This document shows, piece after piece, positions 1 through 64,000 of a stretch of DNA of 64,000 bases. The stretch covers positions 2,866 through 66,865 of the IMG/VR virus record IMGVR_UViG_3300031787_000096. One strand, given 5' to 3'. This stretch comes from a virus. Under the pieces are notes generated by a model that worked only from the letters and a program-made list of their open reading frames with translations, was not told the origin of the DNA and did not search any database. The position numbers were made by a program, and so were the translations under genes. Within the stretch, counting starts at the first letter, position 1. Each line of letters begins with the position of its first letter.

Positions 1-2
1 GC

Positions 3-377
3 CAGCGGGAGGTCAGCAGTGCAGCGGGCCAGGGTGATGGGGCCCAGCGGCCTGGTGGGCAGCGGTCTTCTCTGAGCCGGCCGGAGTCTGGTTCTCCCTC
101 CGCCGACGCTGCCTCCCCGGCTCAGGGCCGCACCCAGACCACGGCCCCGACGCCAACGCCCTCAGCCCCAGCCGACCCCGGCCAGGTGGCCCTCGATGCC
201 GAGACGATCCAGCGCCTCCACAGCACCCTGCGGGCTCTCCCCCGCCCCCAGCTGGAGAGCCTCACCCGGGCCTTCCGCAAGCGCTTCCAGGTGCCAGACG
301 ATGCCGTGACGATCGCCGATCGGATCAACCAGAAGTGCCACCACGACTGGATCGAGGCGTTTCTCGTCCAGCAGTAG
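3..377 (+). CDS. C-terminal part of a probable single-strand annealing protein (possibly Rad52/Rad22-like); 5' truncated by the window
   Basis: Frame is open from base 3 (QREV, low-complexity linker), then LTRAFRKRFQVP...TIADRINQKCHHDWI, homologous to the C-terminus of 58533-59303. The Rad52 assignment is inference. Confidence 0.55.
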   Translation, partial: QREVSSAAGQGDGAQRPGGQRSSLSRPESGSPSADAASPAQGRTQTTAPTPTPSAPADPGQVALDAETIQRLHSTLRALPRPQLESLTRAFRKRFQVPDDAVTIADRINQKCHHDWIEAFLVQQ

Positions 378-439
378 TCATGGGCAGTTGGGGGCTCCAC
401 CGGCCTGGGGCCCCATCGGATCGCCCGACTATCCCAGGG

Positions 440-751
440 TCAGCCAGCTGCACAGGTCTGGGGCTCGAGCGAGAGCTCGGAGAGCTGTTCAGCCACTTGA
501 TACCGGACTTCCTCACTCTGCTGACTCAGCGGCAGCACCTCCAGACATGGGCTCCCAGAAGTGAGGCTGATCTCCTGGCCCTTCATCAATGGCAGAAGCC
601 TGGGATCCTCAAAGTTGGCGCTGGTCGCAAAGACCAGGTGCCTGTCGTGATCCGCATCAAAGACGTAGCCCACGACGTAGAACGTCCCGTCGGGACTGGT
701 CGCGCTGGTCACCACCTCGTGGAGAAAAGCTCGGGTTGGTTGCGCCGCCAT
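440..751 (-). CDS. hypothetical protein
   Basis: 103-aa ORF with globular composition (FYVVGYVFD). Confidence 0.6.
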   Translation of the reverse strand: MAAQPTRAFLHEVVTSATSPDGTFYVVGYVFDADHDRHLVFATSANFEDPRLLPLMKGQEISLTSGSPCLEVLPLSQQSEEVRYQVAEQLSELSLEPQTCAAG

Positions 752-1079
752 CGGTGGTTCTCCTCTTCAAGCGATGGGGCTGCTGCTGCACCACAGCCGC
801 ACCCTCGGGGGTGCAGTTCGGTGCGCCGCGGTTTCACTCGATCGCTTCTGGCAGAGCGAGGGGCGGAAGGAAGTGGACTGGTCGGGCGGCGTGGAAGGCC
901 CGGAATCACTGGCCATGGGCTGACTGCAGAGTCATGAACAAGGGACCGCATGGGTAGAAGCAGAGGGCTCCAACTTCCCCCGGCCTTTCTCGTTCCGAAA
1001 GGCCAGCCCCGCGGACTTCAAGGTCTAACACCGGGTTTTGGGGGCGGACACCACCGGTAGCGTCAAGCGGCTTTACGAC

Positions 1080-1108
1080 TTGCCACATTTGGTGGTCAGC
1101 CGTAGGAT
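1080..1108 (+). promoter_or_regulatory. sigma70-like promoter TTGCCA-N17-TAGGAT within an imperfect hairpin (~1041-1114)
   Basis: Near-consensus boxes with a 17-nt spacer; pairing arms GGGGCG/CGCCCC, ACCACC/GGTGGT, CAAG/CTTG. Confidence 0.4.
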
Positions 1109-1477
1109 CGCCCCACTTGGAGGGTTGGCTCAGAGAGTTGTCGCGATAGGGCATCCCGAGAACCGCCGCAACCTACCGCCAGACCCGAAATTGAGAGCCC
1201 CTGCGCCGCAGCGGCTCTCATGCGCTCTCAATAAGCCCTTGTGCCAGTCGAGAAGCTGGCGGCGTTGGTGCACTGCGTTCCGGCCCCCAGCCGGGATGAG
1301 TTGAGGCGCAATTACAACGCGGGCTATTGAACGCCTCGACTGACCCGCAATGAGCAGAGGCCACAGACGCACTTACGTGGCGTAGTTGATGGCGCCTCGT
1401 CGTCCCCGTGGGTGTTGGCTGCCAAGAGTGATGCTGGTCTGCGAACTCGAAAGAGACTTAATCACGGATCATCCGGC

Positions 1478-2668
1478 TTAGAAGGGAGCTTGATACCTTG
1501 CAAGCAGCTGATCAATTTCACGGGAGAACTGCGCTTCCTGCTCAGCCAATGAGAAACCGCGTGACATGCCGATGATCCTGGATTGGAACTCTGGCAGCGC
1601 TTTTAACTCAGCATAGGACCCCACACCATTTTGAAGAGCTTGCCTCACAATTGGACGCTGAAGAATATTGTGATAGTGCTTGAAGCCAGGCAACTGATGC
1701 TGCATGCTTTCATAGATTTCATCGCGCAGCGTGATGAGGTCCCTCCCCAAGTCCCCTGTAGCTTCTCGAGCTCTCGACGCATCACCGTGAGCCTTCACAT
1801 CTGACTGCTCTTGGGGTAATTGGGCTCCAGCCGGAGCAAGCGGTAACAACTGCCTTGAATACGACTGGAGCTCACCACGCATCGATGCCAGCTCTTGTCG
1901 AACAAAATCGCGCAGCTCTTGGATTGGGGCAGTGCTTGCCTCCAGTCCATCTTGCATGATTTGCTCGATTTGGCTCAGAAACTCAGGCGTAGAGACCATC
2001 TCACCCTCGGATGAGCTTTGAATATCAGGAGCCTGGGCAGATCCGGGCGATGGTTGCCCAACCTGAAGAATGCCAGAGCTTGCAACCTCAGAAGATATGT
2101 GGAAACGATATGGCTCAATTTCCTCTCGTGAGGGTCGAGCGATGCGAAAACTAAATCGCGTTGCCTCTTCTCGATTGGCATGAGCAACCTGAAGCACGAG
2201 ATCGTACAGCGCTTGGGCCACGTCAAAAAGTCTCAGCGATTGAACCCCATAGCAACCGTTAAAAGCAGCCTCGCCGCCAGCAAAGCATCGATGAGCTTCT
2301 GAATCCCTGGCTGAACGTAGAGAGAGTGCAAGTCCTCGAAATTCGCTAAAATAAAATGCAAGGCTTCTCTTCTGTTGCGCATTCAAGCCGAGCGTCAGAG
2401 ATCTTGAGCTCCTGCGAATACTGCTTATCAAGAAGCTGGCATAGATCCGCATGTCCCGATTGTCACTGAAAAGCTCCCACCACTGTCCTGATTCACTGAG
2501 GTCCCTCGCCCGGTTCTTGGCAACATGCTCCAAGATGAATTGCACATCATCCAGCTTGCTAGCCGCTCTTTCATCTGCGGAGAGGCAGAGGTAGCTGACA
2601 AAGCAGAGCCATTTGTAGACCTCGGAAACCTGCGCTCCCATTAGCTCTGTATTAACGAGACTAGCCAT
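1478..2668 (-). CDS. hypothetical protein with coiled-coil segment
   Basis: Long ORF in a lower-GC region; ATG at 2668 follows GGAGG. Confidence 0.7.
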   Translation of the reverse strand: MASLVNTELMGAQVSEVYKWLCFVSYLCLSADERAASKLDDVQFILEHVAKNRARDLSESGQWWELFSDNRDMRIYASFLISSIRRSSRSLTLGLNAQQKRSLAFYFSEFRGLALSLRSARDSEAHRCFAGGEAAFNGCYGVQSLRLFDVAQALYDLVLQVAHANREEATRFSFRIARPSREEIEPYRFHISSEVASSGILQVGQPSPGSAQAPDIQSSSEGEMVSTPEFLSQIEQIMQDGLEASTAPIQELRDFVRQELASMRGELQSYSRQLLPLAPAGAQLPQEQSDVKAHGDASRAREATGDLGRDLITLRDEIYESMQHQLPGFKHYHNILQRPIVRQALQNGVGSYAELKALPEFQSRIIGMSRGFSLAEQEAQFSREIDQLLARYQAPF

Positions 2669-2854
2669 CGAGGCCTCCTGACTGGCACTGGCTTTGCTTA
2701 TGCCATAACCAATCCTTGTCCACGGGCGTAGTCTCAATACGAAGGTCAGGGTAAATAGCCTGGCCTTGGTCAACGACTCTCATCTTTTCATCGATGCCAA
2801 TCGCATGCGGATGGTGAATACAAATATATCGAATAGACGCATCAAGCGTTTGCA

Positions 2855-3715
2855 TTATGTTCGCAACCAGCCAAGAGGCCGAAATCCCATCGCCTCATTG
2901 ACAAACGCCGTACTAGACATCACCAAGGAAGCGAGGAGATACGCAGCGACCACAATGTTCAGCCCTGGCACCGATAAGGCGGCGAACAGAGCTGCATATT
3001 TGGCTGCCTTGATACCAAGGGTTTTCAGGGTTAGGTCTCGGAACTGATCCGAGGTGATGCGTCCATCACGAAAGCGCCGCCAGAGCTCAAAGACGATGAC
3101 TCCCGATGAAAGCAGTGGCAGAACCGGGAAGAAGGCCCAGATTGTTTCATCAGCTGCATCATTAAGCTCTTGCATCTTGTCTACGAAGTCCTCTACCCGT
3201 ATCGTCAGATCCTCATTGCTCATGCCGGAGGACTCCAGAGCCAAGCGTTCAGCCAGCTCCTCAGTCACGAGAATCTCCGTGTCTGGATTGGACTCGATCC
3301 AGGCATTGATTAGGCTCGGATTGTCAGTCGCTTTAAGCTGAATCTCCCATGACTCGTTAGTTGACTGATCAAAGAGCTGGACGTCGACGGATTGGTGGTT
3401 CGTTTCCGGGAACAGAGCCGCAAAGACACTGTCACCATCAGTGTTTTCAATGATCTGAAACTCCATTTCGTGGAGGATTCCCTTCACATTATTTACCAAA
3501 CCCGCAACTTGGTCATCGCTAAGGCCATCGAGCTTCTCAGTGATCTGCTCAAGGGGAAGGTCCCACTCTGGGGAGCTCCTCTTTAACGCTGCCAAAACCC
3601 CATAGTCAGGCTCCTCAAGCGAGTCGGATGAAAAGAGGATTTTGGCCAGAGCGGCCAAAATGGACGCTTCATCAAAGCGGCAGCTGATGTAGCGAATCCC
3701 TGGAGTCCGGTTCAT
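2855..3715 (-). CDS. membrane-anchored protein with PD-(D/E)xK-like motifs
   Basis: KGILHE...SVDVQL...EIQLKAT and C-terminal hydrophobic helices; overlaps the upstream gene by 4 nt. Confidence 0.65.
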   Translation of the reverse strand: MNRTPGIRYISCRFDEASILAALAKILFSSDSLEEPDYGVLAALKRSSPEWDLPLEQITEKLDGLSDDQVAGLVNNVKGILHEMEFQIIENTDGDSVFAALFPETNHQSVDVQLFDQSTNESWEIQLKATDNPSLINAWIESNPDTEILVTEELAERLALESSGMSNEDLTIRVEDFVDKMQELNDAADETIWAFFPVLPLLSSGVIVFELWRRFRDGRITSDQFRDLTLKTLGIKAAKYAALFAALSVPGLNIVVAAYLLASLVMSSTAFVNEAMGFRPLGWLRT

Positions 3716-4248
3716 GATTCCGGCTTGAAGTCTTTTCCACGTTTACGCCCCTCTGCCTTGGCTTCTCTCCACATCTTCTTCAACTCGGGTGCGGAGACAA
3801 CCTTGCCTCTTGATTTCTCCTTAAGGTAGTAGTCCATGGTCCGCCCCACCGCGTAGGTCAGTCCGTAGACAAGTGGAATCGTTGTAAAGCCAGCCAAGAA
3901 TGGCAGCCCCACCTTGTACAGGCCCAAAGCTGCTTGTTGGGCCAACATTCCCATGCCAACGGTCCCTAAAATTTCCTTAAGCAACTCATTGGCCTTCGCC
4001 TCAGTGATGGGCATGCCGCGAATAGCGCTCAACCTTGAGCCCATATAGGCTTGAATTGGCGTCAAGATAAAGATATCGGCGAATGGCAGCGGCTGAGCGG
4101 CGGCAGCTGCGCAAGTTGCCGAGAATATATGGATTGTTCTGGAGATCTTTTCTTCAGTGCTAAGGTCCTCCCTGATTTCGATTTGGGTAACTTCGCGCTC
4201 AATCTTTGTCTTGATACGATCTATCCAGTTGCTATTGGCGTCAGTCAT
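3712..4248 (-). CDS. DUF697/YcjF-like membrane protein
   Basis: AAQPLPFADIFILTPIQAYM and TYAVG motifs. Confidence 0.7.
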   Translation of the reverse strand: MTDANSNWIDRIKTKIEREVTQIEIREDLSTEEKISRTIHIFSATCAAAAAQPLPFADIFILTPIQAYMGSRLSAIRGMPITEAKANELLKEILGTVGMGMLAQQAALGLYKVGLPFLAGFTTIPLVYGLTYAVGRTMDYYLKEKSRGKVVSAPELKKMWREAKAEGRKRGKDFKPES

Positions 4249-4430
4249 GGCTCCAGCCTTCCGGGGCGTGCAATAGTTGCATCACGCCTGGGCAGAGCAA
4301 TTATACAAGAACCCGCGGGAGAAATCTAGCTTCCATCAATAGCTTTGCTCTTCCGCGCATGAATACGTGTGCACGGCGTAATCGTGCTAAGGCTATTGTG
4401 GGCATTGCTACGGCATCTAGAACTTGCATT

Positions 4431-5096
4431 TCAAGCTTGTATTGGGATCCAACCAGCCAGTAGCTTCCAGCCCACAGGCCCCTCAGGCCAGTCCTCTATC
4501 GGCGGAGTCCAAGGAACACTGAGACTGATCACTGCATAGCCCTGCTGCCCAGTGATTTCCCGACCATTGAGCTTTTCAGTAAGTACGCAGTCAGTGACGC
4601 TGATTCCCCGAAGCTCAATGCCTTCGGTTGTGGACAGCGTTGCTTTCCACTTGCCGCCACTTTGGTCAAAATCAATACGGCGTACTTTGCGAAGTTCAAG
4701 AGTCGTGCGCTCAGCAAGTGGCTTTAACTCGATCACGTCGGGACGTGTGTATTTGGCTTGGGAATGCAGGATCCGAGCAGCGGTGCAGAGATAGCGATGA
4801 AGATCTCTGGTGCCAGCCACACCTAACTTTGTCCAGGGTGTCGCTTCGATCCAGCGATTTTCTTTGGCATGGCAGTAGTCAAACCCAGCAGGACCATCGT
4901 GAGCTAGATCCATCTGGATTAGATCTAGGGGTTGCGGCTCTTGGCCATTTGCCTGACGCTCGCGAAGAGGCACCTCCCCTTTTGGAGTATGGCGGCTTAC
5001 GGGGCGCACCCACTGCCCGGTACGCACATCGATGCCGGCGATGCAGCGTTCGCCCTCCTTTTTAGAGTTGGCCAGGCAGAGCACAGTAGTTTCCAT
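4431..5096 (-). CDS. dual OB-fold domain protein
   Basis: CLANSKKEGERCIAG...WVRPVS and ISLSVPW...KLLAG motifs; lies downstream of two DUF488 genes. Confidence 0.75.
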   Translation of the reverse strand: METTVLCLANSKKEGERCIAGIDVRTGQWVRPVSRHTPKGEVPLRERQANGQEPQPLDLIQMDLAHDGPAGFDYCHAKENRWIEATPWTKLGVAGTRDLHRYLCTAARILHSQAKYTRPDVIELKPLAERTTLELRKVRRIDFDQSGGKWKATLSTTEGIELRGISVTDCVLTEKLNGREITGQQGYAVISLSVPWTPPIEDWPEGPVGWKLLAGWIPIQA

Positions 5097-5099
5097 ACC

Positions 5100-5549
5100 T
5101 CAGAGGTGCACGATCTCCACTCCTCCTCCAAGATGATTCTTGAAGAACTCTGCTGCCAGCCTTCTGTGGCAATGGTGTGGAGTTGCCTCACTGCAAAGCA
5201 AGCAAGCCCCATCCAGCAAGTCGGCTGGAAAGAGCTCTTCGACATGGCGCTTGTCGATCAGATCGTTGTAAGCGGTGGCATATGTGTCCCAGGTGATCTC
5301 GCCTTTCTTGTAGCTCTTTAGAATGTCGTCAGTAGGCGCGAGCTTCAGGGCATGATCATAGCTTACCCCAGCCACCTTATCCAAGAAGAATGCAAGATCA
5401 TCCTTCTTGGTGAATCCCGCCAGCTGCGAAACATTGTTCAGTCGCGTGTCCAGCACTTTATTTACTCCACTCTTCTGTATCAATTCAAAGAATTGCTTGG
5501 CGTTCTTCTTGGTGAATCCAATCGTGTAGAGCGTGATCTTCTTACCCAT
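5100..5549 (-). CDS. DUF488 family protein
   Basis: LYTIGFTKK, DTRL..SQLAGF, CLLCSE..PHHCHRR. Confidence 0.9.
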   Translation of the reverse strand: MGKKITLYTIGFTKKNAKQFFELIQKSGVNKVLDTRLNNVSQLAGFTKKDDLAFFLDKVAGVSYDHALKLAPTDDILKSYKKGEITWDTYATAYNDLIDKRHVEELFPADLLDGACLLCSEATPHHCHRRLAAEFFKNHLGGGVEIVHL

Positions 5550-5558
5550 GGGAATGCA

Positions 5559-6233
5559 TCAGGCGGCAATCAGTGGTTTGGTGTAAGCAATCCGCCGCCC
5601 TTGTTGGCGGTAGGCCTCATCAAGCTCTTCTTCTGGGCTGATTAGTCGGCCCTGAGTGACCTCGCGACCTAGAAGATCCAACTGCACATCTCCTCCTGAG
5701 ACCTCCAGGATGCCGAGTCTCTGCAAGGCCCGGCGCATGCGGTGTTCTAGCTCCTGATGGCTCTCCAGTGATCCATCTCCAAGGATGTGCTGCACGTCCA
5801 CCCCCCTGGCCTGAAGGTGCCGGCTGACTAGGATCGATCGATGGCATGTCAGGGGGTCCCGCTCTGCGCATAGCAGCGCCAGGGTCAGCCCTCGTCCCAG
5901 CCCCTTCAGCACCCGGCTCAGGCCTAGTTGAAAGGCTGGCAACTGAGCCACACGTTCATAGGCAGCCTGCAGCCCGTCGTAGGCCGATTCCTCCTCCCTC
6001 CGGGCGCCCAGCTCCTCCCCAAGGAACACGTAGCGGATGCCGTGCTGGTGGAACTCCGCCTCAAGCTCAGGCCTGTTGAACTGTGGTAGACGGCGGCTGT
6101 AAGGCATGGAGCGGACATCCGCCACAGCGTTGATCCCATGCAGCTGGAGCAGTCCCACCAGCTGGCTCAGAGTCTGGTTGGAGTGGCCGACCGTGTAGAG
6201 ACGCACGGGATGCACGCTGCTCAGCGTCCCCAT
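5559..6233 (-). CDS. DUF488 family protein
   Basis: LYTVGHSN, DVRSMPYSR, LLCAERDPLTCHR; real start about 6233 rather than 6554. Confidence 0.9.
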   Translation of the reverse strand: MGTLSSVHPVRLYTVGHSNQTLSQLVGLLQLHGINAVADVRSMPYSRRLPQFNRPELEAEFHQHGIRYVFLGEELGARREEESAYDGLQAAYERVAQLPAFQLGLSRVLKGLGRGLTLALLCAERDPLTCHRSILVSRHLQARGVDVQHILGDGSLESHQELEHRMRRALQRLGILEVSGGDVQLDLLGREVTQGRLISPEEELDEAYRQQGRRIAYTKPLIAA

Positions 6234-6327
6234 TCTGTCAAAGACGCCCCGGATCGAGCAGGGCCTGGCGGGTCCTTCAGTTGCGGACTGGGATTTCGGC
6301 GTGCCGGGCCTCGACTCGACCCCATGA

Positions 6328-6539
6328 CAGGCGTTGTGGGCGGTCATGGGGGGGGGGGGCTGGCCATGGGGCTGGCGATCACGCCACTCGGCCTGCCCCG
6401 GCTTGCGCACCGCGCAAGGGCTGACGCGAGTCGCTCCGCTGCGCTGCGCGACCCTTGCGCGGCGCTGGCGGCGCCGGGGCTGAACGGCGGTGTCGTTCGC
6501 CAGCCCAGCCATGGCCGCCACTCCCCTGGTCCGCGCCTG
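6328..6539 (+). promoter_or_regulatory. long imperfect hairpin, CAAGG/CCTTG family copy A
   Basis: CCGCGCAAGGG 6410-6420 pairs with CCCTTGCGCGG 6452-6462; outer arms GCCCCGGC/GCCGGGGC, GGCTGGCGA/TCGCCAGCC, GGCCATGG/CCATGGCC; loop GCTCCGCTGCGCTGCGC. Confidence 0.85.
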
Positions 6540-6723
6540 CCCGATCCGCATCATCTCGGTGCACCTGCTCGATGCCGCCGGCCAGCTGCTGCGGGTGCTG
6601 TTCCTCGATCGCGAGGGCCATATCAGCGCCCAGCCGCACTACGTGCCCAGGGCCGAGGCCCTGATCCTGGCCTCCAATCAGCAGCGAGTGCTTGGGCCCC
6701 AGGCCAGGGTGCACGTGCTCTGA
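6511..6723 (+). CDS. small hypothetical protein downstream of hairpin A
   Basis: MAATPLVRACPIRIISVHLLDAAGQLLRVLFLD; GC3-rich codons. Confidence 0.65.
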   Translation: MAATPLVRACPIRIISVHLLDAAGQLLRVLFLDREGHISAQPHYVPRAEALILASNQQRVLGPQARVHVL

Positions 6724-6935
6724 GGCGCCAGCGCCTCTCCCGGCTGGCACTGCCGGCCGGGATTTACCGGATCCCTGTCGGAGGGTTCCGCCTGGCGATC
6801 GGGCTGGGTATAAACCGGGAGCACCTTCCGGCCGATGCTCAGTTACACCGCCGCCTCCCATCGTGGCAACGATGGCCCCACAAGCGCCTGGGGCATCAGA
6901 GGGGGGTGCGCACGGGGAACCGGAGGTTGGTGAGC

Positions 6936-7394
6936 ATGCCAATCCCTGGGTTCAATCGGTATGGATTGCTACCTGACGGAGTTTACGGATGCACGATGTC
7001 AGAAGTGGAGGCAGCACTGGCATGGAATGACCAACGCCGCAGGCTGACTGATTCGCTGCAGGCGTTCATCAGAGATGAGCTCCTAGATCGCTTCACAACG
7101 ATTCCGCCACTTGTGCTCGATGGCAGCTATGTCACCTCAGAAGAGCACCCAGCAAATATCAACCTCGTGATTGAGCTGCAGGGCCTGCCGAGTGATCAGC
7201 AATGGGAGGGGCAAATGCTCTACGTGCGCAACGCCGAGCTGTTTGGCACCTACAACATTGACATGCGACCCAGCCTGGAGAAGCTTGGCCAGGACTTTGT
7301 CAGCTATTTCCGCTCCTGGGATCCCAAAAAGGCGCTTGAGAAGGAACTTGATTGCAAGCTCGTCAAGAAAGGGCTGCTGAGGTTGATGTCATGA
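6936..7394 (+). CDS. DUF6932-like nucleotidyltransferase-fold protein (DxD replaced by NxN)
   Basis: MPIPGFNRYGLLPDG, LDGSYVT..EHPANINLV, KKGLL; GGAGG upstream. Confidence 0.75.
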   Translation: MPIPGFNRYGLLPDGVYGCTMSEVEAALAWNDQRRRLTDSLQAFIRDELLDRFTTIPPLVLDGSYVTSEEHPANINLVIELQGLPSDQQWEGQMLYVRNAELFGTYNIDMRPSLEKLGQDFVSYFRSWDPKKALEKELDCKLVKKGLLRLMS

Positions 7395-8401
7395 GCAGCT
7401 GGATCGACATCGTCGAGGGCAAAGCCCGCATCATCCACCGAGAGCTCCTGGCAGCGCGAGAACTGGCCGTGCAGCTGGGCAAAGACCCTGAGATGGTCAG
7501 CACACCGTATTTCGAGCTGCTCGCCAGGCTCTATCGCGACGAATTCCCCTACGCATCACTGGCTGATCAGGCCGATCTGGTCGCTCGATTCACGGGGCCT
7601 GGTGTGATGACCCACGAGCCGCCCATCTCCCTTGTCACCGGCGCATTCTCGAAGCTGCGCACCCAGATTCAGAAGATCGCCAAGTCAATCGCAGGTCTCA
7701 GCGAAGAGAAGCGCGTTCGCTGGCCGGCAGACCTGGATCCGTATCTCTCAGGGCTGGCCTATGGAAGCCTGGTCGTGGGAATGCGGGTCCCGAGGCCAGA
7801 TGATGTCGGGGTCCAGGGGCAACTGGTGCTTGAGGGGGTGACCGATGGCCTCTATGAAGCCGTGCGCGAGGCGGTGTGCAGCCTCCCCTTGATTCCCAGG
7901 CTCATCAAAGATGAAGCCGTCAGTGAGGATGTCTATTCCCTGTTCCCTGACCCGGCTGTTCGCGACACCGTCATGGTGGCAGCCCAGAAGCTTGCACCCA
8001 CCCCCAGGAGCAAGGCCATCACCGAGCTGTTCCTCAGTTGTCCTGGGGAAAGCCAGGTGGCGCCCGCGGCACTCACCCGAGAGAGCGGCAAGATCCTGCA
8101 GCGATCCTTGGATCAGGCATCAGGGCAGCGCTTCCGGGGGACTGATGCCTTCGAGGGGGTGGTGCGCGAGATCGACCTGGATGCTCTGCGCTTTGAAATC
8201 CGAGGAGCCCGGTATCAACGCGGAATCCGCTGCATCTACGACGAACGGCATAAAGGGCAGGCGCGCGAGATCCTGGACTGCACTGTCCGGGTCAGTGGTA
8301 GCTACGAGGCCGCGGCCGATGAACAGCCCAGGCTTGTGGCGGTGGAATCGATCGAGATCCTCAAGAGACCACCGGAGCAGATGGCCCTGTTGGGGCAGTG
8401 A
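7391..8401 (+). CDS. hypothetical protein with C-terminal OB-like region, translationally coupled to the DUF6932-like gene
   Basis: ATGA overlap; FEGVVREIDLD...VRVSG...VESIEIL. Confidence 0.75.
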   Translation: MSSWIDIVEGKARIIHRELLAARELAVQLGKDPEMVSTPYFELLARLYRDEFPYASLADQADLVARFTGPGVMTHEPPISLVTGAFSKLRTQIQKIAKSIAGLSEEKRVRWPADLDPYLSGLAYGSLVVGMRVPRPDDVGVQGQLVLEGVTDGLYEAVREAVCSLPLIPRLIKDEAVSEDVYSLFPDPAVRDTVMVAAQKLAPTPRSKAITELFLSCPGESQVAPAALTRESGKILQRSLDQASGQRFRGTDAFEGVVREIDLDALRFEIRGARYQRGIRCIYDERHKGQAREILDCTVRVSGSYEAAADEQPRLVAVESIEILKRPPEQMALLGQ

Positions 8402-8433
8402 TCCCCTCTCCGACGCCTGCCAATCTCGGAAGC

Positions 8434-9414
8434 TCAGCCGAGCCCCACGTACACCGGCTGAAACCACTGCATCCGCCGGCTCTGACGCTTCTCGCCATGC
8501 AGCACGGTGTGCCAATGGCCCCGGCGCCAGTGGGGCCGGCGCGCGGTGCCGCTGCTGTTGGTGCCAGCCGTGGCCCCTTCTGAAGGAGCCCTTGGGGTGC
8601 GATCGAGCCGGAAGTCCTTGCCGATCCAGACCGGGCCTTGGGGTTTCACGGGGCCGGCGTCATCGGCACTGCCGGCCGAGAAACCCTTGCCGCTCGGCAC
8701 CTTGGCCGCCGGGCCCGTGGTGAGCAGCTCCGGTTGGTAGAGCTGCATCAGGAGGGCGTTGATCGCCAGGCCCTCCATCCGTTGGTTGGTGCTCTGCACC
8801 GCCTGTTCGTCCCACTGCCAGGCCGGGTGGCTCAGGTCTTCCACAGTCGGCTGCCGTTCGCCGATCTGCTGAAAGGAATGGCGGGTGAGATAGCTGGTGC
8901 CATCGAGGGCCAGGCCGACGCAGCTGATGCCGCTGATCCGCTTGGCCTCAGCCGGCAGCCAGTCGGCCATCGCTCGCAGGTCGGCCACGATCACCACCGG
9001 GATTGGCACGCCGTCTTCTGTGAACAGAGCTCCATCGGGAAGCATCAGCCGGAAGCAGGGCAGCACCAGCGGCAGCTCGTCATCCAGGTGGGGTGAGGGT
9101 GTGCGGCGGAAGGCCTCCGCCAGCTCCGGCGCCAGGAAGCGAGGCGGAGCTTCGACGATCCGCGCCCAGCGGCAGGTGGTGGCGGCCCAGAAGCCGATCG
9201 GATCGGCCAGCTCGTTCATCACCTCCGCGCCGGCCTCGATCAGGGCGGCGTAGGCCAGGTGATTGGCCCAGTGCTGGAAGCCCCGCGGGGAGCGGTAGCG
9301 GTGCTGCTCCTGCTGGATGTACGGATCCTGGCGGCGCAGTTCCGTGATCACCGTGCCGATCGGTGGCAGGTCCGCCTGGCTGGCCCGGATCGATTCAGGC
9401 GTCAGCCGGCTCAT
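8434..9414 (-). CDS. phage hypothetical protein with RPHWRRGHW motif
   Basis: C-terminal RRPHWRRGHW...WFQPVYVG motif. Confidence 0.75.
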   Translation of the reverse strand: MSRLTPESIRASQADLPPIGTVITELRRQDPYIQQEQHRYRSPRGFQHWANHLAYAALIEAGAEVMNELADPIGFWAATTCRWARIVEAPPRFLAPELAEAFRRTPSPHLDDELPLVLPCFRLMLPDGALFTEDGVPIPVVIVADLRAMADWLPAEAKRISGISCVGLALDGTSYLTRHSFQQIGERQPTVEDLSHPAWQWDEQAVQSTNQRMEGLAINALLMQLYQPELLTTGPAAKVPSGKGFSAGSADDAGPVKPQGPVWIGKDFRLDRTPRAPSEGATAGTNSSGTARRPHWRRGHWHTVLHGEKRQSRRMQWFQPVYVGLG

Positions 9415-9677
9415 CGAGGGGTGAGCGGCGGGTTGCCCGGCTGGATCTCGAGGTTGGTCACGTTCACCTGGGTGGTGACGCCATCGGCCCAGCTCACCGT
9501 CGCCACCACCACCGGGCTGCTGGGGATGATCGGCCCAATGGCGGTCACCGTGCCCCGCGCGAATGGTCCGCTGCTGGTGGGGGCCTCAGGGCCGCTCACC
9601 ATGGCCATCGACTGCAGGAAGGCCCGGGTGAAACGAACGGTGTCGCCGATCTGCAGGGGTGCGCTCACGTTGCTCAC
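9411..9677 (-). CDS. small SH3-like beta-barrel protein
   Basis: LQIGDTVRF...GTVTAI...VSWADG; coupled to the downstream gene. Confidence 0.6.
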   Translation of the reverse strand: MSNVSAPLQIGDTVRFTRAFLQSMAMVSGPEAPTSSGPFARGTVTAIGPIIPSSPVVVATVSWADGVTTQVNVTNLEIQPGNPPLTPR

Positions 9678-9710
9678 TGGCGGGCGTGACCCATCCTGAC
9701 CGGATCACGG

Positions 9711-10121
9711 ATGCTGGGTGCACTGCTCACACCCAGCCCTGTCGTGAAGGACATCCGGATCACCACCCAGGACGATCTGCCTGGGCCCGATGGCGACGAG
9801 CCGTACGACACGTTCGTCAACCAGACCGAGTACGGCAACGGCCGCTTCCTGCGCACCAACGTGCTCTCGGCCCGGCCCGATCTCAAGAAGTACACGGCCC
9901 TGCGGTTCCAGCAGGACGTCAAGCGCCATCCCGATGCCGCCGGTCCTGGGCAGGACGTGGTGCTGGTGTTCATGGAGGCGCTGGAGCTGGAGCCGCCGCT
10001 GACCCTGGTCTGCAGCGACATCCACCTGCAGATGGAGGGCTACCCGGTGGAGCAGGGTGCAGTGATCGAGATCCCGCTGCTGCCGCCGTGCAACCGCGGG
10101 CCAGCCAAGGGATTCGGCTGA
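9711..10121 (+). CDS. hypothetical protein ending in KGFG
   Basis: GC3-rich coding frame; start may be a GTG near 9741-9744. Confidence 0.6.
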   Translation: MLGALLTPSPVVKDIRITTQDDLPGPDGDEPYDTFVNQTEYGNGRFLRTNVLSARPDLKKYTALRFQQDVKRHPDAAGPGQDVVLVFMEALELEPPLTLVCSDIHLQMEGYPVEQGAVIEIPLLPPCNRGPAKGFG

Positions 10122-10186
10122 GGGGGCTGGGGCCCGGCACGCTGCCGCCGATACCGTGGGGACCCTGCTCTCCCCTCGGCCCGGCG

Positions 10187-10951
10187 ATGCCTGCCCATGC
10201 GCTCCTGCCGGCCGTCAACCGTCTGCTCAAGCAGGTGGAAGAGGTGAGCGGCCTGCCGGTGGCGGTGGCCCAGCAGAGCGACCTGAGCACCCTGGCCACC
10301 CTGCGGCCGGCGACGCCCGAGTACCAGGCCCACCTGATCGCCTATCGCGATGCCGATGAGGCCAGCAGCTACCACGTGGCCTTTGAGGCCGCCCTGCTGC
10401 TGCGCATCGTGCAGGTGCCCCCCGAGCAGCGGGTGAACCTCACCGAGAAGCGCGAGGCCAGGGAGAAGGTGGTCTCCCAGGTGGAGAAGCTGTTCAAGGG
10501 CCGCCTCGGCCTGGCCCAGGCCCGGCAGGCCGGACTGCGCTTCTACGACGGGCTGATGGTGCAGCTGCGCTCCACAGGGCCTGGGCTGTGGGCTGACCGC
10601 TGGCTGTTCGAGCAGGTCCCGGAACTGCGGGGCCTGCAGGCGGCGGTGCTGCAGAGCCAGGTGCAGCAGAACGTGCCCTGCCTCAATGCGGAGGTGGACA
10701 AAATGAGCCCCGCCGATGTGGTGAAGGCCAGTCGGGCGATGAATGCCGCCTACGCCTTCCAGGCCGCCGAGCTGGTCGGCATCCCTCCCTTGGCGATCCC
10801 GTACCAGGCGGCAGGGTTTGAGGCCATGGCCAAGGAGCTGATCGCCATCACCCGCGCCGAGCCCACCACAGCGGATCCGGATCGGGAGATCGTCGATGGC
10901 TGGGCCGAGAAGCTGGGCCTCTCCCGCTGGTACTCCTGGAAAACGACCTGA
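10187..10951 (+). CDS. hypothetical protein, possibly degenerate metallopeptidase-like
   Basis: Clear coding frame from ATG 10187; YHVAFEAALLL segment. Confidence 0.7.
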   Translation: MPAHALLPAVNRLLKQVEEVSGLPVAVAQQSDLSTLATLRPATPEYQAHLIAYRDADEASSYHVAFEAALLLRIVQVPPEQRVNLTEKREAREKVVSQVEKLFKGRLGLAQARQAGLRFYDGLMVQLRSTGPGLWADRWLFEQVPELRGLQAAVLQSQVQQNVPCLNAEVDKMSPADVVKASRAMNAAYAFQAAELVGIPPLAIPYQAAGFEAMAKELIAITRAEPTTADPDREIVDGWAEKLGLSRWYSWKTT

Positions 10952-12048
10952 TGGAAGGCACGGCGTTCTCGATCGAAGAGGCCAGCTTTGATGCCTCCCT
11001 GCTGCCCGAGGGCAGCCGCACCCCAGGCACGGTGGCATTCCACCGGGCAGTGACCGACTACTTCCAGAAGTCCTATGCCTCCATGGGCGGCCAGCTGTCG
11101 GTGGTGTTCGCCGCCGGCCGCATCGAGGTGGCCTGGGAGCCGACGGCACCGGAAGCACCAGCGATGGCCACGATCGGCCCGCTCCTGCAGCAGCGCCGGC
11201 TCGATGAAGCCCGCCCGCTGCTGGAAACCCTGCTGCAGCTCCAGCCCGAGCACCCGGAGGCCCTTTACAACCTGGGCGTGCTCGCCAGCGAAGAAGGCCG
11301 GCTGGAGGAGGCCCGGCTGCTGCTGCGCCGGGCGGTGATCGCCAATGCGTCCGATGCCCACGCCCAGGCCAATGCCCAGGTGGCCCTGGCGCTCGCTGCG
11401 ATGCGGCTCGGCGACAAGGCAGAAGCCCGCCAGTCGCTGGAGGCCGCGATCGAGCTGGAGCCGGGCAACAGCTTTGCCCTGCGCAGCCTCGGCAGCCTGC
11501 TGGTGATCGCCGGGGCCCTGGCCGCCGGCATCGAACGCTTTCGCCAGGCGCTGGCGGTGGCACCGGATGACCTGGTTACCACCTTCAACCTGGCCCAGGC
11601 GTTGCTGGAGCTGGATCCAGGCGAGCACCGCGACGAGGCCGATCGGCTGCTGCTGCGCGTGATCGAGGCCCAGCCCTACGGCGAGCTGGCCCACAAGGCC
11701 AAGGACCTGCGGGGCAGCATCGCCAGACGCGACCTGCGGGCCGACCAGCCCGATGGTCTGCGGCAGGACGCGGTGAGCTACTGCCTCCAGGCCCTGCAGC
11801 TGTTCGAGGGGATGGACCAACAGCGCTTCCTGGCGGTGCTCAGCGAGGTGGCGGCTGTCGGCCAGGGCGGGCTGCAGATCAATGAGCCCGGCACCTCCCG
11901 CAGCCTCAAGACCCTGCCAGGCAGCTGGAGCGACCTGGCCCTGGCCTGTCTGATCCACGTGGGCATGAAGCGGCTGATGCCCAATGAGGACTCAGGACTG
12001 GGGATCGGGGCGGAGTACGAGGAGGCGGTGCGGTTGGATGGTCGGTAG
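10951..12048 (+). CDS. tetratricopeptide repeat protein
   Basis: PEHPEALYNLGVL, EPGNSFALRSLG, PDDLVTTFNLAQAL repeats; TGATG coupling. Confidence 0.85.
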   Translation: MEGTAFSIEEASFDASLLPEGSRTPGTVAFHRAVTDYFQKSYASMGGQLSVVFAAGRIEVAWEPTAPEAPAMATIGPLLQQRRLDEARPLLETLLQLQPEHPEALYNLGVLASEEGRLEEARLLLRRAVIANASDAHAQANAQVALALAAMRLGDKAEARQSLEAAIELEPGNSFALRSLGSLLVIAGALAAGIERFRQALAVAPDDLVTTFNLAQALLELDPGEHRDEADRLLLRVIEAQPYGELAHKAKDLRGSIARRDLRADQPDGLRQDAVSYCLQALQLFEGMDQQRFLAVLSEVAAVGQGGLQINEPGTSRSLKTLPGSWSDLALACLIHVGMKRLMPNEDSGLGIGAEYEEAVRLDGR

Positions 12049-12346
12049 GCCAAAACAATGCACAGGCTGCATAGTTCTGGCCTGGAGGGGTACGGCCTTG
12101 AGACGCTTGGCTGCGCCTGCGCTGCCCTAGCGGCACAATGGGGACGACAGGCGGGCGGAGAGCAACTCCATGACAACCACCCCAGCCGCCAGTTGGGCTT
12201 GCTGTGACGCCGCTCCATCCCGACGGCAGATCCGTCGTGACGTTGTCACCCTTGACGACCATGGCCGAGCAGGCCCCCACTTCGAAGATAGTTACCAGTG
12301 GCGTGACTGGGCTTCCTTGACAACAGTCAGTGGGGGGCGGGCCTGA

Positions 12347-15300
12347 ATGGAGATAATCGACAATTCCTCGGCCTTGCTAGGCGAAGACCTGAAGAAAGCA
12401 CTCGGGAAAGGAAGTCGATTAAGAATTGCCGCATCATGTTTTTCGATCTATGCCTTCGAAGCCCTCAGGCATGAGCTAAGCGCAATCGACGAGCTGAGAT
12501 TTATTTTTACAGCGCCAACATTTATTCCGGCTCAGGCGACAGATAGACTTAAAAGAGAGCACAGAGAGTTTCACATACCAAAGAGCAGCAGAGAAAGGGG
12601 GCTATACGGAACCGAATTTGAGATACAGCTACGCAACAAGCTGACACAAAGAGCTGTGGCACGTGAATGCGCCGAGTGGATACGCAGAAAGGCCAAGTTC
12701 AGCTCGAACACATCGCCCGCCCCAATGCAGCAATTTATCCACGTCTCACAGCCGGGGACGGATGCTGCATATATGCCGGTCAGCGGATTCACGATGGTTG
12801 ACTTGGGCTACCAGAGAGGTGATGCGGTCTCGAACTTTGTGACCAGGTTCAGCGAGCCTAGTCACACACAGGTCTACCTTCAGCTCTTTGAGCAGATTTG
12901 GGCAGACCCCGAGAAAGTAAAAGACGTAACCGAATTAATCTGCGATCACATAGCGTCAGTATATCAAGAAAACTCGCCAGAGAAAATCTATTTCCTCATT
13001 CTGCATAATATTTTTAGAGACTTTTTGGAGACGGTGGACGCCGACAGTCTCCCAAATGACCGAACTGGGTATCAAGAAACCAAGATCTGGCAGAAGCTCT
13101 TTAACTTCCAAAGAGACGCTGCCACAGGAATAATCAACAAACTAGAGTCTTTTAATGGGTGCATTCTTGCAGACAGCGTCGGCCTTGGCAAAACCTTTAC
13201 TGCACTCGCCGTCATTAAGTACTACGAGTTACGGAATAGATCCGTTTTGGTGCTCTGCCCCAAAAAGCTTGCGGATAACTGGCGCAACTACAACACGAAT
13301 CTGACAACAAACATATTTGCGAAGGATCGCTTTAACTATGATGTATTGAACCACACGGATCTCTCTCGTAGCTCCGGGGAGTCGTACGGAATCCCGCTGA
13401 ACCGAGTGAATTGGGGCAACTATGATTTAGTCGTGATTGACGAATCGCACAACTTTCGCAATAACGATATCTATAAAGATCGAGAGACGCGTTATCAGAA
13501 GCTTATGAACCAGGTGATTCGGGCAGGCGTCAAAACAAAAGTCTTGATGCTATCGGCGACTCCAGTGAACAATCGATTCACGGATCTCCGCAACCAACTT
13601 GCGCTTGCCTACGAGGGAGAGTCTGATGAACTTAGCAGGTATCTCAAAACAGAGGTCAGCATAGAAGAGATCTTTCGTCAGGCCCAGAGAGCATTCAACG
13701 AATGGTCATCTCAGTCTCCCGAAGAGAGGACGGCCGCTTCAATTCTGAATGCTCTCAGCTTCGATTTCTTTGAACTTCTTGATGCCGTCACGATAGCACG
13801 CTCAAGAAAACATATTGAGACTTTCTATGACACGAAGGATATCGGAAAGTTTCCACAGCGGCTGAAGCCACTCTCGTTTCACTGCCCGATCACATACCGC
13901 ACTGACGTGATGGGGCTGAATGATATTTTCGCCCAACTCTCCGTTCTCAAGTTGGCCGTCTATGCGCCGATCAGTTACGTACTGCCAAGTCGGCTTCGCA
14001 AATACGAGGAGATATATGACACACAAGTTGAAGGCGGAAGAGGAAAACTGAAGCAAGCTGATCGAGAGCGCAGCCTACAAGCTCTCATGACAACTAATCT
14101 GCTCAAGCGCCTGGAGAGCTCAGTTCAAGCCTTTCGGCTCACGCTCAGGGCTCTTTCCAGCAATATCTCGCGAAACCTGGAAGCCATTGAAACCTTTGAA
14201 AAGACAGGCCGTAATATTGAGGTGAGCGACTTCCTTGCCCAATCGAGTCAGTTTGATACAGAAGACGAAGATCTGTCTGGCCTTGATGAATTCACGGTAG
14301 GCAAGAAAATCAAGATCAGTCTTGCAGATATGGATCTGCCGACATGGAAGCATGACCTAGCTGCTGATCTGATCTTGATCGAGGACCTCATTGCCTCAAT
14401 GGAGAAGGTAGAACCTGGCGACGACTCCAAGCTGCAACATCTGCTCGGGCTGATCAAGCAGAAGGTTGATGCTCCATTGAACCCAGGTAACCGCAAGCTG
14501 CTGATCTTCACGGCTTTTGCTGACACTGCAAATTACCTCTTCGCTAATTTGGCGCCCTTTGCACAGCAGCTGGGACTCCACGTTGGGAGGGTTACGGGCT
14601 CCGAATCGCCCAAGACCACGCTGAAGAAGGTGTATGACTTCCAGGGTGTCCTGACGCTGTTCTCACCAAGATCGAAAGAAAAGGCCATTGTGTTTCCGGA
14701 CGAGACAGCGGAGCTCGACATTCTGATCGGGACTGATTGCATTTCCGAAGGCCAAAACCTACAGGACTGTGACTTTTTAATCAACTATGACATCCACTGG
14801 AACCCAGTCAGGATTATCCAGCGGTTTGGTCGGATTGACAGGATTGGCTCACCCAATAGCCAGATCCAGCTTGTTAACTACTGGCCAGACATCACGCTCG
14901 ATGAGTACATCAACCTCAAAGAACGTGTCGAGAACCGAATGGTCATCACGGATATCACCGCCACAGGCGACGATAACGTGCTCACTGCCAAGTCAAGCGA
15001 GATAACCTACCGAAAGGAACAACTCAAGCGGCTCCAGGACGAGGTCATCGAGCTTGAAGATGTAAAGGCCGGCATCTCTATTACGGATCTCGGGCTGAAC
15101 GATTTCCGAATGGACCTGCTCAATTACGTCAAGGAACATGGCGATCTCGATACCGTGCCATTCGGCATGCACGCTGTCGTGCCGGCACTGCCGGAGATGG
15201 GCCTCCAGCCAGGCGTCATCTTCGCGCTAAAGAACATTCACGACAGCGTCAATGTCAACCAGCAGAACCGGCTGCACCCGTTCTACCTTGTCTACATCGC

Positions 15301-15619
15301 TGGAGACGGTCAGATCGTCGCTGACCATACAGAGGTCAAGCGCGTGCTCGACTTGATCCGATCCAGTTGCAAAGGGCGCATCGAGCCCATTCGCGACGTC
15401 TGCCGCATTTTCAATGAATGCACAGATGACGGGCGCAAGATGGATCATTATTCAGACCTTCTCTCAAGCGCTATCCGTTCCATGGTCGAGGTCAAGGAGG
15501 GAAAAGATATCGACAGCCTATTTAGCGGCGGAAGCACTACAGCGTTAACCAACATCATTCAAGGGCTGGAAGACTTCGAGCTGATTGCGTTTCTGGTCGT
15601 ACAAGGAGGTCACGTATGA
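12347..15619 (+). CDS. SNF2-family helicase associated with type III R-M
   Basis: LADSVGLGKT, VIDESHNFRN, LSATP, SEGQNLQ, QRFGRIDRIG. Confidence 0.92.
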   Translation: MEIIDNSSALLGEDLKKALGKGSRLRIAASCFSIYAFEALRHELSAIDELRFIFTAPTFIPAQATDRLKREHREFHIPKSSRERGLYGTEFEIQLRNKLTQRAVARECAEWIRRKAKFSSNTSPAPMQQFIHVSQPGTDAAYMPVSGFTMVDLGYQRGDAVSNFVTRFSEPSHTQVYLQLFEQIWADPEKVKDVTELICDHIASVYQENSPEKIYFLILHNIFRDFLETVDADSLPNDRTGYQETKIWQKLFNFQRDAATGIINKLESFNGCILADSVGLGKTFTALAVIKYYELRNRSVLVLCPKKLADNWRNYNTNLTTNIFAKDRFNYDVLNHTDLSRSSGESYGIPLNRVNWGNYDLVVIDESHNFRNNDIYKDRETRYQKLMNQVIRAGVKTKVLMLSATPVNNRFTDLRNQLALAYEGESDELSRYLKTEVSIEEIFRQAQRAFNEWSSQSPEERTAASILNALSFDFFELLDAVTIARSRKHIETFYDTKDIGKFPQRLKPLSFHCPITYRTDVMGLNDIFAQLSVLKLAVYAPISYVLPSRLRKYEEIYDTQVEGGRGKLKQADRERSLQALMTTNLLKRLESSVQAFRLTLRALSSNISRNLEAIETFEKTGRNIEVSDFLAQSSQFDTEDEDLSGLDEFTVGKKIKISLADMDLPTWKHDLAADLILIEDLIASMEKVEPGDDSKLQHLLGLIKQKVDAPLNPGNRKLLIFTAFADTANYLFANLAPFAQQLGLHVGRVTGSESPKTTLKKVYDFQGVLTLFSPRSKEKAIVFPDETAELDILIGTDCISEGQNLQDCDFLINYDIHWNPVRIIQRFGRIDRIGSPNSQIQLVNYWPDITLDEYINLKERVENRMVITDITATGDDNVLTAKSSEITYRKEQLKRLQDEVIELEDVKAGISITDLGLNDFRMDLLNYVKEHGDLDTVPFGMHAVVPALPEMGLQPGVIFALKNIHDSVNVNQQNRLHPFYLVYIAGDGQIVADHTEVKRVLDLIRSSCKGRIEPIRDVCRIFNECTDDGRKMDHYSDLLSSAIRSMVEVKEGKDIDSLFSGGSTTALTNIIQGLEDFELIAFLVVQGGHV

Positions 15620-16338
15620 CTCTCTACGAATGGCCACGCGCCGCTGCATTCGGTCGCGTGATCCCCAAGAACAAGATCTACGAACACGCTGGAGCAAACA
15701 CTGCACTGAAAGCGACATTCGTGCGTGAGGTTGATCAAATTATTTGGTCGCATAAGCTTGCACCTGAGACGGTGAATGTGGTGGCGACCAAGCAGGTGAG
15801 TGAAATCCAGGTTTTCCGTATTGCCGCACACAGCGCAACATTGGATCAGGAGGTGCTGAGTGCTATTGACCAAGCCATTCCCTTTCCGCTCTTTTTTGAG
15901 GTGACTAATGGTGAACATGTCATGGTAGCCGCCGCCTACAAGCGACCAAGCGAAGCCGACAGTAGCCGCTTCGTCCTCGGCAACTACTTTCTGAGTGATT
16001 GGTTTCCAGCGAGTGGGCAGCGCACAGCCTTCCCCGTAGCGCTGAACATGTGCACGCTGTACGAACGTCTTCTTGAGCCTCTGGTAAGGCGGCAGTTGGC
16101 CCAGCTGGTTGCCAATGCGAGCGGAATCATGAACTCGCCGATCGCCCCTGAGGTCGCAGATCAACCAGTTTCACTGGAGGCCCGCATCGCCCAGGCCGAG
16201 GCGATCAAGGCAAAGGTCCATGAGGTCATGCGTATCAGGGCACGGCTGGCACGAGAGAGACAGTTCAATAAGCGAGTTGCGATCAATGCCGAGCTACGGA
16301 CAGCCAAACAAGAACTTGAACGATTATCTACAGGGTAA
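15616..16338 (+). CDS. DUF4391 family protein
   Basis: FGRVIPKNKIY, IDQAIPFPL, ERQFNKRVAIN; lies between the SNF2 gene and mod. Confidence 0.85.
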   Translation: MTLYEWPRAAAFGRVIPKNKIYEHAGANTALKATFVREVDQIIWSHKLAPETVNVVATKQVSEIQVFRIAAHSATLDQEVLSAIDQAIPFPLFFEVTNGEHVMVAAAYKRPSEADSSRFVLGNYFLSDWFPASGQRTAFPVALNMCTLYERLLEPLVRRQLAQLVANASGIMNSPIAPEVADQPVSLEARIAQAEAIKAKVHEVMRIRARLARERQFNKRVAINAELRTAKQELERLSTG

Positions 16339-16378
16339 TCCCGTCAAGGCTCCAACCAACTTCTCTAAGACCACCAGC

Positions 16379-18331
16379 ATGGACAAGCTAAAGATGCACA
16401 GCCCGAATCTAAGTCAGGAGAACATCTCAAAGATTCGTGAACTGTTCCCCGCCTGCGTGACGGAAGCACGCGATGAGGCGACAGGCACAGTCCGTCTTGC
16501 GGTTGATTTTGATCAGCTCCGTCAGGAGTTGAGTGATGAAAGCATAGAAGGTTCGCAGGAGAGATATAGATTAGATTGGCCGGGGAAGAGAAATGCAACT
16601 CTACTCGCAAATAGTCCAACGACACAAACCCTCAGGCCACTCTTAGATGAGAGCGTCGAATTTGAAACCGCAAGGCATCTGGTTATCGAGTCAGACAACA
16701 TAGACGCGTTGAGGATGCTGCAGGATGCATACCTAGGTGCATGCAAGGCTATTTACATCGATCCTCCATATAACACAGGTTCCGACTTTATCTACCAAGA
16801 TAGCTTTGCAACGGACAAGAGATCCTACGGCCTTAGTTCTGGTGTTGCTGATAGTGAGGGCCGGAAACTTGTTGCGAACACGAATGCCAATGGCCGCTTT
16901 CACTCTGATTGGCTCAGCATGATCTATCCAGCCCTTAAGATAGCCAGAAATCTCTTGACCGAAGATGGCCTTATATTTATCAGCATCGATCAGAACGAGG
17001 TATATAATCTTCAACGGCTTGCCTGCGAGGTTTTTGGAGAAAACAATTTTCTGAATGACTTTATTTGGGTAAACAATCTCAAAGGAAGGCAGATTAGCGG
17101 TAGTGGAGCTGCCCGCACGCATGAACACGTGCTTTTATTTGCCAAGAATGCTGAGGCAGTAGGACCTTTATATACAGACATTGCTTACGTCAAACGCCTA
17201 ATGCCATCTGTATATCGTGGCTTCGATTATGAAGTCGAGGAGGATGAGCGCGGTCCCTATGTCATAAAGAATGAGCTTTACAATACAAACTCCAAGTTTA
17301 ATGAAGATACACGACCAAACCTTGTATACAAAATTTTCTATAATCCCGCCACAGGTGCGGTGGACACGGGCGATCTTTCTGAGTCACCGGCCAGTGACGA
17401 CTGGGTAGAAATCCTGCCTCACTCCAATAACAATGGTAGAAATAGATATCACGCATGGAGGTGGGGGCGAGATAAGGTTAAGAACGAGTATTTTGATCTG
17501 CTCTTCAAGAAAGTTGGTTCTAAATGGAAGGTTTATACCAAGGTCAGAACCGTTAACAATACGGCGGTTAAAGATCTTATCATGGATATCTCAACTCAGT
17601 CCGGATCGCGGGACTGCGAATCTAGGCTTGGAGAAAGTTTCTTCGACTTCCCAAAGCCGGTTGATCTAGTGGAATTTCTACTCGGGTCGTGTACTAGTTG
17701 TGACTCAGATCATATTGTACTTGACTTTTTTGCAGGATCTGGAACGACCGGTGAAGCAGTATTAAGACTTAATTCCAAGGATGGAGGTAATCGTAGGTTC
17801 ATCTTAGTTCAGGCCCCAGTTCTCATCAAGGCCGTCTCTCTAGAAGATTCTACTTATTCGACCATTGCTGATATTACGCGTCAACGCATTCGTGCCGTTA
17901 TTGAATCACTAAACTCGCCAATTGACTCGGGCTTTCGATCTCTTTTGGTGGATTCATCAAATATGAAGGACGTGTACTATCTGCCAGATCAGCTGTCGCA
18001 GGCTAACTTGCTGGATATGGTGGACAATGTGAAGGAGGACCGAACGGGAGAAGACCTTTTATTCCAAGTATTAATCGATTGGGGAGTCGACCTTACTCTG
18101 CCCATCCGCCGCAGAACGGTGCAGGACAAGACCGTTTTCTTTGTAGATGATAATTCTCTTATCGCCTGCTTTGAGTCAACTGTTACTGAAGATCTAGTAA
18201 AAGAGCTTGCAAGTCTTGAGCCTCTGCGAGTTGTATTCCGCGACAATGGCTTTGTCTCGGACGCGGTGAAGATCAACGTCGAGCAGATCTTCCGCCAGCT
18301 TTCGCCGACAACCGAAGTAAAGGCAATTTGA
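16379..18331 (+). CDS. mod: type III R-M adenine methyltransferase
   Basis: [31 protein letters not shown]. Confidence 0.93.
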
Positions 18332-18339
18332 GGACTGTC

Positions 18340-21300
18340 ATGAAGCTCAGATTCAAGGTCCAGCCCTACCAGACTAATGCGGTCAATGACGTAGTCGACT
18401 GCTTCGTTGGTCAGCCAATGATCTCTAGCCTCGCATATCGCATCGACCCCGGTAGAAATGGACAGGCAAACTTGTTCGACGAAGGTTTCAAAAATGCCGA
18501 TCTTGCCCTAACGGAGGTACAAATTCTTAAAAATATCCAAGATATCCAACGGCGCCAAAACTTACCAGTTTCGCAATCGACTTCTGAGTTCACCACCTTC
18601 GATGGTAAGAGTGCTCGAGTCCCTGCAAAGACGTCTTACAAGAATGCCGCTTTAGCAGCTTCTCGTATTCATCTCGATGTCGAGATGGAGACCGGTACGG
18701 GGAAGACATACTGCTACATCAAGACCATCTTCGAGATGAACAAACGTTATGGTTGGTGCAAATTCATTATCATAGTCCCATCTATCGCTATTAGGGAGGG
18801 AGCCTATAAGTCGCTCCAGATTACGGCGGAACACTTCTCTGAAATTTACAGCAAGAAAGCTCGGTTCTTTATCTATAATTCCCAGCGTCCAAATGAGCTG
18901 GAAAGCTTTTCATCCGATGCTGGTATCAATGTGATGGTGATCAATATTCAGGCGTTCAACGCTCGTGGAGCCGAAAATCGCCGCATTTATGAGGAGCTGG
19001 ACGACTTCCAGTCACGCAGGCCCATCGATGTGATTGCCTCGAACCGTCCAATTCTGATCTTAGACGAGCCGCAGAAGATGGAAGGTGCTGCGACGATGGA
19101 AGCCCTGCCAAAGTTCAAGCCTTTGTTTATCCTTCGCTATTCGGCAACCCACCGTACTCATCACAACCGTGTTCACCGGCTGGATGCGCTCGACGCCTAC
19201 AACCAAAAGCTGGTCAAAAAGATTGCCGTGCTTGGCATCCAGACCCGCGGGCTAGCCGGTACCAGCTCCTACCTGTATCTAGAGAGTATCGACATCTCAA
19301 CCAAGGCTCCTGTGGCCCGAATCGAGTTGGAGGTAAGGCTCAAGTCTGGCGAGATCAAACGCCAAGTCCGCCGGCTTGAATTCCGCGACGACTTGTTCGT
19401 CAAGTCCGGTGAGCTTGACCAGTACCGCGGCTTTACGATCAGCCAAATCGATGCCGTCAACGACACGGTCGAATTCACCAATGGCATCGTGTTGAGGGCT
19501 GGTGAGGCGAATGGCGATGTCTCCGAGCGTGATATCCGCCGCATCCAGATTCGTGAAACTATTAAGGCACATCTCGATAAGGAAAAGCAGCTGTTTGTGC
19601 AGGGTATCAAGACCCTCTCTCTTTTCTTCATCGACGAAGTGGCAAGGTATCGAGATTACGAGCAGGTTGACGAGAAAGGTGAATATGCTCGGGTCTTCGA
19701 AGAAGAATATGAACTGCTTAAGACTGAGTATCTCTCCGAGCTTGCTATTGATAATGAGGCCTATCGGGAGTATCTCGCGGCCATCGATCCAGCCAAGACC
19801 CACAATGGTTACTTTTCTAAGGACAAGAAGAGCGGCCGAGACATCAATGGAGCCATCAAGCAAGAAACTGATGCTGAGACTGGGAAGAAGGTCTCGGTCT
19901 CTCAAGACGTTGATGCTTACGACCTAATCTTAAAGAGAAAAGAGCAGCTCCTTTCTTTTGACGAGCCAACTCGTTTTATCTTCTCCCACTCGGCATTACG
20001 TGAAGGGTGGGATAATCCTAATGTATTTACTCTCTGCATGCTGAAGCACAGCGACAACGTCGTGATGCGTCGCCAAGAGGTGGGACGAGGCTTGCGATTG
20101 AGCGTCAACCAGCACGGGGACAGGATGGACCATCCGGCTGTCGTACACGACATCAACGTGTTGACCGTAGTGGCGAGCGAAAGCTACAAGGACTTTGTGG
20201 CCGGTCTCCAAAGGGAAATCGCAGAATCTCTCTCCTCGCGACCGCGGCAGGCCAATGAGGAGTATTTCACGGGCAAGACATTCACGACCGAACACGGGCC
20301 TGTTGAGGTCACCTCTGCTATGGCCAAACAGATCTACCGATATTTGGTCAAGAATGACTACACGGACGCCTCGGATCAGATTGCGGATGCCTACCACGTA
20401 GCCAAAGCATCGGGGACGCTGGCCGACTTGCCCGAAGAACTAAAGCCTAACGAAGAGTTGGTGTTTCAGCTTATCGACAGCGTTTTCAGTGATGCTCAAC
20501 TACCTAAGGTGGATGATGGTCGCAAGCCCAAGACTAATCCTCTGAACTCGAACTTCGAAAAGAAAGAGTTCCAGGAGCTTTGGGCTCGCATCAACCGCAA
20601 GGCGATCTACAAGGTGGAGTTTGACTCAGCAGAGCTCATCCGTAAGTGCGTTGGCGCGTTGGATAGCGAGCTGCGCGTTACCCCCTTGCAGTACACCGTT
20701 CAGGCTGGCGTGCAGATCGAGCAATTGACTGACGGCCAGCTTCGTGATGGAGATGCCTTCACTGTCACAAGTACGACGACGGAATATGGAAACTCTATCC
20801 ACTCCCTAGTCAAATACGACCTGGTGGGGAAAGTGGCCGAGATCGCACATCTGACTCGAGACACAACAGCTACCATACTCTCTCGGATTGCCCCTGGAGT
20901 TTTCGAACAGTTCACGAAGAACCCTGAGTCTTTCATCACAGAGGCCTCACGGATTATTTCCGAGCAGAAGGCGGCCATGGTGATCGAGCGTCTGGTGTAC
21001 GACGGAGTCGACGAGAGGTACGATGTTGATATCTTTACTGCAAACCAGGCCGGCCAAGACTTCTCCCGCGCAACCTCAAAGCTGATGAATCATATTTATG
21101 ACTACGCGATAACGGATTCAGATGTCGAGAGGGATTTCGTGAGGGATCTTGATGCAAGCAGTGAAGTTGTAGTCTACGCAAAGCTGCCGCGTGGATTCCT
21201 CATCCCAACGCCGGTCGGCGACTACAACCCCGACTGGGCAATCTCGTTTAAGGCTGGGAGTGTTAAGCATATCTATTTTGTGGCAGAAACCAAGGGCACA

Positions 21301-21459
21301 ATGTCTTCGATGAAGCTGCGAGCAATCGAGGCGGCCAAGATTCAATGCGCCCGCCAGTTTTTCAGCGAGATAAGTCGTTCTGTCGAATCGAATTCCGTCA
21401 AATACGATGTGGTTGACAGCTATTCAAGCCTTATGGATCTTGTTTCCCCACGTGCCTAA
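18340..21459 (+). CDS. res: type III R-M restriction subunit
   Basis: [49 protein letters not shown]. Confidence 0.93.
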
Positions 21460-21608
21460 TTGTCGTCGTTGTCGACGGGATTTTTGCCGTCCTGCTGTTC
21501 CCGAGTACTAATGACAACAACGGCGATGCCACCTTGGTCTGGCATGGCTGCAGCCAAAAAGCATCCTCACACTTTCTGAGGCCACTGAGGTGGGGTTGGC
21601 CAATAAGC

Positions 21609-21733
21609 CGGCGCACACCCACCGCATCCCTCGGCCGTTCCTCCCGCCGCGTCAAGGATCGGGCCATGCGCCCCCAGGGGGGCGTCCTTGCCGTGGCGCT
21701 GCGGCCGGCCGGTGGGGGTGGGGTTCTTCGCCG
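21609..21733 (+). promoter_or_regulatory. long imperfect hairpin, CAAGG/CCTTG family copy B
   Basis: CGCCGCGTCAAGGA pairs with TCCTTGCCGTGGCG; shares CAAGGATCGGGCCA and GGCGTCCTTGCC with copy F. Confidence 0.8.
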
Positions 21734-21741
21734 TCTCCCAG

Positions 21742-22368
21742 ATGGCTCCCCTCGCTTCCCCTTCTCGCCAGCAGCCGGCCCAGGCCCTCAGCCGTTTTGC
21801 CCTCAAGGTCCGCAATGCCCTGGTGCTGGTGCACCTGCCCCTGGCCGATGCCATCGCCTCAGCCGCTGCCCGGCGGCTGTTCCCGCTGGTGGAGCGGGAG
21901 GATCTGATCCAGGTGGCCCGAGAGGCACTGGTCCGCTCCGCTCCCCGCTGCAGAGCCGGCGAGCCACCAGCGCCTTATCTCCGCCGCTGCATCAGCGGGG
22001 CCCTGCAGCATCACCTGCGCGATCGGGTGCGGCTGGTGCGCATTCCCCATTGCCTGCATGAGCAGGGCAGCTGCCCGCTGGGGCACTTCAGCCTCGATGC
22101 CAGCACTGATGGCGAGCACTGCCTGCTCGATCAGCTGGCTTCCCCTGAGCCCGAGCTGGCTTCCAGCGGGGCCGAGCAAGAGCTGGCGCTGGAGCAGTTG
22201 GTGGATCAGCTGCCCGCCGCCCAGGCCACGGCCCTGAGGCTCACGCTCCTGGAGGGCCTGTCGCTCCGCGCTGCAGCCGAGCGGCTCGAGATCAGCGCCA
22301 TGTCGGTGCAGCGGGCCCAGAAGAAGGCCATCGCCGCCCTGCGTCAGCAGCTGGCAGGTGGGGGCTGA
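21742..22368 (+). CDS. sigma70-family (SigF/SigB-like) sigma factor with regions 2 and 4
   Basis: RNALVLVHLPL, EDLIQVA, GALQHHLRD, LSLRAAAERLEISAMSVQR. Confidence 0.85.
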   Translation: MAPLASPSRQQPAQALSRFALKVRNALVLVHLPLADAIASAAARRLFPLVEREDLIQVAREALVRSAPRCRAGEPPAPYLRRCISGALQHHLRDRVRLVRIPHCLHEQGSCPLGHFSLDASTDGEHCLLDQLASPEPELASSGAEQELALEQLVDQLPAAQATALRLTLLEGLSLRAAAERLEISAMSVQRAQKKAIAALRQQLAGGG

Positions 22369-22453
22369 GGCCCCTTCCTGCGAGCTGGGCTGTGGGCCGG
22401 CCTGGCAAAGGCCCATGGAGGGCTGGCCGATCTGCCTGCGGCGGCCCCAACTG

Positions 22454-22822
22454 ATGCCGATGGCACCACGTCAACTGAGCAGCAACACCGCCCCGATCCT
22501 GGCCCTGGTCGGGGCTGAGATCCTCTCGCTGATGGCCTTTGTGGGGGTCTGCGAGGTCCGCGCCAAGGACATCGCCCTGTGTGAGAGCCGTTGGGCGTTG
22601 GCCCTGCCGGCGATTGCCCTGGCGGGCCAGTCGGCCGCCACCTACTTCATTGACTCCGGCCGGGGGCATGGCCCCGGAACCGGTGGTCGCGGTCCAGGTG
22701 GCGGCGGCCCCGATGGCGGCATCCCGGCTGGCGTGGTGCGTCACCTGCCGCCCAGGAACCGGTTGGGGCAGTTCCGCACAGGCGCCAAGGATGAGGACGG
22801 GGACGATGCACTGGCTGCTTGA
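22454..22822 (+). CDS. putative holin-like membrane protein
   Basis: Two hydrophobic segments; lies two genes upstream of the endolysin. Confidence 0.5.
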   Translation: MPMAPRQLSSNTAPILALVGAEILSLMAFVGVCEVRAKDIALCESRWALALPAIALAGQSAATYFIDSGRGHGPGTGGRGPGGGGPDGGIPAGVVRHLPPRNRLGQFRTGAKDEDGDDALAA

Positions 22823-23177
22823 TCTGGCCGTCGCCTTCCTGGCCCTTGGGGTCCTGGAGGTCGTGGTGAAACCGCTGGCACGGCGGTTTGTGCAGCGCCG
22901 CATCCTGAGCGTCGCACCGCTGCTGTTTCGCCAGCTCGATCCCCTGCTGCCTGGGCTGCTGCAGCGCTGCTCCGGCGCCGAGCTCGAGCAGGTGGTGCGC
23001 CAGAAGCTGGAGGCCCTGACCGGTGAGAGCTGGGCCACAGACGATCTGGACCCGTTGTTTGCCCTGTTTGATCCACGGGCCGCAGCGGATCACGCGCTGG
23101 GGCAGATGGGCGATGAGGCCTTTGCGGCCTGGCTGGACGGGGCGTCGCCCGACGATCTGGATCGGTGGCAGCCATGA
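22806..23177 (+). CDS. membrane protein of the lysis cassette
   Basis: N-terminal TM segment MHWLLDLAVAFLALGVLEVVV; coupled to the endolysin. Confidence 0.6.
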   Translation: MHWLLDLAVAFLALGVLEVVVKPLARRFVQRRILSVAPLLFRQLDPLLPGLLQRCSGAELEQVVRQKLEALTGESWATDDLDPLFALFDPRAAADHALGQMGDEAFAAWLDGASPDDLDRWQP

Positions 23178-24499
23178 GCAAAACCACCAAGCAGGGGAAG
23201 CCTGCGGTCCCCACCAGCAACTACGTCAGCCACTACGACCCGGCCAAAAGCCATCACCGTGCCTGGCTGCAGGCGGTACTGGATCGGCTACTGCAGTACG
23301 AGCCCGAGGCCCTGGCCGAGGGCAGTGAGCTGCGGGACCTGTGGAAGGCCGCGGTGGAGACCAAGGCGCCACAGGCGTGGCCGGAAAAACCGGCCACGAC
23401 CACCGGCATCTCTGCAGCCGTCGCAGTAGCCCTGCCCCTGGTCAAGGAGTTCGAGGGCTGCCGGCTCAGCGCCTACCCCGATCCCGAGACCGGCGCTGAG
23501 CCCTGGACCATAGGCTGGGGCAGCACCAGTTACGACGACGGTGCACCGGTCAAACGCGGCGATCGGATCAGCCAGGAGCTGGCCGATTTACTGCTGGCCG
23601 GTCGCCTGGAGCGGGACCATCGCCTGCTGACCCAGCGCATCCCCAGCTGGGGAGAGCTGACCACCAACCAGCAGGCGGCGTTGCTGTCGTTCACCTACAA
23701 CTGCGGCCCGGCCTGGTTCGGCAGCAAGGGGTTCACCACCATCACCAAGGTGCTGCAGGCCGGCGAGCTGGAGAAGATGCCCGCGGCGCTGATGCTCTAC
23801 GTCAATCCCGGCGGCCCCAGCGAGGCCGGCCTGCGGCGGCGGCGCAAAGCAGAGGCCGCGCTCTGGAGCGCATCACCCATTCGGGTGAATAGCAAGCCCC
23901 CAGATGGGGGAGGCGCCATCCGCCATCCCAACCCGCTGGTGGGTGTGCCCCGGTTCAATCAGCGCGATTCCGCCCAGCTGACCCAGCGCGACCGCACCTG
24001 CTTCTCCTCCAGCTGCGCCATGCTCCTGGAGGCCATCAAGCCCGGCACGCTCAAGGGCGCCAATGGCGACGACCAGTACCTGGCGGTGGTTCAGCGCTTT
24101 GGCGACACCACCGACGCCAGCGCCCAGCTCCGTGCCCTCGCCCACTTCGGTGTCACGGCCCGGCTGGCGCAGAACGCTGACTTCCGGCTGATTGAACAGC
24201 AGATCAACCGCGGAGTCCCCGTCCCCTGCGGCTACATCCACCGCGGGCAAGTCGATCGGCCTACGGGTTCAGGCCACTGGCTGATCGTCTACGGCCACAC
24301 CCCCACCCATGTGGTGGTGAACGACCCCTGGGGTGAGCCCGATCTGATCCACGGCACCACCCTCAATGCCAGCGGCATGGGGCTGAGTTTCAGCCGACAC
24401 AACTTCGGCAAGCGCTGGATGGTGGAGCCCATCGGCGGCGGCGCCTACCGCTATGCCCCGGGCAAGGGCTGGGCGGTGGTGGTGGACAGCTTCCGCTGA
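23174..24499 (+). CDS. endolysin: GH24 lysozyme plus C39-like peptidase
   Basis: EFEGCRLSAYPD..WTIGWGST, ALLSFTYN, GLRRRR; Q...CFSSSCAM, GHW, VNDPWG. Confidence 0.9.
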   Translation: MSKTTKQGKPAVPTSNYVSHYDPAKSHHRAWLQAVLDRLLQYEPEALAEGSELRDLWKAAVETKAPQAWPEKPATTTGISAAVAVALPLVKEFEGCRLSAYPDPETGAEPWTIGWGSTSYDDGAPVKRGDRISQELADLLLAGRLERDHRLLTQRIPSWGELTTNQQAALLSFTYNCGPAWFGSKGFTTITKVLQAGELEKMPAALMLYVNPGGPSEAGLRRRRKAEAALWSASPIRVNSKPPDGGGAIRHPNPLVGVPRFNQRDSAQLTQRDRTCFSSSCAMLLEAIKPGTLKGANGDDQYLAVVQRFGDTTDASAQLRALAHFGVTARLAQNADFRLIEQQINRGVPVPCGYIHRGQVDRPTGSGHWLIVYGHTPTHVVVNDPWGEPDLIHGTTLNASGMGLSFSRHNFGKRWMVEPIGGGAYRYAPGKGWAVVVDSFR

Positions 24500-24528
24500 G
24501 GCGATCGGCTGCGTTGTGAGGTCGGTGC

Positions 24529-24664
24529 CGCAGGCCCTTCCATGCTCCGCGCCTTGGCAAGGGTTTCACCAGCCAGCCAGGCGGAACGTTGGGCTCCGCT
24601 GCGCTGCGCCATTGGGTGGTGGCTGGCCCTTGCCTGGCGGCGCGGCTGCAGGGCGGGTCCTGCG
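24529..24664 (+). promoter_or_regulatory. long imperfect hairpin, CAAGG/CCTTG family copy C
   Basis: GGCAAGGG 24556-24563 pairs with CCCTTGCC 24627-24634; CCGCGCC/GGCGCGG; loop GCTCCGCTGCGCTGCGC identical to copy A. Confidence 0.85.
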
Positions 24665-24675
24665 TCATCCCTCCT

Positions 24676-25401
24676 GTGGCTGCTGCCGAGTCCCACCGTG
24701 CCTCCCTGTCCTTCCCTTCTGACAACGGCAAAACCGGCCCGATCGCTGTCTCCAGCACCAGCCGTCGCACCTGCCCCTCCAGCTGCCCCCTGGCCGGTGA
24801 TCAGGGCTGTTACGCCGAGGCTGGCTTCCACACGCGGCTGCATTGGGATCGGCTCAGCCGGGGCGAGAGCGGCCTGCCGGCGGCGGCCTTCATCAAGCAG
24901 GTGCTGGCGCTGCCGGCCGGGATCCTGTTCCGCCATTGCGTGGCCGGCGATCAATGGCCCGAGCCGGGTGATCCGCTGCGCATCGATCAGGCCCTGTTGC
25001 TCCAGCTGGCCCGGGCTACACGCCATCTGCGGGCAGCCTGGTCCTTCACCCACTTCCCGATGGGCCCGGAGAATCAGGCCGCCGTGCGGCAGGCAGCCAC
25101 CAGAGGGCTGGTGATCAATGCCTCCACTGAGTCCCGCTCGGTCGCCGCGGGGCTGCAGCGCCAGGGCATTCCGGCGGTCTGCGTGGTGCCGTCCGATGCG
25201 CCAGCCGTGTTCCACCACGAGGGCGTGCGCTTTGTGGCATGCCCCGCCAGTCGTCGGGGGAGAGGCGGCCGCAAGATCCAGTGCATCAGCTGCGGCGGCC
25301 GCTTTGGCATCCCTCTCTGCGCCCAGGCCGATCGGCCATTCGTGATCACCTTTCCCGCCCATGGCCCGCGCGCGGCGGCGGCAGCGGCCCACTGCAGCTG
25401 A
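24676..25401 (+). CDS. Cys-rich phage protein (Gp88/DUF7227-like)
   Basis: NGKTGPI..TCPSSCPL...CYA, FRHCVAGD, WSFTH, INAS, CPA...CISC...LC...AHG; GTG start. Confidence 0.7.
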   Translation: MAAAESHRASLSFPSDNGKTGPIAVSSTSRRTCPSSCPLAGDQGCYAEAGFHTRLHWDRLSRGESGLPAAAFIKQVLALPAGILFRHCVAGDQWPEPGDPLRIDQALLLQLARATRHLRAAWSFTHFPMGPENQAAVRQAATRGLVINASTESRSVAAGLQRQGIPAVCVVPSDAPAVFHHEGVRFVACPASRRGRGGRKIQCISCGGRFGIPLCAQADRPFVITFPAHGPRAAAAAAHCS

Positions 25402-25530
25402 GGGCTCGCCCCTCTGGGGCTTGCCCCCGTTGAAGGGGCTTGCTCGGGTCCTCTCCAGTCTGGGGCCTTCCTGACGTCAGGCCCCCACTGGGATCGGTCC
25501 CGTCGCTGCGCCGCTCTCGGCGCCGATTCC

Positions 25531-25854
25531 ATGGCCCTGCTCTCTGCCGCTGCCTCGCCGTTCTGCCGGCCTGAGGAGGATCCGTTCCTGCTGCTCGAAT
25601 CCAGCCTCAAGGCGATCGAGCGGATCCTGCAGCTGCGGCGGGGGCTGCCGCTGCGCCGCACCTGGATCGAGCAGCCCTATGGCGAGGAGGAAATCACCCT
25701 GCTGGAGGAGGAGGTGATTCCCGCGATCCAGCAGTGCTTGGCGCGGGTGGATGAGCTTGATGAGCGGCTGCTGGCCCAGCAGGAGCTACTGCAGCGCTGC
25801 CAGCTGGAAGCCGATCGTGAGGCTCTGGGTGCGTTGAGGCTGCAGATGGCCTGA
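25531..25854 (+). CDS. hypothetical coiled-coil protein
   Basis: 107-aa GC3-rich ORF. Confidence 0.7.
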   Translation: MALLSAAASPFCRPEEDPFLLLESSLKAIERILQLRRGLPLRRTWIEQPYGEEEITLLEEEVIPAIQQCLARVDELDERLLAQQELLQRCQLEADREALGALRLQMA

Positions 25855-26037
25855 GGGCCAGGGCCCGCCGGGAGCCCTGATCCCGGCATTTCTCTCCTCT
25901 GGTGTGCCTCTTCGGCAGTGGGATTGGTCAGTCCGGGGCCGAGGGCCTGGTCATGCCGGCGGTGGCGAAGCGCTGCGGCAGGTCAATACAGGGTTGGCGG
26001 TGGTCCACGGCACAGGAGAGCACTTCCCCGATGGTCC

Positions 26038-26140
26038 GCCCCTCGGCCAGCAACCACCAGAGGCGGTGGGCTGGCCGCACCACAGCGTCAAGGCCAAGGC
26101 GAGCACCCAACGGATGGCCTTGACCCCGTGGCTCAGGGGC
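26038..26140 (+). promoter_or_regulatory. hairpin, CAAGG/CCTTG family copy D
   Basis: GTCAAGGCCA 26087-26096 pairs with TGGCCTTGAC 26115-26124; GCCCCT/AGGGGC. Confidence 0.75.
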
Positions 26141-26171
26141 GTGGAGGGGGGCGTTTCTTCTCCAGTTCGCC

Positions 26172-26354
26172 ATGCAAGCCACCACCACCGCTCCCTGCCG
26201 TTCCCGCCAGCGCAAGCCACAGCGCCGTCATCCAGTGCAGGTCACCCGGCAGCTGGTGCTCTTCTCCCTGCCGGTTCCGCAGCCGATCGGCTGCTGCTGG
26301 GATCTGATCTGCCCAGAGGCCGGCTGGGAGGAGCCCCTGCGCTGGAGCGTCTAG
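26172..26354 (+). CDS. small hypothetical protein downstream of hairpin D
   Basis: ATG 52 nt after TTGAC; contains QLVLF. Confidence 0.5.
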   Translation: MQATTTAPCRSRQRKPQRRHPVQVTRQLVLFSLPVPQPIGCCWDLICPEAGWEEPLRWSV

Positions 26355-26367
26355 AGCCAGCCGGCTC

Positions 26368-26595
26368 TCAGCGCCGTGCGCCCGTGGCGGGCTCGCGCGC
26401 GCTGGGCTCCTGGGCCTCGCCCTCCTGGAGGTGCTGCGTCCAGGCCTGACGCAGATCGTTGTGGGTCACCCGATACCCCAACCGCCGTGCCGTCTGCAGC
26501 AAGTCGTTGCGGCTGCGGCACCGACGCAGGACGCCCTGGAGTTGGGCACTGGCTTCTGCATCCACCACCAACCGCTCCAGATCCGACCAGCTCAT
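26368..26595 (-). CDS. Nif11-like leader-peptide family protein
   Basis: MSWSDLERLV...LLQTARRLGYRVTHNDL fits the Nif11 pattern (A..LGY.xT..DL). Confidence 0.75.
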   Translation of the reverse strand: MSWSDLERLVVDAEASAQLQGVLRRCRSRNDLLQTARRLGYRVTHNDLRQAWTQHLQEGEAQEPSAREPATGARR

Positions 26596-26723
26596 CTCTC
26601 AGCGCTCTGGGGATCTGGTCACCATCGCGCAGGTGGCGAGGTTCACCAGGTTCAGCGCGGCACGCTGGGCGCGATCCGTTGCATTCAGCTGGGAGGGCCT
26701 GAGGGGCTCTTGGATGCCGCGGC

Positions 26724-27956
26724 TCAGATCCCCCTCGGCCAGAGCAGCCCGGCGGAAGGTCGCGTCGGTCCGCCGCCTGACTCCCCTCCACCACCGGTTC
26801 CTCCTCCCCCACCAGCGGAGCCGGAGAGCAGCGGGCCCTGCTGCGGGTGCTGGCGGGCACCTACCGCGCTCATCGGCGGGAAGTGGCGGATGAAGTCCGC
26901 CGAACCGGAGACCAGCTGCATCCCACCCGGGGGCAGGCTGCTGATGAAATGCAGCTCGTTGCTCTCCCGCCAGTGGCTCAGGGTCAGGGGTGTGCTCCAG
27001 GGGCTGGCCTGGTTGTGGCTGGTGCCCGCCGGCACCCACAGCCACACGTCCCGATCGCTGGAGCGCTGGCCCAGCTGCAGCATCACCCCATCGGGCCGCG
27101 TCACCTTGCCGAAGTGGGTGCTGGCGCCGCGGATCGAGGTGGAGCCGATGAACAGCGGCGCTGGCAGCTGGATCAGCGGCGGCGGTGAATCAAAGAGACC
27201 CTGGTTCTGGAGAGTGAATTCGTAGTGGCCCAGGGCGATGCCACTGCGCAGCTGGTGGCCGTTGGCGTAGATGCTGGTGCTGATCGCCGACGGCAGCCCC
27301 CCGAAGCTGTTGCCGGAATAGCCGTGCAGCACCACCTGCCCATAGAACTGCTTGCTGGTGCGGGGGAAAACGGCGATCGAGCACCAGCCCGTGGTGCCAG
27401 GGCTCTTGTAGAGCGCATGGCAGCTGTCGCGATGCAGCTCGTCGTTGCCGCCATGGGTCTTGAGGGCCCAGCAGAAGAACTCCTTGCCGGGGGTGGTGTC
27501 CTGGGCGATCAGCAGGATCGCGCCGATCGACGTGGCACCGCTGAGGGTGCTGTCGACGTAGGCCAGCGCGGTGCTGCTGATGGTGGAGTTGTTGTAGGAG
27601 CCGTAGCCGCCGTTGCTGGTGTTGTTGGTGAAGGTGCTGGCCAGCGCGTTCCCAAAAACCGCACTGCTGCTGGTTTGAGTTTCCCCCTGGGCCGTGGTGC
27701 TGTCGGCGAGGAACCAAAGGTGAGCGGGTTCCACGGGATGGCCCAGCTGCCAGGTGTAGCCCCAGCGGTTGGCGGTGGCATCGGCATGGGAGCGGATCAC
27801 CGAGAGCGGAGTGCTGGCGTTGCCGGGCAGGGCGTTGACGGCCGCGGCGAAGGACCGGAAGGCCCCGTCGAGCTGCATGCCGATCGAGGCCGGATCCTTG
27901 CTGGTCCACTTCCAGCTGCCGGGGGCAAAGCTCTGGCAGAACACCTGATAGGTCAT
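26724..27956 (-). CDS. putative virion (fibre/spike) protein
   Basis: Ser/Thr/Gly-rich; last gene of the structural operon; paralogous motifs with 27953-28858. Confidence 0.65.
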   Translation of the reverse strand: MTYQVFCQSFAPGSWKWTSKDPASIGMQLDGAFRSFAAAVNALPGNASTPLSVIRSHADATANRWGYTWQLGHPVEPAHLWFLADSTTAQGETQTSSSAVFGNALASTFTNNTSNGGYGSYNNSTISSTALAYVDSTLSGATSIGAILLIAQDTTPGKEFFCWALKTHGGNDELHRDSCHALYKSPGTTGWCSIAVFPRTSKQFYGQVVLHGYSGNSFGGLPSAISTSIYANGHQLRSGIALGHYEFTLQNQGLFDSPPPLIQLPAPLFIGSTSIRGASTHFGKVTRPDGVMLQLGQRSSDRDVWLWVPAGTSHNQASPWSTPLTLSHWRESNELHFISSLPPGGMQLVSGSADFIRHFPPMSAVGARQHPQQGPLLSGSAGGGGGTGGGGESGGGPTRPSAGLLWPRGI

Positions 27957-28858
27957 GACCCACCTCCTGCCTGCACAGCGGGTGCGTCTTTGGTGCGCAG
28001 CAGCAGGCCATGGCCGCCGATCGCCAGCCACTCGCTGCCATCGGGCGCCTTGTAGTAGCTCATCGCTGCGCTGCTGATGTTCACCGCCGCGAAGTCGGGG
28101 GGAAGGATGAGCGGCTCCCAGAACTGGGCCGGTTCGTTGGCGCTCTCGTAGTAGCTCCAGTCGGTGGTGGCGATCACCAGCTCGGCGGGCCGGCTGATCC
28201 GCACCACGGTGAGCAGGCCATCGCGCAGCAGGCCGCGGGAGCCGGAGGGCTGGCCGGAGCGCACGTTCCAGCTCACGGCCCGCAATCCGTCAAAGCTGGA
28301 GGTGGAGGGGGGTGTGGCCGCCAGGATCCAGTGGCCAGACACCTGATCACGAGCGATCAGCAGCGGCACCGCTTGCCTGTTCGTGAAGCGGTGCTGGCTG
28401 TAGGCGAAGAAGAAGTATTCAGCTCCCGGCGCCAGCGACCAGCCCACCTGGGCATTGAAGGGCAGCGGCGTGGTGCTCCAGGTGCCGCTGGTGTAGCCCA
28501 CGTCTCCAGCGGGGAACACCCAGCCCTGTTCGGTGTCAGCCCCCACGTAGGGCTCGTTGTTGCCAATCCCCGGGCGAATTTGAAGGGTGGTGCCGGTGAG
28601 GAACACCTCCAGCAGCAGCACCGCCGGATTGCCGCCCGGTGTGAGCTGGGAGAGGGTCGCCTCGATGCGCCAGCCGCAGGGATCAGTGGCGGTGGCATCC
28701 GGGTTGGGCGCGGTGGCAATGCGCAGCTGGTGCTGGCTCACCTGGGCGTTGGCCGCGGCGATCCAGTTATGCAGATAGCCGTTCACCTCGGTGGCCACTG
28801 ATGGCCAGGTGGTGTCGGTGCCGAGGCGGCTGATGTCGATCAGGGTGCGGTTGCTCAT
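27953..28858 (-). CDS. putative virion protein
   Basis: Translationally coupled within the structural operon. Confidence 0.7.
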   Translation of the reverse strand: MSNRTLIDISRLGTDTTWPSVATEVNGYLHNWIAAANAQVSQHQLRIATAPNPDATATDPCGWRIEATLSQLTPGGNPAVLLLEVFLTGTTLQIRPGIGNNEPYVGADTEQGWVFPAGDVGYTSGTWSTTPLPFNAQVGWSLAPGAEYFFFAYSQHRFTNRQAVPLLIARDQVSGHWILAATPPSTSSFDGLRAVSWNVRSGQPSGSRGLLRDGLLTVVRISRPAELVIATTDWSYYESANEPAQFWEPLILPPDFAAVNISSAAMSYYKAPDGSEWLAIGGHGLLLRTKDAPAVQAGGGS

Positions 28859-28868
28859 GGATCAGTCC

Positions 28869-29288
28869 TCAGGGCGCCAGCACGACGGCGGTCACGGTCA
28901 CGGCAATGGCGGCCTGGCTGGTGCCGGTGTTGCGCACCAGCGCCCGCAGCAGCGATGTGGCCGCAGCGGTTTCGGTGGAGAAGTAGGTGCCGCCCGGCGG
29001 TGCCGTGATCGTCTGGGCAGCTGCGGTGGTGACCAGATCGAGCAGCACCCCACTCCCCGGGGCCGGATCCTGGGTGATCGGGCGGCTGCCATCGGCCTCG
29101 CGTGCCGCCCCCGAGCTGTAGAAGCTCACCCAGCCCGGTGCATCGGTGCTCACCGCCAGGAAATGGCCCAGCCGCCCCAGGCCGGGGAGGTCGAGCAGGG
29201 CGCTGGCACCCGGCAGCAGGGGCGTGGTGGTGTGGGTCACGCTCACCTGCTGGCCAGGGACCTGGGTGCGCGGCAGCCAACTGGCCAT
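28869..29288 (-). CDS. putative virion protein
   Basis: WVSFYSS..AREAD..R..TQDPAPGSGVLLD motif; structural operon. Confidence 0.7.
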   Translation of the reverse strand: MASWLPRTQVPGQQVSVTHTTTPLLPGASALLDLPGLGRLGHFLAVSTDAPGWVSFYSSGAAREADGSRPITQDPAPGSGVLLDLVTTAAAQTITAPPGGTYFSTETAAATSLLRALVRNTGTSQAAIAVTVTAVVLAP

Positions 29289-29309
29289 CGCTGCTGTTCT
29301 CCCTATCGG

Positions 29310-30554
29310 TTACGGCAGCACCTCGATGCGACGGATCGCCCGCACCTGGGTGATGAAAGCGCTCGTCTTGGACTCGGCGTACTGATCTCCCATGTAGGTC
29401 ATCCGCAGATAGGCCGTGCCACTGGCGGCCTGGGTGGAGGTCCAGTGGAAGAAGGGATCGTCGCCGACGTTCTCGTCGAAGTGCTTGAGCGTCTCCGCCC
29501 CACCAGCGCGGAAGGCGAGCACACTCGTCAGCGCTGGGTTGCTGTCGGTGTAGTTGCCGCCCGCCGGCACTGCATAGGGGTTGGCGCCATAACCCGCCCC
29601 GGAATAGGTGCCGTTGGCGGTCGCCTCCGGCTTGAAGGCCCGGTACAGCACATCCCACTCCTGGGTGGCGGGCAGGTACCAGTCGTCGTAACCGCCGATG
29701 TTGAGCGAGCGACAGAACTGCGCCGCCGGATGGCTGGCGTTGTTCATCGCCTCGCTGTTCGACCAGCCATCGAACACGCTCGTCGTGCCGGTGCTGGCGG
29801 TGTTGGCGGTCTTCCAGGCCACGTTCAGCAGCGAGCCGGCGGCCTTGGGCGAAATGATCAGCGCATGGGTGGCCACGCCATTGGCGGTGTGGCTGATCAG
29901 GCCGGCGTAGTAGCCGCCCTGGAAGGAGCTGCCGATGGCGGGCAGATCAGCCACGCGGATCGGGCCGAGCTGATAGACGGTGCCCGTGAGCAGGTCGAGG
30001 TAGAGGTCGCCATCGACCGCACCAGGGATGTTCAGCGGTGGAGCGCCGCTGCCGGTGAACCAGCCGGTGCCGCGGGGACCGATCGCCCCATCGATGCCGG
30101 CAGGTCCCTGAATGCCCTGGGGTCCTTGCGGCCCAGCCGGGCCCTGAGGCCCTGTCGCCCCAGCAGGGCCCGCCACACCCGCAGGGCCTTGCGGGCCCTG
30201 GATCGAGCCGCCATTCACCCAGCTGCTGGTGCCGCTGTCCCACACCCGCAGCGAGTCGTCGGCCTGCACCAGATAGGCGTCGCCCTGGGCAGCATTGGCG
30301 GGCAGGTTGGCGATCGCCGCCACCGAACCCTTGAAGTTGATGCCGATGCCGGCTGGACCCTGGATGCCCTGCGATCCGGTCGGACCAGCCGGACCAGAAG
30401 GGCCAGCGGGACCCTCGGGGCCCTGCAGACCGGCCGGGCCCTGGGGTCCCTGGGGGCCAGCAGGCCCCTGGTTCCCCTGAACGCCGGGCGAACCCTGCGG
30501 GCCGGCAGGTCCCTCAGGGCCGCGGATTGAACCGGTGGAATTCCAGGACCCCAT
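29310..30554 (-). CDS. collagen-like fibre protein with C-terminal DUF1566/Lcl (C-type lectin fold) domain
   Basis: Gly-X-Y repeats; [31 protein letters not shown]. Confidence 0.85.
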
Positions 30555-30581
30555 GGCAGCCAGACGGGTGTTGCGTCATCG

Positions 30582-30591
30582 GCTATTGCCA
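30582..30591 (-). promoter_or_regulatory. putative late promoter motif TGGCAATAGC
   Basis: Upstream of start 30554; one of six copies. Confidence 0.6.
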
Positions 30592-30788
30592 GGGAGCGGG
30601 ATTGTCCCCATCGGGGGACGGCCAAGGCTGGCAGGGTCCGAATAGAGGTGGAGTGTTGCCGGCGCAGGCTGCGCCACCCCAGCCACCTGCTGATCCAGAC
30701 CGGCGACGCCGGGCGCGTGCAGTTCCGCGCCCCAGCTTTCCCAAGCCCGGCCCAGCCTCCTGTCTTCCCTTCCGGAAGGCAGGAGGCC

Positions 30789-31175
30789 TTACTGCATCGC
30801 GATCGAAACCGTCAGTACCGCCGGTGAGCCAGAGGCAGTAGTGATCTGCAGCCACAGCCAGTGACCTGCGGGGATTTCTGGGACCTGAAAACTCGTGCTC
30901 GCACTGCCGGTCGTGGTGCTGGTGACGGTGATCGGATCCGTCGTGGCAGCTGTGCCTGTGGCGGAAACATCGGCGCCATGGCGCAGTGAGAAGGAGACAC
31001 TGGGGCTGGTGCCGCCGCTGAGCACGGCATCGACGCGGCTGATGGTCAGGTCCTGGGGTGCCCGCAGCAGGATGCGCCGGTCATTGGCCTGGGGGCTCGC
31101 CAGCAAGGCCAGCTGGGGCGGCATCGGTCCAGCGGGTCCGAGCAGCGAGGCGAGCTGACGCCAGGAGAGGGGCAT
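30789..31175 (-). CDS. putative virion beta-sandwich protein
   Basis: LTISRVDAV...IPAGHWLWLQI...LTVSI. Confidence 0.7.
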   Translation of the reverse strand: MPLSWRQLASLLGPAGPMPPQLALLASPQANDRRILLRAPQDLTISRVDAVLSGGTSPSVSFSLRHGADVSATGTAATTDPITVTSTTTGSASTSFQVPEIPAGHWLWLQITTASGSPAVLTVSIAMQ

Positions 31176-31196
31176 GGAGCACAGGCGGCATCACTG

Positions 31197-31206
31197 GCTC
31201 TTGCCA
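31197..31206 (-). promoter_or_regulatory. putative late promoter motif TGGCAAGAGC
   Basis: Upstream of start 31175. Confidence 0.55.
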
Positions 31207-31272
31207 GCGGCCGTCAGACGGGCTGCCCAACTCCAAGCGAACTCCTAATCGACGCCAAATTTGGAGTTGCGC

Positions 31273-31971
31273 TCAGCGCTGCTCCAGGAGCTGGCCGAGT
31301 CGCTGGGACATCAGCTGCAACTGCTTCTGCTGCCGCTGGTGCAGGCCACCAGCGGTGTCTGGCCGCCCTTGGTCATAGAGCGCCAGCAGTAGCCCCTGGC
31401 TGCGCCCTGCACTGGTGCAACCCACAGGACAGACAAGGATCACGCCGTTGCTGCCGGCCGGCGAACGCACCGCCATCGGCAGAGCGGCGGATGCGTCGCT
31501 GGCGCACAGGCCCAGGGCGGCGTGGCCGAGGGCCTCCGCCATCTCCACACCCAGCAGCGGTTGCTGACCCGGCGTCAGCGCTAGTTGGCCATGGCGCCCG
31601 TCGGCTGCCAGCACGGTGACGCTGCCGCCGCCCTCCCACTGCAGCAGCGCCAGGGTGTGGAGACCATCACCACTGCTTTCGATCGCGCTGCGCAGCAGGA
31701 TTTGCACCTGCCCCTGATGCGCCCTCACCTGCTCCTGCAGGGTGGCGGCGGTGGTGGTGCTCATCCGTTTGGCCAGATCCGGCTGCAGGGTGATCAGCAG
31801 CCAGGCGGTGTAGAGCACCAGGCCCAGCAGCACGATGCGCGAGAGCCGGTAGAGCAGCTGCCAGGGATTGCGGGCATCGAGCACATCCCCCACAGCTTTC
31901 TGCAGGGCATCGCTGGTGGCGCGGGTGAACACCTCCACCCGCTCGGCCAGGCCCTTGTTGGTGTCGGGCAC
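31273..31971 (-). CDS. single-TM membrane protein with GAF-like C-terminal region
   Basis: TM segment IVLLGLVLYTAWLLI; ILVCPV...GLLLALY. Confidence 0.6.
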   Translation of the reverse strand: MPDTNKGLAERVEVFTRATSDALQKAVGDVLDARNPWQLLYRLSRIVLLGLVLYTAWLLITLQPDLAKRMSTTTAATLQEQVRAHQGQVQILLRSAIESSGDGLHTLALLQWEGGGSVTVLAADGRHGQLALTPGQQPLLGVEMAEALGHAALGLCASDASAALPMAVRSPAGSNGVILVCPVGCTSAGRSQGLLLALYDQGRPDTAGGLHQRQQKQLQLMSQRLGQLLEQR

Positions 31972-31976
31972 GGCGA

Positions 31977-32753
31977 TCAGGCGGAGAGTTCGTAGACCTG
32001 GCCGCTGAGGCGGTCCAGGTAGAAGTCCCCTACCGCGGGAGCAGGCTGCAGGGTGGATGGCGGCGGGCCGTCACCGGAGTACCAGCGGGTGGCGCGGCTG
32101 CCGACACCCGATTCCTGCACCACCGCCAGGGCGGGTTCGCCGCTGCTCGGGTCGGGCATGAAACCCAGGCCGCCATTCGGGTGAAGCCGCAGGCGCCAGA
32201 CCACGGCATGGCGGCCGTCGTAGGGCTCGCCGCTGATGCCGCCGCTGGGGATCAGCGGCTGGATCACACCACCGGTGCCGCCGCCGCCGTCGCGGTTGTT
32301 CAGCAGCTGCTGGGGCGGCACCGGGCACCCCACCAGGGCAACGCGGAGGGTGGCGATCAGCATCCCCAGCTGCACCTGCACGGTCACATCGGCCCGCTGG
32401 GCGTAGACGTGCCGCAGCCGAGGCGCCTGCCTGGAGACGGCAGGCCAGGGGACGACGTTGCTGCTGCCATCACCCCAGGTCACCGAGATCGGTGAGGGGA
32501 TGGTCTGCCTTGGGTTGATCAGCAGCTCGATGGCGGCTGAGCCGATCGGCTCATTCCAGCGGCTGTCGGCCGGCAGCCAGAAGAGTTCGAGGTCATCGGC
32601 AGGGATGGGGCCCTTGCGGTAGCCCAGCTCGGCCCAGCGGCTGAACTCCATCGGCAGCACCCACTGCTCTACCCCTGGGCAGCCGACGGGTGGAAGCAGC
32701 CGTACCCGTTGACCGCCCACGGTGCTTGGTTGCTGGGGCAGGGGGTAGGGCAT
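31977..32753 (-). CDS. putative virion decoration protein (PKD-like domain)
   Basis: VTWGDGS...RHVY; C-terminal WYSGDGPP..GDFYLD..GQVYEL. Confidence 0.7.
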   Translation of the reverse strand: MPYPLPQQPSTVGGQRVRLLPPVGCPGVEQWVLPMEFSRWAELGYRKGPIPADDLELFWLPADSRWNEPIGSAAIELLINPRQTIPSPISVTWGDGSSNVVPWPAVSRQAPRLRHVYAQRADVTVQVQLGMLIATLRVALVGCPVPPQQLLNNRDGGGGTGGVIQPLIPSGGISGEPYDGRHAVVWRLRLHPNGGLGFMPDPSSGEPALAVVQESGVGSRATRWYSGDGPPPSTLQPAPAVGDFYLDRLSGQVYELSA

Positions 32754-32772
32754 GGCCAGCAGCTCGGGTGGT

Positions 32773-33270
32773 TCAGATCAGCGGGTCGTCAAAGAGGTCA
32801 TCCGGCAGGGCGGTCAACGACAGCTCACCGTCTGCAGTGGAGTCGTCACCTGGATTGGTGGTGGACTCTGCCGCCAGGTCAGCGGCTACCGGGGGCTCAG
32901 AGTCAGCCGCGTCCGCCTCAGCAGTCGTCCCGGTTGGCTCTGGCGTGGCCTCAATGGCTGCAGGGGGCTGCTCCTGCTCTTCCTTGCGGCGGCGTCCGCG
33001 CCGACCGCGGGTTGATGCAGGTTTTGCATCGTCCGGCTCCAGCAGCTGGCTCATATCTGCGGCGATGGGAGCCGGCGGCTCGGCTGCGGCGATCCCAGCC
33101 GATGACGCTCCGGCTGTGGCTTCAGCCCCAGCCACGCGCCAACCCAGCCCCAGCCAGCCGGGCAGGTGCACCGGCCAGACATAGCGCTCCTGGTTGCCCA
33201 GGCGGATGCGCAGCATCCCAGCGGGAAGCGGACCCTGAGCGGCCATTCCCGTCATCTGCGGTCCTGCCAT
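32773..33270 (-). CDS. hypothetical protein with acidic disordered tail
   Basis: Immediately downstream of the capsid genes. Confidence 0.65.
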   Translation of the reverse strand: MAGPQMTGMAAQGPLPAGMLRIRLGNQERYVWPVHLPGWLGLGWRVAGAEATAGASSAGIAAAEPPAPIAADMSQLLEPDDAKPASTRGRRGRRRKEEQEQPPAAIEATPEPTGTTAEADAADSEPPVAADLAAESTTNPGDDSTADGELSLTALPDDLFDDPLI

Positions 33271-33272
33271 GG

Positions 33273-33710
33273 TCAGGCCGGCAGGGTGGCGGTCAGGCCG
33301 ACGACCATCCCCTCCGGGGTCGAAGGGGTGACGACGGCCTTGGCGAAGCAGAGCGCCGGCAGGTCGGCGTTGTCTGCATCAGCGGCATCGAGCAGGATGT
33401 CGTGGCCGGAGATGTAGGCCTCCACCCGGCCGCCCTCTGCCGGCACAGCGACGGTGGCGACGGGGACAAAGGTGCCCATCGTTCCGTCACGCAGCTCAGG
33501 CGCCAGATGCAGCACCACCGTCACCGCAGCGCTATGGCCAGGGTGGGAGACCAGCAGCGAGAACTGCGATGCGGCGTCGAGCTTGGTGTTGAGCTTGACC
33601 ACCTCACCGCTGGTGAACACCTTCTCGGTGTCGCGGGTGGCGGAACGGTTGGTCCAGCCCACCAGCACCGTGGCGGCATCGAGGAGGGCGTTGGCTTTGA
33701 GGCGAGTCAT
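33273..33710 (-). CDS. putative capsid cement/decoration protein
   Basis: Beta-rich 145-aa ORF directly after the major capsid gene. Confidence 0.65.
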   Translation of the reverse strand: MTRLKANALLDAATVLVGWTNRSATRDTEKVFTSGEVVKLNTKLDAASQFSLLVSHPGHSAAVTVVLHLAPELRDGTMGTFVPVATVAVPAEGGRVEAYISGHDILLDAADADNADLPALCFAKAVVTPSTPEGMVVGLTATLPA

Positions 33711-33762
33711 CGGTCGATCTCCAGATCAGGGGGATGGTGTGCGGCTCAGGCAATGAGGGCGA

Positions 33763-34680
33763 TCAAGCGATCGGAGCAATGGAATGCAGGCGCCCAGCAG
33801 CGCGGGGGTGCATGACGCCAAAGCCCACGTACCAATCGATCCGGGTACGAAACACCGGGGCGTCGGGCACTTCGCCGAGGTCGCGGACGGAGATGCCGTA
33901 GCGGCCCTGGAACGGCCCCTGCAGGCCAGTCACCGCCTGATCCCCGAAGGTGCAGCAGTAGATCGAGCTGGTGCCTCCGGCTTCCCCGTAACCCAGCACC
34001 TCCAGGCCCTGGGCGTCACGGTCGACGGTGAGGATCTGGCACTCCTGGTAGTGATGCACCATCACGCCCAGGTTGTTGGTGGAGACGTTGTAGACGCCCT
34101 GGCCGACGGTCTGGCGGGCAAGGGCGTTGAGCTGGCGGCGCATCGCCTTGCTCATCACCAGATATTTCCTGCCGCCGTAGGAGTTCACCGAGTCGATCAG
34201 CTCATCGAGCTTGTCGAAATCAAGCGCCCCGCCACCGTTGTTCAGCGCCATCTCGCTGCCGGGGGCAAGGCGCTTGGCCAGGCCGTCAAAGCCCCGGCCC
34301 TGGCTGGCGGTGGCATCGCCGTTGATCAGCGCCGCCTCCAGGGTGAGGCGCATCGAGCGGACCTTCATCTCGGTCTGCGCAGCTCGGGCCTCAGGACCCT
34401 GCAGGTCGACGATCGAGCGGTCCACATCCACGTCTCCACCGAACAGGTGGACGGCTTCTGACTGGGGGTCCACGACGCCGTAGCTCTGCTTGTAGCCCTC
34501 GTTCACCGCCCGGAAGCCCACCGAGGGGAGCTCCTTCTCGACGGAATAGAAGAGGCCGCCGCCGGCGATGTTCATGAACGGCAGCCAGCTGAGCAGTTCG
34601 CCCTCAGCGAAGGTCTTGATCACCGCCAGGTGCTCCAGGCGGGTCTCGTACTTGGCTGCCTCGATCAGGGTGAGGCCCAT
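33763..34680 (-). CDS. major capsid protein (HK97-fold)
   Basis: LPSVGFRAVNEGY, GGDVDVDR, INGD...GFDGL, LDELID, RTRIDWYVG; follows the scaffold gene. Confidence 0.85.
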   Translation of the reverse strand: MGLTLIEAAKYETRLEHLAVIKTFAEGELLSWLPFMNIAGGGLFYSVEKELPSVGFRAVNEGYKQSYGVVDPQSEAVHLFGGDVDVDRSIVDLQGPEARAAQTEMKVRSMRLTLEAALINGDATASQGRGFDGLAKRLAPGSEMALNNGGGALDFDKLDELIDSVNSYGGRKYLVMSKAMRRQLNALARQTVGQGVYNVSTNNLGVMVHHYQECQILTVDRDAQGLEVLGYGEAGGTSSIYCCTFGDQAVTGLQGPFQGRYGISVRDLGEVPDAPVFRTRIDWYVGFGVMHPRAAGRLHSIAPIA

Positions 34681-34722
34681 CGGTGCTGCACTCCCGGGGT
34701 CCGGCCCCAGATCACGTCACCG

Positions 34723-34732
34723 GCTATTGCCA
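34723..34732 (-). promoter_or_regulatory. putative late promoter motif TGGCAATAGC
   Basis: Upstream of the major capsid start at 34680. Confidence 0.6.
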
Positions 34733-34778
34733 TGGGGAGTGAGCAGCGCGGCGGGGATGCAGCCACCAGCTCCTGAAC

Positions 34779-34930
34779 GGGCTCCGCTCCGGCCCTCCTC
34801 ATGGTCGGGGGGCGCGTCAAGGGTGATACGAGCCCGCCACTGGGACGTTGGCTGCGCTGCGCTCCGCGTCTCAGTTGTGGACGGGCCCTTGACCCGCCCC
34901 CCGCCGGCTGAGGGGTCCTACGCGGAGCCC
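34779..34930 (+). promoter_or_regulatory. long imperfect hairpin, CAAGG/CCTTG family copy E
   Basis: GTCAAGGG 34816-34823 pairs with CCCTTGAC 34886-34893; GGGGGGCG/CGCCCCCC; GGGCTCCGC/GCGGAGCCC; loop GCTGCGCTGCGCTCCGC. Confidence 0.85.
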
Positions 34931-34934
34931 TCCC

Positions 34935-35120
34935 ATGGCCCCTCTGTCCCGCAAAGCTCAGCTGCAGCAGTTCTCCTGGCAGGTGCTGGAAGATCTGGCT
35001 TTCTGCAGCGGGCGCTGGCCACGGCTGGCTGAGCTGGCCTCACAGGTGCTGTTCGAGCAGCAAGCAGCCGCCCCGGCGGTGCCGGTTGATCCAGAGCTGG
35101 AGGCACTGCTGCCCTTCTGA
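34935..35120 (+). CDS. small hypothetical protein downstream of hairpin E
   Basis: 61 aa ending DPELEALLPF. Confidence 0.6.
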   Translation: MAPLSRKAQLQQFSWQVLEDLAFCSGRWPRLAELASQVLFEQQAAAPAVPVDPELEALLPF

Positions 35121-35285
35121 GGGCCAGGGCCAGCAGCCGGCGGGGCTCCCCAGGGCCCTGCCTTTCTGCTGGTCGCGACCGCTGGGGGGGGGCGGGGGGA
35201 GACCTCAGCAGAGCCAGCGGACCTGGCAGCCCACCGATCCACCGGGAGCGGATCAAACGACCGAGCTGGCGGGGGTTCAGCACGC

Positions 35286-35466
35286 GCGGGGCCGGAAGGC
35301 CTCACGGTCGGCGAGGGGGAGAAGAGGGGCACCGCTGCCCCAGCCGTCTCGCCCTGGCAAGGATCGGGCCAGGCGCCTCTGCGAGGCGTCCTTGCCAGGT
35401 CGCTACAGCCGGGGCCTGACGCGGGTGTCCCTCGCCTCATTCGTGATGGCCTCCTTTTCTCCCCGC
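35286..35466 (+). promoter_or_regulatory. long imperfect hairpin, CAAGG/CCTTG family copy F
   Basis: CCTGGCAAGGA 35353-35363 pairs with TCCTTGCCAGG 35389-35399; GGCGAGGG/CCCTCGCC; TCACG/CGTGA; AGGCC/GGCCT. Confidence 0.85.
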
Positions 35467-35658
35467 TGCGAGATCCGCCAGCTGGCGGTGTTCGTCTATC
35501 CCGGCGGGATCAAGGCACCCGATGCTGAGCGCATCACGGTCTTCTATGGCCGGCGCGGCCGCCCCGTGAAGAAGCCCCGTTTCATTCCGGCGCAGCTGGC
35601 CCATCAGCTGGCCCGCAAGCTGCAGGCCAAGCGGCTCGGCACCGTGGCGGTGCTGTGA
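35446..35658 (+). CDS. small basic hypothetical protein downstream of hairpin F
   Basis: MASFSPRCEIRQLAVFVYPGG...; 70 aa. Confidence 0.65.
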   Translation: MASFSPRCEIRQLAVFVYPGGIKAPDAERITVFYGRRGRPVKKPRFIPAQLAHQLARKLQAKRLGTVAVL

Positions 35659-35897
35659 GCCGCCAGGGGCTGCGGCCCCTGCCCAGGCGGGCCTGCGGGC
35701 CCCCGGGGCTTTTCAGCTGACTCAACGAACCGACTGATTCCGCTGCCAGCTGCGCTCCAGCTCCGCCCGATAGCGCTCGATTCCCCAAGCGCTGCTACGC
35801 ATCTGACGGTTGATCAGCCGAGTCACCTTCCAGGCCTTGAGCCCCATGCCGACAGCGAAGACCAGCCAGGGCAGCAGGAGCCAGAGCGGATGGTCCA

Positions 35898-36191
35898 TCA
35901 GGCCGGCAGCGGCGTCCTCGCCCTTCTACAGCGCTGGCTCTGCTGGTGTTGGCGGACGGTCCACTGGTTGCCCTTGATCGCCACACCGCAGTGCTCGCAG
36001 ATCGTCACCGGCCGACTTCTGCACCACTGCTCGGGTCGCTCACCCACCAACTCGCGGCGGCTGGGGTCGATGCCCCGGCCCTGCTGGTAGCGAGTGAGGG
36101 CTGGTGCCGTGGTCACGAAGCCCGTCTCCAGACAACGAAACAGCAGAGACTGGCCCCGCAGGTTCTGGACGTTGAAGGTGGTGGCCGTCAT
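35898..36191 (-). CDS. small protein with C-terminal zinc finger
   Basis: CLETGFVT..ALTRYQQGRGID; CEHC...H..SQRC. Confidence 0.6.
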   Translation of the reverse strand: MTATTFNVQNLRGQSLLFRCLETGFVTTAPALTRYQQGRGIDPSRRELVGERPEQWCRSRPVTICEHCGVAIKGNQWTVRQHQQSQRCRRARTPLPA

Positions 36192-36568
36192 CAGCGCAGG
36201 GTCCGCTGCCACTACTGATGGTGGCACGGGCTCCCTATCTCCACCACCGGTGGCGGGTTATCAGGCGGCTGGCACGGGAGCCGATCGGGACAGCAGGGCC
36301 TGAGAAGGGGGATTTCCCAGAACCTGAAAAATTTCCGAGGCACCCTGCGCCGGTCCCGGAAACAGGGGGAATACCCCCCGAGCTTGCGTTTTTCTACGAG
36401 GAGCTGCGGCGCTCTCCAAGGAGTTGCAGGGAGCTGATTTTGAAACGCGAATTATGAGGAGAATTCGCGATTTTTTTCGCGTCAGTTTCTCCCCTTTTGA
36501 TGTGTTGATCGCTTGGCTGGCGGCGTTTTCCAGGCTCCGGGTGGTTGCAGGGTTGATCGGCTCGCGCG

Positions 36569-36955
36569 TCAGCGGCGGCGGGGTTGTTTGCTTGAGCGCT
36601 GGGCTGCTTGCTCCGCTGCATCCATCCGCCGCGCGACAGCCGTGGCCCAGCGGCGGCCGGGGTCACCACCCCAGCCATCCCAGGCCTGGCGACCCTTGCC
36701 GTAGATCTCCCAGCTGGAGCCCTGCTTGTCGACCTCGTGGCGAGCGAAGTAGCTGACCATTCGATCGATCGTCTGGGGTGAGAGCTGCTGACGGTTGAGC
36801 AGCTGCCGGGCCCGTGCCAGCCCCACCGGCGTCATGCCCCGGTTGGAAGGCGGCTGCTGGGCCCGGCGCTCCAGGGCACGGCGGGCGGCAGCGGCCACAG
36901 GGGCCGGCGGCCGGAACGAGAGTCCGGCGTAGAAGCTGCGGGGTCGCCGTGCCAT
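36569..36955 (-). CDS. phage head-associated hypothetical protein
   Basis: GMTPVGLARARQL, RMVSYFARHE, AWDGWGGD motifs typical of aquatic phage head regions. Confidence 0.75.
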   Translation of the reverse strand: MARRPRSFYAGLSFRPPAPVAAAARRALERRAQQPPSNRGMTPVGLARARQLLNRQQLSPQTIDRMVSYFARHEVDKQGSSWEIYGKGRQAWDGWGGDPGRRWATAVARRMDAAEQAAQRSSKQPRRR

Positions 36956-36971
36956 TGGGCTTCCAGCGGCC

Positions 36972-37868
36972 TCAGCGACGAGCCCCGCGGCCGTTCACTG
37001 CAAAGGACGCCCGGTAGAGCTCCGACGCCGACATGGCCTGGGGGTTGATCGGTTCGCCGTTGCTGCCGATCCCAGACACCGTCAGCCCACCGGCAGCCTG
37101 CATGCCGGCCGGGCCCCGCTGCTGGAACAGAAAGCCGTAGACGGGATGCACGCGCATCTGATCGAGGAACTCCGTGGTGGTCATCGGCCGGCCGTCATCG
37201 CCGAGCAGGGGCTTGCCCTGGGAGTCGAGCGGTTCGAGCACGTCCTTGCCGTCCCCGCCGGTGCTGAGACGGAAGCAGGTGCCGAGCTGCCCCTTGAAGA
37301 TGTCGAAGAACGTGCCCCTGGCATCCCCACCAGTGCGGCCCTCGGCCTGGGAGAAGGCTCGCTCCAGCAGGCGGTCCTTGCGGAGCTGGAGGATCTGCTG
37401 CTTGGCCTCGTCGCGTTCGGCGGCGACGGCGGCCACCTTCTGGGCGGAGGCCTCCTCCATCTGGCGTTCGCGCAGTTCCATCTGCTGCTCGAGGATCTGC
37501 TTCTGGCGTTCGGCCTCCTGCAGGCGGGCGTACTCCTCGGGGTTGATCTCGGAGAAGCGGTTCAGCTGCTGGCGCAGGGTGCGGATTTCTTTTTCGAGCT
37601 GGTTGCTCTTGCGCCGTTCGGCCCGCAGGGGCTCGGTGAGGCGGCTGTCGTCCGCAGGTGGAGCACCGGCCTCGGATTGAGCAGCGCCGGAGCTGTCGCC
37701 GCCGCTGGCAGCAGTGCCGCCCTGGCCGCCGGCGCCGTTGGAGTCGCCCGAGGGACCACCAGTGGTCGTGGTCTCACCGGGCTGGCCGGTGGCGGCGTAA
37801 TTCTCGTCAGCGCCCTGGCCGCTGGTGGCGGTGGTGCTGGAGGTGGAAGAAGCAGTGGCAGTGGCCAT
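36972..37868 (-). CDS. capsid scaffolding protein
   Basis: Disordered N-terminus, coiled coil, LFQQRG..G; lies between portal and capsid genes. Confidence 0.75.
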   Translation of the reverse strand: MATATASSTSSTTATSGQGADENYAATGQPGETTTTGGPSGDSNGAGGQGGTAASGGDSSGAAQSEAGAPPADDSRLTEPLRAERRKSNQLEKEIRTLRQQLNRFSEINPEEYARLQEAERQKQILEQQMELRERQMEEASAQKVAAVAAERDEAKQQILQLRKDRLLERAFSQAEGRTGGDARGTFFDIFKGQLGTCFRLSTGGDGKDVLEPLDSQGKPLLGDDGRPMTTTEFLDQMRVHPVYGFLFQQRGPAGMQAAGGLTVSGIGSNGEPINPQAMSASELYRASFAVNGRGARR

Positions 37869-37919
37869 GACCCATCGCGGCTGTCGTGGAGGAGCACCCC
37901 GTCCGGGCTGTGCTCCTCA

Positions 37920-37929
37920 GCTATTGCCA
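37920..37929 (-). promoter_or_regulatory. putative late promoter motif TGGCAATAGC
   Basis: Upstream of the scaffold start at 37868. Confidence 0.6.
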
Positions 37930-38171
37930 GCCATCGATCTGTGAGGAGAACGCAGTGGAGCACAGCCGAAGGAGCCCGAGCTGCCTACGGTCAACCGCAG
38001 ATGCCTGCCCCCCGTGAAGCGCCTGCTCTCGATTGCGTTACTCGCCGCAGCGGTGTTGGGAGGCAGCGGTGCCATGGCCTGTGAGAAGCACCTGAACGGC
38101 CACCAGAACAGCAGCGACACCAACACCGAAGGCGCCAAGAAGTAGGGCCTCTTTCGTTCTGAGCAGTTGAG

Positions 38172-39071
38172 TCAGCCCCGCGACAGTTCCAGCTGCCGCG
38201 CCAGCCACAGCTCCACGTCCTCGTAGGTGTAGCGAACGAGGTTGCCCAGCTTCACGAAGGGTGGGCCGTAGCCGCTGGAGTTCCAGCTGTAGATGGTGGA
38301 GAGCGACACCCCCAGGTAGGTGGCCAGAGTTTCCGGTGTGTAGAAGCCAGCCGGCAGGCTGGTGGTGCTGGTGTCGGCGTTGGCGGCGGCGCGGCGCTTG
38401 GGCAGGAACAGCCAGCTCCCCAGCGGCAGTTGATCCGATGGCCGAGCAGTGATGGTGGGGTTGAGGCCTCGCAGAGTGGTCACGGTGGTGCCGTGGCGCT
38501 CGGCCAGAACGTTGAGGCTGTCGCCGGTGCCCACCACCGCGACGCGGTTGGGCTTGAGCGCGGCCTGGATCCGTTCGCCCAGCAGGGGCTGGGTCAAGGA
38601 GCCGATGCCACCGGCGCCGTAGAGACCACCGAACTCAGTCACCGAGAAGGCCGCCAACTGGCCCCGGCTGGGGGAGGGAAGCAGACCTGGGGTGCGCAGC
38701 TCCGTGAGCGGACCCAACCAGACGGCACCGAAGCAGGGGGTAAGCAGTGCCGGTGTGGTGGCTGACACGGGCCGGATGCCGCTGGTGCTCCAGGCGATGT
38801 CCGTGGCCAACCAGTCCCAGGGTTGGGACGGTGTCAGTGGCAGCACCGCCCCACGGGTGAGGTAGCCCTCGTAGGTGAAGTCCCCCGTATCGAGCCCCGG
38901 GGCGTTCTCCTTGCTGGAGATCCCCCGCAGGCGCTTGAGGAACCCCTCGAACAGGAACCTTCCCGTGCGCTCGGAATCGAGCACGCCCGGTAGTTGGTTG
39001 GAGAACAGCAGGATGCGGGCGTTGGCGTAGGGCTGCAGCGCAGAAGGCGGCAGCACAGGGGTGCTGCTCAC
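38172..39071 (-). CDS. fusion of a phage structural-like domain, LysM and an AlpA/Xis-type HTH
   Basis: GDSLNVLAERHGTTVTTLRGLNP...LPLGSWLFLP (LysM); YTPETLATYLGVSLSTIYSW..GYGPPFVKLGNLVRY (HTH_17). Confidence 0.8.
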   Translation of the reverse strand: MSSTPVLPPSALQPYANARILLFSNQLPGVLDSERTGRFLFEGFLKRLRGISSKENAPGLDTGDFTYEGYLTRGAVLPLTPSQPWDWLATDIAWSTSGIRPVSATTPALLTPCFGAVWLGPLTELRTPGLLPSPSRGQLAAFSVTEFGGLYGAGGIGSLTQPLLGERIQAALKPNRVAVVGTGDSLNVLAERHGTTVTTLRGLNPTITARPSDQLPLGSWLFLPKRRAAANADTSTTSLPAGFYTPETLATYLGVSLSTIYSWNSSGYGPPFVKLGNLVRYTYEDVELWLARQLELSRG

Positions 39072-39074
39072 GGC

Positions 39075-39602
39075 TCAGCCCCGCTCCAGCGCTGCGGTGA
39101 AGCCGCCGCCGCTGCCGCTCAACTGAGGGTCGCGGCTCCAGTTCGCCAGGGTGGGGAGCATCAGCAGCAGGGCCTGGGCATGGCTTCCCCGTTGGCGGCG
39201 GAGAGCGGCCTCGATCGAAAGCCCCTCGCCGTAGCGGGTGATGGTCTCCTCCCGCAGCAGCTCGGTGTCGTACTCGATCACATCCGCCTTCTTGACCGGC
39301 AGGGTGCCGTCCTCCGGCAAAGCGTCGGGGCCAACGGCCTTCCTCCGGGTTTCGATCGGGGCCTGCAGCTGCTCGGGAGCCAGCCCCGCCAGCTCGGTGT
39401 CGATGGCGGCGATGGCATCCAGCTCGCGCCTGGCGGTTGGGATGGCATCGGGGTAGAGCTGCTCGAGATCCGCCATGGCGTCGTTGATGGCGCGGACCGC
39501 CGGCAGGCGGGCCGGGATCGACAGGGCAACCCGGATGCCCTCCAGGTCAGCAGCCCGCCAGCGGTGGGGCGAGTCTTGAGGCGTAGGAATGATGGTGGTC
39601 AT
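39075..39602 (-). CDS. putative head completion/adaptor protein
   Basis: IRVALSIP...VKKADVIEYD; position after the portal; ATG at 39602. Confidence 0.6.
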   Translation of the reverse strand: MTTIIPTPQDSPHRWRAADLEGIRVALSIPARLPAVRAINDAMADLEQLYPDAIPTARRELDAIAAIDTELAGLAPEQLQAPIETRRKAVGPDALPEDGTLPVKKADVIEYDTELLREETITRYGEGLSIEAALRRQRGSHAQALLLMLPTLANWSRDPQLSGSGGGFTAALERG

Positions 39603-39606
39603 GCCT

Positions 39607-39616
39607 GCTGTTGCCA
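39607..39616 (-). promoter_or_regulatory. putative late promoter motif TGGCAACAGC
   Basis: Immediately upstream of ATG 39602, implying a near-leaderless transcript. Confidence 0.45.
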
Positions 39617-39695
39617 GCAGCCGATCCCTCTGCTGGCCAGCAGTGCCAAGAGGCCTGCCTGACCGCGCCAAGATGGTGAGCCCTGCGCCTGGGCC

Positions 39696-40616
39696 ATGGC
39701 AGATCTCACCGCTGTTGCTGGTGCTGGCCTGGCCGCGGGCGCTGCCGCCGCTGCCAAGGTCCGCAAGGGTCTCGATCGCACCACCCAAGCCCTGGCTGTG
39801 GCTGCCGGCACGGTGGCGGCATCGCTCAGCGAGCTCAACAACTTCGGGGTTGATCCCCAGCTCATCAGCCGCATCACATCTGCAGCCTCCAACCACGGCG
39901 TGGCAGCGGCAGATCTGCTGGCCAAGCTGCCCGGTGAGCTGGAGCACTACGGCACCGCAGCGGTTGATGCCTTCCTCAAGGGAGGCGATGCCCTTGGCAA
40001 GCACTGGTCCCACATCGAGAGCCGTTTCAACTCCCCCCACCTGGCCGCTGATGCAGCCAATGGGATTTGGGAGGACGGCTCGCTCAACATCAGCCGCGGC
40101 TCCAGCGACATGGGCTGGTTAGAGCGTCTCCGGGCCAGCACGGACAACCACCTCGATGGACTGCTAGCCGCAGCCCAAACCCCGGAGTTCTGGCAACGCA
40201 CCCTGGGCAATGCAGTGGAGGCCAGTGCCTATTCAGCCGCGATCACAGCCGTGGATCAGCTGCTGGTGCACCGCGATGCCTTGCTCAACGGCACCCCGGA
40301 AGATCGAAAAGAGCGGCTGCTGCAGATCCTGCAGACTAGTGGCCTGATGGCCGCCGGAGCCCTGCCGGTGTCGGTGTTTTTGGCCTTGGCCCTGATGCTC
40401 GTGCCGGGCCTGGCGGTGGTGATGGGCCCGCTTGGGGTGATCGGCAGTGCCGGCCTGGGGTTGAGGCTGATCACCTCAGCCGTGCGTCACCCCAGCCAGC
40501 AGGAGCGGCAGGCGGTCCAGCAGTTGCAAGGCCTGTTGCAGGAGCTGATCTATGCCCTGCAGCGCGACAGCGACGGCAATCTGACCATCACTGTGAAGGC
40601 CCAGCCGGCGAGCTGA
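39696..40616 (+). CDS. membrane protein with HNH-like motif
   Basis: HWSHIES..SPHLA.DAANGIWED..LNISRG plus two C-terminal TM helices; antisense to the head operon. Confidence 0.65.
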   Translation: MADLTAVAGAGLAAGAAAAAKVRKGLDRTTQALAVAAGTVAASLSELNNFGVDPQLISRITSAASNHGVAAADLLAKLPGELEHYGTAAVDAFLKGGDALGKHWSHIESRFNSPHLAADAANGIWEDGSLNISRGSSDMGWLERLRASTDNHLDGLLAAAQTPEFWQRTLGNAVEASAYSAAITAVDQLLVHRDALLNGTPEDRKERLLQILQTSGLMAAGALPVSVFLALALMLVPGLAVVMGPLGVIGSAGLGLRLITSAVRHPSQQERQAVQQLQGLLQELIYALQRDSDGNLTITVKAQPAS

Positions 40617-42156
40617 TCGGCTGACCAGTCGAGGAAGCGGGATTGTGGCTCCCCTCTCCGGCTTTGGTCGCCGGGCTGTCATCCAACGTCGGGCTGCTGA
40701 TGGCGTTGGCCGTGGCCAGCGCTAGCTGGTGGCGCAGCTCCTCCCGGCTGATCACTTCCTTGTCGAACAGCTCAATCCATTCCTTCACCTGGGGCTGTGG
40801 CTGGATCGGTGGGGTGAGCGGGCTGACAGTCACCTGCAGGCCCGCTCCTGGATCTAGGGGTTCGCCGGTCAGGGCCGTCCAGTGCTGGAGCAGGGTCGAG
40901 AACAGCGACGCCTTCTGGATCGCCATCGCCTGCAGCAGCGCGTAGCTCTGGCTGGCGGTGAGGCTGATCTCCATCTCAGTGCGGGCCGCGCCCCGGTTCT
41001 GCGACGGGATCAGGGCATCACGACGCATGGTGTCGTCGAGGATCTGCAGCCAGGCACGGTGCTCCGCCAGGGACCGTGCCCGGATCTCCACGAACTCGAA
41101 GGACGCATCCGCGGGCAGGTCCATGCAGGTGTTGGGGCCCAGCACCACAGGCCCCGCCTGGCTATTGCCCATGGCATCGACCATGCCCTTGCGCACGCCC
41201 ACCGGCAGGGCCGTGCGGCTCAGGAGTTCCTCGTACTCGCTCTTGCAGCGGAAGTGGTTGAGGTACTGGTGCGCCAGGCCCAGGTGCGGCAGGTCCCCCT
41301 CCCCGAAGGCGGAGCCATCGGAGGTGTACCAGCAGGCCGGCAGCCGGCTGATGCCCTCAAACGTGGTGACCACTGGCTCCTCGCATCGCCAGCCGCTGGT
41401 GGCCTGGGGGTCGGCGCAGACAGGGTGATGGGCCAGCTGCAGCCCCGTGACAGCGTCAGCAGTGAGCAGCTGCAGGCTGCGGAAGTGCCAGCGGTCGGGG
41501 GCGTCCGCATCGCTCAGCAGGGCGTTGATCTGCTCGGTCACCGCTCCTTCGCTGCCGGGGAGCTCTGCGCTGATCGGCCGGTTCACCGGCTCCCGCCAGA
41601 TGATCCGGCCCGGCAGGCCGTAGGAGACGGGCAGCTCCCAGTTCAGGCAGTTGGCCCGGGGAACCAACTGCAGGCGAGGCAGCGACAGCCGATCACCGCG
41701 GCGCAGGGCCTCCTGCCGGTCACCCTCGCTGGGCCAGCTGTGCTCGGGGGGAAGCACCAGCACCAGAGCGGCGCCATCGCGGAGCACCAGCAAGTCAGCA
41801 GCGGCGAAGAAGACACCAAGGTCCGTGCCCCGCCCGTCCACGTCGGTGAGCACCGAGCTCAGGCTGGCCGGGAGGCTGATCCAGCTGCCCCTGCTAAGCA
41901 TCCCGGCATACGTGCGCAGGGCGTCCCGGAAGAAGCCCGAAGGGCGGGCGGCATCAAGTCGCTTGCGGTAGGCGGTCTCAGGCTCTCGTTCCCCCTTGGG
42001 CAGGTAGTGCTCCTTGCGGCTGCTGCCGTCGGGGGCAGAGAGCAAGGCCCAGCAGTCAGCAGTGATCTGCAGGGAGGGCTGCAGGGTGGTCAGGGTTGGG
42101 TGGTTGCCCCAAGGAGCGTCGGAGACAGCATTTTGCGGCTTGGCAGCTGCGAGCAC
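40588..42156 (-). CDS. portal protein (DUF4055-like)
   Basis: YLPKGEREPETAYRKRL, DVDGRGTDL, LPHLGLAHQYLNHFR..SEY, ISREEL. Confidence 0.85.
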   Translation of the reverse strand: MLAAAKPQNAVSDAPWGNHPTLTTLQPSLQITADCWALLSAPDGSSRKEHYLPKGEREPETAYRKRLDAARPSGFFRDALRTYAGMLSRGSWISLPASLSSVLTDVDGRGTDLGVFFAAADLLVLRDGAALVLVLPPEHSWPSEGDRQEALRRGDRLSLPRLQLVPRANCLNWELPVSYGLPGRIIWREPVNRPISAELPGSEGAVTEQINALLSDADAPDRWHFRSLQLLTADAVTGLQLAHHPVCADPQATSGWRCEEPVVTTFEGISRLPACWYTSDGSAFGEGDLPHLGLAHQYLNHFRCKSEYEELLSRTALPVGVRKGMVDAMGNSQAGPVVLGPNTCMDLPADASFEFVEIRARSLAEHRAWLQILDDTMRRDALIPSQNRGAARTEMEISLTASQSYALLQAMAIQKASLFSTLLQHWTALTGEPLDPGAGLQVTVSPLTPPIQPQPQVKEWIELFDKEVISREELRHQLALATANAISSPTLDDSPATKAGEGSHNPASSTGQPISSPAGPSQ

Positions 42157-42177
42157 GGGTGCAGGAGGGAGCTGCTT

Positions 42178-42187
42178 GCTCTTGCCA
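42178..42187 (-). promoter_or_regulatory. putative late promoter motif TGGCAAGAGC
   Basis: Upstream of the portal start at 42156. Confidence 0.55.
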
Positions 42188-42529
42188 TCGGCGATCTATA
42201 GACCTGCTAAGTCTGTGTAGGTAGCTGAACGGGTGGCCTCCGCCGCGGGAACCATTGCTAATCCTAGGGGACATTGCAGAAAGCCCATGGCTCCCCGGAA
42301 TAGCCAAACTGCACACAAAGGCCGCTCGGCGTGTTTCGCTGGACAGGATGCACGAGATCCCTTATTCGAGAGATTGCCAGGGATGAGGCAAGTTGGCGAC
42401 ACCATAAATCATTCAGCCTGAATAGGTATTGGTCCTCGAAATTACCATGCAAAAGCCGAGAAGCCGAGTCGGCTCGAGGCAACAAACGCGTCTCGCCTTG
42501 AATTACAGCTCAGATCAACGAGCAGTCCC

Positions 42530-45500
42530 ATGAACGAGGTCAACAATCACGTTGATGAAATTTTAAGGATTTGCCAAGAGGCAAATCAACGCCTGCTTAT
42601 AGCTATGCCTTGGTGGGCAGACGACGAAACGGGCAAACGAATCCGTCAAGAGGTTGAGACTGCAGCTAGGCGGGGCATCGAAGTGAGAGTTCAGATCAGA
42701 CCAGATCACTCCAATCGGCGCACAATCCAATCACTAAGAAGCAGTGGAGCTTATGTCACTGGTTTGCCTCAACTGCACGGGAAAGCGGTATGCAGTGAAC
42801 AAGAACATGCCCACATCACACTCAACTTCTTCAACAAGGATGCACTCAAGAACATAAATTTCGCCGAGTTCAGCAAAGACCAAGGCAAGATCAATGAATT
42901 CAGTAGTCAGTTCCGAGAGAGAGAGCAGAGCGTTTCAGGGCAGCTCGATGGCCCCGAGCTTCATGCTGATGTTAAAGGCCTAATCGAAGAGGCCGACATT
43001 CGCAATGCATTGCCTTACAGCAAGCTCAACCCTCTACAAAGCCTTTGCGCACGTCACGCGCTGTATGGAGAAGATAATTTACTGGTAATCGCACCAACCG
43101 GTGCTGGCAAGACCTTAGTTGGTATTTTAGCGCTGCTCAGTGCTGCGATTAGGCAAGATGCCAAGGCAGTCTGGCTCGTACCGTCTAGAGCTTTAGCAAA
43201 GGAGATAACGAAGGCCCTTGAGAGCTTAAGGCATCCAAAACTCAACGCCTTATCACTGCTGGGAGGCGAAGACGTGCCAAACGAACTCCTCGAAAGAAAT
43301 AATTTATGGATTTGCACAACAGAAAAGTATGAATCTATTTTGAGGAGACAGAGCGCAAATAAAATCACGAATCAGATTTACACGATTGTCATCGATGAAA
43401 TACATCTCTTGGCAGACAAGGCAAGGGGTGCTCTGATCGAGTCGATCATTGCACGCATCAAGGATCAAGCCCCATACCCGCGGATCATTGGCTTGTCAGC
43501 CACGCTTGAAAACGAAGAAGAGTTCGCTGGCTGGTTCAATGCTCGTGTACTAAAAAGCACTTGGAAACCGAATAGCCTCGACAAGGAAGTCATTAGCTAT
43601 CAGGCTGATAAACGAGAAGATTTTTGGATAATAGACAAGAGACGAGAACAGACATTGATTCAAACGCTTAGATCCATCAAGGATGACGACAAAAAGAACG
43701 GAGCTACGCTTGTTTTCTGTAGGTCCAAGAATAAATGCTTTAAGCAAGCTATATCTCTACTTCGAGACCTCACCGGAGCAGAGGATCTGCTTAAAGGAGT
43801 TGACACAAAGCAGCCTCCGTCTAGCGATGTAAGCGCGCTTCTCTTTCAGAATAGAATTGGAATATACTTTAATGGCTACAGCAAAAGCAATGAGTCTCTG
43901 CGTAGGTTTAACAATGCCGAGATAGATTTCCTGTTCTCAACAACCGGCCTTGCTCAAGGCGTTAATACTAAGGCGAGAACTGTTGTTATTAGCGAGACGA
44001 CGCTCGGGTGGGATGAACCCCTGGAAATCAATACAGCCAATCAGATGCTAGGCCGTGCTGGAAGGGGAGAGGGAAACGAAGGATGGGGAATCATTATTTG
44101 CCCTGAATATGAAAGAGAAAAGTGGTGCGAGGGGATTGATAGAAGTAGCGAAGTTAGAAGTGCTATGAGCAGCAAGCTAATCGATGTCATTCTGGCAGAG
44201 ATTGCACTACAGAACATTCAGTCTAGTAACGAAGCAAAGGCGTGGTATTCAAGAACTTTTCAGGCTTTCTGCAGTCAAAAGACCAGTGAGATCGAGCTTG
44301 AGATAGATAAGTCTATCAGCTTTCTGCTGCAAGAAGGCCTTGTGATTCATGGGAAAGATGGTGGCCTTGAGGTTTCAAAGTTTGGCGCTGCGTGCATACG
44401 GTTAATGACAGATATTAATAGCTCGATTGACCTGGTAAAAGCCTTGCACTGCATCACGCCAACTCAGGACATAGAGTGGAATGAGATGCAACTTGTTCTG
44501 GCCGTTTCGCAAGCAATAAGATGCGAAGATTTTACGGCATTGAAAGAGGACAAGTCATTCTTGCAAATAGCGAGTGAGTGCATAAGCAGGTATCGCCTAG
44601 CAGAGAATGGCTCAATGCCGGACTATCTTTTGAATCTTATTGCAATCGACTTGCTACTCTACCGAAGGGATGAGATTGACAGCCTGCCTGATGAGCTTTC
44701 TGGAATTAAGACTAGATGTCTTCAGTATATCCCTGAGTCTATCCCAAGATACTTGGCTCTAGTAAATCAGATAGGCGCCCTGGCAAACAACCCATGGATC
44801 ACTATGTGTGCGCATGATGTATCTAAGCGCATCAACTGGCATGGATTGCGCCCAAGGCCTGAAAGAGGTTCTTCTCGTATCATTGGCTTTATTGAATCTC
44901 TTAGTGACCCATTGCTTCTCAGGTCAAATTTACCAGAAGCCTGGAAAGCGGCTCAGGATAAGAACATATCTAGCCCAGATAAAATTCCCAAAGGGACAGA
45001 GCGATTTTCGTTCTGCACGAACAAAGAGAGAGCTAGAGATGGAATGCACAATACTTTTTACATCAACAGGATTGCGATAGAATATATAGATACGGATGAC
45101 AGTATTAGGATTTCAAATCTACCGGAGGGAACACTAGAAACGTTTGCGCGTGTTGATTCGTCATGCGGCAGCAATCAGAAGTTTATCGATAGGGCATCAA
45201 CACTTGACATTAAACTTCCTGTAACAAATAAAGAGGCCGAAGATTACTCCATTCTGATCTACTCTGCAACACGAAATGACAGAATTCTCTTTAGTGTGAC
45301 AAAGCAAATCACTAAAGAGATTGTATCCAGCCCGGAAGATCAACTCAAAAAGATATTTGAAGTGCTTTCCACATCATTGCCCCAGGTGACGATTGCACGA
45401 AAGCAACATGGGATAAGAAAGTATCTAAGGGAAAAACTTTTCGGTCCTATGCCACATTCGGATGAATTTGCAGAAGCGATCGCAAAAAAAGATTATCTTG

Positions 45501-45958
45501 TCGAGATAGCATCCATGTTTAGATTTGCTCATGAAGCTGATGCTATGACGGCTTGGCGGATCAATGATCTGATCAATGAAGCCATAAAACTAAAGCCCTC
45601 CTTGGATTCTGCGCCATTTGATTTCCAGTCAGTTGCAAATACAATTAGAACGAGAGAAGGTTCGATTCTTGAACGAGAGCTCGTCAAGGCATCACTAGGT
45701 ATTAATTGCGGTCTAGAAATGGGGCTGGCTTACGATAGTAGTGGAGGCGCTATATATGCCCTATTTAGGCAGGATTCGGGGTGGGGTCTATTTCAAAACA
45801 TTCCATCTCACCGCACACATCATCTGAGAGCAATTTACCCCGAGTCCTTGGCTGGCAGCATACGGGCAATGACACGTCCGGAACAGACTAAGGAGGCGAC
45901 AACCCCAAGCTATGCTTGGGTTAACGCCTACTCGCTCTGCTCGGATTTACTGGCATGA
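42530..45958 (+). CDS. Ski2/Hel308-like DEAD/DEAH helicase with N-terminal PLD-like domain
   Basis: LHGKAVCSE; APTGAGKT, TTEK, IDEIH, GLSAT, LAQGVN, QMLGRAGR; visibly lower GC than flanks. Confidence 0.85.
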   Translation: MNEVNNHVDEILRICQEANQRLLIAMPWWADDETGKRIRQEVETAARRGIEVRVQIRPDHSNRRTIQSLRSSGAYVTGLPQLHGKAVCSEQEHAHITLNFFNKDALKNINFAEFSKDQGKINEFSSQFREREQSVSGQLDGPELHADVKGLIEEADIRNALPYSKLNPLQSLCARHALYGEDNLLVIAPTGAGKTLVGILALLSAAIRQDAKAVWLVPSRALAKEITKALESLRHPKLNALSLLGGEDVPNELLERNNLWICTTEKYESILRRQSANKITNQIYTIVIDEIHLLADKARGALIESIIARIKDQAPYPRIIGLSATLENEEEFAGWFNARVLKSTWKPNSLDKEVISYQADKREDFWIIDKRREQTLIQTLRSIKDDDKKNGATLVFCRSKNKCFKQAISLLRDLTGAEDLLKGVDTKQPPSSDVSALLFQNRIGIYFNGYSKSNESLRRFNNAEIDFLFSTTGLAQGVNTKARTVVISETTLGWDEPLEINTANQMLGRAGRGEGNEGWGIIICPEYEREKWCEGIDRSSEVRSAMSSKLIDVILAEIALQNIQSSNEAKAWYSRTFQAFCSQKTSEIELEIDKSISFLLQEGLVIHGKDGGLEVSKFGAACIRLMTDINSSIDLVKALHCITPTQDIEWNEMQLVLAVSQAIRCEDFTALKEDKSFLQIASECISRYRLAENGSMPDYLLNLIAIDLLLYRRDEIDSLPDELSGIKTRCLQYIPESIPRYLALVNQIGALANNPWITMCAHDVSKRINWHGLRPRPERGSSRIIGFIESLSDPLLLRSNLPEAWKAAQDKNISSPDKIPKGTERFSFCTNKERARDGMHNTFYINRIAIEYIDTDDSIRISNLPEGTLETFARVDSSCGSNQKFIDRASTLDIKLPVTNKEAEDYSILIYSATRNDRILFSVTKQITKEIVSSPEDQLKKIFEVLSTSLPQVTIARKQHGIRKYLREKLFGPMPHSDEFAEAIAKKDYLVEIASMFRFAHEADAMTAWRINDLINEAIKLKPSLDSAPFDFQSVANTIRTREGSILERELVKASLGINCGLEMGLAYDSSGGAIYALFRQDSGWGLFQNIPSHRTHHLRAIYPESLAGSIRAMTRPEQTKEATTPSYAWVNAYSLCSDLLA

Positions 45959-46081
45959 AATAATCGTGTTACTCCAAGGGGGCTTGGGTTTTACGGATAG
46001 ATGCTGCGCGTTCCTGGCTGATGGTCTATTGGCGAGGATCTCACTTGATGTTTCCATGCTCCCCATCACTGCGGAGTAGAC

Positions 46082-46726
46082 TCAGTCCTGTGCATCCCAT
46101 GCCACCACCCGCTGACTGCAGGCGGCTGTGATCTCATTCCACCTCTCAGGCTTAACACCGAGAGCAGCAGGCAAATCAGCAAAAGCCGTTCCCAGCCTGT
46201 GCATCTTCTGCCCCCGCGCACAAAGCTCCCGCCAGGAGGCCGGCACCTTGATCAGGAACCCTTTGTCGCGCAGATAGTGATACACCTCCCCATTGGCATA
46301 GGTACGGGCATAGGGCCGAAAGGTTCCCCGCTCCGGTGAATAGCGGCGGGCGGCTTGGATGATGCCCAGCATGGCGATCTGCTCCAGGTCTTCTTTCGGG
46401 TGGCCCGTGCGACGGGAGATGTTTCCTGCCACGGTGGCGGCGATGTCGCGGTGCTGCAGTGCCAGGGCATTGGCAGCGGCGTGGGGATTGACTGGCCGGT
46501 GACGACGCGGCTTGGCCGGGAAGGCGATCACCAGCTGAACGGCATCGCCCAGGTGCTGGGGTCGCGGCCTCGGTCGAGGACCGATCCGAACACGCTGAGC
46601 ACTGCTGGGCCGCGGCAGACACGTCGCCACCACGTGCGGCCGCAGCGCCAGTTCGAGCTGGCTTGCCGGTGCCGCCGCACCACGACAAGCGGGGGTTCGC
46701 AGGGGCCGGGCGATGGCGTCGGTCAT
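46082..46726 (-). CDS. SigF-like sigma factor with regions 2-3 and no region 4
   Basis: EDLEQIAMLGIIQAARRYSPERG.FRPYA...GEVYHYLRD...IKVP; ends before any region-4 HTH. Confidence 0.8.
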   Translation of the reverse strand: MTDAIARPLRTPACRGAAAPASQLELALRPHVVATCLPRPSSAQRVRIGPRPRPRPQHLGDAVQLVIAFPAKPRRHRPVNPHAAANALALQHRDIAATVAGNISRRTGHPKEDLEQIAMLGIIQAARRYSPERGTFRPYARTYANGEVYHYLRDKGFLIKVPASWRELCARGQKMHRLGTAFADLPAALGVKPERWNEITAACSQRVVAWDAQD

Positions 46727-46729
46727 TGC

Positions 46730-48430
46730 TCAGCGGCTGAACACCATCGGCACCGGCGAGCTGCCGTAACCCCGACCCCGCCAGAACTGGGCCTCGATCC
46801 AGAGCACCCCCTGGCAGAAGGCATCCACCTGGTCATCCACCCCGCCCCGGGGGGAGAAGGCCAGCAGCTCCTCGATCAGGGAGTCGGCCTTGCGGGCAAA
46901 GCGCACCTGGCCCGCCTCCACCAGCGGGGCGACGGCATGGGCGCGTGAGGCCTTGCTGCCCTTGGGCGGGATGGCGATCAGGCCCGGCAGCTGGCGCTTG
47001 AGTAGCTGGCAGACGGCTGGGCCGTTCGCCGCGTCCTCGATCAGGACTGCGTTGGGGCGCAGACCCTGCCGCTCCAGCGACGCGAGTGAGGCCAGCAGGA
47101 ACTTGATCACCCCCGGCAGATCCAGCCGCTGACGTTGGGCCCAGAGCGCTTCGATCTGAAGCTCCGCCCACGGGTCCGGGCCGCCCGCGAGGGGGTGAGT
47201 GACGTTCACACCCCTGCTCGCTCCTTGGGCTCCGGCCGCGTTGGCGGCCAAGGCCAGGCCTTGTCGCCGCGCCTCAGCTGCCGGATGCCGCTGGGGCTCC
47301 AGCAAGCCCAGCAGGGCAAAGCCGCAGGCGTCGTTCTCCTTGCCGTCCTTGAAGCTCAGGTCGCAGCTCAGCACCAGGGGCGCGTATCGGCGGGGCTGGC
47401 CTGGGGCGACCGGCAGCGGCGACTGAATCCAGTCCTTGCGGAACAGCAGACCCTCCGCTGGGCTGGGCCGCTGCTGGTAGAGGGCATTCCACCAGTAGGA
47501 CCCAAGGCGGGTGCGGATGCGCTGCAGCACTGCCAGCGGCACCCGCTCCGGGCAGAGGGGCTCCCCGGGCTGACGCCAGTCGGGGACCTTCTTGCAGGTA
47601 TGCGGAATCTGCATTGAAATCGCTTCCGGCTCGGCGATGGCCGGCAGGTTGAGCACCGTCCAGTGCTCAGGGTTCTCCTCGGCCTCCTGCTCCAGCAGCC
47701 AGGCGGTCATGTCGTGGTGGTCCCAGCGGGTCTGCACCACCACCTGGGCCGCCGGGAGCAGAGCTCCATCGGCTGTGAGGCCAGGTTCGGCGCGGGTGAA
47801 CCAGACGCTCTTGAGCCAGTCGATCAGCCGTTCGCGCTGTAGCGCCGACTTGGCGTCCTCCGGCCCCTTGTAAGGGTCATCGATGATCCCGAGGTTGTAG
47901 CCCTTGCCCGTAAACGGCCCCCTCACACCGGCTGCGATGCAGCCACCGCGCTGGGGGGTGAGCCAATTGCCCACGGCGGCGGAGTCCTTGGAGAGGGCGT
48001 GGCCGGTGAGGCGGTAGTAGTGCCGGGCCTCGCGGGAGTGGGCATAGGCAAGCTCACCGGAGTAGCTGGCGATCGCGCAGAACAGCTCCGGGTGCCGGCT
48101 CACCCAGTAAGCAGGGAACAGGCGCGAGACCAGCTGACTTTTTCCGTGGCGGGGCGGACAACAGACGATCAGCCGGGTCACCTGGCCATCAGCCACCTGC
48201 TGCAGGAGATCGATCAACAGCTCGGACAGCCGGTGGAACTGGAAGCTGGGGAAGGCCGAGCGGATGAAGTCGCGGAACAGCAATGCCTGGCCCGTTGTTG
48301 TGACCCGATCGGGGTCGGGAACGCCCAGCAGGCCCCAGTCGGCCCACAGGTCGGTGGCGGGGTCCAGCAGCAACCCGCCACCGCTGGTCGCTGTTGGTGT
48401 GGGCCTGGTCGTGGAGGCGATGCGACCCAT
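46730..48430 (-). CDS. terL: terminase large subunit
   Basis: PPRHGKS, IIDDP, QTRW, LYQQRP, SCDLSFK, IEDAANG, DDQVDA. Confidence 0.92.
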   Translation of the reverse strand: MGRIASTTRPTPTATSGGGLLLDPATDLWADWGLLGVPDPDRVTTTGQALLFRDFIRSAFPSFQFHRLSELLIDLLQQVADGQVTRLIVCCPPRHGKSQLVSRLFPAYWVSRHPELFCAIASYSGELAYAHSREARHYYRLTGHALSKDSAAVGNWLTPQRGGCIAAGVRGPFTGKGYNLGIIDDPYKGPEDAKSALQRERLIDWLKSVWFTRAEPGLTADGALLPAAQVVVQTRWDHHDMTAWLLEQEAEENPEHWTVLNLPAIAEPEAISMQIPHTCKKVPDWRQPGEPLCPERVPLAVLQRIRTRLGSYWWNALYQQRPSPAEGLLFRKDWIQSPLPVAPGQPRRYAPLVLSCDLSFKDGKENDACGFALLGLLEPQRHPAAEARRQGLALAANAAGAQGASRGVNVTHPLAGGPDPWAELQIEALWAQRQRLDLPGVIKFLLASLASLERQGLRPNAVLIEDAANGPAVCQLLKRQLPGLIAIPPKGSKASRAHAVAPLVEAGQVRFARKADSLIEELLAFSPRGGVDDQVDAFCQGVLWIEAQFWRGRGYGSSPVPMVFSR

Positions 48431-48951
48431 CAGCTTTTCGCCTCCGGCGGCTTGATGGGGGCTCGCAGCAGACCACCGATCTCAGCAATCACCCGGAAGG
48501 CGCCAACGGCGGCATTGAACTGGCCCGCATCCATCGCCCGTCGGGCGCAGTCGTTCAGCGCAAAGATTTGTTCGGCCTGATGCCTGCGCCGGTCAGAGAT
48601 CAGCTCCTGAACCATGCGCTCACGCGCAAGATTCAGGTAGCGGTTGATCGTTTGGGTGTTGTGGATTCCCCAATTTTCACGAGCATTTTCAATGATCTGC
48701 ACCAGAGGTAGGCGTTGAGCCACCCAGAGCTGTGCCTGAGCAATGCGCCGTTCCACCTCCAGCCGCGAGGGCCTGGGGGGCCGATGAACCGCCACGCCCT
48801 TGGGGCGGCGCGGTGGATTGGCATGGCCGATCGGCCGGGCCGGATCGGTGGGCTCATACAGCGGCTGGCCGTTGTCGTCCTCCGCGCTGGCCGCAGCGCG
48901 CAGCTCCTCCACCGGATCAGCGGGAGGCAGGGCGTGGGCACGCTGCGGCAT
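48430..48951 (-). CDS. terS: terminase small subunit (putative)
   Basis: Helical HTH-like protein coupled to terL; likely ATG at 48951. Confidence 0.6.
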   Translation of the reverse strand: MPQRAHALPPADPVEELRAAASAEDDNGQPLYEPTDPARPIGHANPPRRPKGVAVHRPPRPSRLEVERRIAQAQLWVAQRLPLVQIIENARENWGIHNTQTINRYLNLARERMVQELISDRRRHQAEQIFALNDCARRAMDAGQFNAAVGAFRVIAEIGGLLRAPIKPPEAKS

Positions 48952-48955
48952 CAGC

Positions 48956-49369
48956 TCAGAACGGTTGGTCCTGGGCCTTCGGGGGGCGGATTGTCCAGAA
49001 GGGTTTGCCGCGCTTTTCGGTGGCCCTGCCCTGCTGGATCGCGGCATCCTTGGCAGCCTTGAGCTGCTGCTCGATCTGTTGCACCGCCGCCGGGAACTCG
49101 TAGCTCAGCCGCCCGGAGCTGTGAGCGAAAGCCCAGTTGTCGTGGGAGAAGGAGGGATCCAGCTGGCCGGCAGCCATGGCCTCACTGAGAGCCTCCAGCA
49201 GCGGTTCGAGCTGCTGCTCCAACAGCTTCTGCTGCGCCTTGAGGGCCGTGATCGCATCGAGCAGCGCATCAATGGCGTCCGCCCCATCCGCCGCTCCGCG
49301 TGGCGCGTCTGACGGCATAGGGGCGACTTCAGCAAGGGCAGCAGGCATCACCATGAGCACGGCGTTCAA
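48956..49369 (-). CDS. phage hypothetical coiled-coil protein
   Basis: GRLSYEFPAAVQQIEQQLK...GRAT. Confidence 0.7.
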   Translation of the reverse strand: MNAVLMVMPAALAEVAPMPSDAPRGAADGADAIDALLDAITALKAQQKLLEQQLEPLLEALSEAMAAGQLDPSFSHDNWAFAHSSGRLSYEFPAAVQQIEQQLKAAKDAAIQQGRATEKRGKPFWTIRPPKAQDQPF

Positions 49370-49470
49370 AGGTCAGCAGACCAGAGCCCGCCAGGGCTTC
49401 ACTGTATGGGCTCTGTCCTAAGAGCCGCAATCACAGGGGCTGTTAATTCCTAACCGGTCTCTCCCTGCGT

Positions 49471-50220
49471 TCAGAAGGGCCTGTGGGCGAGGCAGTAGCT
49501 GCTCCAGGCCGCCGCCCAGGCCGAGAGGCACTGCTCACGGCTGTAGAAGGTCCTGCAGGAGGCCTCGCCGGGCTTGCTCCAGATCGTCTGGCCCAGCTCG
49601 TAGTGGTTCCCCTGGGCGGCCTCCAGCACCATGTAGCCCCCCAGCTGGGCGGCGGTGGAATAGGGCCGGCCGTGGGCCGAGAGGGTCTTGAGGTCGTAGA
49701 GCACCCGCACTTCGCGTCCCCGCCGCTCGCTCAGTGCCGGTGAGACGTAGGCGCCATCGAAGGCCCCAGCCACGTTGCGGGTCAGGCAGCAGGTCAGCCG
49801 CTCGCTGGCGATCACCTGAACTTCATCCCAGAGCGGCAGCTGCAGCAGCGGCAGGATCCAGTCCCGGTACTGGTGATGGCCCGGCAGCTGCTCCACATCC
49901 AGCAGGGCATCGGCGGCGCTCCGGCCCACCAGGAAGCGGGCCTGGGTGTAGTGCTCCAGGGCCGCGTGCACCGTGACGCCGCGCGGTTCCCAGATCGCTC
50001 GCTTGGCCTCGATCGCCCGTTTGGCGGTGTCGTTCAGGCCATGGGCCAGCACGCCGGTGATCGACACCGGGAACAGGTGATCGCCGAGCCAGTACCGGTG
50101 CGCCGCCTCGTCCCGCCAGAGGCTGGGGATGGGCTCAAGCCAGGTGGTGGCGGAGTGGACGGCCACGGGCTCAGGCCATCCGGGTGCAAGTGGTTTGGCC
50201 GCCTTCTCGCATGAAACCAA
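49471..50220 (-). CDS. PD-(D/E)xK RecB/Cas4-like exonuclease
   Basis: SITGVL, RGVTVH, SE, AGAFD, DLKT, QLGGY. Confidence 0.8.
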   Translation of the reverse strand: MVSCEKAAKPLAPGWPEPVAVHSATTWLEPIPSLWRDEAAHRYWLGDHLFPVSITGVLAHGLNDTAKRAIEAKRAIWEPRGVTVHAALEHYTQARFLVGRSAADALLDVEQLPGHHQYRDWILPLLQLPLWDEVQVIASERLTCCLTRNVAGAFDGAYVSPALSERRGREVRVLYDLKTLSAHGRPYSTAAQLGGYMVLEAAQGNHYELGQTIWSKPGEASCRTFYSREQCLSAWAAAWSSYCLAHRPF

Positions 50221-50367
50221 AGCCAGTGCCGGGGTTCTCTCGGATGTAGGCCCTGGCCAACCGCATCACCAGCTCACGGGGCAGGTCAACGGCGAACTGC
50301 TGGCCCACGGCCAGGCAGTCAAAGGGCAGGTCGTGATGCGACATGTCAGCAGGGTAAGCGGAATCGG

Positions 50368-50630
50368 GATCCAACGATCCAACATCGATCTAACGGTCGA
50401 GTGTTAGATCGAAAACCCTTGCCGCCACTACGGTCTGACCACCCCTCTAACAATCAAACATCTATTTCAATAGAGATAGATATGAGAGGGGGTCTCTCTG
50501 GTGCGCACACGCACTATGTGTCTATGGGGGTGTATCGGCTGGGACAAGCGTTAGATCGTTAGACTTCCTAAGATCTCCTGTGCCGCAATCGTTTTCGGGC
50601 TAACGATCGCTGTTGGAGGGCTGTTCGATC
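50368..50630. repeat. putative replication origin with GATCYAAC/GTTAGATC iterons
   Basis: GATCCAAC twice; TCGATCTAAC 50385-50394 and GTTAGATCGA 50403-50412 inverted; GTTAGATCGTTAGA at about 50550; AT-richer core; directly downstream of the primase. Confidence 0.7.
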
Positions 50631-53346
50631 AAACGTTTTCCAGGTCAGCGGCATCAATGGGCACCATGACGCAGCGTTTGGTCCCGATCCCTGCGAAGTG
50701 GACCACACGCTTGGGGAGATAGGCACCGTCGATCCGTCTGAGCGCGGAGCGGTGAGCACCACCACTCCAGGGGGTACTGCGGAGCACGTGGTCGAGCTGG
50801 GCGTTGGCGTTGGCGACCGCCAGGAAATGCCCCTCGGTGCGCTCTCCATCCGGCAGGGGCTGGCAAGCGCGGAACACCCGCAGGCCGTAGCGGCCAAGCA
50901 CCGGCACCAGCCGGTCCCAGATGGTGCCGGCGAGTGACTCCTGCAACGCGACGCAGCGAACCATCTCCCCGAAGGAGGCCTCGGCCCCGATGTCGTACCG
51001 CACGATCTGCTGGAGGATGGTGTCGCGGCACTTGATCTCATCGGCCTCGGTGTGATCTGGCTGCTGGTGCTGCCAGTCCATCTGGTCCAGCCACTGGTCC
51101 GCCATCACCAGGTTGAGGTGGCCGCCGCCTGCTGCCTCCAGGCTCCAGGCCCCGGCCAGCAGGGTGCCGTGCTGATCCCCGAAGCGCTGACCAAAGCGCC
51201 GGCCAAGGGCCTGGGCCAGGACGCGGGCGTTTTCGATGATGAAGGGCAGATGCTGCAGGGTGCGATGGATCAGCGCTCTGCCGTTGTCGATCGTGGCGAC
51301 TGTTGCGATCTCGCGCTCGAAGTCCAGCCACTCGCTTTTATCCATCGGGTCCTTGCGCAGGCCGAGCACACAGAACCGGTCGATGTCGGCCTTCTGAATC
51401 AGCGACACGTTGATCGAGGAGACGCAGAACATCGAGCGGATCTCGAAGCTGTTCGCGCCGCCGGAGGTGGTGCCTTTGTAGATCTTGCCGCCCTCTGAGC
51501 TGGCGATACGGGCCAGGGCCAGCACGTTCTGAACGATCAGCTTGTCCTTCTGCTCGTTCTGCTCAAACTCATCGAAGACCACCGGGATGGCGTCGGACTT
51601 GAGGGTGCCGCGCAGGCCGGCCTCGGTGGTGCCGCCCGTGGCGGATTGGACAACGCCACCCAGCAGGGGCCGGAGGAACAACTTGAGGATGGTGGTCTTG
51701 CCGGTGCCGGCCCCACCGGTGAGCCAGATGTGGGGACGCCAGTTCAGGGCGCCGCAGACGGGGGCCAGCACCAGCCAGCCGAGGAGGAAGTGCGCGGAGG
51801 CGGGCATCTCCCAGCGAAAACGCTCGGCGATGTAGCGGATCTGCATCGCGTCGGCATCGGGCAGGGGCAGATCGCCAGGGCCGTCGAGGTGACGGGCCTG
51901 CTCGTAGAAGAAGCGGGACGCTGGCGGCTGCAGAACGGAGCAGGGGCGGCCGTCCACGTTGAGGCGATCGCCGAGGTGAAAGATGACGCGACCCTCATCC
52001 AGCCAGGCGCCACGGCCGCGCACCCGCTCGGGGTCATAGACGCCGATGCTGGCCTGCTGCTCGAACAGATCCGAGGCTGCAGCAGCCCAGTTGATGCCGG
52101 TCCTGCTGGGGTAGAGCGTCTCCCAGTAGCTGAGGGCGGCGAGCGCGACGAGGTTGGTGGCGGTGTGGGCGCTGCGCGAGAGGCGCATCACCTGACCGGT
52201 GTTGTGCGGTTGGTAGTAGTAGGAGTCGCCGTCAAAACCCAGGCAGAGGAAGGGCGCTGCCGATCTGGGTGCTGTCGGTCCAGGGGGAGGCGGAGCGTCA
52301 TCACCGCTGCCAGCGGCACCGGTGACTGGTGGAGTCCATGGCTGAGCTGCTTTCGCCAGCTGCCTTGCGGCCTGCCGGGGCGTCCAGTCGGCATCGGCCA
52401 GGTCCCAGCCCTGGGGCAGGTCCGCCGGTGGGTCCACCAGCTGCACCCGGCAGCCCTGCTCGCTCAACAGAGCGGCCAGCCGCGCCATGGCCTTGCGGCC
52501 GGGCGCGTCGGCATCGGGCCAGAGCGTCACCGCCCGCCCCGCCAGCCCCAGTGGGGCCAGCGGCTGCCAGTCGGCCTTGGCGATGGCGTTGGTGCCGTTG
52601 GCCCAGCTGATCACCACGTGCTCGGGAAACAGCTTGGCGGCGGCATCGGCGGTGCCCTCCCCTTCCACGACCAGCACCGGTGCCTCGGGCCGTTCGCTTA
52701 GGCCCGGCAGGCCGTAGAGCGGCCGCGGTGCTGGCCACTCGCAGGAGAAGGGATCGCGGCGGCTGGGCCGATGCCAGCCACCATCGAGCCACACCCGATG
52801 CAGAAAGGCCTTGCGGCCCTTGCCGCCCAGGCAGAGGCGCTGAATCCAGAACAGCTGGTTGCCTGCCGCATCGCGGTAGCACCACTGGGCGATGGCACCC
52901 TGATCGACGAGCGGTGGGGAGGCGTCAGCCGGTGGGATTTCCGGTTGTCGCCAGGGCCGGCTGCCGTGGCCGGGAAGGCCGGTGACAGAAGAGGGGCTGC
53001 CGCCGGTGCCGGTGCTCACCGGCTGGGGCCGATGCCGCCCGCTCCCGCCTGGCTCCAGGCCCAGGTGGCGCTCCACCTCCTCGCAGGCCTGGCGAAAACT
53101 CCAGCGCCGCACCCGCATCAGCAGGTCGATGCCGGTGCCACCACCACCGAGGTGGTCCTTGCCGCCGCACTGGTTGCAGAACCAGGAGCCGTTGCCGTCC
53201 CGGTCGTCAAAGCGGAAGCGGTCCCGCCCGCCGCAGGCCGGACAGGGCTGGTGGCGATTGCTGAGCTGCTCAGCGCGCAGCCCCGCCAACGCCTCGAGGA
53301 TCTCCCGCCAGCGGCCTGAGGCCGCCGTGAGCACGTCGGTTGTCAT
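50629..53346 (-). CDS. P4 alpha-like primase-helicase (Zn ribbon, TOPRIM, P-loop)
   Basis: CPACGGRDRFRFDD..CNQCG, VVEGE..ADA, WPDAD, GWDLAD, GGAGTGKT, FDEFE. Confidence 0.9.
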   Translation of the reverse strand: MTTDVLTAASGRWREILEALAGLRAEQLSNRHQPCPACGGRDRFRFDDRDGNGSWFCNQCGGKDHLGGGGTGIDLLMRVRRWSFRQACEEVERHLGLEPGGSGRHRPQPVSTGTGGSPSSVTGLPGHGSRPWRQPEIPPADASPPLVDQGAIAQWCYRDAAGNQLFWIQRLCLGGKGRKAFLHRVWLDGGWHRPSRRDPFSCEWPAPRPLYGLPGLSERPEAPVLVVEGEGTADAAAKLFPEHVVISWANGTNAIAKADWQPLAPLGLAGRAVTLWPDADAPGRKAMARLAALLSEQGCRVQLVDPPADLPQGWDLADADWTPRQAARQLAKAAQPWTPPVTGAAGSGDDAPPPPGPTAPRSAAPFLCLGFDGDSYYYQPHNTGQVMRLSRSAHTATNLVALAALSYWETLYPSRTGINWAAAASDLFEQQASIGVYDPERVRGRGAWLDEGRVIFHLGDRLNVDGRPCSVLQPPASRFFYEQARHLDGPGDLPLPDADAMQIRYIAERFRWEMPASAHFLLGWLVLAPVCGALNWRPHIWLTGGAGTGKTTILKLFLRPLLGGVVQSATGGTTEAGLRGTLKSDAIPVVFDEFEQNEQKDKLIVQNVLALARIASSEGGKIYKGTTSGGANSFEIRSMFCVSSINVSLIQKADIDRFCVLGLRKDPMDKSEWLDFEREIATVATIDNGRALIHRTLQHLPFIIENARVLAQALGRRFGQRFGDQHGTLLAGAWSLEAAGGGHLNLVMADQWLDQMDWQHQQPDHTEADEIKCRDTILQQIVRYDIGAEASFGEMVRCVALQESLAGTIWDRLVPVLGRYGLRVFRACQPLPDGERTEGHFLAVANANAQLDHVLRSTPWSGGAHRSALRRIDGAYLPKRVVHFAGIGTKRCVMVPIDAADLENV

Positions 53347-53361
53347 GGGTGTCGCTGCAGC

Positions 53362-53556
53362 TCAACGACGCTCAGCAGCTGCCGACAACACAGGCCCTGG
53401 CACGGCCGAAGCGCGCGTCTCTGCTGCGATCGCGGCGTCGATCACCTGGCGCAACACCGCCGAGCGACTGAGGGTGCCATGCAGGCGGCGCTGGTCAAGC
53501 CAAGCCAGCTGCGCCTCGGTGATGGAGACGCTCAGGGGAGGCGCGAAGGAGGCCAT
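53362..53556 (-). CDS. ribbon-helix-helix (CopG-like) regulator
   Basis: LSVSITEAQLAWLD...SRSAVLRQVID. Confidence 0.75.
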   Translation of the reverse strand: MASFAPPLSVSITEAQLAWLDQRRLHGTLSRSAVLRQVIDAAIAAETRASAVPGPVLSAAAERR

Positions 53557-53659
53557 GGATGCCTGGAGTTCTGAGCACACCCTAAGCGCACCCGGCAGGG
53601 CTTGATAAGTTAGACATTGCTGAGGTCTTCTGCCCAGCGCAAAGCCTGCCGTCACGCCA

Positions 53660-55075
53660 ATGGCCCCGATCGTCCTGCGCGACTATCAGCAGCAGCTGCT
53701 GGCCGACCTCCGCGCTGCCCTCAAGATCCACCGCCGGGTCTGTGCGGTGATGCCCACCGGTGCGGGCAAGGGCCAGACCATCGGCGCCATCGTCCAGGGC
53801 GCGGCCGGCAAGGGCCGGCGGGTGCTGGTGCTCGCCCACCGGGCCGAGCTGATCGAGCAGCTCACCGGAACTGTGCGTGCCTGGGGGCTGGAGCCTGACG
53901 TGATCGCTCCTGGCCAAACGCTGCAGGGACGGCAGGTCGCCGTGGGCTCGGTGCAGACCGTCGCCCGGCGGCTTGAACTGCTGCCGCCGCCGGATCTGAT
54001 CATTCAGGACGAGGCCCACCACCTGGTCGCCGGCAACGTCTGGGGCCGGATCATCGAGGCCTGGCCGGGCGCCCATCTGATCGGCAAAACCGCCACCCCG
54101 GAACGCCTCGACGGCAAGGGGTTGGGAGTAGAGGCCGGCGGCTATTTCGAGGCCCTGGTGCTGGGTCCCTCAGCGGGCTGGCTGGTCGAAGAGGGCTGGC
54201 TGGCAAAACCCCGAGTCTTCTCCTGGCCAGGTGCCAGGAACAGCAAGCTCCGCCGCCGCATGGGCGAGTTCGACCTGGAGCAGGCGGCACGCGCCTACGG
54301 GGACCGGGCCGCCATCGGCGATGCGGTGTCGCACTACCGCCGCCGGCTTCACCCAGGCACCGCCATCTGTTTTTGCTGCACGATCGACCATGCCGAGCAG
54401 ATGGCCTCGGCTTTCCGCGCTGCGGGAATCCGGGCCGCGGCGGTGAGCGGCGGTACCCCAGCCGAGGAACGCAAACGCCTGATCGCCGGGCTCGGTACCG
54501 GCGAGGTGGAAGTGCTCAGCAGCTGCATGATCATTTCCGAGGGCACCGACATCCCCTCAGTCGGCGGCGCGATCCTGATGCGCCCCACAGCCTCCCTGAG
54601 CCTCTACTTGCAGATGGTCGGCCGGGCCCTGAGGCCCGCGCCGGGGAAGCAGGAGGCGGTGATCCTCGATCACGTCGGCAATGCCCATCGCCACGGCCTG
54701 CCGACCGATGAGCGCGAGTGGAACCTGGCCGGCCGCCGCCGGCGGGTAGGCGTCTCGATTCCGATCAAGGACTGCTCGGTCTGCTTCTGCAGCTGTCCCA
54801 GCGCTGCGCAGGTTTGCCCCGACTGCGGCCACCTGTTCCTCGCCGAAGAACGGGATGAGCAGCGCCGCGGGTTGCAGCAGCTGGAGGGCGAGCTGGTTGA
54901 AGTGACGGGCGCCGCCCGCCACCGGCCCAAACCCAACCAGCAGCAGCGGCCCCGGCGCACGCACCCGGCAGCCGGCTGCAAGACCTTCGAGCAGCTGCTG
55001 CAGCGCGAGCAGGAGCGCGGCTACAAGCCGGGCTGGGCCAGGCATGTGTGGGCCGCCCGGCAACGCAGCGCATAG
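53660..55075 (+). CDS. SF2 DEAD/DEAH helicase with Zn ribbon (RadD/UvsW-like)
   Basis: LRDYQ, PTGAGK, DEAHH, TATP, QMVGRALR, CxxC..CPDCG, GYKPGW. Confidence 0.9.
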   Translation: MAPIVLRDYQQQLLADLRAALKIHRRVCAVMPTGAGKGQTIGAIVQGAAGKGRRVLVLAHRAELIEQLTGTVRAWGLEPDVIAPGQTLQGRQVAVGSVQTVARRLELLPPPDLIIQDEAHHLVAGNVWGRIIEAWPGAHLIGKTATPERLDGKGLGVEAGGYFEALVLGPSAGWLVEEGWLAKPRVFSWPGARNSKLRRRMGEFDLEQAARAYGDRAAIGDAVSHYRRRLHPGTAICFCCTIDHAEQMASAFRAAGIRAAAVSGGTPAEERKRLIAGLGTGEVEVLSSCMIISEGTDIPSVGGAILMRPTASLSLYLQMVGRALRPAPGKQEAVILDHVGNAHRHGLPTDEREWNLAGRRRRVGVSIPIKDCSVCFCSCPSAAQVCPDCGHLFLAEERDEQRRGLQQLEGELVEVTGAARHRPKPNQQQRPRRTHPAAGCKTFEQLLQREQERGYKPGWARHVWAARQRSA

Positions 55076-55149
55076 TCGGTGTGCAGTCGAGCAGCGGCCG
55101 GAGGCCTTAGCGTTGACAGCAGTGCTGTCAGTGCAAGCGGGAGTCGCCC

Positions 55150-55422
55150 ATGGCCACCCTCACCATCCGCAACCTCGACGAGCGCACCAAGACCCAGCTG
55201 CGCATCCAAGCGGCCCGCCATGGACGATCTATGGAGGAGGAAGCGCGCACGATCCTCCGCTCTGCCATCGAAACCCGGCAGCCCGTCGCTGGGGGTAAGG
55301 GCCTGGGCAGTCGCATCCATGAGCACTTCGCCCAGCTCGGTGGCGTGGAGCTGGAGCTGCCCGAGCGCTCCTCCCTACCAACACCAGCCGAATTCGGCAG
55401 TGATGCGGAGCTTGCGCGCTGA
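55150..55422 (+). CDS. fitA: FitA-like RHH antitoxin
   Basis: MATLTIRNLDE...HGRSMEEEARTIL. Confidence 0.88.
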   Translation: MATLTIRNLDERTKTQLRIQAARHGRSMEEEARTILRSAIETRQPVAGGKGLGSRIHEHFAQLGGVELELPERSSLPTPAEFGSDAELAR

Positions 55423-55448
55423 GGACACCTGGTCAAGCAAGGGGAGGG

Positions 55449-55877
55449 TTGGCCGTGATCGTGCTCGACACCAATGTGATCTCGGAGCTGATGCGCCCGC
55501 AGCCAGAGCCACGGGTGCTGGCCTGGGCCGATGGCCTCGATCCAGAGGCGGTGGCGATCACGGCGATGAACGAGGCCGAAATCCTGCATGGCCTGGCCCG
55601 GCTGCCGGATGGCCGCCGCAAGCAGCGACTGCAGCAGAGCTGGGATGCGCTGGCAGCCGAGCTGTTCGCGGGCCGGATCTGGCCCTTCACCAGCGAAGCG
55701 GCCCACTGGTATGGCGAACTGCTGCGGCGACGCGAACGGCTGGCCCGGCCAATGGCCACAGCGGATGCGGTGATCGCGGCCACGGCGCTAGCCCATGGAG
55801 TTCCCCTGGCCACCAGAGACACGGCCGACTTCGCGGAGATCGGCCTGGAGTTGATCAATCCCTGGGACGTCCCCTGA
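55449..55877 (+). CDS. vapC: PIN-domain toxin (VapC/FitB)
   Basis: IVLDTNVISE, DAVIAATA, LATRD..DF, INPW. Confidence 0.92.
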   Translation: MAVIVLDTNVISELMRPQPEPRVLAWADGLDPEAVAITAMNEAEILHGLARLPDGRRKQRLQQSWDALAAELFAGRIWPFTSEAAHWYGELLRRRERLARPMATADAVIAATALAHGVPLATRDTADFAEIGLELINPWDVP

Positions 55878-56108
55878 GCCGCCCTGGCCTTTGCACCTCC
55901 AGCCGCATGGTCTGGATGGCTGCCACCGCGCTAGAGCTCTGCTCGGGCAGGGATTCCCTCAGGGCCCCGAGCCGGGGCAAGAGGTCGCGCAGCGAGCGGC
56001 GCGGCACCAGTTGCGCAATGGCCATGCCGCGGCCAACCATCGCCAGCCGCGATTGCGAAGGGGAAAGCAGCGAAGGCTGCCAGGCTGGCAGTTGAAGCGA
56101 TTGAGACC

Positions 56109-57062
56109 ATGCAGCAGCTTCCAGAGCCGCAGGCCCCTGCCAGGCCACCGCATCGCTATGGCGTGCTGGGCACCGGTGCGGTGGGGGCGCTTTATGGCAG
56201 CCGGCTATGGCAGGCGGGCCATCCAGTGCGGTTCTGCATGCGGAGCGACCTGGAGGCCGGCCTGGCCCAGGGGCTGCGGGTGCAGTCGCCCACCTGGGGC
56301 GATGTGACCGTGCCCCCCGAGCATCTCTGCGGGAGTGCGGCTGAGCTCGGCCCGCTGGATGGTCTGCTGGTGGCGCTCAAAACCACGTCCAATGGCGATC
56401 TGTCGGCGCTGTTGGCAGCCATGGAAACACCGCCGCGCTGGATTGTGATGCTGCAGAACGGCCTGGGAAGCGAGGAACAGGCCGCAAAGGCGGAACCCCG
56501 CGCCGAGCTGCTGGCGGGGGTATGCGATGTGGCCTGTTCGCGGCTGGCGCCTGCCACGGTGCGGCATTTTGGCCATGGCCTGGTGCATCTCGCGCCCCTG
56601 TCGCGCACCCCGGCAGGCGATCAGGCTTGCGCTGCCGTGGCGGCAGATCTGGCGGCGGCGGGGGTGCCGATCGATCGCAGCGAATCACTGGCCACGATTC
56701 GCTGGCGCAAGCTGGTGTGGAACATCGCTTTCTCCGGCCTCTGCGTGGTGAGCGGCCAGCACACGCTGGAGGTGATGGCAGATCCAGAACTGCGCAGGCG
56801 CCTGGAGCTGGTGATGCGGGAGGTGATCCAGGCGGCGAATGCCGAGGGGGCGCCCCTGACATCCGATGTGATCGACGATTTCCTCGCCCGCACCGCCGCC
56901 ATGCCTAGCTATGCCCCGAGCATGCAGCTCGACGCCGAGGCCGGCAGAGCGATGGAACTCGAGGCGATCTACCGGATCCCCCTGGAGCGCGCCCAGCGCC
57001 ATGGCGTGGCCATGCCCGAGACAACCCGGCTGCTGCAGGAGCTGGAAGTGCTGGGAGCCTGA
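56109..57062 (+). CDS. panE: 2-dehydropantoate 2-reductase (ketopantoate reductase family)
   Basis: GTGAVG..YG, LQNGLG, WRKLVWN, PSMQLD, ELEAI. Confidence 0.85.
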   Translation: MQQLPEPQAPARPPHRYGVLGTGAVGALYGSRLWQAGHPVRFCMRSDLEAGLAQGLRVQSPTWGDVTVPPEHLCGSAAELGPLDGLLVALKTTSNGDLSALLAAMETPPRWIVMLQNGLGSEEQAAKAEPRAELLAGVCDVACSRLAPATVRHFGHGLVHLAPLSRTPAGDQACAAVAADLAAAGVPIDRSESLATIRWRKLVWNIAFSGLCVVSGQHTLEVMADPELRRRLELVMREVIQAANAEGAPLTSDVIDDFLARTAAMPSYAPSMQLDAEAGRAMELEAIYRIPLERAQRHGVAMPETTRLLQELEVLGA

Positions 57063-57100
57063 GGAGCACCAACAAGTAAGCGTGCCCGGCAACAGGAGGC

Positions 57101-57478
57101 ATGGCCTCCTACCCCAGCGAACACGAGATTCAGCAGCGCATCCGCCTGGCCTGCGGCCGCGGGGCCGTGCGGCTCTGGAGGAACAACACCGGTGCCCTTG
57201 TCGACCAGCAGGGGCGGTTCGTGCGCTTTGGGCTGTGCAAGGGCAGCAGCGACCTGATCGGCCTGCGCTCGCTGGAGATCACGCCGGAGATGGTCGGCCA
57301 GCGGCTCGCCCAGTTCGTTGCCCTGGAGGTCAAGACCGCCAGTGGAGTCGTCAGCCCTGAGCAGCGCGCGTTCCTGCGCCTCGTGCAGGAGCTCGGTGGC
57401 GTGGCGGCGGTCTGCCGCTCTGTGGAGGAGGCCGAGCAGCTGCTTGGCAGCCCGAGGCAAGTGCTGCTGGGACACTGA
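57101..57478 (+). CDS. VRR-NUC nuclease
   Basis: SEHEIQ, LWRNNTG, GSSDLIG, ALEVK, SPEQRAF, GGVA. Confidence 0.88.
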   Translation: MASYPSEHEIQQRIRLACGRGAVRLWRNNTGALVDQQGRFVRFGLCKGSSDLIGLRSLEITPEMVGQRLAQFVALEVKTASGVVSPEQRAFLRLVQELGGVAAVCRSVEEAEQLLGSPRQVLLGH

Positions 57479-57642
57479 TGGATCCGGCAGAACTGCAGCA
57501 GCGGCTGAGGCGTCTCGCCAAGGCCCACCCAGGCGAGCACCCCTACACCCTTGCGCTGAGATTGCAGGCAGAGACAGGGAAGGTGATCACCGGGCAGCTT
57601 GCCAAGCAGATCCTGCAGAAGCTCGGACAGGATCAGACCTGA
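57478..57642 (+). CDS. small helical hypothetical protein (54 aa, not in the ORF track)
   Basis: MDPAELQQRLRRLAKAHPGEHPYTLALRLQAETGKVITGQLAKQILQKL; TGATG coupling. Confidence 0.55.
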   Translation: MDPAELQQRLRRLAKAHPGEHPYTLALRLQAETGKVITGQLAKQILQKLGQDQT

Positions 57643-57722
57643 TATGCCAGGACGTGTCAGGAAGTGACTAGGAGTGCCAAGTTTGCCGTATGGTTCGGGA
57701 AATCCCATTCAGGATCCTGAAC

Positions 57723-58442
57723 GTGGCCATCACCTACGCGGAGCTGCTGGAGCGCCAGGAGGAGAACCGCGCAGCGTTCGGTCGGATGCTGCTGAACTGG
57801 CGAAGAACCAACGGCTGGACCCAGTACACCGCCTGCAGCTGGGCGGAAGAGGCCGGCTTCGATGCGATCTCCTACGGCAACCTCTCGGTGATCGAGCAGG
57901 GCAAGGCTGGCGAGCTGCGCCAGAAGGCCTTCTGGCAGCTGGGCGAGCTGAACCGCCGCATCGCCGAGAAGGACTGGGGGCCGGTCAAGAGCCAGGCGAT
58001 CAAGGACAAGCTCGAGAACGCCATCCCGCTGGGCGACGACGAGTGCCCAGCCTGGACGCCGCTGGAGCTCTGGGCCTGCTACTGCGGCCTGAGGGAGGTG
58101 CCGGAAGCGTTCCAGACCACCCCCGCGCCGACCGTTGGTCAGCGCAAAGCCACGGAGCTCTCGGCCAAGTGGCGCAACCAGATGCGCCGGGTTGTCGATG
58201 AATGCGGCCTTGAGCCCAGCGACGCCCTCAATTCCCTGGCGGTCGAGGCCAGCGAAGAGCACCGCAAGCGCTTCTTTGCAGTGCTCACGGGCTTCGGCGA
58301 CTACAAGCCGGAGGAGCTGGCCCCGCTGTGGATCGAGGGCGACATCTATCTGCCCAAGCGCTGGCTGGACCAGTGGGAGGCCGCCAACAAAAAGGACACC
58401 AAGCCCAGCGGCCGCAAAGGCAAGAAGCCAGTCACAGCCTGA
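57723..58442 (+). CDS. XRE-family HTH regulator (repressor candidate)
   Basis: FGRMLLNWRRTNGWTQ...ISYGNLSVIEQGK. Confidence 0.7.
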   Translation: MAITYAELLERQEENRAAFGRMLLNWRRTNGWTQYTACSWAEEAGFDAISYGNLSVIEQGKAGELRQKAFWQLGELNRRIAEKDWGPVKSQAIKDKLENAIPLGDDECPAWTPLELWACYCGLREVPEAFQTTPAPTVGQRKATELSAKWRNQMRRVVDECGLEPSDALNSLAVEASEEHRKRFFAVLTGFGDYKPEELAPLWIEGDIYLPKRWLDQWEAANKKDTKPSGRKGKKPVTA

Positions 58443-58532
58443 TGGCTAGGAATTAACAGCCGCTGTGAGTGCGGCTTCCAGCAAAGAGCCCTAAGATCCG
58501 GATCAGCGGGCAACCGCCCGATCTGATCCGTC

Positions 58533-59303
58533 ATGGCTCCACCCCCCAGGCCTCCAGAGGCCGCCATTGAGGCGCCCCCGGCCGTCCCGGCCGACGCCAC
58601 ACCCGAGCAACAGCTCACCCATGCCCTGGCCAGCTTTCAGGCCGAGGTGCGCCCCATCGCCTCCGCCGATCTGGCGGCGGTGGTGCACTCAGCCCGTCCC
58701 GCCTTCCGCCGCGGAATCGGCTGGTCCGCTCACCTGCGCGAGCAGCAAGGCCGCTCCAGGCTGCAGGTCACGGTGATGCATGTCGCCGGGGCCGAGCTCT
58801 GCAGCGAGTCCTGGGCTGACGAGGCCAATGATCTGGCCGAAACCACCGGCCTGATGTTGGCCATGCTGCTGGGCATTCCTGTGTCCGCTCAGGCTCGGGC
58901 TGTACAGCCCAATGCAAATGTAGAAGAGCAGATGGCTGAAAAGTCTGATGTGGATCCTGCGCAGCAGGCTTGCCTCGATCAGCAGTCAGCAAGCCCGTCT
59001 GCTGAGGAGCCAGTCCCCTTGGCTCACACCAGCGATGACGGCACTTCTGCAGACGGTGATCCAGCACTGGCTCCCCTCACCCCTGAGGAGGTCAGCGAGG
59101 TCCGCCGCCGTGTGCTCGACCTGTCCCAGGCCGCCCGTCAGGAGCTGACCAAGGCCTTCCGCGAGCACTTCCAGGTGCCGCGCAATGCCCGCTCCATCGG
59201 GGATCGCATCACCCAGCGCCAGCACAGCGACTTCATCGCGCTCTTCCTCGAAGAAGCGCAGGGTCAGGTGCAGCCCGAGCCTGCTGCGGAGCCAAGCCCA
59301 TGA
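58533..59303 (+). CDS. ERF-like single-strand annealing protein (divergent)
   Basis: ALASFQ..ADLAAVV..ARP...GI...VTVMHVAG; C-terminal domain shared with 3-377. Confidence 0.55.
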   Translation: MAPPPRPPEAAIEAPPAVPADATPEQQLTHALASFQAEVRPIASADLAAVVHSARPAFRRGIGWSAHLREQQGRSRLQVTVMHVAGAELCSESWADEANDLAETTGLMLAMLLGIPVSAQARAVQPNANVEEQMAEKSDVDPAQQACLDQQSASPSAEEPVPLAHTSDDGTSADGDPALAPLTPEEVSEVRRRVLDLSQAARQELTKAFREHFQVPRNARSIGDRITQRQHSDFIALFLEEAQGQVQPEPAAEPSP

Positions 59304-59545
59304 GCGAGAGCCATCGCCCCCGGCCGCCACGCCGCTACGGCGAGCAGCCCCGTTCTCTGGCTGGTCGCCATTTCATCCAGACCCAGGTGCGCAGCGATGT
59401 ATTCCTCCGGATCCGAGAGGTGATGGAGAGGCACAACATCTCCGCCAGCGGAGCGGTGCATCACCTGCTGCGCGAGCGCTTTGGCTTGCCGCCCCTGCCT
59501 CCGTTCGATCAACCCCCGATTTCCACCAATTCATCCGATGGCTAA
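59300..59545 (+). CDS. RHH-like small regulator
   Basis: FIQTQVRSDVF...NISASGAVHHLL. Confidence 0.6.
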   Translation: MSESHRPRPPRRYGEQPRSLAGRHFIQTQVRSDVFLRIREVMERHNISASGAVHHLLRERFGLPPLPPFDQPPISTNSSDG

Positions 59546-60125
59546 AGACATTTTTCGCAGCCCCCTCGCCGAAGTGCGCTGGGCCCACCTGATCACCCCA
59601 AGGCATCAGCTCGACAAGAGCAAACCCAAGGCCTGGACAGCAGACCTACTGCTTCCTAACAGCGACGAGAAAGCCCAGTCTTTCCTGCTGGCGATGGAGG
59701 ACCAGTTCATCGCCCTGCACGGCAGCCGGAAGCGCCGCGCCGAGAAAGGCTTCCCCTGGAAGCCCGACAAGGAGAAGCCCAGCGACGTCACCGTGGTGCG
59801 CTTCAAGGTGCCGCAGTTCCAGCGGCGTGACGGCTCCCTTTCCGAGGGGCCCCGCATCGTCGATGCCAAAAAGCAGCCCTGGGATGGGGCTGCCATCGGC
59901 AACGGCTCCAAGGTTGTCGTCGCCTTTGACATCTACGACTGGGACGGCGAGAACGGCTGCGGCATGACCTTCCAGCCCCGCGCCGTTCAAGTGGTCGACT
60001 TCGTGCCCTACGAGCAGGTCGACCCCACCGACGGCTTCGAGGAGGTCGAGGGCTACACCACCACCGGCAGTGGTGCCGGTGATTGGAGCACTGGCGCTGC
60101 CGACGACGGTGAGGAGTTGTTCTGA
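59538..60125 (+). CDS. ssb: T7 gp2.5-like single-stranded DNA-binding protein
   Basis: VRWAHL..P, IGNGSKV, AVQVVD; acidic tail ending in Phe. Confidence 0.8.
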   Translation: MAKDIFRSPLAEVRWAHLITPRHQLDKSKPKAWTADLLLPNSDEKAQSFLLAMEDQFIALHGSRKRRAEKGFPWKPDKEKPSDVTVVRFKVPQFQRRDGSLSEGPRIVDAKKQPWDGAAIGNGSKVVVAFDIYDWDGENGCGMTFQPRAVQVVDFVPYEQVDPTDGFEEVEGYTTTGSGAGDWSTGAADDGEELF

Positions 60126-60429
60126 TGCCGCTCGATCGTCAGGGCATCAACTCCGGGGCCTGGAGCGGCAGGCCCCCGCACCGGCCCGGTCCCCAGCTGC
60201 CTGCTTTCTGCCGCACCCGCCGGCCCACCACCGTCGCGGTCACGGCCTCCAGCCTGGCTTGCCTGCGCGGGCTGGTGCTGCTGGGGCTGGCATTTCAGCT
60301 CAGCACCCTGCTGCTCGTGCTCGCCGGGCCCGTGCCGCCGCGGCCGATGGCCAGCACCAACACCGTCTTCCGCCCCGATGCCGGCACGAATGCCGGTGAG
60401 GTCCACCCCGTCACACCGCACTCAGACCG

Positions 60430-61230
60430 ATGAACAAGACGACGACGTCATCCCATTCAGCTGCAACTCTCGCCTCGATGGATCACCCCGCTCTGGTCTC
60501 CCGCTCCTGGAATGGCACGCCGATTTCTCGGCGCACCGCCGACGGCTATGTCAATGCCACGGCCATGTGCAGGGCCAACGGCAAGCAATGGTCGAAGTAC
60601 CGGGAGAGCGACCGCTGCCAGACCTATCTCGATGCCCTGGCTGAAACCTCCGAAATTCGGATGTTTGACCTGATCGAGTCCCGCCAGGGTCAGGGCGGCG
60701 GAACCTGGGTCCATCCCCAGGTCGCGGTCGATCTGGCCCGCTGGATCAGCGCACCGTTCGCGGTGTGGATGGACGGCTGGTTCCTGGAGAGCATCCAGCA
60801 ACCCCAACCGGCACCGGTGCAAGAAAGCACGCTGCAGCTCAGGGAAGCCGAGGTGATCGCCCTGGTGGAACGCAGCATCGTCGTGTTCGAGCGGCTCGGC
60901 GGCCTGGATGAACGCGACCAGCTCCTGTTCAAGGACATCGTGCGCAGCAAAGTCTTGACCGCCAGCGCGGGACTGCTGTCAGACGATGCCGTTGATGAAG
61001 AGCTCACCCTCAGCGATGCCTGGCTGGAAGTGTTCCAGCAAGTGCTGCCGCGAACCAAATACCGCTCGGCCGGGATGCTTGTGGCCGAGGCCTACCGGAA
61101 CGACTTCGGGCAGGAGCCGCCGCTGCGTCAGCAATATGTAGATAGCGCCCCGCGCCAGGTCAAGAGCTACCGCCGCTCCTGGCTGATCGAGACCCTGAAG
61201 CGCTTGCGGGCGCAACTGACAGGGGGCTGA
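60430..61230 (+). CDS. KilA-N domain protein (antirepressor-like)
   Basis: DGYVNATAMC, GTWVHPQVAVDLARWISAPFAVW. Confidence 0.9.
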   Translation: MNKTTTSSHSAATLASMDHPALVSRSWNGTPISRRTADGYVNATAMCRANGKQWSKYRESDRCQTYLDALAETSEIRMFDLIESRQGQGGGTWVHPQVAVDLARWISAPFAVWMDGWFLESIQQPQPAPVQESTLQLREAEVIALVERSIVVFERLGGLDERDQLLFKDIVRSKVLTASAGLLSDDAVDEELTLSDAWLEVFQQVLPRTKYRSAGMLVAEAYRNDFGQEPPLRQQYVDSAPRQVKSYRRSWLIETLKRLRAQLTGG

Positions 61231-61466
61231 TGGACACGCCGACAACGTCATCCCGCCAGCGGGTCTGGGTCACGACGGCAGAAGCCTGCGCTGCTTTGGG
61301 GATGAGCCGGGAGACCCTCCGTCAGCTGCGGCTGCGGGGGGTGCTCACCCCTGGCAAGCACTACCGCCGCTGGGGCTGCACCCAGGGTCGGGGGCCACTG
61401 CAGTGGCACCTGGAGAACGTGGAGGCCACGATCACCGGCTGGAGCCGGCGCCATCTAAGTCAGTGA
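61230..61466 (+). CDS. xis: excisionase-like HTH protein
   Basis: WVTTAEACAALGMSRETLR..GVLTPGKHYRR. Confidence 0.75.
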   Translation: MDTPTTSSRQRVWVTTAEACAALGMSRETLRQLRLRGVLTPGKHYRRWGCTQGRGPLQWHLENVEATITGWSRRHLSQ

Positions 61467-61527
61467 GCAGGGTTGCAGACGTGGCCGCTCTTCCTACGGT
61501 TCGGGATGGCGGCCTGCCTATTGCCTT

Positions 61528-62436
61528 GTGTCTCTGCGACCCCGTTTCATTGCCACCCTGATCGGACTGGGTGCCCTCTGCGGCAGTCCGGCGGTGGCCC
61601 AGGTCCTGAAGATGGACTACCAGAACAACCGCATGAGCGGTTCGTTGCGCAGTGGCGCGGTGGAGGTCAGCGCACAACAGCAGCGGCGGATCAATGAGTA
61701 CGGATCGAACGTGCTGCAACCGATGGCGGTTGTTCGCGTCAATGGCAACGAGGTCGGCCGCCTAGTTGGTGCTGAGAAATCGGGCGGCAGTCCAGCAGCG
61801 GTGGTTCAGATCGCAGAGATGGACCCATCAAACCCCTACCCCGAAGTTCTGCTCTCTTCCTTCACGGGAGGGGCTCATTGCTGCAACCAGATTCAGGTAC
61901 TCACCAGTGACCGCAGCGGCCAGATCTGGCGAGAGGTGACACTCGGACCCTTTGACGGAGGTGAATCACCGGCAGAGGACCCGCTCGGAAATGGTCGCTT
62001 CCTGATCGTTGACGTCGATAACCGCTTTCTCTATCGCTTCGACTGCTACGCCTGCAGCACGGCGCCTGCACGCATCTGGGAACTCCAAGGAAATGAGTTC
62101 GTGGATATTACCCATCAGCCTGAGTTTAGACCGATCCATCGCCGCAACCTGCAGCGCATGGCCGAATGGTTCAAACAAAAAAACCCTGGATCACCCAATG
62201 GGTTTCTGGCCGGTTACGTCGCCAACAAGGCGCTGGTGGGCGAGCTGTATGACGGATGGGACCGTATGACACAGCGCTACGACGCGTCTTCCGACTGGGG
62301 GCTGAAGGAGTGCAAGGGAGATCTAGATGACAACGGCAAGTGTCTTGGTCGTGAAATCGTCTACAGGTCGTTCCCGGAAGCCTTGCGGGCTTTTCTGATC
62401 GAGACTGGTTACATCAAGCCAACTGGTGAGCAGTAG
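61528..62436 (+). CDS. secreted/periplasmic hypothetical protein
   Basis: Signal peptide (AVA-Q); TGGAHCC motif. Confidence 0.75.
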   Translation: MSLRPRFIATLIGLGALCGSPAVAQVLKMDYQNNRMSGSLRSGAVEVSAQQQRRINEYGSNVLQPMAVVRVNGNEVGRLVGAEKSGGSPAAVVQIAEMDPSNPYPEVLLSSFTGGAHCCNQIQVLTSDRSGQIWREVTLGPFDGGESPAEDPLGNGRFLIVDVDNRFLYRFDCYACSTAPARIWELQGNEFVDITHQPEFRPIHRRNLQRMAEWFKQKNPGSPNGFLAGYVANKALVGELYDGWDRMTQRYDASSDWGLKECKGDLDDNGKCLGREIVYRSFPEALRAFLIETGYIKPTGEQ

Positions 62437-62454
62437 CTCTCTAAAACAAAAGAC

Positions 62455-63747
62455 TCACGATGCCTCCAGGCTCAGTCGCTGAGCAGCTTTTGTGAAGGCA
62501 TCATCCACCACATCGTCTCCGCACCAGCGGCTGTAGGCCGCCAGATGCGTCTGCACGCTGTGTCCCATCGCCGCGGCCACCACCTTGGGCGGCAGGTCGC
62601 AGATCACATGGGCCCGGTGGGCGTAGCCGTGCCGGCAGGAGTAGAGCACGAGCTTTTCTCCCTGTGCTTCGTACTGCTGGCGCAGGTGTTGCCAGTGATC
62701 ACGCCGCAGCAGGTAGCGGCTGAACGAATCCGAGCCGAAGCCAGCTCGCATGGGCGGCAGCTTTGCCGGATCAAAGGTCTCGAGGAGCTGCCAGTCCGTG
62801 GCCCATTGGTCACATGGCAGCAGCCGCAGTGGCCTCGGCTTGGTTTTGCCGCGAGAGGCAACCTTTTCATACGTGCACCAGAGCCGTCCATGGCGAAGCT
62901 GCAGATGCTGCAGCTCTTCGGGGCGCAGGCCAAAGGCGCAGAGCAGTTGGAAGGCAAACCGCCAGCGCGGGTCTGGGATGGCCTGCACCATCGCCAGGAT
63001 GTCTGGCACTGCGATCGGCGTCGTGACCGCGCGGCTCTCCCTCGATCGGCCGATGATCGTGGAGAGGTCCGGCGCCGGAGCCCATTGGGCTGGAAGCAGC
63101 TTCTGACTGACCGCCCAGCGCAGCAGAGCAGCGGTGTACTGAATTTGCAGTCTTCTGGTGCGGCAGCCAGGGCGCTGACTCCATAGATCAGCCTGTGCTT
63201 CCAGCAGCTGGGTGGCATCGCGGGCTGCCGGTGGCCCTTTCGCTGTCTTGAGAACCAACGCCATACGCGGCTTGTACAGCCGCTCCCAGGTTGTTTCCTT
63301 GATTTCGCCGCTGCGGAGCTTGTGATGCTGGTACCGGCGGATCAGGCCAGCCCAGTCGATTTGGATCGATCGGCTGGGTGTCGCGGGAGGTGGAGCACTG
63401 GGCTGCAGGCTTAAGGGCTGGCTGGGCAGGCTTTCTTCCTGGCGCCTGACATCAGCTTCTGCTTTGGCTGCAGCCAGCTCTGCAATGGCCTGCTCGAGTG
63501 TGACTCCGATCCGGAAGGCCTCATAGACCGCCACCACGCCGTCGCGGATGGCTTCTAGTTGGTCCGACTCCCACGGGTAGGGCAGGAGCAGCTGCTTGCG
63601 ATGCCCATCGACGGCGCGGGCGGTGATGTGAAGCCGGGCACGTCCCCTGAAATTCGACACCGTCCAGCCACTGCGGCAGCCCCTCTGGGTGAGGGCCCGC
63701 AGTACTCCGCCACGAAGCAGAACATCCCATTCCGGGGCCGCTGGCAT
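62455..63747 (-). CDS. int: tyrosine integrase
   Basis: FGLRPEE, KTK, YSCRHGY, MGHS...HLAAY. Confidence 0.9.
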   Translation of the reverse strand: MPAAPEWDVLLRGGVLRALTQRGCRSGWTVSNFRGRARLHITARAVDGHRKQLLLPYPWESDQLEAIRDGVVAVYEAFRIGVTLEQAIAELAAAKAEADVRRQEESLPSQPLSLQPSAPPPATPSRSIQIDWAGLIRRYQHHKLRSGEIKETTWERLYKPRMALVLKTAKGPPAARDATQLLEAQADLWSQRPGCRTRRLQIQYTAALLRWAVSQKLLPAQWAPAPDLSTIIGRSRESRAVTTPIAVPDILAMVQAIPDPRWRFAFQLLCAFGLRPEELQHLQLRHGRLWCTYEKVASRGKTKPRPLRLLPCDQWATDWQLLETFDPAKLPPMRAGFGSDSFSRYLLRRDHWQHLRQQYEAQGEKLVLYSCRHGYAHRAHVICDLPPKVVAAAMGHSVQTHLAAYSRWCGDDVVDDAFTKAAQRLSLEAS

Positions 63748-63779
63748 GTGAGAAGGTATGTGAGAAGGTCCTTCTCACA
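63747..63779. repeat. putative integrase arm-type / operator sites
   Basis: TGTGAGAAGG at 63747-63756 and 63759-63768; inverted CCTTCTCACA at 63770-63779. Confidence 0.7.
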
Positions 63780-63815
63780 GCCTGGCACGGGCGAGCAGAA
63801 GCCGGCAAAGCCTGC

Positions 63816-63852
63816 CAGCCCAAAAGCCAGTGACAGAAAGGCTTTTGGGCTG
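63816..63852. repeat. 13-bp inverted repeat (terminator or att accessory site)
   Basis: CAGCCCAAAAGCC-N11-GGCTTTTGGGCTG just 3' of the tRNA. Confidence 0.6.
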
Positions 63853-63874
63853 AGAATGCAGGTCCTGATTGAAA

Positions 63875-63948
63875 CGCCCCCTGTTGGATTCGAACCAACG
63901 ACCGGCTGCTTAGAAGGCAGCTGCTCTATCCGGCTGAGCTAAGGGAGC
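63875..63948 (-). tRNA. tRNA-Arg(TCT); probable integration site
   Basis: GCTCCCT acceptor stem, TAGCTCAG/GGATAGAGC D-arm, anticodon loop CT-TCT-AA, GGTTCGAATCC T-loop. Confidence 0.96.
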
Positions 63949-64000
63949 CTGCGGTGGTGGCCGGCTCGACCGGGCCAGCCCGGGGAACGGCCTGCCGGTC

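Follow-up and report, generated by a model that had tools for sequence, protein, structure and literature searches.

Hairpins and genes of the prophage

The window, a 64,000-nucleotide stretch of viral DNA (positions 2,866 to 66,865 of IMG/VR record IMGVR_UViG_3300031787_000096), is spanned by a prophage of 66.7 kb that is integrated at a tRNA-Arg of a freshwater cyanobacterium and flanked by att repeats of 45 bp; relatives were found in Cyanobium, Synechococcus and Vulcanococcus genomes. A Pfam scan of its ORFs detected terminase, portal and capsid genes, in agreement with an earlier note on this DNA, made from the letters alone, which had described a terminase/portal phage. The search for a relaxase suggested in that note came back empty: no relaxase, T4SS or rolling-circle Rep was detected among the 50 ORFs scanned with Pfam, and the same 50 ORFs included no integron-type integrase or IS200/IS605 transposase.

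Six long hairpins sharing a CAAGG/CCTTG helix had been described, and their sequences and coordinates were as reported. The distances from the TTG of the 3' arm to the start codon (56, 54, 46, 52, 46 and 54 nt for A to F) were reproduced exactly, each hairpin sitting 46–56 nt before a start codon on the + strand. The features are as follows.

6328–6539, + strand: hairpin A (type A), core CAAGG 6415–6419 and CCTTG 6453–6457; GGTGTC box at 6489–6494, + strand
6511–6723, + strand: gene A, 70 aa, no family match, conserved in 15 related loci
21609–21733, + strand: hairpin B (type B/F), core 21653–21657 and 21686–21690; GGGGTT box at 21720–21725, + strand
21742–22368, + strand: sigma factor gene behind hairpin B, with regions 2 and 4
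24529–24664, + strand: hairpin C, core 24558–24562 and 24628–24632; GGGTC box at 24655–24659, + strand
24676–25401, + strand: DUF7227 gene behind hairpin C, GTG start (E 6.8e-73)
25867–25887, + strand: terminator-like hairpin with T-run, closing the sigma-to-25854 operon upstream of D
26038–26140, + strand: hairpin D, core 26089–26093 and 26118–26122; GGCGTT box at 26150–26155, + strand
26172–26354, + strand: small ORF D, 60 aa, its protein kept in one related locus (L288) despite indels
34779–34930, + strand: hairpin E, core 34818–34822 and 34887–34891; GGGGTC box at 34912–34917, + strand
34935–35120, + strand: gene E, 61 aa
35139–35162, + strand: terminator-like hairpin with T-run after gene E, the top-scoring site in the region
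35286–35466, + strand: hairpin F (type B/F), core 35358–35362 and 35390–35394; GGTGTC box at 35424–35429, + strand
35446–35658, + strand: gene F, 70 aa

Pfam and the related loci bore out the view that the hairpins head a dispersed set of + strand genes including a sigma factor, although gene A is corrected here to the 70-aa frame listed rather than a long ORF. The A, D, E and F genes are small ORFs whose protein products are conserved in relatives. The product of the sigma gene at 21742–22368 is closest to the SigB/F/G family, below that family's cut-offs, and both phage sigma factors are nearest to this family, which reads GGGTA-type -10 boxes. Hairpins B, D and F stand after terminator-like hairpins (in relatives, a strong T-run terminator ends gene A before hairpin B) and A and E occupy divergent spacers, so that a new transcription start would be needed at these sites. 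Hairpin C lies within a + strand operon, immediately 3' of a lysozyme gene, and since no terminator precedes it, it would be transcribed as RNA anyway. Hairpins E and F lie within the minus-strand structural operon and D at a convergent junction.

The window has 20 CAAGG..CCTTG pairs lying 10–110 nt apart; pairing extends to 8 or more of the 12 flanking positions in these six alone and to 3–7 in the remaining 14. Hairpin E exceeds all other inverted repeats in length (140 in total) and is, after GC correction, the most stable 120-nt window in the entire 66.9-kb record, where A ranks fourth and F, C and D, but not B, appear in the listed top set. Against dinucleotide shuffles, the RNA-fold z-scores of the + strand were -5.5 (A), -1.4 (B), -3.6 (C), -4.6 (D), -5.5 (E) and -3.8 (F), and those with DNA parameters -1.95 (B), -3.6 (C), -4.3 (D) and -4.7 (E); by these z-scores the hairpins are more stable than shuffled sequence, B alone falling short of significance on folding energy. 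Hairpin B is the most conserved copy across relatives, including its 5'-side bulge ATCGGGCCA. The apex of A, which has orthologues in two related loci (L035 and L174), contains GCTSC pentamer repeats, while the apex loop of E is invariant in five orthologues. The recurring loops noted earlier were also recovered: GCTGCGCTGCGC (at most one mismatch) occurs on the + strand solely in A, C and E, with two further minus-strand matches elsewhere, and CAAGGATCGGGCCA matches exactly solely in B and F.

A second element, a GGNGTY/GGGTY box that starts 20–23 nt (about 22) ahead of the start codon, occurs in 10 of 12 gene families led by a hairpin versus 2 of 43 control starts, and lies 22–25 nt from the core in types C, E, G and X2 versus 30–36 nt in A, B, D and F. 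The claim that no canonical -10 box is visible was confirmed, with no sigma-70-like promoter in 20800–36800 or 5500–8000, no -10 box on either hairpin arm and not one TA dinucleotide in the hairpin B block; nor was a -35/-10 pair at a fixed spacing common to all types recognisable.

Conservation of the hairpins in related prophages

The relatives were sampled as 79 sigma-gene loci totalling 731,558 bases, in which 82 core-bearing hairpins were found; 69 were kept as members by judgement and 13 dropped as unlike any type or inside genes, which with the six in the window gives 75 copies. The core is invariant and the orientation is that of the sigma gene in all 75, and a downstream ORF is present in 73, one of the two copies lacking a callable ORF sitting at the end of its locus. 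The TTG lies 43–60 nt from the true start in at least nine gene families, and hairpin type tracks the downstream gene, each type being tied to one family (73/75 copies).

The earlier observation that arm sequences differ between copies while pairing is kept is corroborated by compensatory changes. Across 68 distinct copies, 73.9% of cells pair; the figure is 39–53% when partners are slid and 51.2 ± 1.3% over 500 shuffles of the columns, none of which exceeded 54.4%. Changes on both sides were seen in 13 of 13 tested pairs. Alignment A8, which comprises 18 copies of types B, F and D, shows pairing in 83.1% of cells versus 24–46% when slid, and its covariation score (0.203 versus 0.114) was reached by none of 500 shuffles. 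In a diverged orthologue of E (in G001) and one of F (in G004), the sequence differs but the stem is retained. These comparisons indicate that hairpin pairing is under selection across related viruses. A search model built from the B, F and D copies (threshold at least 48.5 bits) found 35 places in five whole host genomes, 16 of them in same-strand groups on one contig with spacing as in the window prophage. Hairpins A–F gave no Rfam match at gathering score, and the two stretches holding B–F gave no Rfam match with E≤1 on the hairpins, suggesting that they are not a known RNA.

In 22 distinct B loci, conservation begins about 44 nt 5' of the core, with weak conservation some 15 nt earlier, and continues to the ATG, whereas the sequences upstream are mutually unrelated. 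In front of B, C, E and F, homology with four relatives (G001–G004) starts or resumes 2–27 nt short of the hairpin, the breaks lying at 21589/21607, 24502, 34763 and 35272 in the window, and extra genes in relatives are located exactly at these breaks. Cassette A, 15 kb from hairpin B in the window, abuts it in L174 and was found in three different contexts, and the conservation of hairpin B exceeds that of the sigma gene it precedes. Irrespective of the upstream context, the hairpin base is where the conserved unit starts.

Competing readings of the hairpins

The best explanation, which we hold tentatively, is that the hairpins head portable expression cassettes in which a folded palindrome controls the start of transcription. 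Each cassette would comprise a long imperfect palindrome of 75–210 nt, in which the 5-bp CAAGG/CCTTG helix is invariant and the asymmetric bulge is specific to the type, together with the GGNGTY box some 22 nt ahead of the start codon and a single gene (for a small protein, a phage SigF-like sigma factor or DUF7227). In at least E here, and for gene A in several relatives, the gene is followed by a terminator-like hairpin. The palindrome may be the cassette's own transcription-start control region: an alternative holoenzyme, in the most plausible case one formed with the SigF-like sigma of the phage itself, would find its start signals in the sequence-constrained 3' arm (TTGNC core, G-rich DNA and GGNGTY box), and the 5' arm would be kept merely for pairing with the 3' arm. 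By folding, be it as DNA (extruded or single-stranded) or as nascent RNA, the palindrome would gate initiation and insulate its cassette from the surroundings. Against this reading stand the missing -35/-10 pair at a fixed spacing across all types, the transcription that hairpin C would receive in any case, and the energetic cost of extruding long imperfect palindromes from duplex DNA; we know of no single-stranded stage in a terminase-packaged phage.

A close rival, although on balance rather unlikely, is a sense-RNA leader, in which the whole palindrome is transcribed as a 5' UTR or, for C, an intercistronic spacer, folds in the mRNA and acts post-transcriptionally, for example as a site for a double-strand-specific RNase, a 5' stabiliser or a site for a phage regulator reading the core helix and bulge. 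The sense orientation of all copies and the position of C in an operon with no terminator before it fit such a leader, as do the folds, in which the stems of A and F extend through the start codon and that of E stops 5 nt short; stems of 28–60 bp would, moreover, be natural RNase III substrates. No transcription start was observed, the RNA-library contigs spanning the whole region but being unable to show RNA ends; one of 365 nt spans 34770–35132, exactly the full hairpin E and gene E. If this contig derives from RNA, the 5' arm of hairpin E lies inside the transcript, which would count against a transcription start there and is a weak point in favour of the leader.

The strand comparisons (RNA and DNA energies, one-sided variants) were not significant, with a slight lean to the template strand. 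Both strands fold roughly equally well: energies with RNA parameters were mixed by strand, types C and G folding about 7 kcal/mol better as + strand RNA, as a leader would predict, while with DNA parameters 59 of 68 copies favoured the template strand, by 1.9–4.8 kcal/mol versus a random-window spread of 3.3. An RNA fold on the sense strand is not reflected in an excess of G.U-type states, since the one-sided variants comprised 15 A.C versus 9 G.T states and the G.T excess over A.C was no larger than in slid controls. Nor is hiding of the start site family-wide: the cost of opening positions -15 to +6 was 24.2 (A), 9.8 (B), 13.7 (C), 2.4 (D), 18.5 (E) and 10.5 (F) kcal/mol, as a set not above the background of 36 control genes (12.8 ± 4.9 kcal/mol). 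The 5' flank of hairpin B showed no covariation with the start region, its own pairs and the cross pairs being worth -27.6 and -27.7 kcal/mol, respectively. A leader would also require every context to supply its own promoter in upstream DNA that is unrelated from one context to the next.

It is improbable that the hairpins are recombination or mobility sites serving as joints for cassette exchange between phages, either by homologous exchange at conserved regulatory repeats (proposed for PeSLs) or through a site-specific enzyme acting on folded DNA (attC-like). The homology breaks and extra genes just before B, C, E and F, the three contexts of cassette A and the conservation of B beyond that of its sigma gene would suit such a role, and several such prophages can occupy one host (six sigma loci in one Cyanobium strain). 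However, the junctions lie beside the hairpins rather than within them, chimeric hairpins were not seen, the arms covary and type matches gene in all but two of the copies, and cassette order is conserved. The core does not match the GTTRRRY box of integron attC sites, and the scanned ORFs held neither of the enzymes sought.

Still less probable are terminators or insulators, GC-rich hairpins that block read-through both ways and keep the cassettes and the opposing late operon independent. The similar folding of both strands and the placement of D, E and F accord with this, and to our knowledge cyanobacteria lack Rho, so that hairpins would matter for termination. Yet none of the six is followed by a T-run, genuine T-run terminators are already in place ahead of D and F and behind gene E, and the invariant core, single orientation, fixed start distance and GGNGTY box would be left unexplained. 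Operators in duplex DNA, in which a dimeric repressor or activator would bind the inverted 7-mers GTCAAGG and CCTTGAC as its half-sites and the potential to form a hairpin would be incidental, are very unlikely: the core is invariant and the two core-to-box distance classes differ by about one helical turn, but half-site spacing varies from 18 to 87 nt and compensatory changes keep at least eight flanking pairs that a duplex operator would not need.

Least likely of all is a true Frpo/ssi-type promoter, in which a stem that mimics duplex DNA, formed on single-stranded DNA during entry or replication, would be recognised by the sigma-70 holoenzyme of the host. Long hairpins before small, early or accessory genes on one strand, with a -35-like hexamer (here TTGAC or TTGCC) in the stem, are common to both, as far as the excerpt of PMC11541004 describes conjugative plasmid leading regions, and DNA parameters give the slight template-strand gain; judged by that same excerpt, the defining features are absent, as the present hairpins have no -10 box or UP element and their element has no single-stranded entry stage known. 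The proposal of ssDNA-promoter-like cassettes thus holds for one hairpin family heading dispersed genes and fails for the Frpo/ssi link; with arms that covary and stability beyond that of shuffles, these comparisons do not refute the earlier idea as a whole. Membership of that class was rejected on the lack of a -10 box, of any relaxase, T4SS or Rep in the Pfam scan of 50 ORFs, and of conjugative character in an element that is tRNA-integrated and carries terminase, portal and capsid genes.

Known analogues and significance

Like the T4 late promoters embedded in translation-control hairpins of genes e, soc, 49 and I-TevI, the present hairpins lie beside a start codon with a possible start signal within, an arrangement that would make expression depend on where the transcript starts; the T4 cases are defined by start-site occlusion, whereas occlusion is not a family feature here. 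The RNase III processing sites of the phage T7 early region are likewise co-oriented imperfect hairpins with asymmetric internal loops between or before genes, but lack an invariant core set at a constant distance from a start codon.

In the parts of PMC3203893 available, the SAS of Cluster K mycobacteriophages is a 13-bp sequence, GGGATAGGAGCCC, that includes a ribosome-binding-like GGAG and lies a few bp from the start codon, and the ESAS has arms of 17 bp. In both systems a subset of genes has a short asymmetric box close to the start codon, at a fixed distance upstream of it, with copies in one orientation and conserved across related phages, although the box here is GGNGTY at about -22 and the stems are far longer (28–60 bp) with an invariant 5-bp core (PMC3203893, in part). 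Host, phage group and sequence being unrelated, SAS/ESAS is an analogue of this family and does not share membership with it. The PeSL cassettes of T4-type phages are composite terminator/promoter units, according to extracts of PMC4122927 and PMC2839356. As the former extract describes them, they too are repeated units of a stem-loop and start signals before small accessory ORFs, and they adjoin insertions, deletions and replacements between close relatives, so that PeSLs and the present hairpins would both act as portable regulatory cassettes; in a PeSL, however, the stem-loop is short and precedes an evident sigma-70-like -35/-10 pair and Shine-Dalgarno sequence, whereas the palindrome here fills the entire spacer and no sigma-70 promoter is recognisable (PMC4122927, in part).

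The six hairpins belong to a conserved family in freshwater picocyanobacterial prophages, which we read, with some reserve, as portable expression cassettes. Were the sigma gene's own cassette read by the SigF-like sigma, the phage sigma would regulate itself. Because pairing has been kept by evolution in many related viruses, the hairpin family appears, from comparative evidence, to be a new gene-control signal.

Six hairpins and their family in related viral DNA

All six hairpins described in the earlier note were found in the window, and the distances from the TTG of each 3' arm to the start of the gene behind it agreed to the nucleotide:

6328-6539, plus strand: hairpin A, TTG 56 nt before a small-protein gene
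21609-21733, plus strand: hairpin B, TTG 54 nt before the sigma-factor gene
24529-24664, plus strand: hairpin C, TTG 46 nt before the DUF7227 gene
26038-26140, plus strand: hairpin D, TTG 52 nt before a small-protein gene
34779-34930, plus strand: hairpin E, TTG 46 nt before a small-protein gene
35286-35466, plus strand: hairpin F, TTG 54 nt before a small-protein gene

The window has 20 CAAGG..CCTTG pairs, and in these six alone were 8 or more of the 12 flanking positions paired; the plus-strand occurrences of the recurrent loop and bulge sequences were confined to them. Their stems span 28-60 bp and the palindromes reach to within 0-32 nt of the start codon; hairpin E was the longest of 140 inverted repeats, and no 120-nt stretch elsewhere in the record was as stable once GC content had been corrected for. 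Stability beyond that of shuffled sequence, on which the earlier note had staked its proposal, was seen for five hairpins (z-scores of -3.6 to -5.5 with RNA parameters against dinucleotide shuffles) and not for hairpin B (-1.4), with DNA-parameter fold energies giving similar values.

In types A, C and E the apex consists of consecutive GCTSC pentamers (window 6433-6449, 24593-24609 and 34851-34867; L035:4336-4368, in a related locus; and many other loci). In type A it holds one or three units (23 or 33 nt), and the order of GCTCC and GCTGC varies among copies, a pattern suggestive of loop slippage. The idea that the hairpins contain a conserved upstream ORF was rejected by eye: frame and stop position differ among E orthologues and apex lengths vary by 1-10 nt, so that the hairpins are taken to be non-coding.

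Orthologous hairpins are present in four closely related viral contigs (G001-G004), and a wider set of 79 sigma-gene loci (731,558 bases) contained 82 core-bearing hairpins, of which 69 were kept as family members and 13, lying inside genes or unlike any type, were excluded. At least ten kinds were distinguished: types A-F, a type G and three single variants. When the flanks of 68 distinct copies were aligned without gaps, the five core pairs were invariant and pairing outside the core was found in 73.9% of cells, compared with 39-53% when the partner was slid by 1-3 columns and 51.2 +/- 1.3% in 500 column shuffles; changes on both sides were found in all 13 pairs tested in these copies. Pair counting in 18 copies of types B, F and D gave 83.1% paired versus 24-46% in the slid controls, with a covariation score of 0.203 versus 0.114 that none of 500 shuffles matched. 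The most diverged orthologues, E in G001 (75% identity) and F in G004 (73%), keep their stems through different sequences, and the apex loop of E is unchanged to the letter. The compensatory changes on which the earlier note had made its case depend are thus present in the homologues.

Automatic alignment of all types displaced the cores by one column between types, and a covariance model was therefore built on types B, F and D only. As it scored types A, E and C at just 20.7, 14.6 and 10.7 bits, it is no family-wide detector; it returned no additional strong member from the window and 35 matches from host genomes, counted whether inside a prophage or elsewhere. Exact-pattern scans of viral contigs (type-2 core, type-1 loop) gave almost entirely chance matches, with family hairpins only in loci L174 and L242.

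At gathering score, Rfam matched only a tRNA in the whole window (the sole Rfam threshold applied to hairpin A), and at E<=1 it matched nothing in 21500-26300, while in 34650-35750 its one hit was weak, unrelated and inside gene E. No description of the hairpin family was found in literature on Cyanobium and other picocyanobacterial prophages, on inverted repeats or sigma factors of Synechococcus prophages, or on DUF7227, and the extract of PMC2784084 has no bearing on it. We conclude that the hairpins form a genuine and conserved cis-regulatory family that has apparently not been described before.

Hairpin-led genes and the prophage that carries them

All 75 copies face in the same sense as the sigma gene, including E and F within an opposing structural operon, and a downstream ORF is present for 73 of them, the 3' core lying 43-60 nt from the true start. 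Hairpin type tracks gene family: type A precedes a 70-aa protein, B the sigma factor and C DUF7227, while types D, E, F and G are each paired with a small-protein family of their own; genes A and F gave no usable protein match in Pfam, PHROGs or Atlas. A second signal, not mentioned in the earlier note, is a GGNGTY or GGGTY box. Of 12 gene families led by a hairpin, 10 have it, beginning 20-23 nt ahead of the start codon, whereas only 2 of 43 control starts from the window's high-GC part do. Its copies in the window are:

6489, 21720, 24655, 26150, 34912 and 35424: GGNGTY boxes, about 22 nt before the starts of the hairpin-led genes

No core-to-box spacing common to all hairpin types was found; the distances fall into two classes, 22-25 nt (C, E, G and the variant X2) versus 30-36 nt (A, B, D and F). 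The regulon marked by the hairpins comprises the phage sigma factor, DUF7227 and seven or more families of small uncharacterised proteins. Both the anatomy and the dispersed, sigma-containing regulon first proposed for this DNA hold.

The genome in which this regulon lies has the following landmarks:

Record bases 83-127 (upstream of the window) and window 63874-63918: 45-bp direct repeat, 3' part of a tRNA-Arg(TCT) gene
62455-63747, minus strand: ORF of 430 aa, integrase-like by position, adjoining the tRNA-Arg repeat
55150-55877: FitA-like antitoxin and PIN-domain toxin pair, within the prophage
21742-22368, plus strand: sigma-like protein with regions 2 and 4, closest to the SigB/F/G family
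46082-46726, minus strand: sigma-like protein with region 2 only, closest to the SigB/F/G family, adjoining the terminase gene
12347-21459: low-GC (48-52%) four-gene island between cassette A (hairpin and gene) and hairpin B
42530-45958, strand opposite to the surrounding structural genes: second low-GC (45-50%) island, one DEAD/ResIII helicase gene (1142 aa)
34716-34725, minus strand: TGGCAANAGC motif between the capsid start and hairpin E

With the repeat at both ends, almost the whole 66,865-base record, 64 kb of which is the window, is a single prophage of about 66.7 kb integrated at tRNA-Arg(TCT). The 430-aa ORF has no family match in Pfam or NCBIfam. Minus-strand genes include a large terminase, a portal protein (DUF4055) and a GP7/SU10-type major capsid protein, and the prophage further encodes a primase-helicase, a helicase, the toxin-antitoxin pair and the two sigma-like proteins. 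A relaxase, suggested in the earlier note as something to look for, was not among the 50 ORFs scanned with Pfam, nor was a type IV secretion gene or a rolling-circle Rep; the scan took in all but about 18 of the predicted ORFs, the exceptions being for the most part structural ORFs at 26.7 to 33.7 kb. Megablast of window 21500-36500 against phage records gave no matches. The TGGCAANAGC motif is kept at the matching place in L249, L251, L259 and other related loci, where it reads GCTATTGCCA or CTGTTGCCA on the plus strand.

Homologues of the sigma gene (65-94% identity) are found in the 79 loci, which come from genomes of Cyanobium, Synechococcus, Vulcanococcus and their relatives; one genome often contains several. 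Cyanobium sp. Cruz-8D1, Cyanobium sp. FGCU6, Vulcanococcus limneticus LL and Synechococcus sp. CS-1330 are the strains behind loci L252, L259, L264 and L268. Nine of these loci (L253, L254, L263, L269, L286, L297, L299, L300 and L321) come from genome bins titled Bradyrhizobium, Chitinophaga, Pseudanabaena or Microcystis, in which the sigma locus is 75-88% identical; these contigs are probably mis-binned, or the bins contaminated. A single Cyanobium genome (G006, containing L252) has 14 strong matches to the B/F/D model and six sigma loci, so several related prophages seem to share one host.

Across 22 distinct B loci, the sequence becomes conserved sharply at about 44 nt before the core, after a weak onset some 15 nt further out, and stays so as far as the ATG, and the DNA upstream of the hairpin is unrelated among contexts. 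Homology of the window with G001-G004 sets in or returns 2-27 nt ahead of hairpins B, C, E and F, and exactly at these junctions, just before E and F, G002 and G003 carry extra minus-strand genes. Two such inserted genes encode a 290-aa protein with a transglutaminase-like Cys motif, recognised by eye (L248:1670-2542, minus strand), and a 201-aa protein (L249:18745-19350, minus strand). Cassette A directly adjoins hairpin B in L174, which has no counterpart of the island at 12347-21459; in the window the two are 15 kb apart, a distance that includes this island, whose genes encode an SNF2-type helicase, a DUF4391 protein, an N6/N4 DNA methylase and a ResIII helicase that bears a restriction endonuclease domain at its C terminus. 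Terminator-like hairpins with T-runs lie upstream of D and F and after gene E. These boundaries, insertions and terminators indicate that each hairpin with its gene is a self-contained unit and that cargo lands in the spacers ahead.

DNA or RNA

We favour the reading that the palindrome is a transcription-start control element travelling with its cassette, because the hairpins lie after terminators or within divergent spacers, because conservation has a sharp left boundary, and because two elements fixed in sequence occupy the 3' arm while the 5' arm is under a mirror-image constraint. Members of the SigB/F/G family read GGGTA-like -10 boxes; since the box begins GGGT or GGNGT and the phage sigmas are closest to that family, it is a reasonable guess that the regulon, the sigma gene included, is under phage sigma control.

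Nearly as likely is a leader in the sense RNA, acting in processing, in stability or as the binding site of a regulator, and hairpin C, if no other, must occur in RNA form. Fold energies computed with RNA parameters are mixed and on the whole similar for both strands: C and G gain about 7 kcal/mol on the sense strand, A and D about 3 on the opposite one. DNA parameters make the template (minus) strand more stable than its partner in 59 of 68 copies; in five of six types the margin is 1.9-4.8 kcal/mol, compared with -0.34 +/- 3.31 for random windows. One-sided departures from Watson-Crick pairing within types comprised 15 A.C states (wobble on the template strand) versus 9 G.T, a difference that is not significant. 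Contigs from four RNA-library runs cover 30 of 30 bins, although as contigs they carry no readable RNA ends, strand or level, and where contigs end near cassette E, the assembly may just as well have broken at a mosaic junction.

Three further ideas were set aside. An excess of G.T pairs as evidence for the plus strand recurred in the slid controls. Sequestration of the start codon as a common function was dropped since the opening costs of B, D and F are within background and only those of A and E are high; for the family as a whole, the ribosome-binding window is hidden no more than in ordinary GC-rich leaders. Covariation of the variable 5' flank of hairpin B with the first sigma codons was no better for own pairs than for cross pairs.

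A more specific form of transcription-start control, which we consider rather unlikely, is that the palindromes are structured-DNA promoters, in which RNA polymerase with the prophage SigF-like sigma would read a folded core together with the GGNGTY box. The template strand would fold, or a cruciform would be extruded, and the result would be a self-contained, context-independent regulon of at least nine gene families in a terminase-packaged double-stranded DNA phage. If true, this would add a third kind to the hairpin promoters of coliphage N4 and of plasmid Frpo, and the first such promoter to be linked to a non-primary member of the sigma-70 family.

Relation to known systems and significance

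The nearest design is that of the SAS/ESAS elements of Cluster K mycobacteriophages, in which a conserved short box stands at a fixed distance before a subset of start codons, with inverted repeats of variable spacer ahead. The likeness is one of design only: sequence and distance differ, the 13-bp GGGATAGGAGCCC consensus and the 17-bp ESAS half-sites are absent from the window hairpins, and the host here is a cyanobacterium. Also close in design are the PeSL of T4-type phages, portable units of stem-loop and promoter that lie, like hairpins B, C, E and F, at boundaries of insertion, deletion or replacement between close relatives. In PeSL, however, a sigma-70-like early promoter stands between the stem-loop and the Shine-Dalgarno sequence with its start codon, and the window hairpins lack such a promoter. 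As sequences, sizes and hosts differ, the family falls outside both systems.

Kinship with the single-stranded-DNA promoters Frpo/ssi, proposed in the earlier note, did not survive. According to PMC11541004, their stem imitates a duplex promoter, with a -35 TTGACA and a -10 TATAAT at sigma-70 spacing. The window hairpins do have -35-like TTGAC, TTGCC or TTGCG; the promoter scan of 20800-36800 and 5500-8000, however, returned no candidate site, TA dinucleotides are absent from the B block and no shared -10 was seen by eye on either arm, in agreement with the earlier remark that a canonical -10 is missing. Frpo/ssi hairpins are made for the template strand, towards which the strand tests on the present family lean slightly but not significantly, and are active on single-stranded and inactive on duplex templates. 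They lie in the leading region of a conjugative element, beside oriT and relaxase, whereas the present family lies in a tRNA-Arg-bounded prophage with terminase, portal and capsid genes.

Integron attC sites, which have the inverse core sites RYYYAAC and GTTRRRY at the hairpin base and lie 3' of promoterless cassettes next to intI, were rejected, as the window hairpins precede their genes and carry the invariant CAAGG/CCTTG helix mid-stem, and the only integrase-like ORF is the unmatched one at 62455-63747. The early promoters of coliphage N4, which are small hairpins with a stem of 5-7 bp and a loop of 3 nt, recognised by a giant virion RNA polymerase, were dismissed on sizes, the stems here being 28-60 bp and the largest ORF (1142 aa) a helicase.

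Freshwater picocyanobacteria (Cyanobium, Synechococcus, Vulcanococcus) often bear several such prophages per genome, and to our knowledge almost nothing is known of how these are regulated. Two sequence signals, together with a structure clearly under selection, set the bounds of the regulon. The family has no entry in RNA or promoter databases and gives a handle for detecting and classifying such prophages. Its cassettes mark spots of cargo insertion, such as that of the restriction-modification-like island at 12347-21459, which bears on the acquisition of defence genes, and the hairpin-led genes are candidate early or accessory genes. The family is also a clean system for asking whether a palindrome ahead of a gene acts as DNA or as RNA.
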